In this document: positions 1-44,618 of the stretch, one piece after another | Position numbering within the stretch: position 1 is the first letter of the stretch | Layout: every line of letters begins with the position of its first letter | NCBI GenBank assembly: GCA_043809245.1 | Contig: JAZDDZ010000009.1 | Coordinates: 1-44,618 of the forward strand | DNA length: 44,618 bases | From: Candidatus Iainarchaeum sp. | Lineage (GTDB): Archaea; Iainarchaeota; Iainarchaeia; Iainarchaeales; JAZDDZ01 | Reading direction: 5' to 3' | Notes under the pieces: generated by a model | Database searches by the model: none | Told to the model about the DNA's origin: nothing | Seen by the model: the letters and a program-made list of their open reading frames with translations, nothing else | Position numbers and translations under genes: made by a program

Positions 1-53
1 ACCTTTTCAATAACCTCAAAACCCTCCATGCGCAGAGAAATTGTCTTTTTCAT
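1..53 (-). CDS. N-terminal fragment of a DUF2080-like small protein; runs off the window edge
   Basis: Not in the ORF track. Manual translation from the ATG at 53 gives MKKTISLRMEGFEVIEKV..., resembling the 'EG(Y/F)EVIEK.V' start of archaeal DUF2080 proteins. A TATA-like TTTAAA lies ~30 nt upstream. Confidence 0.6.
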   Translation of the reverse strand, partial: MKKTISLRMEGFEVIEK

Positions 54-88
54 AGTAGCTACTTTGTAGCTACAATATGCGTTTAAAC
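54..88 (-). promoter_or_regulatory. Tandem palindromic operator candidate plus TATA-like box
   Basis: AGTAGCTACT (54-63) and TTGTAGCTACAA (64-75) are adjacent perfect palindromes sharing GTAGCTAC, 11 bp apart. They sit between GTTTAAAC (81-88) and the ATG at 53. Confidence 0.55.
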
Positions 89-174
89 ATATCTATTAGC
101 CAAAATAACCAAAAGGAAGTCAAAAATCGTTAGCAGTTACGGTGGCAATGTCTGAACTTTGTATGGCAATAATT

Positions 175-726
175 TCATATTTGCTGCCATACTTCCGCAA
201 AGTTGTCAACCAACTCGTCAAAGAACGATTTCTTGTGCTCAACAAGCAGCTCCGCTGTGCGCTTGGTGTCGGAGAGGGAGAAAATTACTTCGCGGCCCCT
301 GCGCTCTTTTTTCAGCAGGCCTACGCCGACCATTTTGTCCAGGTGCACGGAAACAGTTGAGGGGGAAAGGGAAACCGCTGCAGCGATATCCATGTTGTTT
401 GCGGACTTGGATTTGCTTTGGAGAAGAAACAAAACTATTTGCCTGATGCTTTGCTGGCGCAAAATGCCTAATGCAGCCGCATCAAAGGACTCAATCATTT
501 CCCTTATCGTGTAATAGCGCGCGAACTTTTTTTCCTTCAAAACTTTTACAACATGCTTTTTTACCAGGACATCCAAATGGTATTGCAGGGAGCCTGTTGC
601 AAGGCCTGTTCTCCTCTGGAGTTCGCGGAAATGAATGCCGGGAGCGGACTTTATCTCAGTGTAAATCTTTTTCCTTGCGCCAAGCTCCAATGCCTGCGCC
701 TGCTCATCCGATTGCTGTAACGGCAC
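175..726 (-). CDS. Double winged-helix transcriptional regulator (COG3398/ArsR-like)
   Basis: Two wHTH units: IYTEIKSAPGIHFRELQRRTGLATGSLQYHLDVL and IAAAVSLSPSTVSVHLDKMVGVGLLKKERRGREVIF. Confidence 0.85.
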   Translation of the reverse strand: MPLQQSDEQAQALELGARKKIYTEIKSAPGIHFRELQRRTGLATGSLQYHLDVLVKKHVVKVLKEKKFARYYTIREMIESFDAAALGILRQQSIRQIVLFLLQSKSKSANNMDIAAAVSLSPSTVSVHLDKMVGVGLLKKERRGREVIFSLSDTKRTAELLVEHKKSFFDELVDNFAEVWQQI

Positions 727-750
727 GAAACAACACCCTAAATTTACAGT

Positions 751-1056
751 TCATTTTCTTAAAAGCGCAAAGAAAAGCAAGGCAAGTATCAGGAAGTCAA
801 CAACGTTCTGCGAGGCTTCAGCGAAAAACAAGCCCGGGCTGTAAAACAAATCGATAAGCCCTATTGCCCCTTTCAATGCAAAGAGGAAAAACGCGCCTGA
901 AACCAGCAAAAGCCTTTGGGTTTTGTTTTTTTTGTATGCCTTGAATGAAATCAAAAGCAAGGCAAGCGCCAGAATTAAAACTATTGCGCTGGTGTAAAAG
1001 TCAAGCTGTTCCGCCAAGCCGGTTAAAGGCCTTAGCAAATCCCATGGGTTAGACAA
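751..1056 (-). CDS. Small membrane protein (3 predicted TM helices), probably co-transcribed with the wHTH regulator
   Basis: Three hydrophobic stretches; SD-like GAGGTGA at 1063-1069 on the minus strand; TTG start. Confidence 0.75.
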   Translation of the reverse strand: MSNPWDLLRPLTGLAEQLDFYTSAIVLILALALLLISFKAYKKNKTQRLLLVSGAFFLFALKGAIGLIDLFYSPGLFFAEASQNVVDFLILALLFFALLRK

Positions 1057-1088
1057 AAAAAATCACCTCTCACCTTGAATTGACTGAT

Positions 1089-1150
1089 AAAAAAAACAGC
1101 GATAAAAAGAAAAAGGGCAGCAATTGGTTTTTTTCAAAACCAACTGTGCC
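1089..1150 (-). terminator. Hairpin with GAAA tetraloop followed by U-tracts
   Basis: Minus strand reads GGCA-CAGUUGGUUUU-GAAA-AAAACCAAUUG-C-UGCC (1150-1116), then CUUUUUCUUUUU and a second U8 run. A G-U pair and the GNRA loop favour this strand. Confidence 0.55.
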
Positions 1151-1250
1151 ACGGTAGGGTGATTTCGTGTTAGTGAAACAACTTTGCGCTGACAGTGGAA
1201 TGCGAATGAAACTTTGCGCTCAAGCATTATTTCCTTGCATTACACTGGCA
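1089..1250 (-). ncRNA. Candidate structured leader or small RNA
   Basis: TATA-like TATATAAA on the minus strand (1272-1279). Inverted repeat 1193-1203/1237-1247 (10/11 pairs). Direct repeat AACTTTGCGCT at 1180-1190 and 1210-1220. Terminator-like hairpin downstream. Confidence 0.4.
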
Positions 1251-1336
1251 TATACACATTGCGCCTTGGGCTTTATATAGGGTTTTTGGTGCAAAGCGCA
1301 AAGGATAGGGCAAAAGGCGAATTTGGGGGGAAGAGA

Positions 1337-1822
1337 CTATTGTTCGCTTATTTTTCTGCTTAACGCTTTTTCAACGGCTTTTGGGACAAAGCCGGAAATA
1401 TGGCCTCCAAGCAATGCAATTTCTTTCACTGTGCTTGAGGAAATGTAAAAGTATTTTGGGTTGGTCATTATGAAGACAGTTTCAACTTTTGGGGCGAGCT
1501 TCCTGTTGACAATGGACTGCCTGAATTCCGCGTGAAAGTCCGTAACTTCCCTTAACCCGCGCACGATTATTTTGGCTTTCTCTTTTTTTACAAAGTCAAC
1601 GAGAAGGCCGTCAAACGGCTTGACTGAAACCCTTTTGAATTTTTTCGTTGCACCCTTAAGGAGCGCAATCCTTTCATCGATTGAAAAAAAAGGCGCCTTT
1701 CCAGGGTTGTCTGTAACCGCAATTACAATCTCATCGAACAGCTGGAGTGCCCTCTCGATTACGTCAATGTGACCCAAAGTCACGGGGTCAAAGGTTCCCG
1801 CATAAATCGCCTTCCTTTTCAT
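1337..1822 (-). CDS. coaD: Phosphopantetheine adenylyltransferase, bacterial type
   Basis: Motifs AIYAGTFDPVTLGHIDVIERA, IVRGLR...DF..EF and ISSSTVKEIA. Start placed at ATG 1822, which overlaps the coaE stop (ATGA). Confidence 0.95.
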   Translation of the reverse strand: MKRKAIYAGTFDPVTLGHIDVIERALQLFDEIVIAVTDNPGKAPFFSIDERIALLKGATKKFKRVSVKPFDGLLVDFVKKEKAKIIVRGLREVTDFHAEFRQSIVNRKLAPKVETVFIMTNPKYFYISSSTVKEIALLGGHISGFVPKAVEKALSRKISEQ

Positions 1823-2415
1823 CCGCTCAACTTCCTTAATTTTTTGCACAGATTGCGCGCAGCAGCCCTTGCCTTTTTTTTGGAGCCGCTGCTATCAATT
1901 ACATAATCGGCAAATTTAAGTTTCTTTCTCAGGGGAAGCTGTGCGGAAATGATTTTTTTCGCAAATGAAAGGGAGACGCCCCTGCACTTCATGAGGCGCT
2001 CGGCCTGCTGACTGCGCCGGCACTTTACGACAATGATTGCATCAAACAGCCCCTGCATTTTTGCCTCAAACAAAAGCGGGGCGACAACAACCACAAGGCT
2101 GTTCCGCTTTCCAAGCAGTTTCACGGAGCGCTTTACCCCGCGTATCACAAGCGGGTGCACCAATGCATTTAGGCGCCTGAGCTTTTTTTTGCTGTTGAAT
2201 ACCGCTGAAGCAAGCGAGTTCCTGTCAACGGCATTGTTTTTTTTAAGGGCGCCTTTGCCGAAATTTTTTGCAAGAAGCCTCTGGACTGGTTTCTTTTTGT
2301 AAAGCCCTTTAACTATTTCGTCTGCGTCAATTATTTTTGCGCCGCACGCGGAAAACTCTTCGGCAACCATTGATTTGCCTGAAGCGATTCCACCAGTCAA
2401 GCCAATTAGAAGCAT
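1819..2415 (-). CDS. coaE: Dephospho-CoA kinase, bacterial CoaE type
   Basis: IGLTGGIASGKS P-loop, IIDAD, LNALVHPLV, PLLFE and K...ADYVIDSSG. Start taken as ATG 2415 (alternative TTG 2424). Confidence 0.93.
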   Translation of the reverse strand: MLLIGLTGGIASGKSMVAEEFSACGAKIIDADEIVKGLYKKKPVQRLLAKNFGKGALKKNNAVDRNSLASAVFNSKKKLRRLNALVHPLVIRGVKRSVKLLGKRNSLVVVVAPLLFEAKMQGLFDAIIVVKCRRSQQAERLMKCRGVSLSFAKKIISAQLPLRKKLKFADYVIDSSGSKKKARAAARNLCKKLRKLSG

Positions 2416-2490
2416 AATAAACAAGGTTTGGATTTGTGCATAAAAACATATTGCCGGTTCGGAAAGTTAAAGGCAAAGGGTTAATTTAAT

Positions 2491-2657
2491 GGAAAGCTTT
2501 AGGTTTAACGGCGCAAAGCGTTTGAAATCCGCAGCCCTTCGGGGCAACGGAGAGTAGCTTTCCGCCTAGTTGGCGCTAAAAGGGAGCATGGTTCAAACCC
2601 TTAGAATATAAGGGTAAATGCTGCGCTCCCTTGCCAACGTCAAACTGATTCTTTTTA
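2491..2657 (+). ncRNA. Unidentified two-domain structured RNA candidate (independent ncRNA or PMM/PGM leader)
   Basis: Helices 2491-2498/2556-2563, 2507-2510/2519-2522, 2528-2531/2548-2551 enclosing GCCC-UUCG-GGGC, 2569-2574/2633-2638, 2580-2587/2625-2632 and 2597-2603/2609-2615. Followed by a T-rich run. Confidence 0.6.
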
Positions 2658-2692
2658 ATTCTTCGGGAGATAAAATTAAATTGGAGAGTTGA

Positions 2693-4174
2693 ATGAAAAT
2701 CGCAAAGGAAATTTTTCGGCAGTACGACATAAGGGGAATTGCGGGAAAGGAGCTTAACGCGGAAGCGGTTGAAGCGATTGGAAAAGCCTTTGGTTCTTTT
2801 TTGCATGAAAAAGGGGTTAAGGAAGCCGTTGTGGGAAGGGACAACAGGAAAAGCAGCAGAGAATTAAGCGAAGCGGTTGTTAGGGGGCTTGTTGCGGCTG
2901 GCTGCAATGTTGTTGATTTGGGGGAAGTGATCACCCCAATGCTTTACTATGCAAGGCACCATTTCAAAACAGGCGGAGGGATAATGGTCACGGGTTCGCA
3001 TAACCCCCCGGAATACAACGGGTTAAAGCTCGCGCAAGGGCATGGCTGCATTTACGGAAAAGACATCCAGAAAATAAGGGAACTGGTTGAGGAAGATGCG
3101 GCTAAGATTGATGAAAAGTCTATAGAGGAGAGGGGCCAGGAATACCCAGAAACTGGGGGTGCCCTGCAGGGTACCCGTGGTTTGGTTGAAAAGGAAAAAT
3201 TTGTGAAAGCCGCGGAAAAGGGAAAGTATGAAAAAAGGGGAATCGCGGAAGAGTACGCTAAAATGCTGGAGAAAAAAATTGTTTTAGGAAAGGAAAAAAA
3301 ACTGAAAATTGTTCTGGACTGCGGTAACGGAACCGCCTCGCTTTTTGCGGAAAAAATCTTCATGCAATGGGGCTGCGAAGTGGAGCCCTTGTTTTGCGAT
3401 TCAGATTCCGGCTTCCCGAATCATTTTCCAGACCCCACAAAAGAAGAGAACCTCAAGCAGCTGATTGAAAAAGTCAAGGAAACAGGGGCTGACGCGGGAA
3501 TCGCTTTTGACGGCGACGCTGACAGGATAGGCGTTGTTGACGAAAAAGGCGGAGTCGTGTGGGGCGACATGCTCATGGTTTTGTTTGCAAGGGAACTGCT
3601 GAAAAAAAGAAAGGGAGAAAAAGTTTTAGTGGAAGTCAAGTGCTCGCAGGCGCTCATAGATGAAGTGGAAAAATTAGGCGGAAAGGCAATAATGTGCGCG
3701 ACAGGGCATTCGCTGATAGAGGCAAGGATGCGGGAAGAAAACGCCCTGCTAACAGGGGAAATGAGCGGCCACATTTTTTTTGCGGACGAATACTTTGGGT
3801 TTGATGACGCGTTTTATGCCGCGGGAAGGCTGCTAAGGATTTTAAGCAACTCAAGGGAAAGCCTAAGTGAAATGCTTGAAAGCGCGGCAAAGTATTATTC
3901 AACGCCCGAAATGCGCATTGACTGCAGTGACAGCGAAAAATTTAATGTGGTTGAAAAGGTGAAACGCTATTTCAAGGCGCAAAAATATGACACGATTGAC
4001 GTGGACGGAGTAAGGGTTTTGTTCAAAAACAGGGGCTGGGCGCTTGTGAGGGCATCAAATACAGAGCCAAAACTGATTGTGAGGGCGGAAGCCAAAACAA
4101 GCGCGGAATTGAAAAGCATATGCGTAATAGTGAGGGAATCACTGAATAAAGTGGGAGTAGAAGCAAACCTTTAA
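2693..4174 (+). CDS. Phosphomannomutase/phosphoglucomutase (alpha-D-phosphohexomutase, AlgC-like)
   Basis: IFRQYDIRG, TGSHNPPEYNG (phosphoserine), FDGDADR (metal), GEMSGH (sugar) and VRASNTEP motifs. Confidence 0.95.
   Translation: MKIAKEIFRQYDIRGIAGKELNAEAVEAIGKAFGSFLHEKGVKEAVVGRDNRKSSRELSEAVVRGLVAAGCNVVDLGEVITPMLYYARHHFKTGGGIMVTGSHNPPEYNGLKLAQGHGCIYGKDIQKIRELVEEDAAKIDEKSIEERGQEYPETGGALQGTRGLVEKEKFVKAAEKGKYEKRGIAEEYAKMLEKKIVLGKEKKLKIVLDCGNGTASLFAEKIFMQWGCEVEPLFCDSDSGFPNHFPDPTKEENLKQLIEKVKETGADAGIAFDGDADRIGVVDEKGGVVWGDMLMVLFARELLKKRKGEKVLVEVKCSQALIDEVEKLGGKAIMCATGHSLIEARMREENALLTGEMSGHIFFADEYFGFDDAFYAAGRLLRILSNSRESLSEMLESAAKYYSTPEMRIDCSDSEKFNVVEKVKRYFKAQKYDTIDVDGVRVLFKNRGWALVRASNTEPKLIVRAEAKTSAELKSICVIVRESLNKVGVEANL
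3084..3189 (+). repeat. 99-bp in-frame insertion with hairpins, bounded by a TGGTTGA direct repeat
   Basis: TGGTTGA at 3084-3090 and 3183-3189. Internal CCCAG-AAA-CTGGG (3145-3157) and near-perfect palindrome GGGTGCCCTGCAGGGTACCC (3157-3176). Confidence 0.55.
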
Positions 4175-4212
4175 ATTAATAAAATTTATAATATAACAAG
4201 TGAAAACTTAAA

Positions 4213-7173
4213 ATGCGCAGACTCCTGCTTTCACTTGCCCTGCTGTTGCTGTTTGCACAGATTGCCTTAGCCGAAGAGCTGATAACGTATGCGGGAGGCA
4301 TTGACACAATCGCGCAGATAGATGGGGGAAACTATTACGCATCCAGATATAACGCGCCGCCGCTTGGCTCGACTAAAACGGAAATAAAAAAAACAACAGT
4401 GAAAGGCGTCCACGAATGGACAAGATGGTATGCCCCTGATCCCGCGGCCGTGGACATATACATGACTGGAATCCTCTACCTGTGGGCGTCGTCGATGAGC
4501 ATTTCAGGCGATTCAGCGCAGTACAGGGCAAGCATTTATGATTTCAATCCCTCAACAGGCTCAAGCACGCTGATTGCACAAAGCCAATGGAAAAGCATGG
4601 CGAATGGAAGCAATGAAACAACAATTCCGTTTGCAGCCGCATACAGGCTTCTCGCCGGGCGAGTAATAAAAATGGTCATGGACTACAATGCTTCAAATGG
4701 CGGCGGGGAAGTAAAGCTGACAGTTGACGAAACGCAAAGCGGCGCGCACCTTGGATGGGAGTTGTCAAACGGCAAAAGCTATGCGTTAAGCAATGTCGTT
4801 TCAACTGCAGCCGCATACATGCCAATTTGCTTCAGCGCAGTGCAGTGCTCAATTAATGCAAACTGCGACGACGGAAGCGCGGCAACACAGGATTTATGTG
4901 AAAACGCGGGAAGCTGCAATGCAAGCTGTTCGCACGCCCCTGTGCAGGGGGGAACTGTTGCATGCAGCTCGAATGCGGAATGCAACGACAATAACGCAGG
5001 AACAACAGATTCATGCAATAACCCCGGAACAGAATCATCTTATTGCTCTCACACGCCAATAGTTAACCACTTCAGTGACCAGAACAGCGGGCAGACCCCT
5101 GCTGGAAATGACGCATGCGTTATTGTGTGCAGGTCGGACAGCGACTGCAACGACAAAAACCCAATAACCACAGACTCCTGCACCGGCGCAGGAACATGCA
5201 GTTCAGCCTGCTCAAACCAGGCCTGCACAATTGCATGCAGCGCAAACAGCGACTGCGATGACAGCAATCCATTGACATCAGATGTTTGCTCGGGTTCGGG
5301 AAAATGCGATGCTTCTTGCTCGCACAGCAGCTGCACGCCTGCGTGCTCGGCTAACGCGGATTGCGATGACGGAAACCCCGCAACAAAAGACGTTTGCGCT
5401 GGGGCTGGAAGATGCAGTGCAATATGCAGCCATCTTGAAAAATGCGGAAACGGAATCATTGACCCTGGTGAAACGGAATGCAATTGCCCGGATGACGTGC
5501 AAAAAACCTGCGGGGGAAATGCGCCCTCCAAATGCCAGGAGTATGCCTGCATTGGAAACAACTGCCAGATTGTTCCAAAACTCGGGTGCTGTGGAAACAA
5601 TATCTGCGAGCAAAGCGAGGACTATGGAAGCTGCCCTGCTGACTGCGAGCCGAAAAAAATTACAGTTGATGTTTCAGACATTGACGGAAGAACCTATTAC
5701 CTCAGGGGCGAAACAGCGCGAATCAAGGCAGTTGTAACCGCAGACGGCGTGCCAATAAACAGTGCGTCAGTTAAAATAAGCGGTTCATTCGGCGAAAAAA
5801 CTTTTTTCAACGACGGAACGCATAATGACGCCAGGGAATACGACAACATTTATACCGCTTTCATTCCCATTGGAAAAGAACAGGCTGAGGGGACGATTGT
5901 TGCGGCAGTAGAAGCGGTTGTCGGCAGGAGAAAAGGATATGCCGCAAAAACAATTGCAGTGAAGCCTGCGCTTGACCTGCAGCTTTCAACCGACAAGGAA
6001 AATTACAATCTGGGGGATGAAATAATGATAACTGGCGTGCTCAGGCGCAGAAACAATGCGTTGCAGCTCCCGATTGACTTCAACATTGTGCAGGAAAGGA
6101 AAACCGTGCTTTCAAAGGAAATTGTTCCGGAAGCCGACGGCTCATTCCGCATAACATACCACACAAGCCTTTTGGACAGGCAGGGGAAGTGGGCAGTCAA
6201 TGCATTTGCAATCGACGAAAACGGCAACTATGCCGCAATAAGGAAAGACCTTAATTTTTCCTCGCCGGAAATAAAAAGCTTTCTTTCGGTTGAAGTGCAG
6301 AACGCAAAAGAGGTTTACGAAAAGAACAGCGACCTGAACCTCATAGTGCTGGTGAAGCGCGCTGACGGAAGCCTTGCAGACGGAGCGGATGTGGAAATTC
6401 TTTTTCCGGGGCTGCTTCCAATCAAGCTTTCCCCGCTTGGAACCGGGCTTTACGCCTTGAACGCAAAGGTGCCGATTAATGCCCCTGCGGGAAAACAGGA
6501 AATAGGTTTCAGTGCGATGAAGCTTGACTCCGGTGTTTTATCAGGGGGGAATGCATCGGTTGAAATAGAGATAAAGGCAATTGAATTCAAAACAGAATTC
6601 CTTGAGCCATCAAGCCCCATATTCCAGGCGGGAGAGGAAATGCCCATAAGGGTGCGCTTGACTTATCCGAATGGCGAGCCGGCAAGCAGGCTTGACATCA
6701 ATGCAACTGTAAACGGAAAAACAGTGGTGCTTACCGCTGTGGCGCAGGGAATCTATGCTGGGAAATATATTGTAGAGGAAGGCGACACTGGAAACGTTAA
6801 GATAAGCATCAGCGCGGCTGATGCGGGAAACAATTTTTCAAGCAAGGAAACAGAGATTGAGGTGTCAGGCGTATCTGTTCTTTTTTACCTGAGGAAATAT
6901 CCCTTAAGCATAGTGCTATTAGTTATCGCGGTTGTAATAGGCGCATTCGGCACCCAGCGGCTGTTAAAGGCAAGGGGAAACGCGAAGGGGCTGAGGAAAA
7001 GGGAGGCTGAACTGATACAGCTTGTCAAGGAAGTGCAGCTGCAGTACTTCAAAGAGGCCTCGCTTGACAAAAAAAGCTATGACAGGCTAATGAACCAGTA
7101 TGAAACAGAATTGTCAGAGACAAGGAAAAAGGCTGCGGCGCTTGAAAGCAAACTGAAGCAAAAAAAAGGCTGA
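4213..7173 (+). CDS. Large single-pass surface protein A (986 aa): signal peptide, N-terminal beta-rich domain, Cys-rich repeats, Ig/MG2-like domains, TM helix, SHOCT-like tail
   Basis: Signal peptide MRRLLLSLALLLLFAQIALA. Five C..N.DC(D/N)D.N..T.D.C...G.C...C repeats and CGN-type repeats. FNDGTHNDAREYDNIYTA (choice-of-anchor-X-like) and LSTDKENYNLGD (MG2-like). TM helix, then QLQYFKEASLDKKSY. Confidence 0.85.
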   Translation: MRRLLLSLALLLLFAQIALAEELITYAGGIDTIAQIDGGNYYASRYNAPPLGSTKTEIKKTTVKGVHEWTRWYAPDPAAVDIYMTGILYLWASSMSISGDSAQYRASIYDFNPSTGSSTLIAQSQWKSMANGSNETTIPFAAAYRLLAGRVIKMVMDYNASNGGGEVKLTVDETQSGAHLGWELSNGKSYALSNVVSTAAAYMPICFSAVQCSINANCDDGSAATQDLCENAGSCNASCSHAPVQGGTVACSSNAECNDNNAGTTDSCNNPGTESSYCSHTPIVNHFSDQNSGQTPAGNDACVIVCRSDSDCNDKNPITTDSCTGAGTCSSACSNQACTIACSANSDCDDSNPLTSDVCSGSGKCDASCSHSSCTPACSANADCDDGNPATKDVCAGAGRCSAICSHLEKCGNGIIDPGETECNCPDDVQKTCGGNAPSKCQEYACIGNNCQIVPKLGCCGNNICEQSEDYGSCPADCEPKKITVDVSDIDGRTYYLRGETARIKAVVTADGVPINSASVKISGSFGEKTFFNDGTHNDAREYDNIYTAFIPIGKEQAEGTIVAAVEAVVGRRKGYAAKTIAVKPALDLQLSTDKENYNLGDEIMITGVLRRRNNALQLPIDFNIVQERKTVLSKEIVPEADGSFRITYHTSLLDRQGKWAVNAFAIDENGNYAAIRKDLNFSSPEIKSFLSVEVQNAKEVYEKNSDLNLIVLVKRADGSLADGADVEILFPGLLPIKLSPLGTGLYALNAKVPINAPAGKQEIGFSAMKLDSGVLSGGNASVEIEIKAIEFKTEFLEPSSPIFQAGEEMPIRVRLTYPNGEPASRLDINATVNGKTVVLTAVAQGIYAGKYIVEEGDTGNVKISISAADAGNNFSSKETEIEVSGVSVLFYLRKYPLSIVLLVIAVVIGAFGTQRLLKARGNAKGLRKREAELIQLVKEVQLQYFKEASLDKKSYDRLMNQYETELSETRKKAAALESKLKQKKG
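4828..5650 (+). repeat. Cys-rich protein repeat array (Dictyostelium CTDC/Myxococcus Cys-rich-like); bounds approximate
   Basis: Examples: CSANSDCDDSNPLTSDVCSGSGKCDASC, CSANADCDDGNPATKDVCAGAGRCSAIC and CGNNICEQSEDYGSCPADC. Confidence 0.8.
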
Positions 7174-7178
7174 AAAAA

Positions 7179-9767
7179 ATGAACAGGCGGCTTCTTTTAT
7201 TTTTCGCTTTGATTGCGCTTATTTCATTCGCGTGCGCCGCGGAAAACGTTTTCTGGCTGAGGGGAAACGACTTAAGCGCAATGCATGAAGGCGGCAGTTA
7301 TTACTTCATGGCGAGTTCTTTTCCCACAAGCACTTCGCACAAAACAGAAATAGTTAAGCAGAACAGCCCTGAACCGATTGAAATAGCGAGATGGTATTCA
7401 ATCAGCTTCTCACAGAGGCTGCTTGCAACAGGAAAAATCGAGGCATGGTTTTCAGGCCTAATTGCGGAAAATGGCTCCGCAGAATACCGCTGGACGCTTT
7501 ACGATTTTCAGACGGATAAAAGCACAAAGATAGTGCAAAGCGAATGGAGCCATGTTCCGTTTGGCGGAGAGGCAAAAAATGCTGCAGAATTGGGAGGCCT
7601 GTATGCGATTGAAAAAGGGCATAAGCTGAAACTGGTGCTTGAGGCAAAAGGAACCGCGGGAGGTAGGACAAGGCTTTCGCTTGACGAAGGAGAACTCAAC
7701 GCATCCGTCGCATTCAAATCCCTTTTCGGAGAAACATACAGTGTTTCAAATGTAAAGAATTCTGCGGCACTTGCGCTGAATCTATGCATAAGCATTGCCT
7801 GCGGAAATGATTCTGACTGCGATGACGGAAACCCCTTGAGCGCGGACATCTGCGTTAATGCAGGAACATGCAGTGCCGCGTGCTCAAACGAGGAATGCAA
7901 AACAGGCTGCAAGGCGGATTTCGAGTGCGCAGACGGAAACCCCTTCACCACTGACAAGTGCATTGGAAAGGGAAGCTGCGATGCAAAATGCGCAAACAGC
8001 GAATGCACTCCGAAATGCTCATCGGACAATGAATGCAAAGACGGCCTTAACGCAACGGTTGACGAATGCATTTATCCGGGAACATGCATTGCATACTGCA
8101 AAAGCACGGTCTGCGAACCCGCGTGCTCAGATGACGGGGAATGTGAAAATGGAATGGTGTGCGCGGACGCGGGAAAATGCAGCGCTAAATGCATTCAGCA
8201 AATTTCATGCGGCAACGAAAAATGCGAAAAATATGAAAATCCGGAAAATTGTTCGGCTGACTGCAAAACAGGGCAAGGCATATCAGTCGACGTGCTTGAG
8301 CCGAAAAAAGGCGAATTCTTTCCAAGGGGGGAAAAAGTGCTTGTAAAGGCAAGGGTTGAATCGGCTTTCAGCGATGTGAGAAACGCAATTGTTACCGCAA
8401 TAGGCCCTTTCGATGAACTCGCGCTTTCCAATGACGGAAGCAACGGCGATGAAAAGCCTGTTGACAATGTTTTCACGGGATATGCAACTATTTCAAAAAA
8501 CGCAGCGGACGGCGCAAACGAGATGACAATACAGGCAAAGGCGGGAAACGCCGGCGGCTTCAGCAAAACAAGCATTATTGTTGCGCCAATAATTGACCTT
8601 GAGCTGAACACAGGCAAAAATGATTACATTATCGGCGAGGAAATAATAGCAAGCGGCAGCGCGTCAATCAGGGGAAACCCTGCAAAAGCCACTGTCAACA
8701 TCTCAATAAACGCAGGGGGAAAGGAAATCACGCAGCAGTCAGTGGAAACAGACGGCTCAGGCGCTTTCAGCTTCAGGTTCCGCTCCCTTGCACTTCACCC
8801 CCTTGGAAACTGGCTGATTTCCGCAAGCGCGGGCGATGCAAGCGGGAACTCGGGAAAAGCGGAAAAAGAAATAGAGGTAAGCGCACCCAACTTTACAAAC
8901 CCGCTGCAAATACAGTTCACAAATGAATTAAATGCAGAATTCAAGAGAGGGGAAGAGCTCGGCTTCTACATAGCACTCAGGAATCTTGACAAAAGCCCAT
9001 TCAGCGGCGCATTTGTATACATCACGCTTCCATTCGGCTCCACCTTGAAAGCCGAAGAGGAAAACAGCGGCATTTACACTGCAAATGCAAGGATTCCCAT
9101 GGATGCGCCGGTTGGAAAGGGCAATGGCAGGATAACCGCTTTGAGGATTGACGGAGAAACTGTTTACGGCGCTGAAAAAAATTTTGAACTGGAAATACTT
9201 GACGCAGAAATACTGCTGAAAATGATTGAATTCAATGAAGGCACGGAAAAAATGGCAGGCGAAACCATTCCCCTGAAATTCAGCGCAGTTTATTCCTCTA
9301 ACGGTGAAACGCTTGAAATGCCGGCAATCGCAAAAATAGGCGGCCACCAGGTGGAACTTGAAAAGCAGGGGCCTGTTTTTTTAATCAACTACTTTGTGGA
9401 GGAGCGCGATGTCGGAAAAAATGCGCTGCTGCTCACAATTGAGGACTCCTTTGGAAACAATGCGGAGAAAATGCTCGGCGTGAAAGTCAGCGGGGTCTCG
9501 GCGCAGTACTTCTTCCTCAAATACATTAACCTTATCTTTATTGGCGCAGGGCTTATTGGGCTTTGCGCATTGGCAATAATCATGCGCAAAAGGATTGGGA
9601 AAGAAAAAAACAGCGGCACGCGGCTGACGGAAAAGCAGATAATGGAGGAAATAAAAGCCGTACAGACAAGGTATTTTAAGCGCGGCGCTGTCTCAAAGGA
9701 AAAATATTACGCGGAAATGAACAGGCTTGAGTCAGAGCTGGCTGAGCTCAAGGGGGAAAGCAAGTGA
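7179..9767 (+). CDS. Large single-pass surface protein B (862 aa), paralog of A
   Basis: Same order of modules. The N-domain shares GG.YY, KTEI.K, RWY and YR...YDF with A. 3-4 Cys repeats, then LSNDGSNGDEKPVDNVFTG, a TM helix and the tail VQTRYFKRGAVSKEKY. Confidence 0.85.
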   Translation: MNRRLLLFFALIALISFACAAENVFWLRGNDLSAMHEGGSYYFMASSFPTSTSHKTEIVKQNSPEPIEIARWYSISFSQRLLATGKIEAWFSGLIAENGSAEYRWTLYDFQTDKSTKIVQSEWSHVPFGGEAKNAAELGGLYAIEKGHKLKLVLEAKGTAGGRTRLSLDEGELNASVAFKSLFGETYSVSNVKNSAALALNLCISIACGNDSDCDDGNPLSADICVNAGTCSAACSNEECKTGCKADFECADGNPFTTDKCIGKGSCDAKCANSECTPKCSSDNECKDGLNATVDECIYPGTCIAYCKSTVCEPACSDDGECENGMVCADAGKCSAKCIQQISCGNEKCEKYENPENCSADCKTGQGISVDVLEPKKGEFFPRGEKVLVKARVESAFSDVRNAIVTAIGPFDELALSNDGSNGDEKPVDNVFTGYATISKNAADGANEMTIQAKAGNAGGFSKTSIIVAPIIDLELNTGKNDYIIGEEIIASGSASIRGNPAKATVNISINAGGKEITQQSVETDGSGAFSFRFRSLALHPLGNWLISASAGDASGNSGKAEKEIEVSAPNFTNPLQIQFTNELNAEFKRGEELGFYIALRNLDKSPFSGAFVYITLPFGSTLKAEEENSGIYTANARIPMDAPVGKGNGRITALRIDGETVYGAEKNFELEILDAEILLKMIEFNEGTEKMAGETIPLKFSAVYSSNGETLEMPAIAKIGGHQVELEKQGPVFLINYFVEERDVGKNALLLTIEDSFGNNAEKMLGVKVSGVSAQYFFLKYINLIFIGAGLIGLCALAIIMRKRIGKEKNSGTRLTEKQIMEEIKAVQTRYFKRGAVSKEKYYAEMNRLESELAELKGESK

Positions 9768-11032
9768 AAAAAAATTTCAAGTTCGCGCTTTTTGCGCTGG
9801 TTTTCTGCGCGCTGATGGCTTTTGCTGGCGCTGAAAACATTTCAATTGCGGCAAATGCGAGCATGGAAAAAGGGCAGATGCTTGAAATGCACGGCTCATG
9901 CGCAAGGCTGGCGTTTGTCGCGCTTTCAGCCACTTCAAGTGACGGCAAAAAAATATTTGAGAACGAAATCCAGTGCACGAGTGCAGGGGATTTCTCGTAC
10001 ATTTATGGCACGAGCTTTCTTGACCCTGCGGGGGAATGGGTTTTGGCCGCGGAAAGCGCGGGGGAAAAAGCCGAAACAAGCATAAGTGTTTTGGAAAAGC
10101 CAGAAAGCCAGTTTTATTTGATAACTTTCCTGAGCCCCAGCGCAACGGAATACAAGAGGACAGATGACATAATCATCAGCGTGAAGGTGACTGATTCGGG
10201 AAAGGCTGTTGATGACGCCAATGTAATTGCTTGGGGCGTTGAAGGAAAAAGGATTCAGCTTTACGGAAACGGGAATGGCAACTATTCCACAACCTACGGG
10301 CTTCCGTTTGACGCTGAACTCGGTGAATGGGTGCTGACCGTGGCTGCCGATAAAAAAAGCGAGTCACTTTATGCGGGCGGGGAGAACAGCATTTCATTGG
10401 CTGTTGCAAAGGCGAGGATAATAATTGATGCCTTGGAGCCAAGCCTTGAGACATACCAGTTAAGCGAACCGATTCCGCTGAAAGCAAGTGCGGTGTACTC
10501 AAGCGGGAAAAAATTGGCTGGCGCAGGGGAAAAGCCGAAAATCACTGCAAGAATCGGGGAAAACGAGGTTTTGCTGCAGCAGGTTGACGAGAATTTTTTC
10601 GCGGGATCCTATGAACCAAGGGGAGAGGACTTCGGTGAAATTGCGATTGTGTTCAGCGCAACGGACGAGGCGGGAAACACAGGGGAAACCCTGAAAACCG
10701 TTATCACGACAAACTATTGGGGCTGGTTCCTCAAAAACAATTTGCTTTTCTTTGTCGTTGCAATTGTTCTGGCTGTTTTGCTCGCGAGGTTTTTTTATTC
10801 AGGGGCAAAATACTCGATTATGGGCAGCAGGCTGAAAAACGAGAAAACACAGACAGAAGAGCTTATTAAAAGCCTGCAGCGCGAGTACTTTGAGAAAGGG
10901 GTTATGCCCGCGGGAACCTACAAGGAAAACCTTTCAAAGCTGAAAGCAAAGTTAACGGAATTGGATGCAAGGATAGCGGACATGGAGGCATTGGAGGAAA
11001 AAAAGAAGAAAAAGAAAAAAGGCCTTGTGTGA
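9764..11032 (+). CDS. Single-pass surface protein C (422 aa), short paralog with only the Ig/MG2-like domains
   Basis: Signal peptide; SFLDPAGEWVL matches SLLDRQGKWAV (A) and LALHPLGNWLI (B). TM helix, tail LQREYFEKGVMPAGTY and a poly-Lys end. Start overlaps the stop of B (GTGA). Confidence 0.85.
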   Translation: MKKNFKFALFALVFCALMAFAGAENISIAANASMEKGQMLEMHGSCARLAFVALSATSSDGKKIFENEIQCTSAGDFSYIYGTSFLDPAGEWVLAAESAGEKAETSISVLEKPESQFYLITFLSPSATEYKRTDDIIISVKVTDSGKAVDDANVIAWGVEGKRIQLYGNGNGNYSTTYGLPFDAELGEWVLTVAADKKSESLYAGGENSISLAVAKARIIIDALEPSLETYQLSEPIPLKASAVYSSGKKLAGAGEKPKITARIGENEVLLQQVDENFFAGSYEPRGEDFGEIAIVFSATDEAGNTGETLKTVITTNYWGWFLKNNLLFFVVAIVLAVLLARFFYSGAKYSIMGSRLKNEKTQTEELIKSLQREYFEKGVMPAGTYKENLSKLKAKLTELDARIADMEALEEKKKKKKKGLV

Positions 11033-11080
11033 AAGTATTTTATATGTGGAAAAAGAAATGTATTAGGGCAAGGGCTGCAA

Positions 11081-12319
11081 ATGGCGGATGAAGAGAAAAA
11101 AAAGGCACTGGCAGAGGCAACTGAAAGGCTTCTGAAAGACTTGAAGGACGAGGGCGAAGTCCTTTCAAACCTAAAGGACATTGGGGTGGGCGAGGAAGAA
11201 GCCAAAAAAATGATTGATGACGCAAAGAAAAAAGGGATAACCGCTGAAAAAAGCGCGGAACAGGAATGGGGCGGGTTAGGCAAGGGCCTTCCCGCAAAAA
11301 AACTGCTTGAAAAAGAGGACATGTTCTGGTCAAAGCCATTGTTCCAGAAAAAAACAAAAGCCCCTGCAATGGATGAAAAAAGCGGCAAAAAAGGGGAAAA
11401 ACACATTTTTGGCGGAATGAAATTTGGGGGCAAAAAAGGGGAAAAGCTTGATGAAGTGCTTCCTGAAAAAAAGGAAAAGGCAAGGCATGAAGCAAAAGGA
11501 ATTAGCAGCAGGAGCAGCGGAGGAGGGGGAGGCGGAGGAGGAATTGAAAGGGAAAGGGAAAAGGCGCGCTTCCGCGAGGTAATGCCTGTAAGGGTGAGCG
11601 ATTTTGACAGGCTGATTGAAAAAGGCGGGTTAAAGAGAGGCGACACAGTGCTTTTAAGCGGCGGCTGCGGCACTGGAAAAACTACTTTTGCAATGCAGTC
11701 AATGTATAACGCGGTTCTTGCAGGGGAAAAAGCCGTTTATTTAACGCTTGAGGAAACCGCGGAAAAAATAAAGGAAAACATGTACGAGAATTTTGGCTGG
11801 GACCTTTACACCTTGGAAGAGGAAAACAAGATTGCAATAATCAAAATCGACCCCCTAAGCATTGCAAGGGCGGTTGAAGCGGCTTTGACAAAGGAAAGAG
11901 GCGGCCTTTACATAGAGCTTGAGGAATTCGATTTGCCTTTCCAGTTCAATTTGCCGTTCAAGCCGGACAGGGTTACAGTTGATTCCTTGAGCGCGTTAAG
12001 CATTGCGTTCATGGAGAACGAGCAGGGATACAGGCAATACCTCAGGCATCTTTTTGAAACGCTTGAAAAATACAATTCAGTGAACATTGTTTTAGGGGAA
12101 ACAGAACAGCAGCCGAATGTTTACAGCAGGAGCGGAGTCGAAGAATTCTTGGCGGACGGAGTCATAGTGCTTTACAACATCAAAATACACAACTTGAGGG
12201 AAAAGGCTTTGGAGATATTAAAGCTCAGGAGCTCAAACCACGAAAAGCGAATTGTTCCATACAAAATATGCGACAGGGGAATAGAGATTTACATAAACCA
12301 AAGTTTGTTCAGGGAATGA
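11081..12319 (+). CDS. KaiC/RAD55-like ATPase 1 with N-terminal helical module and Lys/Gly-rich linker
   Basis: GGLKRGDTVLLSGGCGTGKT, YLTLEE, VTVDSLS, GVEEFLADGVI and LEILKLRSSNH. Confidence 0.9.
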   Translation: MADEEKKKALAEATERLLKDLKDEGEVLSNLKDIGVGEEEAKKMIDDAKKKGITAEKSAEQEWGGLGKGLPAKKLLEKEDMFWSKPLFQKKTKAPAMDEKSGKKGEKHIFGGMKFGGKKGEKLDEVLPEKKEKARHEAKGISSRSSGGGGGGGGIEREREKARFREVMPVRVSDFDRLIEKGGLKRGDTVLLSGGCGTGKTTFAMQSMYNAVLAGEKAVYLTLEETAEKIKENMYENFGWDLYTLEEENKIAIIKIDPLSIARAVEAALTKERGGLYIELEEFDLPFQFNLPFKPDRVTVDSLSALSIAFMENEQGYRQYLRHLFETLEKYNSVNIVLGETEQQPNVYSRSGVEEFLADGVIVLYNIKIHNLREKALEILKLRSSNHEKRIVPYKICDRGIEIYINQSLFRE

Positions 12320-12351
12320 AAGTTAAAGCAAGAAAAAAAAGGGAAATGCGC

Positions 12352-12735
12352 TTAATCAATTTCTTCCATTTCGGCTTCTAACTGTGTGACCTTGGTGATT
12401 TTGTCCTTGACCTTGTCAATCTGTTCCTTTAAGCGGTTTCTTTTAAGGCTTAATTCCTCTTCTTTTGCGACAAGCTTTGTGACCTTGTTTTTCAGTTCAA
12501 CCTGCTGGTCCTGTGTGGAAGAAATGGTTCCTGCAACTGACTGCAGGCCGCGTTCCGTTGAAATTTTTTCCAAGCGCAGGCGCTCCAGTTCGGCTTCAAT
12601 GTCCTTCAGTGCCTCTGAAAGAAGCGAGTGGGTTTTAACCTGCTTTGCCACTGCAGGGGACTTTTTCTTATTTTTTTTAGCGGGTTTTTTTGCCGCTTTT
12701 CTGGGCTTTGAAGCCTTTTTCTTTTTCTTTGCCAA
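12352..12735 (-). CDS. Coiled-coil protein with Lys/Ala/Pro-rich basic N-terminus
   Basis: MAKKKKKASKPRKAAKKPAKK followed by ~90 aa of heptad pattern; TTG start. Confidence 0.75.
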   Translation of the reverse strand: MAKKKKKASKPRKAAKKPAKKNKKKSPAVAKQVKTHSLLSEALKDIEAELERLRLEKISTERGLQSVAGTISSTQDQQVELKNKVTKLVAKEEELSLKRNRLKEQIDKVKDKITKVTQLEAEMEEID

Positions 12736-12821
12736 TCAAAACACCGAAACCAAGAATAAATGTGCTAACATATAGAGATTGTTATCGTTTAAAAACTTTA
12801 CCATTCGGTTTTCCTTACTTT

Positions 12822-14546
12822 CTAGCCTTTCCTTAGCATTTCCTCTATTTTTTTCTTGTCCTTTGAATAGGCGTCCTTGGAAACAACGCCCAATGCATAG
12901 CTCCTGTTCAGGGCAAGGAGCTTTTTTTCAAGCCTGTGCATTAATTCCTCGTGCTCTGCCTTTTTTTTCTGGGCAAAACGCTGTTTTTTTGCAAGAAGGT
13001 TGCGGTGGTTTTTTTCCTCAACCGAAATCTTCCTTCTTTTTGCAATGTGCTTCTCCATTTCCCTGAAGCGCAAGTCAAGCATGTTCAGGTGCTGCTTTAA
13101 TTCCTTTTTGATCGAGGGCTGCTGCTTTATGCTGTTTATTTTCTTTGCGAGCTTTGAGAGGTCAACCGTGACTTTTGGGGCCTTTTGAACCTGCGCCGGC
13201 TGTTTTTCAAGCTTTTCAATTTTTTGCTCAAGGCGCGAAAGATGCTCTTTCAAATCATCCTTTACCTGCGGCTCCTTTTTCAGCTTGTCCATTTTCAATG
13301 CAAGGCGCTGCATTTCCCTTTGAACGATTTTCTTCAAGGCTGTTGTCTGCGCCTCAATCGCCTGCACTTTTTGCGCTGAAGCCTTTTCATAAACAGGCTC
13401 CTCGAACCGCACTTCCTTCAGCAGGCCGGAAATTTTTTCCATGCGCGGCTTTTTCGCAAAAGAAGGCTTGCCAAAAGCAGGGCCCTCCAGTGAAATGAGG
13501 GAAAATTCATCCAGTGAAAGCGAGTCATCAATGAACATCCCCAAATCCTTTACTGCCTCCGCGTTCTGGTCAGAGTCAAGGACTGTGAAGACGCCGTCAA
13601 CGGAATTCGTGCGCACCTTGCCGATAAGCGAGTGCATGAACTTTGTCACTGTTGAAGGGTTTTCGTAAATCAAAAGCGTTGAAAGCGAATCCAAAAGAAT
13701 TGCGTCGGGCCTCTGCTTTGCCAGAACATCGGAAATCGCAAGGCTCAGCTCGATCAACGCGTTTGGCGAGGAAACAAAAACGCAGTTGCTGCGCGGCTCG
13801 ACAATTGCCTGCGAGGTCTTTGTAATCGCGTCAATCAGGAAAAACCTTTTCATGTCAATGCCTGCATCCGCAAAAGACCTGAACAAGGAATCACAGCGGT
13901 CATTCAATGAAACATAGCACACAAGGGAATATGTTTCAGCCATTGTCTGCGCCAGCTCCACAATGCTTGAAGTGTAGCCCTTGCTTGGAAGCGCTACAAG
14001 CGTTATCCTGGAATGCCTTGAAGACAGCTTTTTTGCGCTTTTCTCAGGAACAGCGATTTCCTTTTCCTTGGCGGGAACGAAAACAATTTTTTTCTCAGCA
14101 GCGGCTTTAAGCTCAAATTCGGGAAGTTTAAGTTCGGCTTCATCTGAAGGTTCAATGGTTTCTGGTTCCAACCCGCTTTCCTCTTCCCCTTTCTTTTTTT
14201 CCTCAGCGGCTTTTGGCGCAGCGGGCTTTTCAGGCAAAGAAATGAACGGCTTTTCAATGAAAGAGGAAATGATTTCCTTTTCCCGTTCCTCCTGCTCCTT
14301 TTTTGGCTCTGGCTTTGGCGCTGGCTGTGCTTCCTGCACCGGCATTTCTTCCCCTTCTTTTGCCTCTTTCTGCGCTGGAATTAATTCCGTTTCCTTTTTC
14401 GCGTCCTCTACAATGGATTGGGCTTCCTCAAAGGAAATTCCCGCAAGGCCTGACATCTCCGAGGCAATGTCCTGGACTGAAGCGCCTTCCTTCAAAAGCT
14501 TTTTGGCTGAATCAAGCAAAAGCTCCCTTTTTCCCATAGATAACAA
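12822..14546 (-). CDS. Multidomain protein: N-terminal helical module, acidic linker, P-loop-less KaiC/RecA-fold domain, coiled coil, SHOCT-like C-terminus
   Basis: VCYVSLND, FFLIDAIT, ILLDSLSTLLIY, VTKFMHSL and GMFIDD are present but there is no Walker A. C-terminus LNRSYALGVVSKDAYSKDKKKI. Confidence 0.8.
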   Translation of the reverse strand: MLSMGKRELLLDSAKKLLKEGASVQDIASEMSGLAGISFEEAQSIVEDAKKETELIPAQKEAKEGEEMPVQEAQPAPKPEPKKEQEEREKEIISSFIEKPFISLPEKPAAPKAAEEKKKGEEESGLEPETIEPSDEAELKLPEFELKAAAEKKIVFVPAKEKEIAVPEKSAKKLSSRHSRITLVALPSKGYTSSIVELAQTMAETYSLVCYVSLNDRCDSLFRSFADAGIDMKRFFLIDAITKTSQAIVEPRSNCVFVSSPNALIELSLAISDVLAKQRPDAILLDSLSTLLIYENPSTVTKFMHSLIGKVRTNSVDGVFTVLDSDQNAEAVKDLGMFIDDSLSLDEFSLISLEGPAFGKPSFAKKPRMEKISGLLKEVRFEEPVYEKASAQKVQAIEAQTTALKKIVQREMQRLALKMDKLKKEPQVKDDLKEHLSRLEQKIEKLEKQPAQVQKAPKVTVDLSKLAKKINSIKQQPSIKKELKQHLNMLDLRFREMEKHIAKRRKISVEEKNHRNLLAKKQRFAQKKKAEHEELMHRLEKKLLALNRSYALGVVSKDAYSKDKKKIEEMLRKG

Positions 14547-14648
14547 TAAGTGAAAGGGAAAAGATGTTTATTAAATTATCTGAAAGCGGTAAAAAAAAGA
14601 TTGGCTGCGGGAAATGCTTCCCGCAGAATGCCTGAAAAAAACCTTGTT

Positions 14649-15116
14649 TTACGGGCAGCTTCCAATCAAGTCCACTGTTCCGCCTTCCGTCTTTCCGCTG
14701 ATGTTTGGCGTGCTGTAAGTGATGTTGAAGTCCAGAGAATAGGACTGTCCGCTTGTGCACACAGGCTGTGAACCAATGAATGGAATCGCTTTCTCTTCGC
14801 CCGCTGAATAAGTCGTGCTTGTGACTGTTGACGCATACTGTGTTGTGCCGTTATGGAAGTGCATGCCAGTAACAGTTATCTTGCTGGATGACTGGTTCCT
14901 CAGGACAATGGTTGCATCGCCTGCAGTGCCAGTTATCTGCCAGTCGGTTACAGCCAACGGAGACTGTGAAGCCCAGTAAGCTTTGCTCTGGCTTTCCGTA
15001 ACTCCAGTTCCCATTCCAGGAAGGAATCCCAGGACGCCGACAACAACCAATGCAATCACTATCACCACTGCCAAAATTATCAGGTATTCAGTTGTACCTT
15101 GACCTTTAAAATTCAT
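14649..15116 (-). CDS. Type IV pilin, probable major pilin (class III signal peptide)
   Basis: MNFKG/QGTTEYLIILAVVIVIALVVVGVL (Q+1, E+5). Has its own promoter and a strong SD. Confidence 0.88.
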   Translation of the reverse strand: MNFKGQGTTEYLIILAVVIVIALVVVGVLGFLPGMGTGVTESQSKAYWASQSPLAVTDWQITGTAGDATIVLRNQSSSKITVTGMHFHNGTTQYASTVTSTTYSAGEEKAIPFIGSQPVCTSGQSYSLDFNITYSTPNISGKTEGGTVDLIGSCP

Positions 15117-15121
15117 TCAAA

Positions 15122-15195
15122 ACCTCCTTTTCAAGTTTTTTTAAGTGCAAATGCCTATTGCATAATAAAGCATTTTCTTATTTAAAAGGCTTTCC
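15122..15195 (-). promoter_or_regulatory. BRE-TATA promoter and SD of the pilin gene
   Basis: Minus strand GGAAAGCCTTTTAAATAAG (TTTAAATA at 15179-15186), and GGAGGT at 15122-15127. Confidence 0.7.
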
Positions 15196-15210
15196 CCTCA
15201 GTTTTCCGAG

Positions 15211-16224
15211 TTATATTCCAAGAACGATTGCTAGAAGGTAGCGAAAAGCGAAAAACAATGCGATTGACGCCACAAGCATTCCGGGAAAAAATTTCAATCC
15301 AAGCTTTGCCTTTCCCGAATCAATTACCCCCATGAAAAGCGATGCAAGCACTGAGTTGCCGAAAAGCAGAATGAATGCGATTGACTGCATGAAGGAAGGG
15401 GCAATGTTCATCTGCGCCCTGAGAAAGCCAAGGGAACCAGTGACAGCGCCGACATTGCTTTTCACCTGAATGGAGATAATCATTTCAAGGAATTTGATTG
15501 AGATGGCCATGAGCAAAGGCGTGGCTATGACAACGACAAAGGCAACGAAAAGCACGTACATTTTCGTGCTTGACTGCAGCTCTTTTTTCATTTCCTGCGT
15601 TTTTCTCAGGTCGTTTGCGCTTTCCTCCATGAGCTTTGCAAGGTGGCCGCCTGAGTGAAGGGCCTGTGAGAAAAATGAAACTGTTTCACGCAAAACCTTT
15701 GAATTCACGCGGGCGCTTAAATTAGCCAAGGCATCTGTGAATGACTCTGTTCCAAGGGAACGCGAGACAGCAATTTTTGCCTCGTTGCTTAAGGCGCCGA
15801 ACTCAGGCCTTGCAGCTGAACGGAACGCGGCAAAAGGAGTCATGCCAGCGCGGAGATTGCTTGAAACAAGGAAAAGGAAGTCAGGCAGGATTTCCTCCAC
15901 TTTCTGCACCCTTGCCTCTGAGGCAAAGAAAAGGCGCAAATAATAAAGCAAAAGCAGGAGGGAAAAAATCGCCGCAAACAAAAGAAGCGAGATAAAGGGA
16001 ATAAGTTCCTCGGGAATGAATGAATAAACCGCGGGGAAATAAGGCGAAAGGCTCAGGGGAACAAGCGCTGCGGCAAGCGCAATCAGGAAAGAGAAAAGGA
16101 TTCTTTTGCCCAGCCAAATGTCGGCTTCAACGCTGTTTCCCGCAAATGAAAGAAGCGAGGCCACGCTTTCCCTCGGTTTTTTTGGCAGCATGCCCGCAAT
16201 CCTTTCCGCAAACCAGTCAAGCAT
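15211..16224 (-). CDS. Type IV pilus platform protein (TadC/T2SS-F family)
   Basis: VEEILPDFLFLVSSNLRAGMTPFAAF and SGGHLAKLMEESANDLR; multiple TM helices. Confidence 0.9.
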   Translation of the reverse strand: MLDWFAERIAGMLPKKPRESVASLLSFAGNSVEADIWLGKRILFSFLIALAAALVPLSLSPYFPAVYSFIPEELIPFISLLLFAAIFSLLLLLYYLRLFFASEARVQKVEEILPDFLFLVSSNLRAGMTPFAAFRSAARPEFGALSNEAKIAVSRSLGTESFTDALANLSARVNSKVLRETVSFFSQALHSGGHLAKLMEESANDLRKTQEMKKELQSSTKMYVLFVAFVVVIATPLLMAISIKFLEMIISIQVKSNVGAVTGSLGFLRAQMNIAPSFMQSIAFILLFGNSVLASLFMGVIDSGKAKLGLKFFPGMLVASIALFFAFRYLLAIVLGI

Positions 16225-17114
16225 TAAGCAAACACCTTTGGAATCCTTGTTTTAATGAAGCCAATGAACAAAAACTGCAAAATGAACGCGAGAAGCACGA
16301 ATGAAATTACGTGAATTTCACCCATTGAAGAGCCGCCGAAAGAGGAAATTATCACGAGAAAAGTTATTCCAAGAGTCGGGATTGCCGCGGCGACAAGGAG
16401 ATAGAGAAGAATCCATAGGTTCAGTTCAGCGGCATAATTTTTTATTGCGCGAATCTCGTGGTTTGTGAGGGTTTCAACAACAGACACAAGCGCGCCAACA
16501 AGGGATGCTCCTGAGCGAAGCGAAGAAGTCAATTGCCAAGAGGTCTTGCGCAAAAAATCAGATTTGGTTTTAAGGGCAAGGTGCTCCAATGCCTCGTACT
16601 CGCTGCTGCCTGCATTGATTGCCTGCACGACTTCCCTGAATTCCGCGGAAACCCGCCCATATTTTGCGTTGGAGATATTCTTCATCGCGTAAAAAAGGGG
16701 AATGCCGCTGCTGACCTGAATCAAAATGCTTTTCAATGCGAAAATCAATGAGTCGTCAATTCCAGATGCAAGCTGCTGCGCTATGAGCTTGGGGTAAATG
16801 ATGTGCAGGAAAAAGAAAAGAACTGAAAAGCAAGCGCCAATCAGCGTGGAGAGAAAAATGTTTTCCGGCAAAAGCTCCTGCTGCGAGCGCACAAAAAAAA
16901 GCGCCATGAAAAGCGCGTAAAAAAGCACGCCGTAAACAAGCGCGGAAAAAAACGATGCGGTAAGGTAATGCTCAGCGGGAATGCCAAGCTCTGCGTTGTT
17001 CAGGTTTTCCCCTACCTTCGGAAAAAAGCGGCTTAAAAGTTTTCCAATCCAGAGGAAGCGGCGGTTAATGCGCTGAGCGCGTTCAACGGAAAAGAGAAGG
17101 AATTTTACGCGCAT
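16224..17114 (-). CDS. Type IV pilus platform protein (TadB/TadC/T2SS-F family)
   Basis: LIFALKSILIQVSSGIPLFYAM...YGRVSAEF and SLRSGASL; multiple TM helices. Confidence 0.9.
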   Translation of the reverse strand: MRVKFLLFSVERAQRINRRFLWIGKLLSRFFPKVGENLNNAELGIPAEHYLTASFFSALVYGVLFYALFMALFFVRSQQELLPENIFLSTLIGACFSVLFFFLHIIYPKLIAQQLASGIDDSLIFALKSILIQVSSGIPLFYAMKNISNAKYGRVSAEFREVVQAINAGSSEYEALEHLALKTKSDFLRKTSWQLTSSLRSGASLVGALVSVVETLTNHEIRAIKNYAAELNLWILLYLLVAAAIPTLGITFLVIISSFGGSSMGEIHVISFVLLAFILQFLFIGFIKTRIPKVFA

Positions 17115-17115
17115 G

Positions 17116-18981
17116 CTATGCCTCTAAAAGTTTTTTCGGTTCAATGCCTTTCTCTGCAGCGGCAATAACGGCTTCCGGCTCTGCATAAAACAGTTTCATT
17201 ACCTTGCCCACTTCATTTACATCGGATAAATTGGATTCAAGCATCCATTGGAGTATTTCCGCGCGCTGCAAAACATCCTTTCCAATTTCCTGCGTTGTCA
17301 TGCCTGTGTGCATGTTCAACTGCTGCATCAGGCGCCTTGGCTCATTGACCTTGTCCCAGCTATCGTCCCTTGGAGACCATTTGTAAATCGTGTTGATATT
17401 CAACTGCTCGCCTGAAACACCTGATTCAAGCTCAGCGATTTCGTAAGTGCGCCTGACATTTGTGCGGCGGTCGCGGAACTGGACCAAAACAAGGTCCAAT
17501 GCCTCGACTTCCAAAGGAGGAATGGAAATAGGCGGTTCAATGAGCCTGCGCAAAACCTGCTGCGCTGAATTCGCGTGCAAAGTGCTGTAAACAGAATGCC
17601 CTGTGTGCATTGCCTCAAAAAGGACTTCGGCTTCCTTTTGCCTCCTTATTTCACCCAAAATTATCCTGTCAGGGCGCATGCGCAAAGAGGAAAGGAGAAG
17701 GTCAAGCATTGAAACCTCGCCCAATCCTTCAGGGTTTGGGTTCCTTGTTGTCATCGGCAGCCAGTTCCACTGCAAGTAATCAGGCAAGGTTATTTCCCTG
17801 ACGTCTTCAATAGATATGATTCTGTGATAGGATGGCATGAAAGCCGCGAGGGAATTAAGGGCGCTGGTTTTCCCTGAAGCGGTTCCGCCTGCCACCACAA
17901 TATTTAATTCATACTGGATTGCAAGCCAGAGCAGCGCGGCCATTTCAATGCTCATTGTGTGCGCTGAGCCAATGAAGTCAACCATTGTCCAGGGGCGCCT
18001 GGAAAAACGCCTAATCGTTATCGTGTTTCCGAAAGAGGTTATGGGAAAAAGCGTTGCATTAACCCTGTCCCCGGTCAAAAGGTGCGCGTCAAGGATTGGG
18101 GAAAGGTTTGTTATTTCCCTTCCGACTTTTCGCGCAATCTGCGAGGAATAATTCGCTATTTCTTCCTCGCTTTCCAAGAACTGGTTGGTTTTCATCCATC
18201 CGAATTTCCTGTGGTAAACTGTCACTGGTGCCTTTGAGGAATTGATTGCGACTTCCTCCAAGAGATTGTCTGCCATCAGGAGCTCAAGTTTTCCAAGGCC
18301 GTACATTGAGTGCAGCAGGCTGCCGGCAAGCATGTCAATGAGCTTTTTGTCCCCTGTGGGAAAAAATTCCTCCAGTTCCTTTTTCGCGGTCGCGAAAAAC
18401 CTTTCCTTAAGCTGTTTTCCCTTTACCGCGTCGGTTACATCGGAAATGTCCACGGGAATTTTTTCCGCAATTGATTCGCGCAATCCCTCCAGAAAAATCT
18501 TGGTATATGATGCGAGCACTGGAAAATTTATTTCATAAAAAGGCCTTAGGTCCTCGGGCGACCGCAGGATTCTTACATCCGCCTCGACAAAGTCAACGTT
18601 TAAATTATATGACTCTAAGACTTCGCCGCCAACGCGTTCAACAAAAGCCTCTGGAATGGATTTCCTGAATGCAATGCGCGGCTGCTGCACCATTGTCGCG
18701 GGATACTGCACATCAACCAGGCCCCTTGCTTCAAGCATTTTGCCAATGCGCTCAACAGACTGAACGCTCAAGCCGAGCTTTTTTGAAATGTCCTTGAAGG
18801 AAACCGCCTTCTTTTGCTGCACCGCTTCCATCAGCAAATCAATTTTGGTGCTGAAGCCCTTCACTTTTTTTCCGTCAACCTTTTTCGCCTTTATCTCTTC
18901 GCGTTTCAGGTCCTGTGGCTTGAAAGCCCACACCTCATCTTTTTTGGAAGAAGCTCCAGCGGTTTTTTCTTTTTCAGCCAT
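17116..18981 (-). CDS. Type IV pilus assembly ATPase (TadA/CpaF/VirB11 family) with extra N-terminal wHTH
   Basis: AGGTASGKTS, ISIEDVRE, LRMRPDRIILGEIR and HTGHSVYSTLHA. Start taken as ATG 18981 (alternative 18990). Confidence 0.95.
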   Translation of the reverse strand: MAEKEKTAGASSKKDEVWAFKPQDLKREEIKAKKVDGKKVKGFSTKIDLLMEAVQQKKAVSFKDISKKLGLSVQSVERIGKMLEARGLVDVQYPATMVQQPRIAFRKSIPEAFVERVGGEVLESYNLNVDFVEADVRILRSPEDLRPFYEINFPVLASYTKIFLEGLRESIAEKIPVDISDVTDAVKGKQLKERFFATAKKELEEFFPTGDKKLIDMLAGSLLHSMYGLGKLELLMADNLLEEVAINSSKAPVTVYHRKFGWMKTNQFLESEEEIANYSSQIARKVGREITNLSPILDAHLLTGDRVNATLFPITSFGNTITIRRFSRRPWTMVDFIGSAHTMSIEMAALLWLAIQYELNIVVAGGTASGKTSALNSLAAFMPSYHRIISIEDVREITLPDYLQWNWLPMTTRNPNPEGLGEVSMLDLLLSSLRMRPDRIILGEIRRQKEAEVLFEAMHTGHSVYSTLHANSAQQVLRRLIEPPISIPPLEVEALDLVLVQFRDRRTNVRRTYEIAELESGVSGEQLNINTIYKWSPRDDSWDKVNEPRRLMQQLNMHTGMTTQEIGKDVLQRAEILQWMLESNLSDVNEVGKVMKLFYAEPEAVIAAAEKGIEPKKLLEA

Positions 18982-19025
18982 AAAAAACAACCTATTCTAT
19001 TAGGGAATTGGTGCTTTTAAATTTA

Positions 19026-19904
19026 TCAGCCCCTTGCAACAACGATTTTTGAAAAGGAATTGACGTCAAGCTGCGAGTAATTGAGGTCCGCGTCGTAAAA
19101 AGCGTAAAACGGCTTCCTATTGTCAGCTGGAAGGAAAGCGTTAAAGGAATAAGTGGCACGCGAGGAATTTGCCGAAAAGGTTTTGCTTAACCGCAGTGCC
19201 TTCAGCGAAGAGCCAATTGCGCCAACGGAAACCACGAGCTGTGTGCCGTCGTTATAGTGAAAGGTGAAATTATTTTGAATAGAGGAATCTACTTTTCCGG
19301 AATAATTGATTGATGAAAGGGAATTCTGGTCAGAGTACCTGAAAGAAACTGAGAGGTCGCCGCTTGGGTTCCATGCCCAAGGAATATAATAATCGGAAAA
19401 TGCGTTAACTGAAACATTCAGGTCATATGCGGTAGCGTTAGTGGAGGAGGACGGCTTGTGGAAAAGGAAAAAGTTCTGGTCATAGCTGAAATCATAATGA
19501 ATGCCATTGGAAAAAACAAGCTCTGTTTGCCCGTCAACAAGGCGGTTCAAATCAAGGGAAATTGAGGCAGCCTGTTTTTCAGCATAGCCTTTCTGCAGAA
19601 AAGACTGGAGTGAAAGCACATTCATCTTGTTGTAATCTCCGGAAAGCCTGTCCTTCACTGAAATTCGCAGGGAGGAAGAGCCCCTGTTAATGTCAACTGA
19701 AGCGCCAAGCAGCTTGTTGAAGTCAGAGGAAATGTCGTCAAGCAAAAAAGCGGCTTTGGATGAATGAAAGCCCTCAAGTATTTCAGAGTTCTGCAAAGCG
19801 GTTTTGTTAAGGTAAAACTGGGAAAACAATAAAACGCTTGAAAGCAAAAGAATCGCGCTAAGGGTCAGGACAAAGCCTTTTTTTCCCGGGATCACTTCAA
19901 CCAC
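19026..19904 (-). CDS. Minor pilin-like protein
   Basis: KKG/FVLTLSAILLLSSVLLF class III-like signal; lies in the pilin operon. Confidence 0.75.
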   Translation of the reverse strand: MVEVIPGKKGFVLTLSAILLLSSVLLFSQFYLNKTALQNSEILEGFHSSKAAFLLDDISSDFNKLLGASVDINRGSSSLRISVKDRLSGDYNKMNVLSLQSFLQKGYAEKQAASISLDLNRLVDGQTELVFSNGIHYDFSYDQNFFLFHKPSSSTNATAYDLNVSVNAFSDYYIPWAWNPSGDLSVSFRYSDQNSLSSINYSGKVDSSIQNNFTFHYNDGTQLVVSVGAIGSSLKALRLSKTFSANSSRATYSFNAFLPADNRKPFYAFYDADLNYSQLDVNSFSKIVVARG

Positions 19905-20317
19905 CCGTTCAGTTCCGCCAAATAAAAGGAGCGGTTGTATGAGCCGGAAACAATGAATGAGCGCTGCGCAGAGGAAAGCTCAGAATAATCAGCGGGGCAG
20001 GAAGGCGTCGCTGTTGAAAGCACTGCGTTGTTCAAATCGTTTGCGGAAAAAATTTTCAGGGAAAAACAGTAATTGGAGGGAAGCCTGTTCAAAAACTGCT
20101 TTAAGTCATTGGTTTTGTTGTCCTTAACCGCTTTCTCCAGTGCCCCGCTTTTTTCCAGGACCGCAAGGGCGTCGTTTGAAAAGCGCTTTAGCTGGTTGCT
20201 TTGGAAAGCGCCGACACCTGCCTGTGAAAAATAGTAGGCGGAAGTCGCAAGCAAAAGGAATGCCACCAAAAGGGAAAACAAGGCGTCAAGGGAAACAACA
20301 AAACCGTTTTTTTTCAT
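19892..20317 (-). CDS. Minor pilin-like protein
   Basis: MKKNG/FVVSLDALFSLLVAFLLL, and DALAVLEKSGAL, a motif typical of archaeal minor pilins. Confidence 0.8.
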   Translation of the reverse strand: MKKNGFVVSLDALFSLLVAFLLLATSAYYFSQAGVGAFQSNQLKRFSNDALAVLEKSGALEKAVKDNKTNDLKQFLNRLPSNYCFSLKIFSANDLNNAVLSTATPSCPADYSELSSAQRSFIVSGSYNRSFYLAELNGWLK

Positions 20318-20814
20318 TTGAACACCTTCACGTTAACCAGTACATCTTCATTGCCGAGCAATGCAAGCCTCTGTATGGACGCAACCTCTGCATTTGAATC
20401 AGGGGAAAGCCCGAAAGCGAAAAGCCGCTGGCTGTTCTGCAGGCTGTTGATGGAAACAAACAATCCGAACTTTGAAACCCCGAGGATTTCCTTGACCGCG
20501 TTGTAATCTGAGGCGTTAAGGTCAGAGAAGCGCTGCAGTTTTGCGGAATCCAAAAAATTTGCTGAATCAGCCAGGCCGATTGCATTGACATCGGAAAGGC
20601 TTGCCTTGTTCTGCCAGTTGAAAGGAACCCCGACGGACAAAACAAGGCTGTCGGATGCAGCTGCCGCGGCTTCCTGCAGCCCGTTAAAGCGCTCAATGGA
20701 TTCAACCCTCAAAAGCGAATCGTTCAGGAAAGCGATTGAAAGAATCAAAACAACCATGAAAACGGAAATTGCAATCAGGAAATCCGTGGAAAAAATCTGG
20801 CCGCGCTCACGCAT
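20314..20814 (-). CDS. Minor pilin-like protein
   Basis: MRERG/QIFSTDFLIAISVF and SDSLVLSVGVPFNW...IGLA. Confidence 0.82.
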   Translation of the reverse strand: MRERGQIFSTDFLIAISVFMVVLILSIAFLNDSLLRVESIERFNGLQEAAAAASDSLVLSVGVPFNWQNKASLSDVNAIGLADSANFLDSAKLQRFSDLNASDYNAVKEILGVSKFGLFVSINSLQNSQRLFAFGLSPDSNAEVASIQRLALLGNEDVLVNVKVFK

Positions 20815-21208
20815 TCTGTATCACCACATTTGAATCTCGGTTGGAGATTTTCACTGAAGCGCCGGGGGTTGCGGAAACAAGTGAAACAAAACTGGTTGAA
20901 ATTGGAGCCGAGGCGAAGAAATCGTCAACCCAGACCTCAACAGAATGCGCCTCTATGAATACGTTGTAGTCAAATGGCTTTTCAAGGGAAATTGCCACGG
21001 AAATGTTTGAATCGGATGATGCGACTCCGTCAATTGCCCTTGCGAGCTTTGATGCAATGCGGTTTGATTCCATCAGTTTTCTTGAGGCGTCAACTGAAAC
21101 GCTTTGCTGCGAGAAAACAAAAATCGAGCTCAGGAAAACAAGAAGGAGAAGGAATAGTACGATGAAGAATTCAGCTGAAATCTGCGCTTTCTTGTTCATG
21201 GAAGACAA
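20807..21208 (-). CDS. Minor pilin (class III signal, QxSxE)
   Basis: MNKKA/QISAEFFIVLFLLLLVF. Confidence 0.85.
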   Translation of the reverse strand: MSSMNKKAQISAEFFIVLFLLLLVFLSSIFVFSQQSVSVDASRKLMESNRIASKLARAIDGVASSDSNISVAISLEKPFDYNVFIEAHSVEVWVDDFFASAPISTSFVSLVSATPGASVKISNRDSNVVIQNA

Positions 21209-21212
21209 CTTC

Positions 21213-24200
21213 TTAACCGTAAGAAATCTCTACGCCGACTGCATCAAGGCGCCATGAGCCGTTTGCAGAGCCGACGCGGTTGTAAATGCCGCCTATTTTA
21301 AGGTTAGAGAAATCAGACCACTGCCATGCTCCGCCGCCTGGGCGCAAGGAAAAAACGTCAACGCTTTCAATGGCGCCTGGGTCTGTTGACATTTTGTTGG
21401 CAGGGGTGTTAAGGTAATCATAAGTCAAGGCGGTTGACTGGTCAAAACTTGATAGGCCATAAGTCAAGGAAACAGAGTCGTCAAGCATTCCGCCAATGCT
21501 CTGCACGGTTATATTCACATCGTTGAGGTAGGCTGTGCCTGCGCCGTTGCCGGAAAAATATGCGATGTACTGAATGAACTGGTTCTCGTCATTCACTTCC
21601 TGTGGTGTTGTGATTCTTGGCTCACTCCAGTCAGTCCAGGTTATTCCGTCAGCGGATGTTCGGAACGATAGGCTTAGGCTCTGGCTGTTAAGCGTGGAAT
21701 TGAAGTCTAAAGAAAGGATTGTCACAGCTGACCCGAAGTCAAGCGCGTTGGAAGTGTAGGTGCCGCCGAAATAATAAGGCGATTCTTCTGCGCCGACTGA
21801 AATGTTCAAATGCGAATTGTAGTAAAACCTTCCGTTGCTGCTGTTGGTTTGCAGCCTTCCGTTGCCTGCGCCAATCACCAAATCGCGGTAGCTGTCTGCA
21901 TCCAAGTCAACGAGGAAAGGCGCTGCCCTTGTTCCAACATCAATTGTTGCACCGTCAGACTGCGCCAAATAATTTGAAAGGCTGACTGTTTCCCAGGAAG
22001 GAGAGGAAGCAGAGCCAATGTTTCTTACAAGGTAAAGGCGCCCGGTGCTTTCCCCTACAATCAGGTCAAAGTCTCCGTCTTCGTCCAAGTCCGCGAATGT
22101 CGGGGCTGCATTGGAGCCGAAGTCCTGTGAAGGCATTACCCCTGAAACCTGGCTCCAGGAAGGCGCGGAAGGGGTGCCGGTGTTGCGCAGGAAAGCGATT
22201 GTTCCGTCGCTCAGGCCGATTGCTAGGTCAAAGTTGTTGTCGTTGTCAATGTCAACGAATGAAGGCGATGAATCAGTGCCGAAATCAGTTGCAGGAAGGT
22301 TCCATGAATACGCCTGCCATGCTGGAACTGCAGCTGTTCCGGTGTTGCGCCAGCCGTTGTTAATGTTTCCTGTATTTTCCCCTACGACCAAATCCTTGTC
22401 ACCGTCATTGTCCAAGTCAGCGAAGGCAGGAGTGGAATTGCTTCCCACATCAGTGTTAGGCAGCTGTGCATTGTCCGCTGTCCAGGAAGGGGAAGAAGGG
22501 GTGCCTGTGTTGCGCCAGACATTGTTGAAAATTCCGGCATTGTCCCCTACAACCAAATCAAAATCTGAATCCGCGTCAAGGAAATCGGAGAATAGCGGCA
22601 CGGCATTTGAGCCTATGTCGTTTGTCGGCAGGGCATTTGCACCTGAGTCAAGCCAAGTGAGGGAATAATTCGGAATTGAATAGCCGGGGTTTGCCGCGGA
22701 GGAATTGCCGTAGTAAACATGGTATGTTGCGGAATTGTTTGCGCTGATTGTAACGCCGAACTGGATTTTGCAGGAAGGGGAAACTGGGTTTGAGCCGTTG
22801 TCTGAGAGAATGCGCACAGGGATCTCTACGTTCGCATCCGTAATCACCCTTATTTCATTGGCGCAGCTGTCAATGTGGCTTGCGTCAAAGGAAAGCGTTA
22901 AATTTGTCTGCTGGTTTGAACGGCTTACTCCCCTATTTTCTGTTAAAAGCACAGGCAGCCTGTAATTCCATTGGCTGTTCCACCAGCCGCTTTTGGCAGA
23001 CAATGCGACTTCGCCGTTGTCAATGTGCGTTAAAGTGGTTTGGCTGAAGGATTCCGTTCCCTCATTGAAGTCAGCGGAAGTTGTTTCAAAAATAGATGAC
23101 TGCGAGGTTGAGGGGGTTGAAACTTCGTGGCTCCATAAAATGTTTAATGCAACTATGTTGCCGCTCAGGCCTGAAACGTCAAAGGCGTATCCGCCCAAAG
23201 AGTTTCCGTTTGAGGAATTGAATGAAATGTCAGGCGCCCCAGTAACGCTTGAAGTGGAATTGCAGTCACCCCAGTTGCAGGAATTGATCGCCCAGCGGAA
23301 AACAGTTGTTGCCTGCACAACGGTTATCGTCAAGGCAATGGAATCACTGTTGCCGTCGGCATCGGAAACATTTATTGTGCCAGTGTAAGGGCCTGTTGCC
23401 TGAAGAGGCGGGACAAAAAGGTTTATGTCTGCGGTTGCGCACTCTCCAGCGGCAATTGATGCGATTGGAGAAATTGGCTGCGCGAAATCCCCTGCGTCTC
23501 CGCTTGAAGGCGTGAAAGTGATTGAATCCATTGTTGATGTGGAATCATTGCACACGTTGAATGTTTTAACCGAGGAACTTCCGCGCAGGATTGTTGCGGT
23601 CCAAGCGCTAGGCAGAACAACCAGCGCGCCCGTTGTGCCTGTGCCTCCCTGCTGTGAAACCTCAACGCTTAAGGGCACAACAATGTTCTGGTCATAGGAG
23701 GAAAGGTGCACGTTAACCTGAACGCTTCCAGTGTATGCGCCGACAGCGGAAGCGCCAGAGGAAAAGTTTGTGTCAAAAGTTAAAGCGCTGCCTTGTGGAA
23801 TGGAAAAATTTGCGGATGAAAGGGAAAGGGAGACATCGGGATTGCTCCAGACTGGAAGAATTGTGGCAATTGCTTCGCCGGGAGAATAGTTTGTAATTGT
23901 GATTGTTTTGCCTGCACTTGAAGAGGAAAGCATTGAAAGCGAAACAGAGTAAGTGTCAAGGACTGCTTCCTCTGAGCCTATTGAAACGTAAGAGCCCCTG
24001 CTTTCAACCCAAACCAGGTGGCCCCCTGGAGTTGTTGGAAAAGAGCCTGAAAGCTGCACTCCGGGGTCAGCAAAGAGGTCTGTTCCCGCGACATTGAAGA
24101 CAATTGTGCTGTTTTCAATTCCTGTTTTGCTTTCATCAGTGCCATTGGGAATTGTGACAAGGACCTGTTTTCTTGCGCCAAAGCCCTGCGCGTAAACGTC

Positions 24201-24377
24201 TTTCGCTGCATTAGCCAAATCGTTTGCGCTGGTTTTCGCGGTTTCAAGCTGTTTTTGGATGTCAATAGTTGTTGCCTGCTGGAATCCAAAGGAAAGGAAA
24301 AACAACAGGATTACTAGCGATACGGCGAGGATTATCATTAGCTCTACTGAGCTCTGCGCATTGCCTGGCTTTTTCAT
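21213..24377 (-). CDS. Giant pilin-adhesin (1054 aa): class III signal, Ig-like domains, DUF2341-like domain, five FG-GAP/DxDxDG repeats
   Basis: MKKPGNA/QSSVELMIILAV; WWNSQWNYRLPV...YHVYYGN; five repeats such as PAFADLDNDGDKDLVVGENTG...WRNTGT. Confidence 0.88.
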   Translation of the reverse strand: MKKPGNAQSSVELMIILAVSLVILLFFLSFGFQQATTIDIQKQLETAKTSANDLANAAKDVYAQGFGARKQVLVTIPNGTDESKTGIENSTIVFNVAGTDLFADPGVQLSGSFPTTPGGHLVWVESRGSYVSIGSEEAVLDTYSVSLSMLSSSSAGKTITITNYSPGEAIATILPVWSNPDVSLSLSSANFSIPQGSALTFDTNFSSGASAVGAYTGSVQVNVHLSSYDQNIVVPLSVEVSQQGGTGTTGALVVLPSAWTATILRGSSSVKTFNVCNDSTSTMDSITFTPSSGDAGDFAQPISPIASIAAGECATADINLFVPPLQATGPYTGTINVSDADGNSDSIALTITVVQATTVFRWAINSCNWGDCNSTSSVTGAPDISFNSSNGNSLGGYAFDVSGLSGNIVALNILWSHEVSTPSTSQSSIFETTSADFNEGTESFSQTTLTHIDNGEVALSAKSGWWNSQWNYRLPVLLTENRGVSRSNQQTNLTLSFDASHIDSCANEIRVITDANVEIPVRILSDNGSNPVSPSCKIQFGVTISANNSATYHVYYGNSSAANPGYSIPNYSLTWLDSGANALPTNDIGSNAVPLFSDFLDADSDFDLVVGDNAGIFNNVWRNTGTPSSPSWTADNAQLPNTDVGSNSTPAFADLDNDGDKDLVVGENTGNINNGWRNTGTAAVPAWQAYSWNLPATDFGTDSSPSFVDIDNDNNFDLAIGLSDGTIAFLRNTGTPSAPSWSQVSGVMPSQDFGSNAAPTFADLDEDGDFDLIVGESTGRLYLVRNIGSASSPSWETVSLSNYLAQSDGATIDVGTRAAPFLVDLDADSYRDLVIGAGNGRLQTNSSNGRFYYNSHLNISVGAEESPYYFGGTYTSNALDFGSAVTILSLDFNSTLNSQSLSLSFRTSADGITWTDWSEPRITTPQEVNDENQFIQYIAYFSGNGAGTAYLNDVNITVQSIGGMLDDSVSLTYGLSSFDQSTALTYDYLNTPANKMSTDPGAIESVDVFSLRPGGGAWQWSDFSNLKIGGIYNRVGSANGSWRLDAVGVEISYG

Positions 24378-24431
24378 TCAAATCAGAAATAAATAGGGAA
24401 AAGGGGTTAATAAATTTAGCATTAAAGCGAT

Positions 24432-24683
24432 TTAATGGTGGTTGTGAGGGTTCAGCTCAAAGACATCAGCAATGTAAACCGCTTTTCTTGCGCGGATATA
24501 GACAAGGAGCGAGGTTGCAGCTGCTGCAAAGCCGAAAAGGTACTGGAGCAATGCATTTGCAAGAAGGCCCTGGCTTTGGGAAATTACTCCCTGAAAGATT
24601 AGGAACAATGTGAAAGCCATCAGGAAAATGAGCACGCCTGAAAAGAAAACAATGTTGAAGATAAGCTTTGTAATAAGTTTCAT
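24432..24683 (-). CDS. Small two-TM membrane protein
   Basis: Two hydrophobic helices and a His-rich end (PHNHH); lies between KaiC-like ATPase 2 and the pilin operon. Confidence 0.7.
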   Translation of the reverse strand: MKLITKLIFNIVFFSGVLIFLMAFTLFLIFQGVISQSQGLLANALLQYLFGFAAAATSLLVYIRARKAVYIADVFELNPHNHH

Positions 24684-24719
24684 TTTAAGGCACTGTTAGA
24701 AGAGAAATTGGGAAAGAAT

Positions 24720-25784
24720 TTAAAACACTTCCACTTCAGGGTAGACTACTATTCCGTCCTTTTCGAATGTGAGCGCGCAGACCTTGTTTGTGTGCTTTGT
24801 TCCGCGCATCTTCAAAATTTCAAGCGAATGCACCCTAACATCCTTGTCCTCTTTCTTGGAATAGTAAAGGGAAATTATCGCATCAGTCAAAAAGCCTTCG
24901 GCGCCTTCCTTTACTTCCGCAATCTTTGGCGGCATTTCAGAAATGATCAAGGAAGTTGGGCCCCATTTTTTGAGCAGCTCAAAGAATTCCAAAATGTTTT
25001 CGCGCTTCTGGTATTCGTCGTGGAATAAAAGCGAGTAAGCCGTAATGGAATCAATTGCAAGGCGCTTTGCATTCATTGCCTTAATCGCGTCCTTTATCTG
25101 GCCGCCGCCTTCCTGCATAAGCTTGTTCACCTGGTGCGGCTTGAATTCAAGTATTTGAAACAGGCCTTCGCGTTCAAGTTCCTCAAAGTTCCAGCCAAAC
25201 TCCTTGTTGTGCTTATACAAGGATTGGCGGGATTCCTCGAATGAAATCAGGATGCCGGGTTCCTTGAATTTTTTTGCGCCAAAGTAAAGGAATTGGAGGG
25301 CAAAGGTTGTTTTGCCTGTTCCCGCGCCGCCGGTTATTAGAACAGTGCTGCCTTTTTCAAAGCCGCCTTCAATTAGTTCATCCAGGCCAATTATTCCGCT
25401 TGGAACCCTTTCAATGGCTGTTTCATCGCCTTTTCCTGCTGAAGGCCTAGGGGACTGCCTTAATGTGCTCAGGTTTTCCTCTAGCTCTTTTACCTTGCGC
25501 TCGATTTCCTCAACCGAAGGTTTTTGGGGTTCAAGTTTCTGCGGCTCTGGCTTCACTGGCTCCGGTTTCAACAGTTCTTGTTTCTGTGGTTCCGGCTGCC
25601 TTTCAATTGCTTCCTGTGTTTTACCTGAATCCTGTGCAGGCTGCTTTTGGCCCAGTTCACCCATAAGCTTTTCAAAGTCAGGGGCCTGCTTTTTTTCAGG
25701 CCCAGCCTTTGCATCGGGCGCAGAAGAGCCTGTTCCAACAAGCTTGGATAAATCAATTTTGGCTTTTTTCCTTGCTTCCGCCAT
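24720..25784 (-). CDS. KaiC/RAD55-like ATPase 2 with disordered Pro/Gln/Lys-rich N-terminus and short coiled coil
   Basis: ERVPSGIIGLDELIEGG, GGAGTGKT, ISFEE, LAIDSIT and LEILKMRGTKH. Confidence 0.92.
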   Translation of the reverse strand: MAEARKKAKIDLSKLVGTGSSAPDAKAGPEKKQAPDFEKLMGELGQKQPAQDSGKTQEAIERQPEPQKQELLKPEPVKPEPQKLEPQKPSVEEIERKVKELEENLSTLRQSPRPSAGKGDETAIERVPSGIIGLDELIEGGFEKGSTVLITGGAGTGKTTFALQFLYFGAKKFKEPGILISFEESRQSLYKHNKEFGWNFEELEREGLFQILEFKPHQVNKLMQEGGGQIKDAIKAMNAKRLAIDSITAYSLLFHDEYQKRENILEFFELLKKWGPTSLIISEMPPKIAEVKEGAEGFLTDAIISLYYSKKEDKDVRVHSLEILKMRGTKHTNKVCALTFEKDGIVVYPEVEVF

Positions 25785-25928
25785 GAAACCACTAAAATAA
25801 AGAAGTTCAACAAATTTAAGGCTGTCGGTGAATTAAAAGGCAAAGGCAAAGGCAGGCAAAGCCTTTTTTCCCTGAACTGGATGAATCTTTTTTAAAAACA
25901 GGTGTGCCTTAAATTAAATAGGTTAAAT

Positions 25929-26549
25929 ATGCCCGGCAAGGAAAAGGAATTAGCGGAACTTGAAGCGCTTCTTGCGGAAATGAAGGAGATGAACGTACAG
26001 CTGAAAAACAAAATCGGCTCGCTGGAGGACGACTTCATCGGGCTGATGATAATAAACGAATTGAAGCTAGCGGAAGCGGGAACAGAGCTTTTGAGGATTT
26101 TAAGGCACGATGAAAATATGCCCGGCATCTATATCACGGCAAACAAGCCTTATGCCACAATGGTAAAGCACCTTGAAAAACAAAAGGTTGACATTGAAGG
26201 GATATTCTTCATTGACTGCGTGAGCCATGAGGGAAAAAACAGCGCAATAAAAAATGATTCATGCGTAGTGGTTGACGGCCTCAAGGAATTGACGCAACTG
26301 GAAATAGCGTTCGAGAAGGCAATAAAGGGCGCAAAAAACAACGAAATTTTCATAGTGCTTGACTCTATTTCAACGCTTATGATATACCATGACGCGAAAA
26401 TAATTGAAAGGTTCATCCATTCCACTATTACAAAGATAAGGGAAAAAGAAGGAATGCGGGCCTTTTTCATCGCGGTTGACTCGCATGAAAACGCGCCGCT
26501 GATTACAAGCATAGCGCAGTTCTGCGACAAAGTAGTGAAAATAGATTAA
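25929..26549 (+). CDS. P-loop-less KaiC/RecA-fold protein
   Basis: GIYITANKPY, FFIDCVS, IVLDSISTLMIY, IERFIH and AQFCDKVVKID; no Walker A. Start taken as ATG 25929. Confidence 0.8.
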   Translation: MPGKEKELAELEALLAEMKEMNVQLKNKIGSLEDDFIGLMIINELKLAEAGTELLRILRHDENMPGIYITANKPYATMVKHLEKQKVDIEGIFFIDCVSHEGKNSAIKNDSCVVVDGLKELTQLEIAFEKAIKGAKNNEIFIVLDSISTLMIYHDAKIIERFIHSTITKIREKEGMRAFFIAVDSHENAPLITSIAQFCDKVVKID

Positions 26550-26557
26550 AAAAAAGC

Positions 26558-27280
26558 GTGTTCAAAATGCCTGCAAAAAAAGAATTCACAGTGGAAAGGA
26601 CAAAATCAGGCATTCCTGGCCTGGACGAATTAATGGGAGGGGGCGTGCCAAAAGGAAACCTTGTGGTTTTAAGCGGAGACCCTGGAAGCGGGAAAACCGT
26701 TTTCTGCTGGCAATTCCTCTATGAAGGCGCGAAAACATTCGCAGAAAACGGAGTGTATGTTAGCTTAGAGGAAACAGAGGAATCAATACTTGAAGGCGCA
26801 AAGGAATTCGGCTGGGAATTAAAGGAATTAATTGACAAGGGAAAGCTGAAAATAATCACAATAGAGCTTTACGATTTTGAAAGATTGAAGAACACGATTG
26901 AGGACACGATAAGGAGCATTGGCGCGAAAAGGGTTGTCGTAGACCCTGGCGTAATTTTCAGGCTTTTCTTTGAAAGGGAACTGGATGCAAGGAAAAGAAT
27001 TGTGTCGCTTGCAAAGCTCTTGAAGGCAATGAACTGCACTTCAATAATCACAAACGAAATAGCCTTGGACAAGATGAGCTCGCTTTACGGATTGGAGGAA
27101 TATGTTGCGGACGGCGTCATACTAATGTACCACACAAAAATAAAGAACAAGTTCATAAGAAGCATCGGCATACTCAAGATGAGGAACACTGAAATATCGG
27201 AACAGCTGAGGCCCATAAAGATAACAAGCGGCGGCCTAAAGGTTTTGAGCAAATCAGAGCTGTTTGAAAACGTGGAATAG
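26558..27280 (+). CDS. KaiC/RAD55-like ATPase 3 (single domain)
   Basis: ERTKSGIPGLDELMGGG, GDPGSGKT, YVSLEE, GLEEYVADGVI and ILKMRNT. Confidence 0.93.
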   Translation: MFKMPAKKEFTVERTKSGIPGLDELMGGGVPKGNLVVLSGDPGSGKTVFCWQFLYEGAKTFAENGVYVSLEETEESILEGAKEFGWELKELIDKGKLKIITIELYDFERLKNTIEDTIRSIGAKRVVVDPGVIFRLFFERELDARKRIVSLAKLLKAMNCTSIITNEIALDKMSSLYGLEEYVADGVILMYHTKIKNKFIRSIGILKMRNTEISEQLRPIKITSGGLKVLSKSELFENVE

Positions 27281-27288
27281 GGAACAAA

Positions 27289-27972
27289 ATGCCCTCTGAA
27301 AAAAAAATTAAAAGCAAGGAAACAGATTCAAGCCCAGGCGACTGGGAAAACATAAGGCTTCTCACGGAAAAAGACTTGGAGGACCTTTTAAGCGACAAAA
27401 ACAAGATGGATTTGGAACTTGAAAGGAAAATGTCCGAGCTGAAAAAAGGGCAGACCGTGCTTGTAATAGTGCAGCCTGAGAATTACGCTGAATCAAGGAT
27501 GGGGCTCATAAGGCGTTTTGCTGGAAAAAAGAAAATGGACGGGGTTTTCGTAACAGTGAACAAGCCTTACAGGAAGATAACGGAAGAAGCGGAAAATGAA
27601 AAAATTGACATCACAAAAATGCGGTTCATTGACCTGATAAGCAAAACCACGGACAGCGTGGAGGAAGGCGATGGCGGCACGGGGTCAAAGGTGGACTTTC
27701 TTGAAAGCACAGGGGATTTGACTGAATTGGTAATGGCGTGCGAGAAAAGGATTGGCGAAATCAGCGGGGACAAGTTTTTCGTGCTGGACTCTGTTTCCGC
27801 GCTGCTTGTGTACAATGAATCGGATGCTGTTGAAAAATTCATTCACACAATGATAAACAAGATAAGCAGGGAAAAGGCACAGGGAATACTGCTGATAATC
27901 GAAAGCAGGGAATTCGAGGGCGCAATCCAGACCCTGAGCCAGTTCTGCGACAAAGTAGTGAAAATACTCTGA
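27289..27972 (+). CDS. P-loop-less KaiC/RecA-fold protein
   Basis: GVFVTVNKPY, FIDLIS, FVLDSVSALLVY, VEKFIH and SQFCDKVVKIL. Confidence 0.8.
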   Translation: MPSEKKIKSKETDSSPGDWENIRLLTEKDLEDLLSDKNKMDLELERKMSELKKGQTVLVIVQPENYAESRMGLIRRFAGKKKMDGVFVTVNKPYRKITEEAENEKIDITKMRFIDLISKTTDSVEEGDGGTGSKVDFLESTGDLTELVMACEKRIGEISGDKFFVLDSVSALLVYNESDAVEKFIHTMINKISREKAQGILLIIESREFEGAIQTLSQFCDKVVKIL

Positions 27973-27980
27973 AACAAGTG

Positions 27981-29306
27981 CTATTGGCTTAGGGAAATTT
28001 TTTCGCCGAGAACAGAGGAAACGCTTGCCTCGACTTTTTCCCGCAGGGAATCAAGCTGCTTTTCCTTTTCCAAGACAATTGACTTCATTTTATCCGTGTC
28101 GCCTGAAAGCGAGGCGAGCTTTTTTTCCGCGGAAGAAACCTTTGACTCAAGTGATTCCTTTTCCGAAAGAACCTGGTTTTCGGAAAGCGCTGCCTCAACT
28201 TCGTTCAATGACTTGTCAAGCTCGTTCAGCTTCCAGAAAAAAGAGCCGAAAAAATCAAAGGACTGGAGCTCGTTCAATGCTGCAAGGCGCTTTTCAATTT
28301 CATCTGGCTTGAGAGAAACCGCGCCGTCCTCAATCGCCTTCCCCAAAGAAAGCAGGACCTTTTTGAATGAATCCGCGCGCGGGTCCTGGCGCAATGCAAG
28401 GAAAGGGTCGGAAAGAAAAAGCTTCAATGAATGCGCTTCAGGCCCATCCAAGGGAAATGCCTTTGATTCCGCGAGCTGCTGGAAGCGCCTCAAAGGCTTG
28501 TCAATGCGCGAGAGAAGGTCAAAGATTTTCTGCCTTAACCGCTCTTTTTCGGAAATGATTTCGCCTTTCTCGGAAAGAAGCCTGTCCAGCGAAGAAGCCT
28601 TGCCTGACGACGCAAGTTCTCCAAGCTCTTCGGAAAGCTTTTGCTTCTGCAATGAAAGGGATTTCATTTCACGTTCAATTGATGAAAGGGATTTCCTTGA
28701 CTCGTTAAGCGAGGAAATCTGCGTGCCAAGCCGCAAGGCATCAGTTCGGACCGCTTCGGTTTTTCCAATTTCGCTTTCAACCACAATGGTTTGGAGCGAC
28801 GCAAAGGTTTTGTCAAGCTCCTTGAAAAGCCTTCCCAAGCCGCGCATCTCATCCTTCAGGACAAGGCCTGAAATCGCAATGCTTTTGCTGAACTGCGCCA
28901 GCTCCTTCTGCAGGAAAGGCCTTGAATTAACGCAGTAATCGCGCAATAACTCAAAATCTGTTTTCGAAGGGGGCTCAAGCTTCAGGAGAACAGATTGGAA
29001 TGTTTGCACGAATTTGCGCTGCGAAGTGGAAACAATTTTCCGGAAACGCTTATGGACATCAGCCCCTTCCTCCACGTTCTTTGCGCCCATTTCACCCAGC
29101 TGCGCGCGCACCTCATTCAACAAATGCTTTACTTCCGCGAAACGGCTGAAAACATCGCGCTCGAATTGCTCTTTCCCCGAGCCGATCCTTTTGTCTATGA
29201 GCTCAAGCAAGTCATCGGAAGAAATTGCCCTGGAAGCCTTCGGCGCTTTGGCTGAGCCGGAAAATGAAAAAAGCTTCTTCAGCCAGTTAAGGAAAGAGAA
29301 AGCCAT
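27981..29306 (-). CDS. Uncharacterised long coiled-coil protein
   Basis: Extended heptad repeats and no ATPase motifs. Start placed at ATG 29306 (MAFSFLNWLKKLF), which removes the overlap with the divergent gene. Confidence 0.75.
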   Translation of the reverse strand: MAFSFLNWLKKLFSFSGSAKAPKASRAISSDDLLELIDKRIGSGKEQFERDVFSRFAEVKHLLNEVRAQLGEMGAKNVEEGADVHKRFRKIVSTSQRKFVQTFQSVLLKLEPPSKTDFELLRDYCVNSRPFLQKELAQFSKSIAISGLVLKDEMRGLGRLFKELDKTFASLQTIVVESEIGKTEAVRTDALRLGTQISSLNESRKSLSSIEREMKSLSLQKQKLSEELGELASSGKASSLDRLLSEKGEIISEKERLRQKIFDLLSRIDKPLRRFQQLAESKAFPLDGPEAHSLKLFLSDPFLALRQDPRADSFKKVLLSLGKAIEDGAVSLKPDEIEKRLAALNELQSFDFFGSFFWKLNELDKSLNEVEAALSENQVLSEKESLESKVSSAEKKLASLSGDTDKMKSIVLEKEKQLDSLREKVEASVSSVLGEKISLSQ

Positions 29307-29319
29307 ACAGAAAATCCGG

Positions 29320-29345
29320 GGGAAAGCCTTTTTAAGCATTTTAAC
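29320..29345. promoter_or_regulatory. Compact bidirectional promoter region
   Basis: GGAAAGCCTTTTTAAG resembles the pilin promoter GGAAAGCCTTTTAAAT. Divergent starts at 29306 and 29360/29369. Confidence 0.5.
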
Positions 29346-29359
29346 AAAAAAAGGATACA

Positions 29360-29941
29360 GTGTTTGCAGTGAAAAAAGTTTTAGGCTACTGGATTGCGCT
29401 GGTTTTGGTGCTGGTGGTTGCGTTCGCCTTGCTTGTTTCAATGTACAGGTCAAGCGCTGTCCCGATGAGCGGGCTCATAACAATGCAGGACGAGCAAATC
29501 CTGAACAACGCATTCTCCGGAACAAAACTGAAAGCCGACTACGTGAAAACGATCAACGACAGCCTGTCAACAGTGCCCGGTTTTGTGATAAGCATTTTCG
29601 GAAACGAAAGAATTAACCTTATGGTGAAAATGGATGACGGAAGCGGGAGAAAATTCGGGATAATTTCAAGCAACGGAAAGGTTGCGGAAGCATACAGTGC
29701 GTATTTAACAAAGCCGACAATGGAGGCAACCGCAAAGGAAAGCACAATACAAAGGATAAGGAAATCCAATGCCCCGGTGAGTGAGTTCACGAAAGCGCTG
29801 AACAGCGGGGAAATACAGTACAAGGGCATTGGGCTGGGAAACCAAGTCAAGGAAGCAGGGGTAAAGGCAGGCTCAAGCATTTATGGAATAGCTGATTCTT
29901 TTTTGGGCTTCTTTAACGGAATATTCGGCAGAAAAAAATAA
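29360..29941 (+). CDS. Membrane-anchored uncharacterised archaeal protein (possible SCP2-like fold)
   Basis: N-terminal TM helix, then IFGNERINL...PTMEATAKESTIQRI...ALNSGEIQYKGIG. Confidence 0.65.
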   Translation: MFAVKKVLGYWIALVLVLVVAFALLVSMYRSSAVPMSGLITMQDEQILNNAFSGTKLKADYVKTINDSLSTVPGFVISIFGNERINLMVKMDDGSGRKFGIISSNGKVAEAYSAYLTKPTMEATAKESTIQRIRKSNAPVSEFTKALNSGEIQYKGIGLGNQVKEAGVKAGSSIYGIADSFLGFFNGIFGRKK

Positions 29942-30009
29942 CCAGTTAATGCGCAGGGGAAATGCACTCTCTCGTCGCCCTTAAAAACCCTTCAAAAAAG
30001 AAATAGTTT

Positions 30010-31413
30010 ATGGCAAAGGAAATGCGCGAAAAGGCGAAAGAGATAGCGGAAGAGCTGCGCAAAAAAGACAACTTTGCAGTAATACACCATTATGACGCGG
30101 ACGGCATTGCCGCGGGTGCAATCGCGTGCAAAATGCTTCAAGGCGAAGGAAAAGAGGTTAAAGCAAAAGCCGTGAAACAGCTGTACAATGAAACAATTGA
30201 GGAAATCCGCGGCTTGGGGGAAACTTACGTTTTCGTTGACTTCGGCTCTGGGCAAATGAGGCTGCTGCAAAAAGAATTCGGGAAAAACTTTTTTGTAATG
30301 GACCACCATCAACAGGAAGAAACAGGGGAAAGGCACGAATTTGAATTGAACCCGTATCAGTTTGGCGTGAATGGAGGCACTGAAATAAGCGGCGCCGGAA
30401 CAACTTATTTTGTTGCAAGGGAATTGAACAAAAAAAACAGGAAGCTGTCAGCGCTCGCGGTTGTTGGAGCGGTTGGGGATATGCAGGATTTCCGCGGAAA
30501 ACTTGAGGGAGTGAACGCGGAAATAGTTAACGAAGCTGTTGAAGAAGGTGTTATGGAGAAAAAAATTGACTTAAGGCTTTATGGCAGGATTTCAAGGCCA
30601 TTGGCGCAGTTTTTGGAGTTCTCAAGCAATCCAATTATTCCTGGGCTGACTGCAAACGAGGAGAATTGCAAAAAATTCCTTTCACAGGCGGGAATAGGCG
30701 TGAAAGAGGAATCCGAGGGGGGAAGGTGGAGAAGCTACGAGGACTTAAGCGCTGCGGAGAAAAAAAAGCTGAGCAGCGCGCTCATTGAATACATGTATTT
30801 GCAGAATGTTAAGGAGTGGAAAATAAGGGAAATGATTGGGGAGATTTACACACTCATTGGAGAGGAAAGGAAAAGCCCGTTAAGGGACGCGAAAGAGACA
30901 GCCACACTTTTCAACAGCTGCGGCCGCCACGGAATGGCGGAAGTGGCATTGGCAGTTGCAATGGGTGACAGGCAGGAAAAATACAGCCAGGCGCTTGGAT
31001 TGCTTGTAGAGCACAGGAAACAGCTGCGTGAAGGAATACAATTAATCAAGGGAAAAGGCGTGGAAGAATTTGAATCATTCTATTTTTTTGACGCTGGAAA
31101 AGAAGTCAAGGACTCAATTGTTGGAATAATCGCGGGAATGCTTTACGACGGAGAATTCATTCAGCCAAACAAGCCAGTAATTGCAATGGCGCGGCACTCC
31201 GATGGAACAGTTAAGGTAAGTGCAAGGGCGACAAGCGAATTGGTGAGGAACGGATTGAATCTGGGAAAGATTTTGAAAGAAGCCTGCGAGGAAATCGGGG
31301 ATGAAAGCGAGGGCGGCGGGCACAAAATCGCTGCCGGATGCAAAATAAAGGAAAAAAACAGGGAACGGTTTTTGGAAGTGCTTGGGGAAAAAATCAAAAG
31401 CAGCAGGTTGTAA
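30010..31413 (+). CDS. recJ: RecJ/GAN-like DHH-family exonuclease
   Basis: HHYDADG, FVDFGSG, MDHH, GAVGD, and the DHHA1 motif GGGHKIAAG. Confidence 0.88.
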   Translation: MAKEMREKAKEIAEELRKKDNFAVIHHYDADGIAAGAIACKMLQGEGKEVKAKAVKQLYNETIEEIRGLGETYVFVDFGSGQMRLLQKEFGKNFFVMDHHQQEETGERHEFELNPYQFGVNGGTEISGAGTTYFVARELNKKNRKLSALAVVGAVGDMQDFRGKLEGVNAEIVNEAVEEGVMEKKIDLRLYGRISRPLAQFLEFSSNPIIPGLTANEENCKKFLSQAGIGVKEESEGGRWRSYEDLSAAEKKKLSSALIEYMYLQNVKEWKIREMIGEIYTLIGEERKSPLRDAKETATLFNSCGRHGMAEVALAVAMGDRQEKYSQALGLLVEHRKQLREGIQLIKGKGVEEFESFYFFDAGKEVKDSIVGIIAGMLYDGEFIQPNKPVIAMARHSDGTVKVSARATSELVRNGLNLGKILKEACEEIGDESEGGGHKIAAGCKIKEKNRERFLEVLGEKIKSSRL

Positions 31414-31428
31414 GTTTTTTTGGCTGTA

Positions 31429-32040
31429 CTATGCTTTTACGCCGTATCTTTCCAGTTTTGTTAATAGCAGCGCCATATCGTTTCTTTCATGGTCGTAGTA
31501 AACAGTTTTGAAGCCCATTTTTTTGGGCACTTTCAAATTTTGTTTTGCATTGTCAATGAATATGCTTTCCTTGGCTTTTGCATTTAATGATTTCAGCGCA
31601 TCCTGAAATATTATTTTGCCGTTTTTCGTTGCATTAACCTTTGCGGACAGCGTTATGCTATCAAACAAATCGTTTAGCTTAAATTTTTCGGTGAGAAGGT
31701 CAAAACGTTCTTTGTTGTTGTCTGTGATAATTCCCAGCTTATAGCGGTTCTTTAGTTTGCCGGCCAAAACAAGCATTTTCTTGTTTAAAGGCGTGGATAG
31801 GAATGCCTTTTCCAGCAAATCCCTGCCAATATTTTTCCCAACGCATTTGCAGAAATCCACCCACATTCTTGTATGGGTCGTCTTGTTTAGGTTAAGTTTT
31901 TTGCTGTGGAGGCGATAACCGCGGATTAGGCGATCCAAATCAAATCCGGTTTCCTTGCTTAGGTTTAAACAAGTGCTGTACCAGCCATTTTTGTGTGTGG
32001 TCAGAACTCCATCAAAATCAAAAAAAATTGCTTTAATCAT
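31429..32040 (-). CDS. HAD-superfamily hydrolase
   Basis: IFFDFDGVL motif I, IITDN, and K...IFIDN..NL. Confidence 0.88.
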   Translation of the reverse strand: MIKAIFFDFDGVLTTHKNGWYSTCLNLSKETGFDLDRLIRGYRLHSKKLNLNKTTHTRMWVDFCKCVGKNIGRDLLEKAFLSTPLNKKMLVLAGKLKNRYKLGIITDNNKERFDLLTEKFKLNDLFDSITLSAKVNATKNGKIIFQDALKSLNAKAKESIFIDNAKQNLKVPKKMGFKTVYYDHERNDMALLLTKLERYGVKA

Positions 32041-32070
32041 GAAGAACCATCTTGCGATTAAGGCGGCTGG

Positions 32071-32700
32071 CTAATCAATCCTTATTACCTTGTCGCAGAA
32101 CTGCGCAAGCTTTTGCAACGAGACCTTATCCTCGGGGCTTTCAACCGCAATGAATAATCCTTTTGCGCCGGGAGTGGAACTGATGCGCGAGGCAAGAACA
32201 TGCACAAAGCGCTCAACTGTTTTCGGCTTGTGGTAAATGGAGAGAGTGGAAATTGAATCCAAAACAATGAAAATTTTTTTGCTGGAACTCAGGGACATTG
32301 CCTTGTCAAGCGCAATTGTGAGCGAGGAAAGGTCAGAGAGTGAATCAACGAATAAAACGTTTTTTTCCGCTGCCGATGCCCCTTTTCCCATTTTCCTTGA
32401 AACACAGTCAATGAAGACTATTCCGCCAGTGGGAATGCCATTAGAGGAAAGGCGTTTCATCAGGGAATCAAAAGGCCTGTTGCCTGTGATGTAAATTCCA
32501 GACAAGCCCTTTTTTTCAATCAAAACGCGCAAAAGCGCTGTGTTTATTTCCGAAAAACGGTCGGGATTAATGACTAAAAGGGAAACGAATTCATCTCCCA
32601 ACGCATCGAGCTTTTGCTCCAAATCAGCGCTTAACCTCTTCACAGGGTCGACAAAAGCGGAAAGCGCGTCAATTTTTGAGTTACGGGAAGTATCAGCCAT
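32071..32700 (-). CDS. P-loop-less KaiC/RecA-fold protein
   Basis: GIYITGNRPF, VFIDCVS, IVLDSISTLSIY, VERFVH and AQFCDKVIRID. Start taken as ATG 32700 (MADTSRN). Confidence 0.8.
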   Translation of the reverse strand: MADTSRNSKIDALSAFVDPVKRLSADLEQKLDALGDEFVSLLVINPDRFSEINTALLRVLIEKKGLSGIYITGNRPFDSLMKRLSSNGIPTGGIVFIDCVSRKMGKGASAAEKNVLFVDSLSDLSSLTIALDKAMSLSSSKKIFIVLDSISTLSIYHKPKTVERFVHVLASRISSTPGAKGLFIAVESPEDKVSLQKLAQFCDKVIRID

Positions 32701-32769
32701 ATGCAGGAAATTGGGCTGAAATGATAATAAAAAAGAATAGGCGGAAAAAACATATAGGTGCATTGAAAA

Positions 32770-34071
32770 ATGAAGGGAAACAAGCTGAAAATAGGGCTGC
32801 TTGGCTTTGGAACAGTCGGCCAGGGCGTGTTCAGGGGAATAAGGGAAAACAGGAAACTTATAAAGCAAAGGGCAGGCCTTGAACTAGAGGTTAAAAAAAT
32901 CTGCGTGAGAAACAAGAAAAAGAAAAGGAGCCTGAAAGTTTCTGAAAAAATGCTTACAACTAAAGCCGAAGAAATAATCAATGACAGGGAAATAGACGTT
33001 GTCGTTGAGCTGATGGGTGGAATAGAGCCGGCTAAAACACACATAACTAACGCTTTAAGGAAAGGAAAGTTTGTTGTAACCGCGAACAAGGCATTGCTTG
33101 CAAGGCATGGAACAGAATTGTTCAGGGAAGCCGAGAGGAACAAAGCAGACATTTACTTTGAGGCATCGGTTTGCGGAGGCATTCCAATCATTCTTGCGTT
33201 AAGCCTTGGATTGAGCGCGAACAGAATCAAGTCAATGCATGGCATACTCAATGGAACATGCAACTACATTTTGACTAAAATGAGCAAGGAAGGAAAAGGT
33301 TTTGGGGAAGCATTGAAGGAAGCGCAGGAAAAAGGCTTTGCGGAAGCCAATCCAGCGTTTGATGTGGAAGGATTGGATGCAAGGCAAAAGCTCGCGATTC
33401 TTGCATCGCTGGCATTCAACGCGGAAATAGGTGAAAGGCAGATTTTCGCGGAAGGGATAACGGGAATAACTGACAAAGATATAGAGTATGCTAAAGAAAT
33501 GGGCTATTGCATAAAGCTTTTGGGAATAGCGAAAAACGACGGGAAAAAGCTTGAGTTAAGGGTGTGCCCTGCAATGATTCCATTGGAGCACCCGCTTGCA
33601 GCGGTAAGCAATGAATTCAATGCCGTGCTCTTGGACGGGGATTTAATGGGGGAACAGCTTTTTTACGGCAAAGGAGCGGGAAGCGGGCCTACGGCTTCAG
33701 CGGTAATAGCCGACTTAATAAACGTGGGGCAGGACATCGCAAACAAAAGCAGCGGAAAAATTCATTTAATGGACTTGGCGCACAAGCGAAAAAAAGGAGT
33801 CAAAGCCATTGGGGAAACAGAATCAAAGTATTATCTGCGGATGAAAGTGAAAAACCAGGCAGGAGTGCTTGCAAAAATAGCAAAGGCATTGGGGGAGAAC
33901 AATGCAAGCATTGAAACAGTCGTGCAAAAAGAGCCAACGAAAAAAAACGCGGTAATCGTGCTGATGCTTTACAATGCGAGGGAGAAAAACATCAGGAAAG
34001 CGCTGGAAGAAATCGCGAAAACCAGCGTGTTAAAGGGAAAACCAAGGCTTATAAGAGTGGAAGATATTTAA
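32770..34071 (+). CDS. hom: Homoserine dehydrogenase with C-terminal ACT domain
   Basis: GLLGFGTVG, VVTANKA, FEASVCGGIPII, GILNGTCNYIL, DVEGLDA and GKGAG.GPTASAV. Confidence 0.95.
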   Translation: MKGNKLKIGLLGFGTVGQGVFRGIRENRKLIKQRAGLELEVKKICVRNKKKKRSLKVSEKMLTTKAEEIINDREIDVVVELMGGIEPAKTHITNALRKGKFVVTANKALLARHGTELFREAERNKADIYFEASVCGGIPIILALSLGLSANRIKSMHGILNGTCNYILTKMSKEGKGFGEALKEAQEKGFAEANPAFDVEGLDARQKLAILASLAFNAEIGERQIFAEGITGITDKDIEYAKEMGYCIKLLGIAKNDGKKLELRVCPAMIPLEHPLAAVSNEFNAVLLDGDLMGEQLFYGKGAGSGPTASAVIADLINVGQDIANKSSGKIHLMDLAHKRKKGVKAIGETESKYYLRMKVKNQAGVLAKIAKALGENNASIETVVQKEPTKKNAVIVLMLYNAREKNIRKALEEIAKTSVLKGKPRLIRVEDI

Positions 34072-34096
34072 AGGCTACGCGGCAAAAATAATGCAT

Positions 34097-34192
34097 AGAA
34101 GTGGCTTTTATGGCTTGCTGTAAAAAAAGTTCCGGAAAAGGTTCCATGAATGGAAAAAAGACAGCAAAGGCAAAGCCGTAAGAAGCCTTTCT
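34097..34192 (+). other. Long intergenic stem-loop between hom and lysC
   Basis: 34097-34121 pairs with 34161-34192 (~24 bp including G-U pairs and bulges). Inner hairpin UUCCA-UGAA-UGGAA (34142-34155). Confidence 0.5.
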
Positions 34193-34242
34193 CCAGCAAT
34201 TTTTTGGGAAGGGTTTAAAAAAACCAGACGGAAGTGGAAAAA

Positions 34243-35616
34243 ATGCTTGTTGCAATGAAATTCGGCGGGGGAATTTTGAGTACCGCAGAAGACTTCAAGA
34301 GAGTCGCTGAAATAGTCAGGAAAAGAAGGGAGAAAGGGGAGGAAATAGCGATAGCGGTTTCAGCAATAAAGGGAATGACTGACGAGCTGATTGATGCCGC
34401 AAAAGGGGCCGTGAAAAACAGCAGGGGAATAGACGGATTCATAAGGCATGCAAAGGAAAGCCATTCAAAGGCACTTGAAGGCATAAAGGACACTGGCATA
34501 AAAGAGGCGGCCGCAAACGAAATCGCCGTAAAAATAGGGCTTCTTGAAAAAGCGCTGTACGGGGTAAGCTACTTAAAGGAGCTTTCGCCCCGCAGCTATG
34601 ACTTGCTGCAGACTTTCGGGGAAAGGATTGCAATTGAACTGCTTGAGGCATATCTCCTTGACAATGGAGTCAATGCAAAGGCACTTGAAGCGGATGAAGC
34701 GGGAATGATTGTTGACTCGAATTACGGCAGGGCTTCGCCGAAAATGGATGAAGTGGAAAGGCAAATGAAGCAAAAAGTGGAGCCGCTGTTAAAGACAACT
34801 GTTGCAATAATTCCCGGCTTTTACGGAGTGAACAAGCACAACGACATAGTTTGCTTTGGAAGAGGGGGAACGGATTACACTGCGGGAATAATCGCTGCAG
34901 CGCTTGACGCAGACCACTTGGAGTTATGGAAGGACGTTGACGGATTCATGAGCGCAGACCCAAAGGCAGTCAAAAACGCGAAACTGATAGCACAGCTAAG
35001 CTATGACGAGGCGGAAGAGCTCGGCTACTTTGGCGCAAAAATAATGCACCCAAGAACGGTAATGCCTTTGAGGGGGAAAAAAATCCCGATACAGGCAAGA
35101 AATGTATTAAAGCCGGAAAAAATCGGCACGACAATATGCGCTGAGGGAAAATGCGACAGTGAAAAAGTGATTAAAAGCATTGTTTCAAGAAAAGACATTG
35201 CAATGGTTTCAATAAAGAGCGCTGAACTCATTGAAGGCATTGGAATGATTGCAAAAATATTTTCAACCATTGCCGAAGCGGGAATATCCGTTGACATGGT
35301 TTCAACAAGCGAGGCAGGCATAAGCCTGACGGTTGAGAAAAAAAACGCGCAAAAAACAAGGGATGTGCTGGCAAAAGAGCTTGACTTTGAGGTGGAAAAA
35401 ATCATAATAGAGGATGATATTGTATTGACAAGCGTGATAGGGCATGGAATGAAGGGAACCCCTGGAATAGCGGGAAAGCTGTTCAGCGCAATGGGAAAGG
35501 CAGGCATAAACATTGAGGTCATAAGCCAGGCATCTGAAATAAACATTTCATTCATAATAAAGGAAAAAAACACTGAGAAAGCGATTGCCGCAATCCACAG
35601 GGAATTCATGGAATGA
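34243..35616 (+). CDS. lysC: Aspartate kinase with ACT domains
   Basis: [39 protein letters not shown] and [19 protein letters not shown] ~25 nt upstream supports ATG 34243 (alternative GTG 34234). Confidence 0.95.
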
Positions 35617-35632
35617 AAAAAGAGGTGAATTA

Positions 35633-36688
35633 ATGGAAAAAACAAAAGTCGGAATTTTAGGCGCAACAGGAATGGTTGGGCAGAGGTTCATTGCATTGCT
35701 TGCAGAGCACCCCTGGTTTGAAATTACTGAGGTTGCTGCCTCGGAAAAAAGCGCGGGAAAAAGCTATGCGGAAGCCGTAAAAGGAAGGTGGAAAATTGAA
35801 ACCCAGATTCCGGAAAAAGTCGCGGGAATGGAAGTAAAGGAATGCAAGGCAAAAGGAATGGGCTGTGAACTGGTTTTCGGGGCTTTGGACGCGGAAATAG
35901 CTAAGCCAATAGAACAGGAGTTCGCGAAAGCCGGAATGATTGTTTCAAGCAACACGAAAACACATAGAATGGAAGCGGATGTGCCATTGCTTATACCGGA
36001 AGTAAACGCTGAGCACTTAGAGGTTATTGAAAGGCAGAGAAAAAACAGGGGCTGGCGTGGCGCAATAATAACAAACCCAAATTGCACGCTCATGGGGCCG
36101 ACAATAACCGCAAAAGCATTGGATGACGCATTCGGCGTGAAAAAAATGATGGTTTTTTCAATGCAGGCGTTAAGCGGCGCGGGTTATCCGGGAGTTCCTT
36201 CACTTGACATTGTGGACAATGTAATGCCGTTCATTGGAGGCGAAGAACCGAAAGTGGAAAGCGAGCCATTAAAGATTCTTGGAAAACTTGGAGCCAATGG
36301 ATTTGAGAACGCGAAAATAACCATTAGCGCGCACTGCAACCGCGTAGGGGTAACAAACGGGCATACCACGCCGATAAGCGTTGAGTTAGCGGAAAAGCCG
36401 TCAATTGATGAAGTGAAAAAAGCGTTCAGGGAATTCAGGGGAGAGCCGCAGAAATTAAAGCTGCCGACAGCGCCGCAGCCAGTGATTGTTGTAAGGGAAG
36501 AGGATGATCGGCCGCAGCCGCGCATGGACCGGGACGCAGGAAAAGGAATGGCAATAACAGTCGGCAGGGTAAGGGCCTGCAGGGTTCTTGGATACAAATT
36601 TACTGCGGTAAGCCATAACACGGTTAGAGGCGCGGCAGGCGCAGCGATTCTGAACGCAGAATTAATGAAAGCGAAAGGTTACCTTTGA
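35633..36688 (+). CDS. asd: Aspartate-semialdehyde dehydrogenase (archaeal/fungal type)
   Basis: [30 protein letters not shown]...GH and [18 protein letters not shown] precedes ATG 35633. Confidence 0.96.
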
Positions 36689-36705
36689 ATGTTGAAGGAA
36701 TCTGA

Positions 36706-37473
36706 TTGAAGAAAATAAAATGCATTGGCCTGACCGCGAACACAAAAAACTATTCCGCGGTCAAGGCTGCGCGCAAGGCAAAAAAACTGCTTGAACTGCT
36801 TGGCGTGAAAGTGATTGGAATTAAAGGCATCAGGGCAGGCGAGGAAAAAGAGCTCAAGCACTTTGACTGCGATTTATGCATTGTATTTGGAGGCGATGGA
36901 ACAATGCTTCACGCTGCACGCGAGGTCAGCGGAAAAATCCCACTCATTGGAGTGAACTGCGGTACAGAAGGGCATTTAATGCAGTTGAATGAAAAAAATT
37001 TCTTGCAGGAAATTCCTTCGCTTGCGAAAGGAAAATTTTCAGTTGAGAAAAGGATGAGGCTGCAGGCATTCAATGGAAAAAAAAGGACGCCATTGTCGCT
37101 GAATGAGGTTACTTTGGCTGCAAGGGAAAGCGTTACGCTGATAAGGTATGAATTGAAAGTGAATGGCAGAAAAGTTTGGGAAGACGCAAGCGATGGAGTC
37201 ATAATTGCTACGCCGACTGGAAGCAGCGCGCACGCATACAGCGCGGGGGGAAAAAAGCTGCGCGCTGGAAGCGAGGCGATTGAAATAGTTCCAATCAATT
37301 CAACTAAAAGAGAGAAAAGAAAGGCAAGGGTTTTTGGCGCGAATGCAAAAATTGAATTGCTGCCAAAACAGGAAGACGCATGGATAATAATTGACGGGCA
37401 GGTAAGGGAAAAAGCGAATGGAAAAATAAGTGTGCGGAAAGGAAATGGGGCCAGGGTTGCCTTGCTTAATTAA
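36706..37473 (+). CDS. nadK: NAD(+) kinase
   Basis: GGDGT, LNE and DGVIIATPTGSSAHAYSAGG. Confidence 0.9.
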   Translation: MKKIKCIGLTANTKNYSAVKAARKAKKLLELLGVKVIGIKGIRAGEEKELKHFDCDLCIVFGGDGTMLHAAREVSGKIPLIGVNCGTEGHLMQLNEKNFLQEIPSLAKGKFSVEKRMRLQAFNGKKRTPLSLNEVTLAARESVTLIRYELKVNGRKVWEDASDGVIIATPTGSSAHAYSAGGKKLRAGSEAIEIVPINSTKREKRKARVFGANAKIELLPKQEDAWIIIDGQVREKANGKISVRKGNGARVALLN

Positions 37474-37799
37474 GCGTCAAACAGGTAAATTCTTGCTTCC
37501 TTCTTGTTCTGATAAATTTGCATCCTGATCTTGCCGAGCCCTGCTTCTTTAATTGATTCTCTGGCTGAAGCAATGAATTGCCCAATTTCTTTGGTAAGTT
37601 CAAAGCCATGAAATCCCTCTTGCAACGGAAGCCTGAGAAAAATTCCAGTTTTATCCTTTCCAAAAGAAACCCCTTTAATGTTTGCTTTTTCAGCCGCGGT
37701 TTTCAAACCAATAACTAAATACCCCCACTTGTCTCCTTTAACCTGTTTGCGGGAAATTTTTTTGGTCAAGGCCGCCCTGCGCACGCTTGTTATTTTCAT
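37470..37799 (-). CDS. Hypothetical basic protein
   Basis: Fills the gap between nadK and hmgA. ATG at 37799 (MKITSVRRAALTKK); no recognisable motif. Confidence 0.55.
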   Translation of the reverse strand: MKITSVRRAALTKKISRKQVKGDKWGYLVIGLKTAAEKANIKGVSFGKDKTGIFLRLPLQEGFHGFELTKEIGQFIASARESIKEAGLGKIRMQIYQNKKEARIYLFDA

Positions 37800-37859
37800 C
37801 AAATAAAAGAAGGAGCAAAAGCTAATAAAAAATGCGGCAAACAAAAAACAGAATTACAA

Positions 37860-37906
37860 CGTCAATCGCCGTTTTTTACTTTGGCAATTGACGATAGATT
37901 TAAATA
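37860..37906 (+). promoter_or_regulatory. Inverted repeat adjacent to the TATA box of the mevalonate operon
   Basis: CGTCAATCGCC-N12-GGCAATTGACG (10/11 match), then ATTTAAATA at 37898-37906, ~27 nt before the start at 37933. Confidence 0.55.
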
Positions 37907-37932
37907 GCCAGCCCAGAGGAATTATTTAATAG

Positions 37933-39303
37933 TTGGAAGCCGTAAACATTAGCGGCACGGATTGTGAACTGATGAACGAAAAGAAACTAGAGGCACTGAA
38001 GGAAGAGCTGAAAAAAGGGAAGCTCAAAAGCGCGGACTTAGAGCAGAGAGTGTTCGACGAGGTATTCGCGGGAAAAGAGGAAATGATAGCGGAATCGGGA
38101 TTGGAAGCGGAAAGAATCAGGGCAGAACTGCTTGAAGAAGCCACTGGAAAAAAAATGGAGAACGCGAAAAAAAGCAAGGTCAGAACTGCGAGAATGCTGA
38201 ACGGAGCAGTGACAACAGGAATAGAGTTAAAGGTCGGAAGCGCACTGGTGCCTTTAGGCGTTGCAGGGCCATTAAAGATAAACGGCGAGCACGCAAAAGG
38301 CGAATACTACATAACCTGTGCAACTAATGAAGCCGCATTGATTGCGGGATTGCAGCGCGGAATAAAGGCGCTCAACCTTGCCGGCGGAGTTAACACGCTT
38401 GTTACAAGGGACTGGATGTGCAGGGCGCCATTGCTGGAAGCGCCAAACATCAGGGAAGCAAAGAGGCTGGTTGAAGAGGTTAAAAAAGGCAAACTTGTCG
38501 GGGAAATGCAGGAAACTGTTAGGAAAAATAATTCTTTTTGCGCTTTAATGGAAGTGCAGCCATTCCAGATGTCAAGGAATGTATGGCTGAGGCTTTGCTT
38601 CAAAACAGGCGATGCAATGGGAATGAATTCCGTGACAAAGCACTCAGCAAGGCTTGTAAAAGAATTATTGGAAAAGTTCCCGGAATTCAAGTTGATTGCG
38701 TTAAGCGGAAATTTGTGCACAGATAAAAAGAATGCACACATGAATGTTTTGCTTGGAAGGGGAAAAGCGGTTGAAGCCGAAATAGTCATTCCAGAGGAAG
38801 CGCTGAAAAAAGTGTTCAAGGAAGGCACAACAAGCAAGGCAATTGAAAAAATTAACTGGCAAAAAAATTATGCCGGCTCCGCGTTAAGCGGAACGCTTAC
38901 AGGCTTCAATGCGAACGCGGCAAATACAGTTGCGGCAATCTTTGCAGCAACAGGCCAGGATTTGGCGCAATTGGTTGAAAGCTCAACGTGTTTCACGCAT
39001 GCTGAGGCGGTTAAAGGCGGTTTAAGGTTTGGCGTGACAATGCCTAACCTTGAGGTCGCAACAATCGGCGGCGGAACCTTTTTCGGAACAGCAAAAGAAT
39101 GCCTGGAATTAATGGGCTGCGGTGCAGCGGGAAAAAATGCAATGGATTCAGGCAATGCATCGCGATTGGCGGAAATAATCGCGGCAGCGGTAACAGCACA
39201 GGAACTGAATCTGCTTGCTGCTTACGCTGCAGGCTATGAGCTGGCTGAAGGGCACATGAGGCTGGCGCAAGGCACTGACATGAGAAAAGAGCTGAAAAAA
39301 TGA
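37933..39303 (+). CDS. hmgA: HMG-CoA reductase (class I)
   Basis: ATNEAALIA, TGDAMGMN, SGNLCTDKK, GQDLAQLVESS, ATIGGGT and a C-terminal catalytic His. Confidence 0.93.
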   Translation: MEAVNISGTDCELMNEKKLEALKEELKKGKLKSADLEQRVFDEVFAGKEEMIAESGLEAERIRAELLEEATGKKMENAKKSKVRTARMLNGAVTTGIELKVGSALVPLGVAGPLKINGEHAKGEYYITCATNEAALIAGLQRGIKALNLAGGVNTLVTRDWMCRAPLLEAPNIREAKRLVEEVKKGKLVGEMQETVRKNNSFCALMEVQPFQMSRNVWLRLCFKTGDAMGMNSVTKHSARLVKELLEKFPEFKLIALSGNLCTDKKNAHMNVLLGRGKAVEAEIVIPEEALKKVFKEGTTSKAIEKINWQKNYAGSALSGTLTGFNANAANTVAAIFAATGQDLAQLVESSTCFTHAEAVKGGLRFGVTMPNLEVATIGGGTFFGTAKECLELMGCGAAGKNAMDSGNASRLAEIIAAAVTAQELNLLAAYAAGYELAEGHMRLAQGTDMRKELKK

Positions 39304-40352
39304 GCGAAAAAGTGGGAATTGCAGGATACGGGGCATACATCCCTAGAATGCGCATAAAGATTGATGAAATTGCGAGAGTCTGGGGAAAAGACGGCGAAAG
39401 GATCGCCGCAGGATTAGGAGTAAAGGAAAAGGCAGTTGCAGCCTTTGACGAGGACAGCTGCACATTTGCAGTTGAAGCCGCGCGAAGGGCAGTTGAAGCG
39501 GGAAAAATTGATGCCGGAAAGATAGGCGCGATTTATGTCGGAAGCGAAAGCAAGCCTTATGCAGTGAAGCCGACTGCCTCAATTGTCGGGGATGCAATCG
39601 GAGCTTCGCCTGAAATGACTGCAGCTGACTTGGAGTTCGCATGCAAGGCAGGAACAGCTGGAATGCAGGCATGCATGGGATTGGTTAAAGCGGAATACAT
39701 TGAATATGGCTTGGCAATAGGTTCTGACACAGCGCAGTCAAGGCCAAATGACGCGCTTGAATTCACTGCAGGATGCGGAGCAGCGGGCTTCATAATCGGA
39801 AGGGATGAAAAGGAAATGATTGCAACAATTGATGAAACATTTTCTTTCACAACAGACACACCTGATTTCTGGAGAAGACAGCACGCGGAATTTCCAAGCC
39901 ATGCAGGAAGGTTTACGGGGGAACCTGCTTACTTCAAGCATGTGATAAGCGCAGCGCAGGGCCTGTTGAAGAAAACTGGAATGAAAGTGGAAGAATTTGA
40001 TTACGCAGTATTCCACCAGCCGAACGGAAAGTTTCCTGAAAGGGCTGCGAAAATTCTTGGTTTTGAAACAGCGAAAATAAAACAGGGGCTGATTACACCA
40101 ATAATAGGGAACACTTACAGCGCAGCGTCAATGATTGGGCTTTGCAGCGTGCTTGACAAGGCAAAGGAAGGGGAAAAAATTCTGATGGTTTCTTACGGCA
40201 GCGGCGCGGGAAGCGATGCGTTTGCATTGACTGTCACGAAAAACATTGAAAAGAAAAGGGCACAAGAGGCTGTTTTGGAAATGGCGAAAGAAAAAGAATA
40301 CGTGGATTACGCGCTGTACGTGAAACACCGGAGAAAGATTAAGACTTTGTAG
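39300..40352 (+). CDS. HMG-CoA synthase (archaeal type)
   Basis: GSESKPYAVKP, EFACKAGT, DTPDFWRR, FHQPNGKFP and IGNTYS. Confidence 0.96.
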   Translation: MSEKVGIAGYGAYIPRMRIKIDEIARVWGKDGERIAAGLGVKEKAVAAFDEDSCTFAVEAARRAVEAGKIDAGKIGAIYVGSESKPYAVKPTASIVGDAIGASPEMTAADLEFACKAGTAGMQACMGLVKAEYIEYGLAIGSDTAQSRPNDALEFTAGCGAAGFIIGRDEKEMIATIDETFSFTTDTPDFWRRQHAEFPSHAGRFTGEPAYFKHVISAAQGLLKKTGMKVEEFDYAVFHQPNGKFPERAAKILGFETAKIKQGLITPIIGNTYSAASMIGLCSVLDKAKEGEKILMVSYGSGAGSDAFALTVTKNIEKKRAQEAVLEMAKEKEYVDYALYVKHRRKIKTL

Positions 40353-40363
40353 AAGGAAAGAAA

Positions 40364-40699
40364 ATGGATTGCAAGAAATTTTTTAAGCCGGACAGGACAA
40401 AAGCTATTGTAACAATACTGGTAGCGGCAACCGCGTACCTGGTTTTTTGGGGCGTTATTGCAAACACGCCGATGTGCATGGAAGGCGGGCAATGCGAAAC
40501 GCCCTTGTCCTATGCATTGTCTTTGTCATATATTGCACTTAATTTTATCGGGTTTATTATCGCCGCAATCACTATAACATTAGGATTTTTTATAGCCTCA
40601 TTTGAGAATGATGTTTTTCTTTTGGTGACCTCAATCATTAGCGCCTATATTTGGTCCTGCCTAATTGTTTTTGTTTATAAAAAGGTGAAGAAAAAATGA
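40364..40699 (+). CDS. Small membrane protein inserted in the mevalonate operon
   Basis: Three TM helices, N-terminal FFKP and a CMEGGQC loop. Stop overlaps the thiolase start. Confidence 0.7.
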   Translation: MDCKKFFKPDRTKAIVTILVAATAYLVFWGVIANTPMCMEGGQCETPLSYALSLSYIALNFIGFIIAAITITLGFFIASFENDVFLLVTSIISAYIWSCLIVFVYKKVKKK

Positions 40700-41856
40700 G
40701 AAGCGTCAGCATCATCGGAGCAGGGCTTTCCGCTTTCGGGGAGCACTGGGGCAAATCGTTAAGGGAATTGATAGCGGAAGCAGGAATCAAAGCCATACAG
40801 GACGCGCACATTGAAGGCAAGGACATTGAAGCGGTTTACGGCGGAACAATGGCTTCAGGAAGATTCACAGGGCAAGAGCACATTGGCGCATTAATAGCAG
40901 ACCAATTGGGCTTGAACCCAATTCCTTCCACAAGGCTGGAGGCAGCATGCGCTTCAGGCGGAGTTGCTTTAAGGAATGGCTTCCTCGCGGTCGCATCAGG
41001 AATGCATGACATTGTGGCGGTTGGCGGCGTTGAAAAAATGACGGAAATAAGCACGGAAGAAGTGACAACAACTTTGGGGGGCGCAGGAGACCAGGAAACA
41101 GAGTTATTCCACGGCGCGACTTTTCCCGGGCTTTACGCTTTAATGGCGAAAAGGCACATGCACGAATTCGGAACCACGGAAGAGCAAATGGCTTTATGCG
41201 CAGTGAAAAATCACGCGAACGCAATACACAACCCTTACGCGCAGTACAGAAAAGAAATCACTGTGGAAACCGTGATGAATTCAGGCTATGTGGCTTCACC
41301 GCTAAAATTGTTTGACTGTTCTCCGATAACAGACGGAGCAGCCGCAATCATCATCTGTGAAACCTCTAAAGCGAAAAAATTATGCGAGCAGCCAATTGAA
41401 ATAATTGCAAGCGCGCAGGCATCAGACAGCCTTGCATTGGCGGGAAGGAAAAGCTTAACTGAATTGAATGCGACAAAAGTTGCGGCAAAAAAGGCTTTTG
41501 AAATGGCGAAATTAACTGCAAAAGACGTGAGCCTGGCGGAAGTGCATGATTGCTTTACGATAGCGGAAATAATGGCAATAGAGGATTTAGGGTTTTTCAG
41601 GAAAGGAACGGGGGGAAAAGCAGTTGAAGAAAGAAGGACTACAATGAAAGGCGAAATACCCATTAACACCTCCGGCGGATTAAAGGCATGCGGGCATCCA
41701 GTGGGCGCGACTGGAGTGAAACAGGCAACTGAAGCATACTGGCAATTGCGCGGAGCAGCAAAAGAAAGGCAAGTGAAAGGCGCTGAAATCGCCTTAACGC
41801 ACAACGTCGGCGGTTCAGGAGCAACAGCAGTGGTGCACTTGTACAGGAGGGCGTGA
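40696..41856 (+). CDS. Acetoacetyl-CoA thiolase (archaeal type)
   Basis: EAACASGG, EVHDCFT, GHPVGATG and HNVGGSG. Confidence 0.96.
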   Translation: MRSVSIIGAGLSAFGEHWGKSLRELIAEAGIKAIQDAHIEGKDIEAVYGGTMASGRFTGQEHIGALIADQLGLNPIPSTRLEAACASGGVALRNGFLAVASGMHDIVAVGGVEKMTEISTEEVTTTLGGAGDQETELFHGATFPGLYALMAKRHMHEFGTTEEQMALCAVKNHANAIHNPYAQYRKEITVETVMNSGYVASPLKLFDCSPITDGAAAIIICETSKAKKLCEQPIEIIASAQASDSLALAGRKSLTELNATKVAAKKAFEMAKLTAKDVSLAEVHDCFTIAEIMAIEDLGFFRKGTGGKAVEERRTTMKGEIPINTSGGLKACGHPVGATGVKQATEAYWQLRGAAKERQVKGAEIALTHNVGGSGATAVVHLYRRA

Positions 41857-41859
41857 AAA

Positions 41860-42111
41860 ATGGAACGGCAAGAATATCTTGAAAATTTAAGAGATGCAGT
41901 AAACGCCTTCCTAAAAAAGCAGACTAGTTCTAATAAAAAAAGGGTACTTGAATTGGCAGAGCAAAGGGCATCAATAGGGCTTAAGCATTTTCAAGCAGAA
42001 AAAGCTTGGGGACAACTTAATATCTTTGAACTTGCGTGCACTATGCAGCCAATCAAGAAAAAAAAGCTAACCCGAAAAATGGCAATAGCCGCTCACAGGA
42101 GGCCTTTGTAA
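41860..42111 (+). CDS. Hypothetical 83-aa protein
   Basis: Exactly fills the gap between the thiolase and DUF35 genes; its stop overlaps the next ATG. Confidence 0.55.
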   Translation: MERQEYLENLRDAVNAFLKKQTSSNKKRVLELAEQRASIGLKHFQAEKAWGQLNIFELACTMQPIKKKKLTRKMAIAAHRRPL

Positions 42112-42512
42112 TGGACGGAGCTTTACCGCTTATTTGGAGGAATTTTCCGGAAAGGTATAACTTAATCGGGAACAAGTGCCAGACGTGCGGCACAAATTAT
42201 TTTCCCGCTAGGCCGATTTGCCCGAACTGCAGGCGAAAGGGAAAAATGGTTGAAAAGCAGATGCCAAAAACAGGCACAATTATTTCATTCACTAAAGTGT
42301 TTACTGGCCCGAGCGGGTTTGAAAACGAAACGCCTTACATGCTTGCATTGATTGAATTGGATGGCGGGGCAAGGCTGTTAAGCCAGATTGTGGATTCGGA
42401 TGAGAAAAAAATCAGCATCGGCGCAAAAGTGAAAAAGGTTTTCAGGAAAATCTCGGACACGGAAGCAGAAGGCGTGATAGCCTACGGGTATAAATTTAAG
42501 GTTTTAGACTGA
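42111..42512 (+). CDS. DUF35 Zn-ribbon/OB-fold scaffold of the thiolase/HMG-CoA synthase complex
   Basis: WR..PERYNLIGNKCQTCG..YFPAR.ICPNCRR and VFRKI....GVIAYGYKF. Start ATG 42111. Confidence 0.93.
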   Translation: MDGALPLIWRNFPERYNLIGNKCQTCGTNYFPARPICPNCRRKGKMVEKQMPKTGTIISFTKVFTGPSGFENETPYMLALIELDGGARLLSQIVDSDEKKISIGAKVKKVFRKISDTEAEGVIAYGYKFKVLD

Positions 42513-42540
42513 TTTCACTCAAAAAGGCAGAGGCGGTATT

Positions 42541-43479
42541 TTGGGCAAAGGAAAAGGTTATGGAAAAGTCATTCTCTTTGGAGAGCATTTTGTGGTTTAT
42601 GGTTTGCCTGCAATTGCCTCCGCGATTTCGGATTATACAACTGCGGAGGTGGAGAAGGGAAAAAAGGGCTTGGAATTAGTGGACAACAGGCCTGCGGTTG
42701 AAGGCTATAAGGTGAAAAAGCAGGGAGAAATAACGCGGGGATTGGATTTGATAATGAATTTCCTAAAAATTGATTTGAATAAAACGCCGCTGAAAATCAC
42801 TCTTGCAGGAAACCTCAAATGCGCTTCAGGGATTGGCGCTAGCGCTGCAATGGCGAGCGCAGTGGCAAGGGCGCTGAACGAGGAATTTTCATTAGGCTTG
42901 AATGACGAGCAGATAAACGAGGTTGCATTTGAGGGAGAAAAAGGAAGCGCGGGCACGCCAAGCGGAATAGACAACACCTGCTCGACTTACGGAGGACTGC
43001 TTGTATTTGAAAAGAATCTGGGCGGAGGAAAAAACAGGATAGAGTTAATTGATGCCGGGAAGCCATTGAAAATAGTTCTTGCAAGTACAGGAATCACGCA
43101 GGAAACAAAAGAGGTTGTCGCGGATGTGAAAGCAGAGAAAGAAAAAAGGCAACAGGAGTTTGAGGAAATTTTTTCGGAATACAAAAAAGTTTTTGAGGAA
43201 GGGTTAAAGGCATTAAAGGAAGGGAATGTTGAAATGGTCGGAAAGCTTATGGACAAAAACCAGGAATTGCTGCGCAAAATGACCTTAAGCTGTGAAGAGG
43301 TTGAGAGAATTATAGATATTGCAAAGGAAAACACGGCATTTGGCGCAAAGCTGACTGGAACTGGAAGAGGTGGTTTGGTTATATGCTTGGCAAAGGATTT
43401 GGAGGCACAGGAAAGGATTGCAAAAGCGGTTGAAACAGCGGGATTTGAGGCATCCAAAACCTCGCTGGGAAAGGAATAG
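42541..43479 (+). CDS. mvk: Mevalonate kinase
   Basis: GKVILFGEHFVVYG.PAIA, SGIGASAA, GTPSGIDN and GAKLTGTGRGG. Confidence 0.93.
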   Translation: MGKGKGYGKVILFGEHFVVYGLPAIASAISDYTTAEVEKGKKGLELVDNRPAVEGYKVKKQGEITRGLDLIMNFLKIDLNKTPLKITLAGNLKCASGIGASAAMASAVARALNEEFSLGLNDEQINEVAFEGEKGSAGTPSGIDNTCSTYGGLLVFEKNLGGGKNRIELIDAGKPLKIVLASTGITQETKEVVADVKAEKEKRQQEFEEIFSEYKKVFEEGLKALKEGNVEMVGKLMDKNQELLRKMTLSCEEVERIIDIAKENTAFGAKLTGTGRGGLVICLAKDLEAQERIAKAVETAGFEASKTSLGKE

Positions 43480-43480
43480 C

Positions 43481-44032
43481 ATGAGGGTAATTGTCGCGGT
43501 TTCAGGGGCAAGCGGAGTGCAGTACGGTGTTGAATTGCTTAAAGCGCTGAATGAAAAAAAAGTAGAAACCCATCTTGTGCTGAGTGAATGGGCTGAAAAA
43601 CTGATTGGAATTGAAACCGATTACAAAATCAGCGAAGTGAAAAAGCTTGCGGAAAAATGCTACGGCAACAAAGAGCTGGATGCAGCGATTGCATCAAGCA
43701 GCTTTCTGGTGGACGCAATGATCGTGATTCCCTGCTCAGTTAAAACAATCAGTGAAATAGCTAATGCCCATACTGACACGCTGATTACAAGGGCTGCAGA
43801 CAACATGCTGAAAATGAAGAAAAGGCTCGTGCTATGCCTGAGAGAAACGCCGTTAAGTGCGCCGGCAATAGAGCAGATGTACAAGGTAACGGTTGCAGGA
43901 GCAATTGTAATGCCTTTGGCGCCAGGCTTCTACCACAAGCCCAAGGAATTAAAGGATTTGTACGCATTTATTAGTGGAAAGGCAATGGACTGCCTTGGAA
44001 TAGAAAACACAGAGTTTAGAAGGTGGAGTTAA
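43481..44032 (+). CDS. ubiX: Flavin prenyltransferase
   Basis: VAVSGASG, IASSSF, PCSVKT, LITRAAD, RETP and PGFYHKP. Start ATG 43481. Confidence 0.93.
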   Translation: MRVIVAVSGASGVQYGVELLKALNEKKVETHLVLSEWAEKLIGIETDYKISEVKKLAEKCYGNKELDAAIASSSFLVDAMIVIPCSVKTISEIANAHTDTLITRAADNMLKMKKRLVLCLRETPLSAPAIEQMYKVTVAGAIVMPLAPGFYHKPKELKDLYAFISGKAMDCLGIENTEFRRWS

Positions 44033-44618
44033 TGGGCTTCAGGGAATACTTGAAACAATTGGAAGCAAAAGGAAGGCTGCAGAAAATAGCAAAGCCAGTA
44101 TCCAAAAGGCTTGAGGCAGCGGCGATACTTAACGAATTGAATGAAAAACCCGCGCTGTTTGAAAAAATAAAGGAATCTGAATTCAGGGTTGCGGGAAACA
44201 TTTTCGGCACAAAGGAAAGCGTTGCGGATTATTTAGGGGTAAAAGTAGCTGAATTGATTCCGAAAATAACGCATGCGATTGAACACCCCTCAAAGCCAGA
44301 GGAAGTGAAAAACGCTGCATGCCAGGAAGAGGAAATGAAAGAAGTGGATTTGGACAAGCTGCCAATACTTTTTCACTGCGAAAAAGACGGCGGCAATTAC
44401 ATCAGCAGCGGAGTGTTTATAATAAAAGACAAGGAAGGGATTCAGAATGTTGATTTTCACAGGGCAATGCAGATAGGCAAAAACAAGTTTTCAATAAGGG
44501 TTGTAAGGGAAAGGCATTTCGACCAGCTACTGAAAAAACACGGAGAGCTGAACGTTGCAGCGTGCATTGGAAATTCCCCGAATGTATTGATTGCTGCAGC
44601 CACCTCGGTTGCATTTGG
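44032..44618 (+). CDS. UbiD-family decarboxylase, probable anhydromevalonate phosphate decarboxylase; truncated at the window end
   Basis: Not in the ORF track. Manual translation gives MGFREYLKQLEAKGRL...VDLDKLPILFHCEKDGGNYISSGV...NVDFHR. The ATG overlaps the ubiX stop. Confidence 0.9.
   Translation, partial: MGFREYLKQLEAKGRLQKIAKPVSKRLEAAAILNELNEKPALFEKIKESEFRVAGNIFGTKESVADYLGVKVAELIPKITHAIEHPSKPEEVKNAACQEEEMKEVDLDKLPILFHCEKDGGNYISSGVFIIKDKEGIQNVDFHRAMQIGKNKFSIRVVRERHFDQLLKKHGELNVAACIGNSPNVLIAAATSVAF

Follow-up and report, generated by a model that had tools for sequence, protein, structure and literature searches.

A probable lineage-restricted structured RNA between divergent coaE and sugar-phosphate mutase genes in a DPANN archaeon

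Introduction

DPANN archaea have tiny genomes with little non-coding room. Here, we describe an element of about 150 nt in the spacer between the divergent genes for dephospho-CoA kinase (CoaE) and a phosphoglucomutase/phosphomannomutase (PGM/PMM) of such an archaeon. Because of its fold statistics, its RNA-specific features, its single copy and its conservation in close relatives, the element is likely to be a functional RNA read from the forward (+) strand, and it probably represents a new, lineage-restricted structured RNA. Our tentative preference is to regard it as the 5′ leader of the PGM/PMM mRNA; we lean to this over a stand-alone small RNA, which is nearly as likely. What is said here of its transcription, its strand and ends, its link to PGM and any switching is read from the sequence. 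The first-pass annotation of this DNA had proposed a novel archaeal non-coding RNA or a cis-regulatory leader. In this, the absence of a known family and the archaeal origin hold, and the element is better conserved than the PGM coding sequence, but the choice between the two roles comes down to a leaning.

The locus and its genome

The window (the whole stretch of DNA that was analysed, 44,618 nt) makes up contig C9 of a genome assembly of 1.48 Mb in 55 contigs, with a completeness of 91.8%. The archaeal host supposed at first is confirmed: it is an Iainarchaeota-like DPANN member with an archaeal signal recognition particle (SRP) RNA and an archaeal RNase P RNA, and the relatives of its PGM include Iainarchaeum and Diapherotrites metagenome-assembled genomes (MAGs). 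The SRP RNA, the RNase P RNA and the 5S rRNA score above cut-off on other contigs, and the 16S and 23S rRNAs also lie elsewhere in the genome. The element sits in a 277-nt spacer flanked by the following genes:

1819..2415, - strand: dephospho-CoA kinase (CoaE) gene, divergent from the element (Pfam CoaE, E 2.4e-44)
Next after coaE, - strand: cytidylyltransferase-like (PPAT-type) gene (Pfam)
2693..4174, + strand: phosphoglucomutase/phosphomannomutase gene, 493 aa (Pfam PGM_PMM_I to IV, E 1.8e-39 to 4.2e-13)

A gene for a helix-turn-helix (HTH) regulator lies at the end of the coaE operon. Both coaE and PGM look bacterial in origin, coaE encoding a bacterial-type dephospho-CoA kinase. The best PGM relatives, at no more than 56% identity, come mostly from Firmicutes, Synergistales and Acidobacteria, with a few Iainarchaeota-like MAGs at ~52%. 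The element forms a GC island (0.51 vs 0.32 and 0.28 in its flanks; intergenic mean 0.41). Small open reading frames (ORFs) in the spacer (22, 24, 18, 17 and 13 codons) are unsupported as genes; the 22-codon ATG ORF at 2489-2557 covers domain 1 exactly, lacks promoter or Shine-Dalgarno (SD) support and is probably due to chance.

Strength of the fold

Nearly the whole segment had been described as folding, and this was borne out. The 167-nt segment has a minimum free energy (MFE) of -67.1 kcal/mol on the + strand vs -47.3 +/- 3.9 kcal/mol for its dinucleotide shuffles (z -5.12), with none of 200 shuffles as good; the reverse strand of the segment also folds well (z -5.28). Most of the fold signal is carried by domain 2 (2569-2638; z -6.47 with 0/200 shuffles on the + strand, z -4.57 on the - strand). 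Its MFE is -34.2 kcal/mol on the + strand vs -30.2 on the - strand, making the + strand more stable by 4 kcal/mol. Domain 1 alone is marginal (MFE -26.2 kcal/mol, z -2.46, 3/200 shuffles), and the alternative hairpin 2510-2566 taken alone has an MFE of -25.2 (z -2.89, 1/200 shuffles). Two features are found on the + strand only: a c(UUCG)g tetraloop and four G-U pairs, which on the - strand turn into a CGAA loop and C-A mismatches.

As a genomic background, a greedy ORF mask left 455 intergenic segments (112.8 kb), from which 1582 windows of 150 nt were folded and ranked after regression of the MFE on length and GC. The stretch 2491-2640 lies 3.27 sd below its expected MFE, and five of the 1582 intergenic windows are as extreme, several of them with tRNA genes. 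Other top-folding intergenic stretches (C8:8860-9100, C8:6230-6460, C4:30500-30700, C35:1890-2080 and C23:37850-38030) look mostly like stacked terminator-type hairpins, and none resembles the element.

Domain 1: two competing folds

The proximal domain can adopt two predicted folds:

2491..2563, + strand: domain 1, conformer A, a three-way junction closed by helix P1 (2491-2498/2556-2563), with the UUCG loop at 2538-2541
2504-2508/2522-2526, + strand: arm A of conformer A (predicted fold)
2528-2531/2548-2551 plus 2534-2537/2542-2545, + strand: arm B of conformer A (predicted fold)
2510..2566, + strand: domain 1, conformer B, hairpin HP1, with helix 2510-2519/2557-2566, internal loop GUUUGAAA/GAGUA and the UUCG-capped arm B

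The three-way junction drawn in the first-pass annotation is thus half of the picture. P1 and its arms are present, with GGAAAGCT (2491-2498) pairing with AGCTTTCC (2556-2563) at eight of eight positions, but the junction has a marginal z and is one of two mutually exclusive folds. In HP1, GGCGCAAAGC (2510-2519) pairs with GCTTTCCGCC (2557-2566) through nine pairs and one C-C mismatch. The two folds share the strand AGCUUUCC(GCC) at 2556-2566, which pairs with either GGAAAGCU (2491-2498) or GGCGCAAAGC (2510-2519). Within the ensemble of 2491-2640, P1 has a probability of 0.55 vs 0.45 for the HP1 helix; for transcripts that end at 2655, HP1 is the MFE structure with each of the four starts used (2470, 2491, 2496 and 2510). 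The arm capped by cUUCGg, annotated earlier, is common to both conformers (2528-2551, with c(UUCG)g at 2538-2541).

The 5′ side of domain 1 also carries a repeat at the DNA level. Positions 2460-2490 and 2490-2528 form a diverged tandem duplicate. They match in 22 of the 29 columns of their alignment, which has indels of 10 nt and 2 nt and a score that was equalled in 12 of 5000 shuffles. This duplicate includes a TFB-recognition element (BRE)/TATA-like GGAAAG-TTAAAGG. Copies of GGAAAG lie at 2461 and, 30 bp on, at 2491, with an inverted copy at 2558; the whole 44.6-kb window holds 78 copies on the + strand and 26 on the - strand. Because the 5′ strand of P1 belongs to the duplicated segment 2490-2528, P1 may in part be a copied piece of promoter or a product of DNA-level repeats.

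Domain 2 and a loop-loop complementarity

The distal domain is a single long hairpin:

2569..2638, + strand: domain 2, 70-nt hairpin with bulge CUAAA (2576-2580) and apical loop GAAUA (2604-2608)
2569-2575/2632-2638, 2581-2587/2625-2631, 2589-2592/2620-2623 (wobble-rich) and 2597-2603/2609-2615, + strand: stems of domain 2 (predicted fold)

The three helices named in the earlier annotation were all recovered: the outer helix GTTGGC(G) 2569-2575 / (T)GCCAAC 2632-2638, the second helix AAGGGAGC 2580-2587 / GCTCCCTT 2625-2632 and the apical helix ACCCTTA 2597-2603 / TAAGGGT 2609-2615. Its 9x9 internal loop is likewise present (2588-2596/2616-2624), but 2589-2592/2620-2623 can form four wobble-rich pairs within it. 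A T-loop-like motif, GGTTCAAACCC, is found at 2590-2600, but the resemblance is lost in a close relative of the locus (G2590A, one U gone at 2592). Domain 2 is composed of repeated AAGGG/CCCTT words.

The two domains share a stretch of complementarity. GUUUGAA (2520-2526), in the internal loop of HP1, is complementary over 7 bp to UUCAAAC (2592-2598) in the internal loop of domain 2, and lies within an inverted repeat (2516-2526/2592-2602) that is complementary at 10 of 11 positions, with a duplex energy of -8.3 kcal/mol. Modelled this way, 2520-2526/2592-2598 is a possible loop-loop contact or alternative helix.

Conservation in close relatives

A search of sequencing runs with 2300-2900 listed four DNA runs, each sharing a small part of its sequence words, and no RNA run. 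These four, metagenomes of groundwater or marsh, gave contigs with close relatives of the locus. The contigs were compared over 2200-3000 at a likeness of at least 80%, which biases the comparison toward conserved pieces, and they are short, of depth 2-4 and one contig each. Run X1 is represented by a 262-nt contig (2237-2498) with 10 differences, and X3 by a 196-nt contig (2357-2552) with 8 differences. X4 is the most informative for the present purpose, with a 176-nt contig (2536-2697) that has 9 substitutions and 18 gap letters and a 266-nt contig within PGM (2685-2948) that has 47 differences in 264 nt and no gap; the two overlap, being joined by 13 nt only.

Along X4, the differences are unevenly spread. 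Among the differences listed (4 of the 9 substitutions), the stretch 2536-2645 holds G2590A and three one-base indels: a T inserted after 2558, a base lost at 2567 and a U lost at 2592. G2590A turns the G2590-U2622 wobble into an A-U pair, and the four-pair helix survives the loss of the U. By the differences listed for X4, the loops are as well conserved as the stems. The adjoining stretch 2646-2666 holds, among the listed differences, three substitutions and five insertions totalling 15 nt. No change is seen in 2667-2697, the SD block, among the differences listed (4 of the 9 substitutions of the contig). Within PGM, 22 of the 36 listed differences fall at third codon positions (counted from the table). 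Because the element is nearly unchanged while the neutral divergence of PGM is high, these sequences point to purifying selection on the element, loops included.

Distribution

The genome has one copy of the element: a covariance model derived from that single sequence (44 pairs) matched nothing else there, and a blastn search of the genome for a second copy (word size 7, E<=10) gave only chance matches of at most 28 nt. No duplication flanking the element was seen. Outside this genome, blastn found no match in 40 relatives, and the covariance model found none in 150 genomes of the order, 150 of the class and the 39 nearest genomes, samples that overlap (~300 related genomes) and include no other genome of the same family. 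These results argue against broad conservation. One match among the 39 nearest genomes, at E 1.03, lies inside a 581-aa ORF and was rejected.

The same model was run over 160 loci with PGM homologues (88 + 72, from metagenomes and genomes, all at most 56% identical), and the element was absent from them; one match among the 88 was not credible (E 0.14, GC 0.7). Iainarchaeota-like PGM genes elsewhere have a spacer of ~45 nt without the element. Searches of IMG/VR (with a 29-mer), phage records and plasmid records returned no match.

Comparison with known RNA families

The first-pass annotation could not match the element to tRNA, SRP, RNase P or a known riboswitch and suggested a search against Rfam. 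This search (Rfam 15, 4227 models) gave no match at gathering threshold in the whole window, and none at E<=10 over 2380-2720 on both strands, riboswitch and ribozyme models included. The claim holds for Rfam families, tRNA, SRP, RNase P and 5S RNAs. ARAGORN called no tRNA in the window, and none of the 38 genome matches to RF00005 is on this contig.

The element has some likeness to a tRNA, as GGUUCAAACCC resembles a T-arm and domain 1 spans 73 nt with a closing helix of 7-8 bp followed by GCC. It differs in that the GGUUC T-loop-like bases are altered in the relative (G2590A, U lost at 2592). According to both ARAGORN and RF00005, the genome's tRNA set is incomplete, without Asn, Gly(GCC/UCC), Pro(UGG), Lys(CUU), Glu(CUC) and Val(GAC), and long tRNA introns occur in it (Asp, C14:1581-1757, 103 nt; Tyr, C41:14106-14298, 118 nt). 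Because the set is incomplete and introns of at least 100 nt occur, every segment of 8-149 nt was deleted from 2440-2700, one intron at a time, with a control tRNA that was detected. None of the 25,912 single-deletion variants was called as a tRNA, and an intron-bearing tRNA was rejected.

Box H/ACA sRNAs offer another likeness, as the 9+9 internal loop of the element would resemble their pocket, lying between stems of 14 bp and 7 bp. H/ACA guides carry an ACA/ANA box 14-16 nt from the pocket. In contrast, the element's stem is followed by GUCAAAC, with the nearest ANA more than 17 nt below the base of the pocket; its lower stem, at 14 bp plus a bulge, is too long for the 14-16 nt rule; no K-turn or K-loop is seen by eye, the apical CCCUUA-GAAUA-UAAGGG being without a second G-A step; and its pocket sequence varies in the relative. 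Profile searches of the 91.8%-complete genome found neither Cbf5/TruB (TruB_N, PF01509) nor Nop10 (PF04135), while the same searches in 14 control genomes found PF01509 in all 14 and PF04135 in 4. With neither gene detected, the element is unlikely to be an H/ACA guide. The H/ACA pseudouridylation machinery as a whole seems to be missing from the genome.

Several other candidates were discarded. For a box C/D sRNA, there is no RTGATGA (with at most one mismatch) in 1476-2927, and the CUGA at 2645-2648 is lost in the relative by T2646G. By eye, neither a hammerhead core nor K-turns nor a bulge-helix-bulge splice motif fits; an integron attC site has its GTT/AAC boxes in the other order; and a sarcin-ricin/loop E motif was rejected, as the HP1 loop holds AGUA and GAA with a 4-nt spacer.

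Structured 5′ leaders are known from archaeal TPP and fluoride riboswitches and from the bacterial glmS ribozyme, which precedes an amino-sugar gene. The element shares with these that it is GC-rich, strongly folding, conserved in sequence and directly upstream of a metabolic gene, and that its helices compete and one of its pyrimidine strands could cover the SD. It differs in having no Rfam match at E<=10 and no wide phylogenetic spread, and its place inside an mRNA is predicted only. In the partly accessible literature, we found no paper on regulatory or structured RNAs of DPANN archaea, and the available part of PMC13725321 holds nothing relevant to the element.

Predicted promoters, transcript ends and strand

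Promoter geometry was calibrated on the 1569 ORFs of this genome. TATA-like hexamers peak with starts at -31 to -28 from the ATG (2.7-4.0 per 100 genes vs ~0.4-1.6 elsewhere), which marks a leaderless class, and SD-like tetramers peak at -15 to -9 in the same ORFs. Around the element, the following signals are predicted:

2461..2473, + strand: BRE/TATA-like GGAAAG-TTAAAGG, candidate promoter, predicted start ~2495-2498
2481..2490, + strand: second TATA-like box TTAATTTAAT, predicted start ~2509-2514, the first base of the alternative helix
2646..2666, + strand: variable A/T-rich spacer with a T5 run at 2652-2656 and the insertions of the relative
2667..2692, + strand: block just upstream of the PGM start, with Shine-Dalgarno-like GGAGAG at 2683-2688

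The TTAAAG box had been noted as lying shortly before the first paired base, and it is indeed found at 2467-2472, 19-24 nt before G2491, but a spacing of 28-31 nt would put the start of the RNA at ~2495-2498, inside the 5′ strand of P1. Boxes of a similar kind (TTTAAAG/TTAAAA) lie upstream of the genome's tRNA and SRP RNA genes. The box at 2481 has a position weight matrix (PWM) score of 6.7, between the 99.5th and 99.9th genome percentiles, and from its TTAATT a start at ~2509-2512 is predicted. By this modelling, a transcript from either box would lack all or most of the 5′ strand of P1.

The coaE gene has a TATA box of its own, TTTTTATG at 2446-2439, -31 to -24 of its ATG, and this leaderless distance means that the element is not needed in the coaE mRNA. 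PGM has GGAG at -10, inside the genome's SD peak, and no TATA at -31 to -24.

The T-rich run annotated 3′ of the element exists as T5 at 2652-2656, beginning 13 nt past the hairpin, but it is broken by insertions in the relative. T-runs also follow the tRNA, SRP and RNase P genes of this genome. Within the spacer, a crude PWM scores highest at a promoter-like site with a TATA start at 2654 (9.2, above the 99.9th percentile), for which the predicted start is ~2683. Neither bacterial intrinsic terminator-like sites (in 2300-2800) nor a sigma-70-like site (at the locus) were found. When 2510-2710 is folded, the SD region is predicted to pair with the T-rich run, giving the SD an unpaired probability of 0.0. 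A FourU-thermometer-like hairpin of T-run and SD was rejected, its 5′ arm being broken by insertions in the relative. Among all 14-nt windows of the leader, AGCUUUCC forms the best duplex with the SD region, at -11.6 kcal/mol.

Leader or stand-alone small RNA

Our lean to a leader has three grounds. PGM looks like a gene with a leader, since an SD precedes it and the leaderless position has no TATA; insertions in the relative disrupt both the T-run and the strongest promoter-like site between the element and PGM, with the SD block kept; and the proximal domain is bistable, its shared strand AGCUUUCC being the best anti-SD. As a leader, the transcript would start at ~2495-2514 from the BRE/TATA-like boxes at 2461-2490 and run into the PGM/PMM gene. 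It would carry a UUCG-capped proximal domain with two competing folds and a distal domain that is a robust 70-nt hairpin. A bound factor (metabolite or protein) might fix one fold of the proximal domain, and the fold would decide whether AGCUUUCC (2556-2563) is kept paired in the leader or set free for the SD region GGAGAGUU (2683-2690). Pairing with the SD could thereby tune PGM/PMM translation, and the 7-bp loop complementarity 2520-2526/2592-2598 could couple the two domains. Against a leader speak the PGM genes of other Iainarchaeota-like genomes, whose short spacers (~45 nt) lack the element. The switch model may be over-read, since the repeated AAAGC/AAGGG/CCCUU words make alternative pairings easy.

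The element may instead be a stand-alone + strand small non-coding RNA of ~140-160 nt, running from the boxes at 2461-2490 to the T-run at 2652-2656, bound by a protein or acting in trans and unrelated to PGM; a separate promoter in the A/T-rich spacer would then serve PGM. We consider this possible, with slightly less conviction than a leader. The conserved block is discrete, ending at ~2645 before the variable spacer, and its loops are conserved like its stems, as in protein-binding RNAs. The T5 run 13 nt past the hairpin is like those of the genome's tRNA, SRP and RNase P genes, but it is lost in the relative. The region's strongest promoter-like site lies between the element and PGM, and this site at 2654 would give PGM a short-leader transcript of its own, with the T5 run able to end a separate small RNA; however, a PGM transcript starting at ~2683 would have its SD at the extreme 5′ end. 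No partner protein gene is evident nearby.

Other explanations

The element might also act as DNA, with the nested inverted repeats and the three GGAAAG copies serving a regulator of the divergent coaE and PGM promoters as operator or promoter architecture and the RNA fold as a by-product. The placement of GGAAAG at 2461, 2491 and, inverted, 2558 suits such a role, as do the HTH regulator gene at the end of the coaE operon and the main stems, whose pure Watson-Crick pairing would serve DNA equally well. The tandem duplicate (2460-2490/2490-2528) points the same way, in that the 5′ strand of P1 is maybe a copied promoter piece. However, known operators do not look like a three-layer palindrome of 70 bp whose loops are conserved, and the element is a GC-rich island between AT-rich promoters. 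Its c(UUCG)g loop and G-U pairs are specific to RNA; one G-U pair is replaced by A-U in the relative, in keeping with RNA pairing, and the + strand gives a better fold than the - strand. We regard a purely DNA-level role as quite unlikely.

Slightly less probable still is that the element is the relic of a mobile hairpin, or a neutral structure without present function. It is absent from all other genomes searched, and domain 2 is made of repeated AAGGG/CCCTT words, both as such an origin would have it. Against it, the element is single-copy by blastn (word size 7) and by the covariance model. In the relatives, its position next to coaE and PGM is unchanged and it has diverged far less than the synonymous sites of PGM, as would not be expected of a decaying insertion.

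Finally, a - strand RNA acting as the leader of the coaE-PPAT operon and sensing a CoA-related metabolite has very little to commend it: the - strand does fold (z -5.28), a TATA-like TTTAATTTTAT lies at 2680-2670 on it and the CoaE and cytidylyltransferase-like (PPAT-type) genes lie downstream, but coaE's own TATA is exactly at the leaderless -31 to -24, domain 2 folds less well there (-30.2 kcal/mol, z -4.6), and this strand has CGAA in place of the UUCG loop and C-A mismatches in place of the four G-U pairs.

Concluding remarks

In its most elaborate form, the PGM/PMM leader would be a bistable, two-domain RNA in which a loop-loop contact, stabilised by a ligand or a protein, frees the anti-SD strand and turns off a sugar-phosphate mutase gained by horizontal transfer. 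This full version is unlikely; if true, it would be a new riboswitch-like class in an archaeal group with none known, and to our knowledge archaeal riboswitches are few. As a stand-alone small RNA, it would join the very few structured RNAs of such reduced genomes that are not universal. For now its value is moderate, as it is confined to one family. More generally, a strongly folding, selectively maintained, single-copy RNA before a sugar-phosphate mutase gene would give a handle on RNA-based regulation in DPANN archaea and seed a new RNA family.

Follow-up and report, generated by a model that had tools for sequence, protein, structure and literature searches.

DPANN archaea rely on cell-cell contacts. 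Makarova, Galperin and Koonin are said to have described inactivated KaiC-like proteins in mBio in 2017 and to have proposed that archaeal KaiC-like proteins act as signalling hubs; to our knowledge, these hubs have few known inputs. The SHOCT domain is a stretch of about 30 residues with two predicted amphipathic helices that meet at a glycine, and it is located almost always very C-terminally on many unrelated proteins (Eberhardt et al. 2013, PMC3581485). Its oligomerisation was tested by the defining paper and, in the part of the text available, was not found (PMC3581485). Among the genes found in the loci of archaeal type IV pili are those of KaiC-family ATPases and of S-layer-like, Cys-rich proteins with a C-terminal anchor (Makarova, Koonin and Albers 2016, PMC4858521). 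The locus analyzed here is of the same kind and harbors matching gene classes, but the available sections of that survey mention neither a shared cytoplasmic tail nor a link between anchored proteins and KaiC (PMC4858521). Likewise, neither the tail family described below nor its connection to KaiC genes was found in a search of the literature on DUF7504, the SHOCT domain, and DPANN/KaiC/surface proteins.

Surface proteins and KaiC-type genes of the locus

The window, that is the whole stretch of 44,618 nt that was analyzed, originates from Candidatus Iainarchaeum sp. (DPANN; assembly GCA_043809245.1, contig JAZDDZ010000009.1), which has a genome of 1.48 Mb. The following features were considered:

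4213..7173, + strand: gene A, a 986-aa surface protein with signal peptide, MG2-like Ig domain, C-terminal transmembrane (TM) segment, and cytoplasmic tail
7006..7125, + strand: A tail core, residues 932-971, A/B/C-type hairpin domain (profile iE 2.4e-14)
7179..9767, + strand: gene B, an 862-aa paralogue of A with 30 Cys, MG2-like domain, C-terminal TM segment, and tail
9633..9752, + strand: B tail core, residues 819-858, A/B/C-type hairpin domain (profile iE 8.8e-14)
9764..11032, + strand: gene C, a shorter paralogue of 422 aa with MG2-like domain, TM segment at residue 327, and tail
10847..10966, + strand: C tail core, residues 362-401, A/B/C-type hairpin domain (profile iE 4.9e-16)
11081..12319, + strand: gene E, a KaiC-like putative ATPase with an intact Walker A motif (GGCGTGKT) at residue 194
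12352..12735, - strand: gene cc, 127 aa with a Lys-rich N-terminus and a coiled-coil C-terminus
12822..14546, - strand: gene D, a soluble KaiC-like DUF7504 protein without Walker A
12825..12944, - strand: D tail, the last 40 residues, D-type SHOCT-like hairpin
14649..18990, - strand: archaeal type IV pilus genes for a class III signal-peptide pilin, two T2SSF (TadC-like) proteins, and a T2SSE ATPase (Pfam)

Each of A, B, and C has a hydrophobic signal segment at the N-terminus and a single hydrophobic 19-mer (KD 2.26-2.69) toward the C-terminus, located in A at residues 6 and 896, respectively, whereas no hydrophobic segment at KD >= 1.6 occurs in D and E. Gene A encodes 40 Cys in Cys-rich repeats, and its MG2 match (PF01835, E 3.2e-6) lies under the Pfam cut-off; homologues of C are P0002 and P0003. 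Judged from their sequences, A, B, and C are paralogous surface proteins consisting of a signal peptide, an Ig-like ectodomain, one membrane helix, and a tail of ~50 residues. Since they are paralogous, the tail that they have in common goes back to shared descent and not to independent coincidence. The four tail strings quoted in the earlier note are exact and stand at the C-termini of ORFs 4213-7173 (+), 7179-9767 (+), 9764-11032 (+), and 12822-14546 (-).

The product of gene E matches KaiC above the Pfam cut-off (PF06745, E 8.7e-49, 166.4 bits), and its orthologues in Iainarchaeota loci are mostly 75-82% identical, with three at 56-57%. D matches DUF7504 (PF24336, E 6.5e-9, 36.9 bits vs a cut-off of 27) and reaches only 20.8 bits for KaiC PF06745; GK[ST] is absent from its whole sequence. 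As in the proposed archaeal hubs, a DUF7504 protein without Walker A is encoded together with a KaiC protein that has an intact one. Both proteins share a small helical N-terminal domain, which in D is followed by a linker, the core, a long coiled-coil region, and the C-terminal SHOCT-like hairpin. The database twin of D starts 3 codons later and comprises 571 aa. For cc, only weak coiled-coil matches were obtained from Pfam. The pilus neighbourhood of the window is repeated at L007, a locus from a complete genome.

Two kinds of predicted cytoplasmic hairpin

The earlier note had seen a single SHOCT-like motif in all four proteins. The A/B/C part of this motif is real and specific, but D joins it weakly and by profile-profile comparison only. 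Of the proposed register, L-[NQ]-x-x-Y in helix 1 holds, and G-x-h-S-x-x-x-Y in helix 2 holds with a shift of one residue. From the alignments, the four tails appear to be short helix-loop-helix hairpins of two kinds, distinct yet related, with weak likeness to each other.

The A/B/C-type family is defined by Q-x-x-[YC]-[FY]-x(3)-x-[MLI]-x(4)-[YF] over ~45 aa after a membrane helix, usually at the C-terminus. A, B, and C fit this definition (core consensus LQxxYFxxGxMxxxxY...Y..xL). A loose regex for the motif, run on the genome's 12,403 six-frame ORFs with a length of 50 aa or more, matches no others, and a search of this genome with the tail profiles likewise returns only these three. Across the 39 A/B/C-type tails, which come from the window and 19 loci, the length is fixed and Q, F, and Y do not vary. 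The loop glycine is not invariant; it is replaced by Ala in the A tail (alignments A4/A5) and mostly by Lys or another residue in copies from a second DPANN phylum. Between the end of the tail core and the C-terminus lie 15 residues in A, 4 in B, 21 in C, and 0 in D. Conservation is higher in the tail core than in the ectodomain in 25 of 25 orthologue comparisons, and for C the core is 38-65% identical to 14 orthologues (ectodomain 28-39%). Searching 1.84 billion proteins with the A5 profile (39 sequences) yielded 779 cluster representatives at E <= 1e-3, including 135 at E <= 1e-10. Among the best 149 of these 779 representatives, 28 carry one copy, 85 two, 35 three, and one carries six; the last copy lies at most 60 aa from the C-terminus in 132, and in 96 the first copy is preceded by a hydrophobic segment at a distance of at most 60 aa. 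No consistent Pfam model was found for the 39 tails, the family with the highest coverage matching 7 of them, and SHOCT is absent from the best 25 of the 78 families matched. On these sequence grounds, the A/B/C tail forms a family of its own, which is common among DPANN-type archaea, stands behind a membrane helix, and typically occurs in three copies per locus. An ancient fixed identity of the A, B, and C tails was considered and dropped, as sub-profiles gave no clean one-to-one orthology for the second-phylum copies.

The D family was aligned from 18 tails (A2), in which the residues E, L, N, G, Y, K, and E are invariant. SHOCT (PF09851) matches six of these 18 tails, all sub-threshold (best E 3.1e-5), and the D homologues at L101 and L109 score 22.3 and 19.9 bits against a gathering score of 27 bits. 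For A, B, C, and D themselves, whole or as tails, there was no PF09851 match at E <= 10, and none reaches the gathering score. A six-frame SHOCT search of the own genome returned nothing on the contig of the locus (C9) and two weak matches on C54 and C6, whereby the former is a false positive located in an EF-1-alpha-like GTPase region. In profile-profile comparison with canonical SHOCT, D aligns without gaps over 27-28 columns (hhalign P 6.4e-6 and 9.4e-5), whereas A/B/C aligns with a one-residue insertion (P 1.1e-3 and 1.4e-3). In the D tail, the SHOCT spacing is canonical (L-x-x-[YF]-x-x-G-x-[IV]-[ST]-x-x-x-[YF]), and all four tails resemble SHOCT in having the hairpin core within ~50 residues of the C-terminus and two predicted helices (modelled for B and D). 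Both families differ from SHOCT in the missing Glu of the conserved GEI: this Glu directly follows the Gly in at least 90% of the canonical SHOCT comparison set (A6; 13 domains of the same phylum), but the position is occupied by V/I/M/L in the D family and by A/V/S/T in the A/B/C family. Further differences of the A/B/C tails are the inserted residue, the variable Gly, an invariant Q/F/Y of their own, and a third segment that is conserved. The HMM comparison with Pfam SHOCT that the earlier note had suggested thus favors its view for D, through the sub-threshold family matches and hhalign, and is marginal for A/B/C (P ~1e-3). By sequence, the D tail is a divergent SHOCT-like hairpin, and the A/B/C tail is only marginally SHOCT-like.

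The commonest Pfam match of the D-family tails is GvpG (PF05120; 17 of 18 tails, best E 5.9e-5, all sub-threshold). The likeness covers model positions 32-66 of 67, the C-terminal half only; the D tail itself scores 17.6-17.8 bits against a cut-off of 30.6, and D is KaiC-like and not GvpG. A sequence search of solved structures with D-tail and canonical SHOCT profiles returned designed coiled coils or chance matches only (E >= 0.013).

Between the two tail families, detection of sequences by HMM fails in both directions: the A/B/C-tail HMM did not find D in the own genome at E <= 100, and profiles from 40 and 33 sequences of the two families did not detect each other's members at iE < 1. Only profile-profile comparison joins them (local hhalign P 1.3e-4, score 19.7; further runs P 4.9e-3 and 1.5e-3), with hhalign probabilities of 7-54%. 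In column-shuffle controls for the D-SHOCT, A/B/C-SHOCT, and A/B/C-D pairs, the observed score was reached in 0 of 150 shuffles each. Among 69 windows along the D-family alignment, the C-terminal one is the best against the A/B/C profile (17.8 vs at most 11.8). The two families are bridged by the representative protein P0125, in which the D profile covers 32 positions of one A/B/C-type copy and aligns with a single residue inserted after Tyr.

AlphaFold2 predicts a hairpin for both kinds of tail, in line with the common fold that the earlier note expected. The B tail (52 aa, 39-row alignment) is predicted with helices 2-24 and 30-51 (pLDDT 89.6, pTM 0.71) and the D tail with helices 2-17 and 23-39 (pLDDT 95.9), the loop being located at xGxhS in both (RGAVS in B, LGVVS in D). 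When the B tail (A4) and the D tail (A2) were predicted as a complex, without controls, the scores were 0.08 and 0.06 (mark 0.32), which speaks neither for nor against binding. Foldseek comparison of both models with the PDB returned generic hairpins and nothing at E <= 0.001, and an ESM Atlas look-up of the C tail gave generic helical matches only. By analogy only, the arrangement recalls the ESCRT-I core, in which two-helix hairpins of three proteins (Vps23/Vps28/Vps37) pack together. Both tail models superpose on these hairpins with a TM by query of 0.8-0.9, which at Foldseek E >= 1.9 and with helical hairpins being generic is no evidence of kinship.

Gene linkage and copy number

The gene order PGM-A-B-C-D-cc-E is kept across the Iainarchaeota loci L003-L024. 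Among 80 loci centered on DUF7504 genes, 23 carry A/B/C-type tails, and the cc profile matches all 14 loci with a long D and none of the 66 others. In the second phylum, where the search was centered on the tails, KaiC and/or DUF7504 genes are located within 20 kb in 14 of 20 loci (DUF7504 in 11), compared to a background of 15% of 20-kb windows that was taken from one genome, the window's own, with 15 KaiC-family ORFs and from another phylum than the 20 loci; in all such linkage counts, related genomes are not independent samples. In the other six loci, KaiC/DUF7504 was not seen within the DNA covered, which for L175 and L177 is a whole contig of only 11-13 kb. Five loci with SHOCT-like anchored proteins of another family from the same phylum had no KaiC/DUF7504 gene within ~8-10 kb (0/5), and the idea that every SHOCT-like anchored protein is encoded beside a KaiC gene was rejected.

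Three tail copies per locus occur as 1+1+1 in the window, L003, L007, L013, L016, and L019, and exactly three copies, two in tandem plus one in a neighbour protein, were found in 13 of the 20 second-phylum loci. Other copy numbers are one (L017, L023) and two (L020, L021, L024). In L017, L020, L021, and L024, DUF7504 comprises 201-295 aa and has no tail, and the A/B/C-type tails are conserved nonetheless. In the E tree, L024 (the starred sister of the long-D locus L015) stands apart from the L020/L006/L017 group (support 87/88), and L021 has no settled position. A tail-less DUF7504 beside conserved A/B/C tails is, by this tree, present in at least two independent Iainarchaeota lineages. The identity of the C tail to that of the window is 38-55% in short-D loci and 55-65% in eight long-D loci, at similar ectodomain identity, and 50% in L009, which has an intermediate D of 485 aa; the lower identity in short-D loci could mean that the C tail does sense the D extension. 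A D-type tail was found in none of the 20 second-phylum loci. In L045 and L048, from other DPANN lineages, an anchored ectoprotein and the adjacent DUF7504 carry near-identical D-type tails (iE 9e-14 and 5e-14 in L045, 1e-12 and 2e-14 in L048). In the phylum of these two loci, 12 of 13 further ORFs with a D-type tail contain a TM segment.

Probable coupling of the surface proteins to KaiC-type proteins

The location of the A/B/C tails beside KaiC-type genes hints at an undescribed link across the membrane, and the tails are likely coupled to KaiC-type proteins. The fuller reading, to which we would give an even chance, is that there are two kinds of hairpin and that the A/B/C trio constitutes the cytoplasmic face of a surface complex coupled to the KaiC/pseudo-KaiC pair E/D. 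The hairpins of A, B, and C would together form this face, and the trio may couple the complex to E and D in order to signal or to anchor and assemble it. The contact would more probably lie on the KaiC/DUF7504 body than on the D tail, since the association is also seen with a tail-less D; the matched D-type tails of L045 and L048 fit a tail-to-tail matching better. As long D and cc strictly co-occur, the coiled coil and SHOCT-like extension of D more likely work with the cc protein, or else might provide a lineage-specific second contact. The linkage would also be compatible with co-regulation without contact, and the coupling is opposed by the variable copy number, by the 6 of 20 second-phylum loci in which no KaiC/DUF7504 was seen within the DNA covered, and by the SHOCT-like anchored proteins away from KaiC genes. 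If it holds, this short conserved cytoplasmic tail, recurring in three copies per locus and genetically linked in two or more phyla to a pair of active and inactive KaiC proteins, would be a candidate link between surface and cytoplasm. The poorly understood SHOCT superfamily would then gain a defined context, namely the cytoplasmic ends of proteins that span the membrane once, together with a single soluble partner.

The earlier note had taken the four tails for one SHOCT-like oligomerisation module, in which the D hairpin joins the A/B/C bundle and docks the pseudo-KaiC at the membrane. We regard this as unlikely, even though both predicted hairpins have their loop at a matching xGxhS, the profile likeness is specific to the C-terminal window of D, and P0125 bridges the families. 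It would also account for the D-type tails shared by neighbours in L045 and L048, for the otherwise typical position of this tail at membrane-protein ends (12 of 13 in that phylum), and for the somewhat less conserved C tail where D is tail-less. The recurrence of 2+1 copies in 13 of 20 loci and of three copies per chain in 35 of the best 149 representatives suggests that copies pack together and is indirectly in line with the claimed association of the A, B, and C tails. Docking through the D tail, however, is not required: Q, F, and Y stay invariant beside tail-less DUF7504 in Iainarchaeota and the second phylum, and the D extension co-varies with the cc gene and not with the presence of A/B/C tails. 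HMM searches with either family miss the other, and a role of SHOCT in oligomerisation is not established, the experiment in the available part of the defining paper having found none (PMC3581485). It could also be, with somewhat lower probability, that unrelated Lys/Glu-rich hairpins converged and that the A/B/C tail, as a generic element next to the membrane, serves topology, sorting, or binding to the membrane surface and has no specific KaiC-like partner. The marginal cross-family likeness (P 1e-4 to 5e-3), the generic Foldseek hits, the SHOCT-like-tailed anchored proteins away from KaiC genes, and the commonness of KaiC-family genes (15 ORFs in the genome) would all agree with this. Nevertheless, the invariant Q/F/Y and fixed length of the 39 tails, together with the 779 representatives, exceed what a topology signal needs, three copies per locus recur, an alignment of 32 positions bridges the families, and KaiC/DUF7504 proximity is 14/20 against a one-genome background of 15%.

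The least probable of the readings weighed here is that the tails connect the surface proteins to the type IV pilus machine (the TadC-like platform or ATPase), with KaiC/DUF7504 as pilus regulators and not tail partners. The module adjoins a complete pilus locus in the window and L007, pilus genes lie upstream of it in L023 and L024, and both KaiC ATPases and Cys-rich proteins with a C-terminal anchor are known from archaeal pilus loci according to the available sections of the survey (PMC4858521). In L013, however, the ORFs after E have no T2SSE/T2SSF match, yet A-B-C-D-cc-E is intact. Hardly more probable, and a bolder form of the coupling reading, is that the A/B/C hairpin represents an undescribed docking domain which, as a fixed trio, plugs the surface complex into a ring of alternating E and D subunits as an ATP- or phosphorylation-driven switch. 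The trio would take the form of 1+1+1 proteins in Iainarchaeota, of 2+1 copies in the second DPANN phylum, or of a single chain with all three copies, and each pair of an active E and an inactive D would take up one hairpin. Ring changes driven by ATP or phosphorylation would pass to the cell surface, or the reverse, and the SHOCT-type hairpins on D and other membrane proteins may add a second address code, homotypic in kind, for this hub. If true, this would be an archaeal inside-out/outside-in adhesion switch made of KaiC parts.

Further KaiC/DUF7504 pairs are present elsewhere in the window.

Gene organization and conservation of the locus

The window is one entire contig (44.6 kb) of a genome that comprises 1.48 Mb, and the nearest relatives of the window genes are labelled Candidatus Iainarchaeum or Diapherotrites (DPANN lineage). 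The locus encodes three paralogous anchored surface proteins (A, B, C), an active-type KaiC (E), a coiled-coil protein (cc), and a Walker-A-less KaiC-like protein (D):

4213-7173, +, gene A, first of the head-to-tail trio; 40 Cys in repeats
7179-9767, +, gene B, second of the trio; 30 Cys in repeats
9764-11032, +, gene C, third of the head-to-tail trio
11081-12319, +, gene E, KaiC ATPase with intact Walker A
12352-12735, -, gene cc, small Lys-rich coiled-coil protein
12822-14546, -, gene D, DUF7504 above threshold; no GK[ST] in the whole protein

A, B, and C are built alike: a hydrophobic signal segment at the N-terminus is followed by the ectodomain, a single C-terminal membrane helix, and a charged tail of 44-72 residues, whereby the ectodomains show MG2-type Ig matches in Pfam that are all sub-threshold. 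Downstream of A-B-C follow E, cc, D, and the full gene set of an archaeal type IV pilus. At its N-terminus, the pilus ATPase T2SSE (17116-18990, -) has sub-threshold winged-helix matches (MarR, HTH_24), and the pilus genes are bounded at their far end by a 1054-aa FG-GAP-repeat protein (21213-24377, -). Archaeal pilus loci with KaiC ATPases and Cys-rich proteins anchored at the C-terminus are described in PMC4858521, and inactivated KaiC domains are named in PMC5847659. The name DUF7504 was not found in the literature searched.

Both E and D begin with a helical domain of some 50 residues (11081-11250, +, and 14380-14546, -), the consensus of which is KKxxLxxAxxKLLxxxxxxxxIxxxLxxxGxxxEEAxxxxxxAK; a linker containing FW..K..FW and GGK-like motifs comes next. 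In Pfam, nothing significant was found for this domain, the single weak match having an E of 0.54; the short forms of DUF7504 lack it.

The gene order phosphoglucomutase, A, B, C, D, cc, E is kept in the loci of Iainarchaeota. The D-cc-E block is flipped between the window (11081-14546; E+, cc-, D-) and the related loci L007 (9041-13179) and L013 (9131-13266; both D+, cc+, E-); the flanking A-B-C and pilus genes are not flipped. Most E orthologues from these loci are 75-82% identical and three are 56-57% identical, with far lower values of 23-50% for the orthologues of A-D. In L010, the stretch between the phosphoglucomutase gene and B (2607-5587) contains no ORF of at least 150 aa on the strand expected for A; it may be masked or degraded.

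Of 80 loci collected via the DUF7504 core, 23 have one or more A/B/C-type tails (iE < 1e-3) and 17 a D-type tail. The A/B/C-type tail also occurs in 27 of 151 genomes of a second DPANN phylum, where 14 of 20 tail loci carry ORFs for KaiC, DUF7504, or both at distances of up to 20 kb, frequently adjoining. The background, taken from the genome of the window, is 15% of 20-kb windows; as a control from another genome it is rough, and genomes that are related do not count as independent samples.

Two families of cytoplasmic tails

The strings that the earlier note had quoted from A, B, C, and D are each found exactly in the window. Its observation of a motif common to the four proteins was partly confirmed: the motif is shared among A, B, and C, which are however paralogues, and the likeness is weaker for D. 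A loose regular expression for the A/B/C motif matched only A, B, and C among the 12,403 ORFs of the genome, as did the tail profiles. An alignment of 39 A/B/C tails, drawn from 19 related loci and the window, shows no variation at Q, F, and the second Y and almost none at the first Y. The 40-residue tail core is better conserved than the ectodomain in 25/25 orthologue comparisons (for C orthologues, 38-65% vs. 28-39% identity).

When 1.84 billion proteins were searched with a 48-column A/B/C profile, 779 cluster representatives scored E <= 1e-3, of which 135 reached E <= 1e-10. In the 149 best, 28 carry one copy, 85 two, 35 three, and one six, and the final copy lies at most 60 residues from the C-terminus in 132. 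A typical carrier of about 1370 aa is built of signal, ectodomain, membrane helix, two copies, membrane helix, loop, membrane helix, and one copy. Thus, judged from copy number and position in these sequences, the A/B/C-type tail is an independent, repeatable domain following membrane helices and no by-product of a single family. One copy each on three proteins is present in the window, L003, L007, L013, L016, and L019, and in 13 of the 20 second-phylum loci a large protein with a tandem pair adjoins a smaller protein with a single copy. Fewer than three copies were found in L017 and L023 (one), in L020, L021, and L024 (two), and in the other seven second-phylum loci (one or two). That the copies are fused in some lineages and separate in others lends indirect support to the earlier note's view of joint action by the tails of A, B, and C.

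In the D family the last 37 residues are strongly kept, with 21 of 23 homologues ending in LEKKLxLLNxSYxLGvISxxAYxKDKxxIExLLKK, and about nine D homologues have a second, upstream copy of the tail. In sequence searches with the A/B/C or D tail profiles, neither family detected the other. Profile-profile comparison, by contrast, connected them: local hhalign gave a P of 1.3e-4, and further hhalign runs gave 4.9e-3 and 1.5e-3, with probabilities of 7-17%. None of 150 column-shuffled controls reached the observed score (maximum 14.5 vs. 19.7), and in a sliding-window control (69 windows) the C-terminal window of the D-family alignment fitted the A/B/C profile best (17.8 vs. <=11.8), so that both controls support the specificity of the similarity. 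A natural intermediate is P0125, a representative from the A/B/C-tail search, to whose A/B/C-type copy positions 4-35 of the D profile align with a single inserted residue directly after the Tyr; this alignment gives the register L-[NQ]-x-x-Y, (F), x-x-G-x-h-S-x-x-x-Y.

AlphaFold2, run on family alignments, predicts helix-loop-helix hairpins for both tail types, with helices 2-24 and 30-51 in the B tail (pLDDT 89.6, pTM 0.71; loop RGAVS) and 2-17 and 23-39 in the D tail (pLDDT 95.9, pTM 0.69; loop LGVVS). The different folds that would have spoken against the earlier note are thus not predicted. A Foldseek search of both models against the PDB gave nothing at E <= 0.001; the lists contain generic hairpins, e.g., the ESCRT-I core.

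Relation to SHOCT domains

The proposed SHOCT likeness found some backing for D and less for A, B, and C. None of the four tails had a Pfam SHOCT hit at E <= 10. Within the D family, 6/18 tails match SHOCT sub-threshold (best E 3.1e-5) and 17/18 resemble GvpG over its C-terminal half (best E 5.9e-5), and a six-frame SHOCT search in 151 genomes of the phylum returned two D homologues at 22.3 and 19.9 bits (cut-off 27). Compared with the 13 above-threshold domains from this search, taken as canonical SHOCT, the D family aligns ungapped over 27-28 columns with P 6.4e-6 and 9.4e-5, and the A/B/C family gives P 1.1e-3 and 1.4e-3. When the 39 A/B/C tails were compared with Pfam, the best-represented family matched at most seven, and SHOCT was outside the 25 families listed. 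PMC3581485, in which SHOCT was defined, names a Gly and a Glu as strongly conserved and indels as absent. The D tail has the Gly and the spacing but lacks the Glu; the A/B/C family reliably retains neither. That paper also describes an experiment that gave no support for oligomerisation; the earlier note's premise of SHOCT as an oligomerisation domain thus goes back to a hypothesis that was, as far as this text goes, tested once and not supported.

SHOCT matches within an EF-1-alpha-like GTPase region (…GALSEQEYRKLK…) were rejected as weak false hits that recur in many genomes (own genome, L001, C54:20193-20246; also L102-L104 and L106). In the same phylum, another anchored family of 750-816 aa with a different ectodomain (L096, L099, L100, L105, L107; extended L113-L117) has a single or double SHOCT-like motif on the cytoplasmic side, nearer to the canonical domain (Pfam E 1e-5 to 4e-4); no KaiC or DUF7504 was found within about 8-10 kb of it.

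Proposed coupling of A, B, and C to the KaiC-like pair

The earlier note had suggested that D docks to A, B, and C tail-to-tail. In favor of this, L045 (Nanoarchaeota label) and L048 (Woesearchaeota label) have an anchored ectoprotein gene directly upstream of a 251-259-aa DUF7504, and the D-type cytoplasmic tail of the ectoprotein is close to that of its neighbor. Furthermore, 12/13 additional ORFs of that phylum with the D-type hairpin encode membrane proteins that bear it at their cytoplasmic end, and the C tail is somewhat less like that of the window in loci with a tail-less short D (38-55% identity) than in the eight loci with a long D carrying the coiled-coil and tail extension (55-65%), with 50% in L009, whose D is intermediate (485 aa). 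However, tail docking does not seem to be a necessity. In L017, L020, L021, and L024 the DUF7504 protein (201-295 aa) ends directly after the core, adjoining E in the latter three, and the A/B/C-type tails are present with intact invariant residues. The E tree separates L024 (starred sister of the long-D locus L015) from a group of L020, L006, and L017 (support 87/88) and does not place L021. In addition, none of the 20 second-phylum A/B/C-tail loci has a D-type tail, and the D extension co-varies with cc, whose profile was found in 14/14 long-D loci and 0/66 remaining loci. This co-occurrence suggests that cc may be the partner of the extension. Overall, we regard tail-to-tail docking as rather unlikely.

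It might instead be that the two related hairpin families serve different contacts, a reading to which we give about even chances. Here, the A/B/C hairpin trio would make up the cytoplasmic side of a surface complex, which would be coupled to the E/D KaiC pair chiefly through the KaiC/DUF7504 body, and the extension of D would serve cc or a lineage-specific extra contact. Convergence of the tails, with no specific partner, appears quite improbable, and the pilus machine as their partner even more so.

In the second phylum, D-type hairpins are also found N-terminally, followed by a membrane helix (L124, L125, L127, L128, L187, L191, L192), so that cytoplasmic ends are marked in both orientations.

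Further KaiC and DUF7504 genes follow each other in the window at 24720-27972 (KaiC, DUF7504, KaiC, DUF7504), and an additional DUF7504 gene at 32071-32868 has no adjoining A/B/C-type tail gene. Altogether, 7 of the 15 KaiC-family ORFs of the genome are located on the window contig.

Follow-up and report, generated by a model that had tools for sequence, protein, structure and literature searches.

A Putative Composite of KaiC-Centered Modules, With a Surface-Protein Pair and a Type IV Pilus Operon, in an Iainarchaeota Genome

Gene Content of the Locus

The stretch of DNA analyzed here (hereafter "the window"; 44,618 nt) represents ~3% of a Candidatus Iainarchaeum genome that is 91.8% complete, and carries three of its eight intact KaiC genes and four of its seven pseudo-KaiC genes. 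The labels S1–S3, KaiC_a, KaiC_b, KaiC_c, psK_L, psK1–3 and cc127 were coined for this analysis.

Three surface-protein genes open the region on the plus strand: S1 (986 aa; 4213..7173), S2 (862 aa; 7179..9767, starting 5 nt past the S1 end) and S3 (422 aa; 9764..11032, overlapping the S2 end by 4 nt). S1, recognized from its translation, a weak MG2 match, its paralogy to S2 and S3 and its tail motif, combines a signal peptide and an N-terminal domain with Cys-rich repeats, Ig/MG-like domains and a membrane helix, and bears a Q-x-x-Y-F motif in its cytoplasmic helical tail. S2 has the same architecture, and the short S3 consists of a signal peptide, three beta-sandwich domains (AlphaFold model pLDDT 92), a membrane helix and a helical-hairpin tail. 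The original prediction of three paralogous single-pass surface proteins is well founded, as S1–S3 match one another by tblastn (E 1.8e-109 and 1.1e-17) and each has a signal peptide and a C-terminal membrane helix followed by a tail. The three tails are one common module, and Q-x-x-Y-F occurs in 33/33 surface-protein tails (long and short) vs. 0/13 tails of psK_L orthologues; the long and short surface proteins that bear this motif are otherwise <30% identical.

The KaiC-fold proteins likewise comprise, as predicted, three intact ATPases and four that lack a P-loop. KaiC_a (412 aa; 11081..12319, plus strand), KaiC_b (354 aa; 24720..25784, minus strand) and KaiC_c (240 aa, a single KaiC domain; 26558..27280, plus strand) match PF06745 at 166, 202 and 204 bits, far over the cut-off, and in all three the Walker A motif (GxGxGKT), EE pair and Walker B aspartate are intact. 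In KaiC_a, an N-terminal three-helix unit and a disordered Gly/Lys-rich linker precede the single KaiC ATPase domain, whose Walker A, EE pair and Walker B show little or no variation among 33 orthologues. The pseudo-KaiCs psK_L (574 aa; 12822..14546, minus strand), psK1 (25929..26549, plus strand), psK2 (27289..27972, plus strand) and psK3 (32071..32700, minus strand, its start corrected from the 32868 given earlier) match DUF7504 (PF24336) at 36.9–44.1 bits (cut-off 27), with weaker KaiC matches in Pfam, and none of the four retains the GKT loop or the C-terminal third of KaiC. The AlphaFold model of psK2 (pLDDT 87.7) matches the folds of KaiC, PH0284, SSO2452 and FlaH, with TM-scores of up to 0.62. 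We found no mention of DUF7504 in the literature searched.

Two coiled-coil proteins accompany these. The small, Lys-rich cc127 (127 aa with a TTG start; 12352..12735, minus strand), recognized from its translation, had been missed by the original prediction; the other (up to 490 aa; 27981..29453, minus strand), whose orthologues follow psK2, probably has its true start at Met39 or Met50. Neither matched any Pfam family.

Bracketed by KaiC-fold proteins, as had been noted earlier, a type IV pilus locus occupies 14649–24377 on the minus strand. Its ATPase (624 aa; 17116..18990; T2SSE, PF00437, E 1.5e-33) has an N-terminal winged-helix domain (HTH_24 at 22.8 bits for this part alone; orthologues 55–65% identical), and is accompanied by two PilC/TadC-like membrane platform proteins (T2SSF, PF00482), protein 1 at 16224..17114 (E 4e-13) and protein 2 at 15211..16224 (E 9e-16). 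A candidate major pilin (155 aa; 14649..15116) with a class III signal-like N-terminus scores 19.8 bits against PF04021, below the cut-off of 23.7, and its orthologues also lie at the pilus operon end. Four small pilin-like genes with N-terminal hydrophobic segments (19026–19904, 19892–20317, 20314–20814 and 20807–21208) occur in conserved order, the third weakly matching DUF7287. They adjoin the gene of a giant pilin-like protein (1054 aa; 21213..24377) with a pilin-type N-terminus, 350 N-terminal residues conserved in relatives, and FG-GAP repeats (FG-GAP_3 E 5.8e-12, FG-GAP E 1.7e-7), which is a candidate adhesive tip. A small membrane protein (83 aa; 24432..24683), recognized from its translation and with one orthologue found, separates it from KaiC_b, the first gene of this strand's string, which joins a disordered Pro/Glu/Lys-rich N-terminus of 120 aa to its KaiC domain.

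A Surface-Protein Pair Tied to a Dedicated KaiC Clade

The original prediction proposed checking these linkages against the gene neighborhoods of related genomes, and they proved conserved rather than scattered. The KaiC_a clade (support 99) was found in 59/196 genomes of the order, S1 orthologues adjoin its genes in relatives' loci, and among 91 non-self KaiC_a-clade genes from the 58 other genomes, 78 have a surface-family gene within ~3.2 kb, 12 are cut by contig ends and a single one (locus L155) has no surface gene nearby, i.e., adjacency holds in 78/79 testable cases. This count, tallied by hand, spans 16 GTDB families, though it exaggerates the number of separate events because kin are not independent. 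In another phylum, where 6 of 301 sampled genomes carry seven KaiC_a-clade genes, five adjoin a surface pair, one is cut and one (L170) is not adjacent (5/6 testable). The unit is present in several copies in some genomes, and its gene order varies, with the KaiC gene either before or after the surface pair. By gene neighborhood, then, one KaiC clade, KaiC_a, is dedicated to the surface proteins.

Gene order alone can persist in these genomes without a functional link, since the housekeeping genes for CoaE, a cytidylyltransferase, a phosphoglucomutase and a DHH protein belong to the same conserved synteny. That the whole linkage is inherited order without functional coupling is, however, very improbable: KaiC_a remains next to the surface pair where the unit is duplicated, where its order has changed and in a second phylum, and synteny breaks directly outside the block. 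Specifically, it ends after the DHH gene in 7/7 loci with at least 3 kb beyond. No relative's locus has a psK3 match past that gene, and psK3 stands alone, without conserved neighbors.

An Extended Set and Its Helical Modules

KaiC_a is often accompanied by psK_L, cc127, KaiC_c, a second pseudo-KaiC and the 490-aa coiled-coil protein. Among loci anchored on psK_L, 19/20 have it adjoining KaiC_a; cc127 was matched in 15 relatives' loci (tblastn, 40–54% identity, E 6.9e-18 to 6e-33), mostly between the psK_L and KaiC_a positions; the KaiC_c clade (16 rows, support 100) adjoins KaiC_a in relatives, and psK2 follows KaiC_c in 11/14 loci having that flank. In most relatives this extended set forms one uninterrupted block free of pilus genes, as in 10 loci (L104–L107, L109, L112–L114, L119 and L120), its order rearranged and its adjacency kept.

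Two small helical modules had been thought to recur across the KaiC and surface proteins, and each recurs in part. The N-terminal three-helix unit is common to KaiC_a and psK_L and to none of the window's other KaiC or pilus proteins. As single sequences the two copies are not significantly alike (phmmer E 0.34), whereas profiles of their orthologues align with hhalign at 98.8% probability (E 1.2e-16; score 76, the highest of 100 column shuffles being 13.6). The same unit occurs in three coiled-coil proteins elsewhere in the genome, one of them tail-anchored. The SHOCT-like tail belongs to psK_L only, where it ends a layout of three-helix unit, linker, DUF7504 domain and long coiled coil; the surface tails share the Q-x-x-Y-F module instead, to which its relation is weak (hhalign P 0.012; 1 of 200 shuffles reaches an equal score). 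At E up to 10, no match to Pfam SHOCT appeared in the four tails of the window, while it matched the tails of 6/10 psK_L orthologues at E up to 4.5e-4, one of these above the cut-off. Both modules are absent from every pilus protein.

The presence of several large coiled-coil proteins in the set, and of the three-helix unit in the further ones just described, could also suit an envelope or S-layer-type scaffold, for which KaiC_a and the coiled coils would serve assembly, anchoring, spacing or turnover, that is, mechanical or quality control rather than signaling. The Foldseek matches of S3 include complement MG domains, SiiE and, at rank 10, SlaB (8qox_B), the S-layer stalk of Sulfolobus, and this resemblance suits a structural function better than a sensory one. 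Like SlaA/SlaB, the surface proteins pair a larger partner with a beta-sandwich stalk anchored in the membrane at its C-terminus, such that the long and short pairing recalls two-component S-layers, and a phosphoglucomutase/phosphomannomutase gene lies ahead of the surface genes in many loci. Yet the best matches of S3 are generic Ig/MG arrays and the likeness observed is one of fold (TM-scores low, ~0.2), and, unlike SlaA/SlaB, the long and the short protein are each membrane-anchored with a conserved cytoplasmic hairpin. Their distribution is patchy for an essential wall (the KaiC_a clade as above; surface matches in 73/196 genomes with a single-protein query), and some genomes hold three to four copies. 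To our knowledge, moreover, the KaiC-family proteins studied so far act as regulators. We consider the scaffold explanation doubtful on this evidence.

The Pilus Operon as a Separate Module

Orthologues of KaiC_b (57–82% identity) head the pilus operon in 9/10 near relatives, in seven of which a pseudo-KaiC adjoins it, so that the pilus operon does have a KaiC of its own there; in a wider set of pilus loci with at least 9 kb upstream, KaiC_b is present in 13/32 and missing from 19/32. KaiC-archaeal pilus links, to which the original prediction had appealed, are already in print: KaiC genes were predicted in or near the operons of several archaeal pilus clades as their regulators, in the text of Makarova, Koonin and Albers (2016; PMC4858521). 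In that text, DPANN, Diapherotrites and FG-GAP each occur 0 times. The pilus here differs from those described in it by the winged-helix domain fused to its ATPase and by the giant FG-GAP pilin.

The original prediction went further and placed all seven KaiC-fold proteins in one circuit with the three surface proteins and the pilus, in which KaiC and pseudo-KaiC oligomers would pass surface contact on to pilus assembly. Apart from the published links, gene arrangement gives this some substance. In the window the minus-strand genes from KaiC_b across the pilus operon to psK_L form a string with gaps of ≤102 nt, and the equivalent string ends in KaiC_a in one relative (G016) and in psK_L in two (G027 and G172). 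At least seven genomes (G016, G023, G121, G130, G013, G019 and G036) have another pilus locus ~3 kb upstream of the surface genes, and one probably lies upstream here too, across a contig break (C7–C9). With the one operon running into psK_L or KaiC_a and the other upstream of the surface genes, a pilus link is possible. The single circuit is nonetheless unlikely. The three KaiCs fall in separate clades in our tree, KaiC_b as one branch, each with its own conserved neighbors. Besides the 10 pilus-free loci of the extended set, 14 of 16 further, simple surface-pair/KaiC loci lack a pilus ATPase in the 20 kb retrieved for each. No pilus protein has either helical module, CoA-pathway genes separate the upstream pilus locus from the surface genes, and psK3 has no conserved linkage.

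Gene order among relatives divides the region into separate conserved modules, not one circuit. Conserved linkage and dedicated KaiC clades are what stand of the earlier interpretation, with a single circuit feeding the pilus set aside, and of the underlying observations the genes, folds and paralogy were borne out. We favor, as the somewhat probable reading, a composite of KaiC-centered modules in this Iainarchaeota (DPANN) genome: a surface-pair/KaiC_a core, a lineage extension and a separate pilus operon with KaiC_b. The pilus operon, inserted here within the extended KaiC set, would represent a module apart that entered it in this genome and in a few relatives, so that cross-talk with the surface module, if there is any, would be an addition specific to the lineage and not what the system is built on.

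Proposed Mechanism and Known Systems

As conserved linkage shows, the core of this composite is a co-directional string of paired, predicted single-pass envelope proteins followed by the dedicated ATPase KaiC_a. On either side of a single membrane helix, each of the paired proteins carries Ig/MG-like domains (outside) and a conserved helical hairpin of 60–75 aa (inside). A KaiC_a oligomer would most likely dock on the cytoplasmic tails of the pair, and its ATP or autophosphorylation state may couple cell-surface events to the cytoplasm in the style of a receptor with a separate kinase subunit. In the Iainarchaeum lineage this unit would have gained psK_L, the small coiled-coil protein, KaiC_c with its own pseudo-KaiC, and the large coiled-coil protein. 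As KaiC_a and psK_L have the three-helix unit in common, the two probably meet through it.

KaiB is the nucleotide-independent partner of KaiC in the cyanobacterial clock. By analogy, the pseudo-KaiCs probably are nucleotide-independent partners of the KaiCs in a KaiB-like role, and in comparison with KaiABC they sit where a partner would be expected. The ATPases are of the same family as clock KaiC, with the Walker A/B motifs and catalytic EE pair, but are single-domain rather than CI–CII double proteins, and the search for KaiB in this genome gave no match.

On the pilus side, KaiC_b probably modulates the pilus ATPase as ArlH (FlaH) does ArlI in the archaellum motor, where, according to PMC5019145 and bioRxiv 10.1101/2021.03.19.436134, ArlH binds ArlI and autophosphorylates. 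Both are single-domain KaiC-fold ATPases in a type IV filament operon, beside a secretion-type ATPase and a platform protein. KaiC_b, however, resembles the KaiC CI domain, its nearest solved structure, far more than FlaH (E 2e-65; FlaH is absent among 45 matches at E up to 1e-5), has a disordered N-terminus and heads a pilus rather than an archaellum operon; the genome yielded no archaellin gene.

KaiC-like ATPases have been proposed as archaeal signaling hubs, together with inactivated KaiC (iKaiC) domains (Makarova, Galperin and Koonin, 2017, mBio, as cited in PMC5847659 and PMC10983859). As far as these citing texts describe that system, the likeness lies in the multiplicity of KaiC paralogues within a genome, in KaiC-like domains without a P-loop and in links to receiver domains. 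What may differ is the surface-protein pair as a KaiC neighbor, of which our full-text literature search, covering sources other than the 2017 paper itself, found no published report; the conserved surface-pair and KaiC_a set would represent a hitherto undescribed connection of KaiC signaling to the cell surface. In agreement with the original prediction that two-component and Che genes are lacking in the window, no such Pfam domain was matched by any window protein scanned. Elsewhere in the genome (contig C47), a pseudo-KaiC paralogue lies within an operon between a receiver and a histidine kinase, an arrangement that fits a signaling role.

Gene Organization of the Window

On the plus strand, a phosphoglucomutase gene (2693–4174; ORF listing and Pfam scan) is followed by three genes from the ORF listing that encode the single-pass surface proteins S1 (4213–7173), S2 (7179–9767), and S3 (9764–11032), and then by that of the KaiC ATPase KaiC_a (11081–12319; Pfam PF06745). 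The minus strand carries a single co-directional string with gaps of ≤102 nt (ORF listing), which runs from the KaiC ATPase KaiC_b at its head (24720–25784; Pfam PF06745) through the pilus genes to psK_L, a long P-loop-less pseudo-KaiC (12822–14546; Pfam PF24336), and cc127, a 127-aa coiled-coil gene with a Lys-rich N-terminus (12352–12735). Directly after KaiC_b come an 83-aa membrane protein, a 1054-aa pilin-like FG-GAP protein, four small pilin-like genes, a T2SSE ATPase with an N-terminal winged helix (17116–18990; PF00437), two T2SSF genes (PF00482), and a putative pilin (14649–15116; PF04021 at 19.8 bits, under the cut-off of 23.7). The plus-strand genes psK1, KaiC_c, and psK2 (together 25929–27972) are followed by a minus-strand coiled-coil protein (27981–29453), a DHH-family protein, a HAD hydrolase, and the minus-strand psK3 (32071–32700); the remainder of the window consists of amino-acid and mevalonate metabolism genes.

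Absent from the gene list of the original prediction, cc127 is kept in the loci of 15 relatives (40–54% identity, E 6.9e-18 to 6e-33), mostly between psK_L and KaiC_a. An overlapping plus-strand ORF (12386–12775) is probably no gene, as cc127 has the stronger matches of the two.

Surface Genes Are Linked to One KaiC Clade

This analysis contributes a defined association, conserved across many genomes, between a single KaiC clade and paired surface proteins that are anchored in the membrane. In a first comparison, which covered twenty loci selected by their long psK_L orthologues, the conserved set comprised the phosphoglucomutase, the S genes, psK_L, KaiC_a, KaiC_c, psK2, the coiled-coil protein, and the DHH gene. 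KaiC_a adjoins psK_L in 19 of these loci (the remaining one is cut by a contig end), the S genes adjoin psK_L/KaiC_a in 15 (the other five are cut), and of the 14 loci having the flank beyond KaiC_a, 11 show KaiC_c and psK2 there. Sixteen more loci, anchored on surface-gene pairs only and drawn from nine further families (f2, f26, f20, f14, f21, f9, f30, f6, and f12), all have a KaiC_a-type gene directly adjoining the pair (16/16), and most of them carry neither psK_L nor the three-helix unit described below.

The reverse test found the KaiC_a clade (43–82% identity) in 59 of 196 genomes. Among the matches listed, 78 of 91 non-self genes have a surface gene within ~3.2 kb, 1 has none, and for 12 a contig end cuts off the flank—a hand tally completed by fetching 14 unresolved places, in which, as in all our linkage counts, relatives are not independent samples. 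The single exception in the order (L155; G175:C11:2148–5517) is first in a run of three KaiC and two pseudo-KaiC genes. Among 301 sampled genomes of another phylum (that of a Micrarchaeota-titled locus), the clade occurs in 6; five of its seven genes there stand beside a long/short surface pair, one is cut, and one is non-adjacent, and the tails of these pairs match the surface-tail profile (E 1e-11 to 1e-14). In a FastTree tree, the KaiCs that adjoin S genes (36 of 36) fall into one clade with support 99 and KaiC_c into a separate clade (16 rows, support 100), with KaiC_b on one side of a branch.

Two rival readings bear on this linkage. The surface genes might adjoin KaiC_a through inherited order alone, as the housekeeping genes for CoaE and a cytidylyltransferase lie within the conserved order, between a second pilus locus and the surface genes, so that this order may embrace unrelated genes. 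However, synteny breaks immediately past the DHH gene in 7 of the 7 loci having that flank, and the surface-pair/KaiC unit survives duplication, re-ordering, and transfer to another phylum. The second rival is the original prediction itself, in which surface proteins, KaiCs, and pilus formed one circuit. Its linkage of surface genes with KaiC_a is borne out by the counts above, but the pilus probably does not belong to it: the whole set is contiguous without any pilus gene inside in ten loci, and a pilus operon lies inside the set only in this genome, G016, G027, and G172. The result also counters the tempting view of a gene-dense neighborhood as a single machine. As a minor observation, the DHH-family gene of one compared locus (L107; G132:C34, 9063–11951) matches in two pieces ~1.4 kb apart, which may reflect an insertion such as an intein or mobile element.

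Surface Tails and the Three-Helix Unit

S1, S2, and S3 are paralogues, and the predicted structure of S3 (pLDDT 92) comprises three beta-sandwich domains, one membrane helix, and a helical hairpin, the last predicted to be cytoplasmic because it lies on the basic side of the membrane helix. Foldseek matched S3, always at low TM-score, to complement MG-domain arrays, the adhesin SiiE, and the S-layer stalk SlaB, and a protein-database search with the S3 alignment returned at least six proteins, every one unnamed or "hypothetical." A rival reading gives KaiC_a a structural or assembly role at an S-layer-like envelope. The Cys-rich repeats of S1 and S2 (4800–5500 and 7780–8200; ~30–40 aa each, with four Cys and conserved Asp/Asn) recur elsewhere in this genome (C7:3986–4408, C54:38595–39278, and C47:29512–29871) and matched no Pfam family.

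The original prediction had two small modules recurring across these proteins, a SHOCT-like tail and an N-terminal three-helix unit. Of the two, only the N-terminal unit reached significance, once orthologue profiles were used: the N-termini of KaiC_a and psK_L are not significantly similar as single sequences (phmmer E 0.34), yet their profiles align with a probability of 98.8% (E 1.2e-16) and a score of 76 vs. a maximum of 13.6 in 100 column shuffles. The unit stands at the head of no pilus protein and no other KaiC. Three further proteins of this genome (C4:11388–13025, C3:38726–39310, and C10:33576–34244; L131–L133) start with it and continue into a coiled coil, the C10 protein ending in a C-terminal membrane helix (i.e., tail-anchored).

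The tails are less clearly related. SHOCT (PF09851) gave no match at E up to 10 on the tails of S1–S3 or on the psK_L tail of the window, and it matched 6 of 10 psK_L orthologue tails (E up to 4.5e-4; one at 27.5 bits vs. a cut-off of 27). Searching with a profile built from the three surface tails failed to recover the psK_L tail at E up to 10, and surface-tail and psK_L-tail profiles are weakly related (P 0.012; 1 of 200 shuffles equally high). The SHOCT-like label is therefore plausible for psK_L alone. The surface tails have a signature of their own, Q-x-x-Y-F, present in 33 of 33 surface tails, from long and short proteins alike, and in 0 of 13 psK_L tails; a loosely defined regular expression for a core common to the tails was dropped after matching just 1 of the 33 surface tails. 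A single two-chain complex prediction for KaiC_a (residues 161–412) with the S3 tail (346–422) gave scores on either side of the 0.32 mark (0.35, 0.20, and 0.23) and favors neither outcome.

Intact and P-Loop-Less KaiC Proteins

Family searches upheld the original division of the KaiC-fold proteins into three intact and four P-loop-less members. KaiC_a, KaiC_b, and KaiC_c (26558–27280) score 166, 202, and 204 bits with PF06745 (cut-off 26.6), and in alignment all three keep Walker A (GxxxxGK[TS]), the catalytic EE pair, and the Walker B aspartate, which are invariant or almost so across 33 KaiC_a-clade sequences. A linker motif in KaiC_a, comprising the N-terminal start M-P-F-G-I-K-F and similar Phe/Gly patches, was abandoned as a defining trait because only some of these 33 sequences have it. 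The other four—psK_L, psK1 (25929–26549), psK2 (27289–27972), and psK3—match DUF7504 (PF24336; 36.9–44.1 bits, cut-off 27), and in the alignment they lack the GKT loop as well as the C-terminal third of KaiC; the predicted structure of psK2 (pLDDT 87.7) has a fold like those of KaiC, PH0284, SSO2452, and FlaH. With 3% of a 1.48-Mb, 91.8% complete genome, the window holds 3 of its 8 intact KaiCs and 4 of its 7 pseudo-KaiCs. Membership in a clock-type KaiABC system was rejected: whereas clock KaiC has a CI–CII double domain, each protein here has one KaiC stretch, and KaiB (PF07689) has no match in the 91.8% complete genome.

We suggest that the pseudo-KaiCs act as partners of KaiCs, a reading that draws on the lack of a KaiB match and on two other places in the genome. 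On contig C29 (13850–15187; L128:5851–7188), a 239-aa KaiC is followed after 12 nt by a 201-aa DUF7504 protein among unrelated genes (RuBisCO large chain, Hef-like helicase-nuclease), so that a KaiC and a pseudo-KaiC can form a free-standing unit. On C47 (59494–62314; L130:4494–7314, minus strand), an operon encodes a receiver domain (118 aa), a pseudo-KaiC paralogue (180 aa; under the Pfam threshold, detected by tblastn), and a HAMP histidine kinase (641 aa). Two-component systems are thus present in this genome, and one of these is connected to a pseudo-KaiC.

A Candidate Membrane Input to KaiC Signaling

In archaea, KaiC-like ATPases are the proposed main signaling hubs, with few known inputs, and contact at the cell surface is considered central to the lifestyle of DPANN lineages. 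The demonstrated parts of the surface-pair/KaiC_a unit are conserved adjacency, a conserved cytoplasmic tail, a dedicated KaiC with intact catalytic residues, and a docking-type unit common to KaiC_a and psK_L. In the most likely mechanism, KaiC_a would bind the tails of a long/short heteromer and couple the state of the surface proteins to its nucleotide or phosphorylation state. It is conceivable, though we consider it rather unlikely, that the surface pair and KaiC_a constitute a new kind of archaeal transmembrane signaling device, leading from single-pass Ig receptors through a hairpin to a KaiC kinase or timer. Under such a model, surface events (e.g., host-cell or substrate contact) would be relayed via the cytoplasmic helical hairpin to KaiC_a as the kinase or timer subunit, with the pseudo-KaiCs as adaptors replacing KaiB. 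If true, the proposed archaeal KaiC signaling network would gain its first defined membrane input, and in DPANN lineages dependent on cell–cell contact.

Published work already covers KaiC–pilus associations, KaiC hubs, and inactivated KaiC domains. For the surface-pair/KaiC unit, the three-helix unit, and DUF7504, our literature search found no describing paper; the 2017 hub paper and all supplements lay outside its scope and may bear on this. Further contributions are the family of putative P-loop-less partners and the proposed three-helix docking unit shared by KaiC_a and psK_L, and together with the pairing these supply concrete proteins and short peptide tails for binding tests. For DPANN archaea, the locus is a candidate link of envelope, pili, and intracellular regulation.

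The Pilus Operon and a Second Pilus Locus

Core type IV pilus genes are present in the window, as shown by T2SSE (E 1.5e-33) and by two T2SSF matches (E 9e-16 and 4e-13); six proteins of the locus have N-terminal hydrophobic segments. Two Peptidase_A24 matches for a prepilin peptidase lie outside the window, on contigs C23 and C16. The long-form pilus ATPase has an orthologue in 13 of 40 relatives of the order, and KaiC_b orthologues (57–82% identity over the domain) stand beside the pilus genes in 9 of the 10 of those relatives examined, with a pseudo-KaiC beside KaiC_b in 7 of the 9. In a wider set of 80 loci, many of them Micrarchaeota-titled and 63 with the long-form ATPase, a KaiC_b-type gene is found in 13 of the 32 loci with ≥9 kb upstream and in none of the other 19. 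The KaiC_b–pilus link is thus common yet not universal (9/10 near relatives vs. 13/32 wider loci), and it agrees with the part of the literature in which KaiC ATPases are predicted to accompany several archaeal pilus types (PMC4858521).

By analogy with ArlH, KaiC_b may modulate the pilus ATPase, but we rejected it as an ArlH/FlaH orthologue. A profile search found no archaellin (PF01917) in the genome, and KaiC CI domains top the 45 KaiC_b matches at E up to 1e-5, among which there is no FlaH chain. ArlH/FlaH operons carry archaellins, ArlI, and ArlJ, whereas that of KaiC_b carries pilins and a giant FG-GAP pilin.

The second pilus locus (C7:62000–78726; L127) encodes a 914-aa LVIVD/VWA protein, an ATPase, and two T2SSF genes, and its contig ends ~770 bp after it. 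In seven relatives (G016, G023, G121, G130, G013, G019, and G036), the small genes next to this locus are the ones found at the beginning of the window, so that C7 very probably abuts the window start (1–2700). Near this presumed junction, a minus-strand gene (175–726) encodes two winged-helix domains (HVO_0163-type N-terminal HTH, E 8.5e-16). The winged helix of the window's pilus ATPase (residues 48–98) has a match (BLASTP E 1e-5) in the C-terminal portion of a stand-alone 230-aa protein encoded just upstream of the ATPase in the second pilus locus (L127:11854–12546); winged helix and ATPase are fused in one pilus locus and split in the other.
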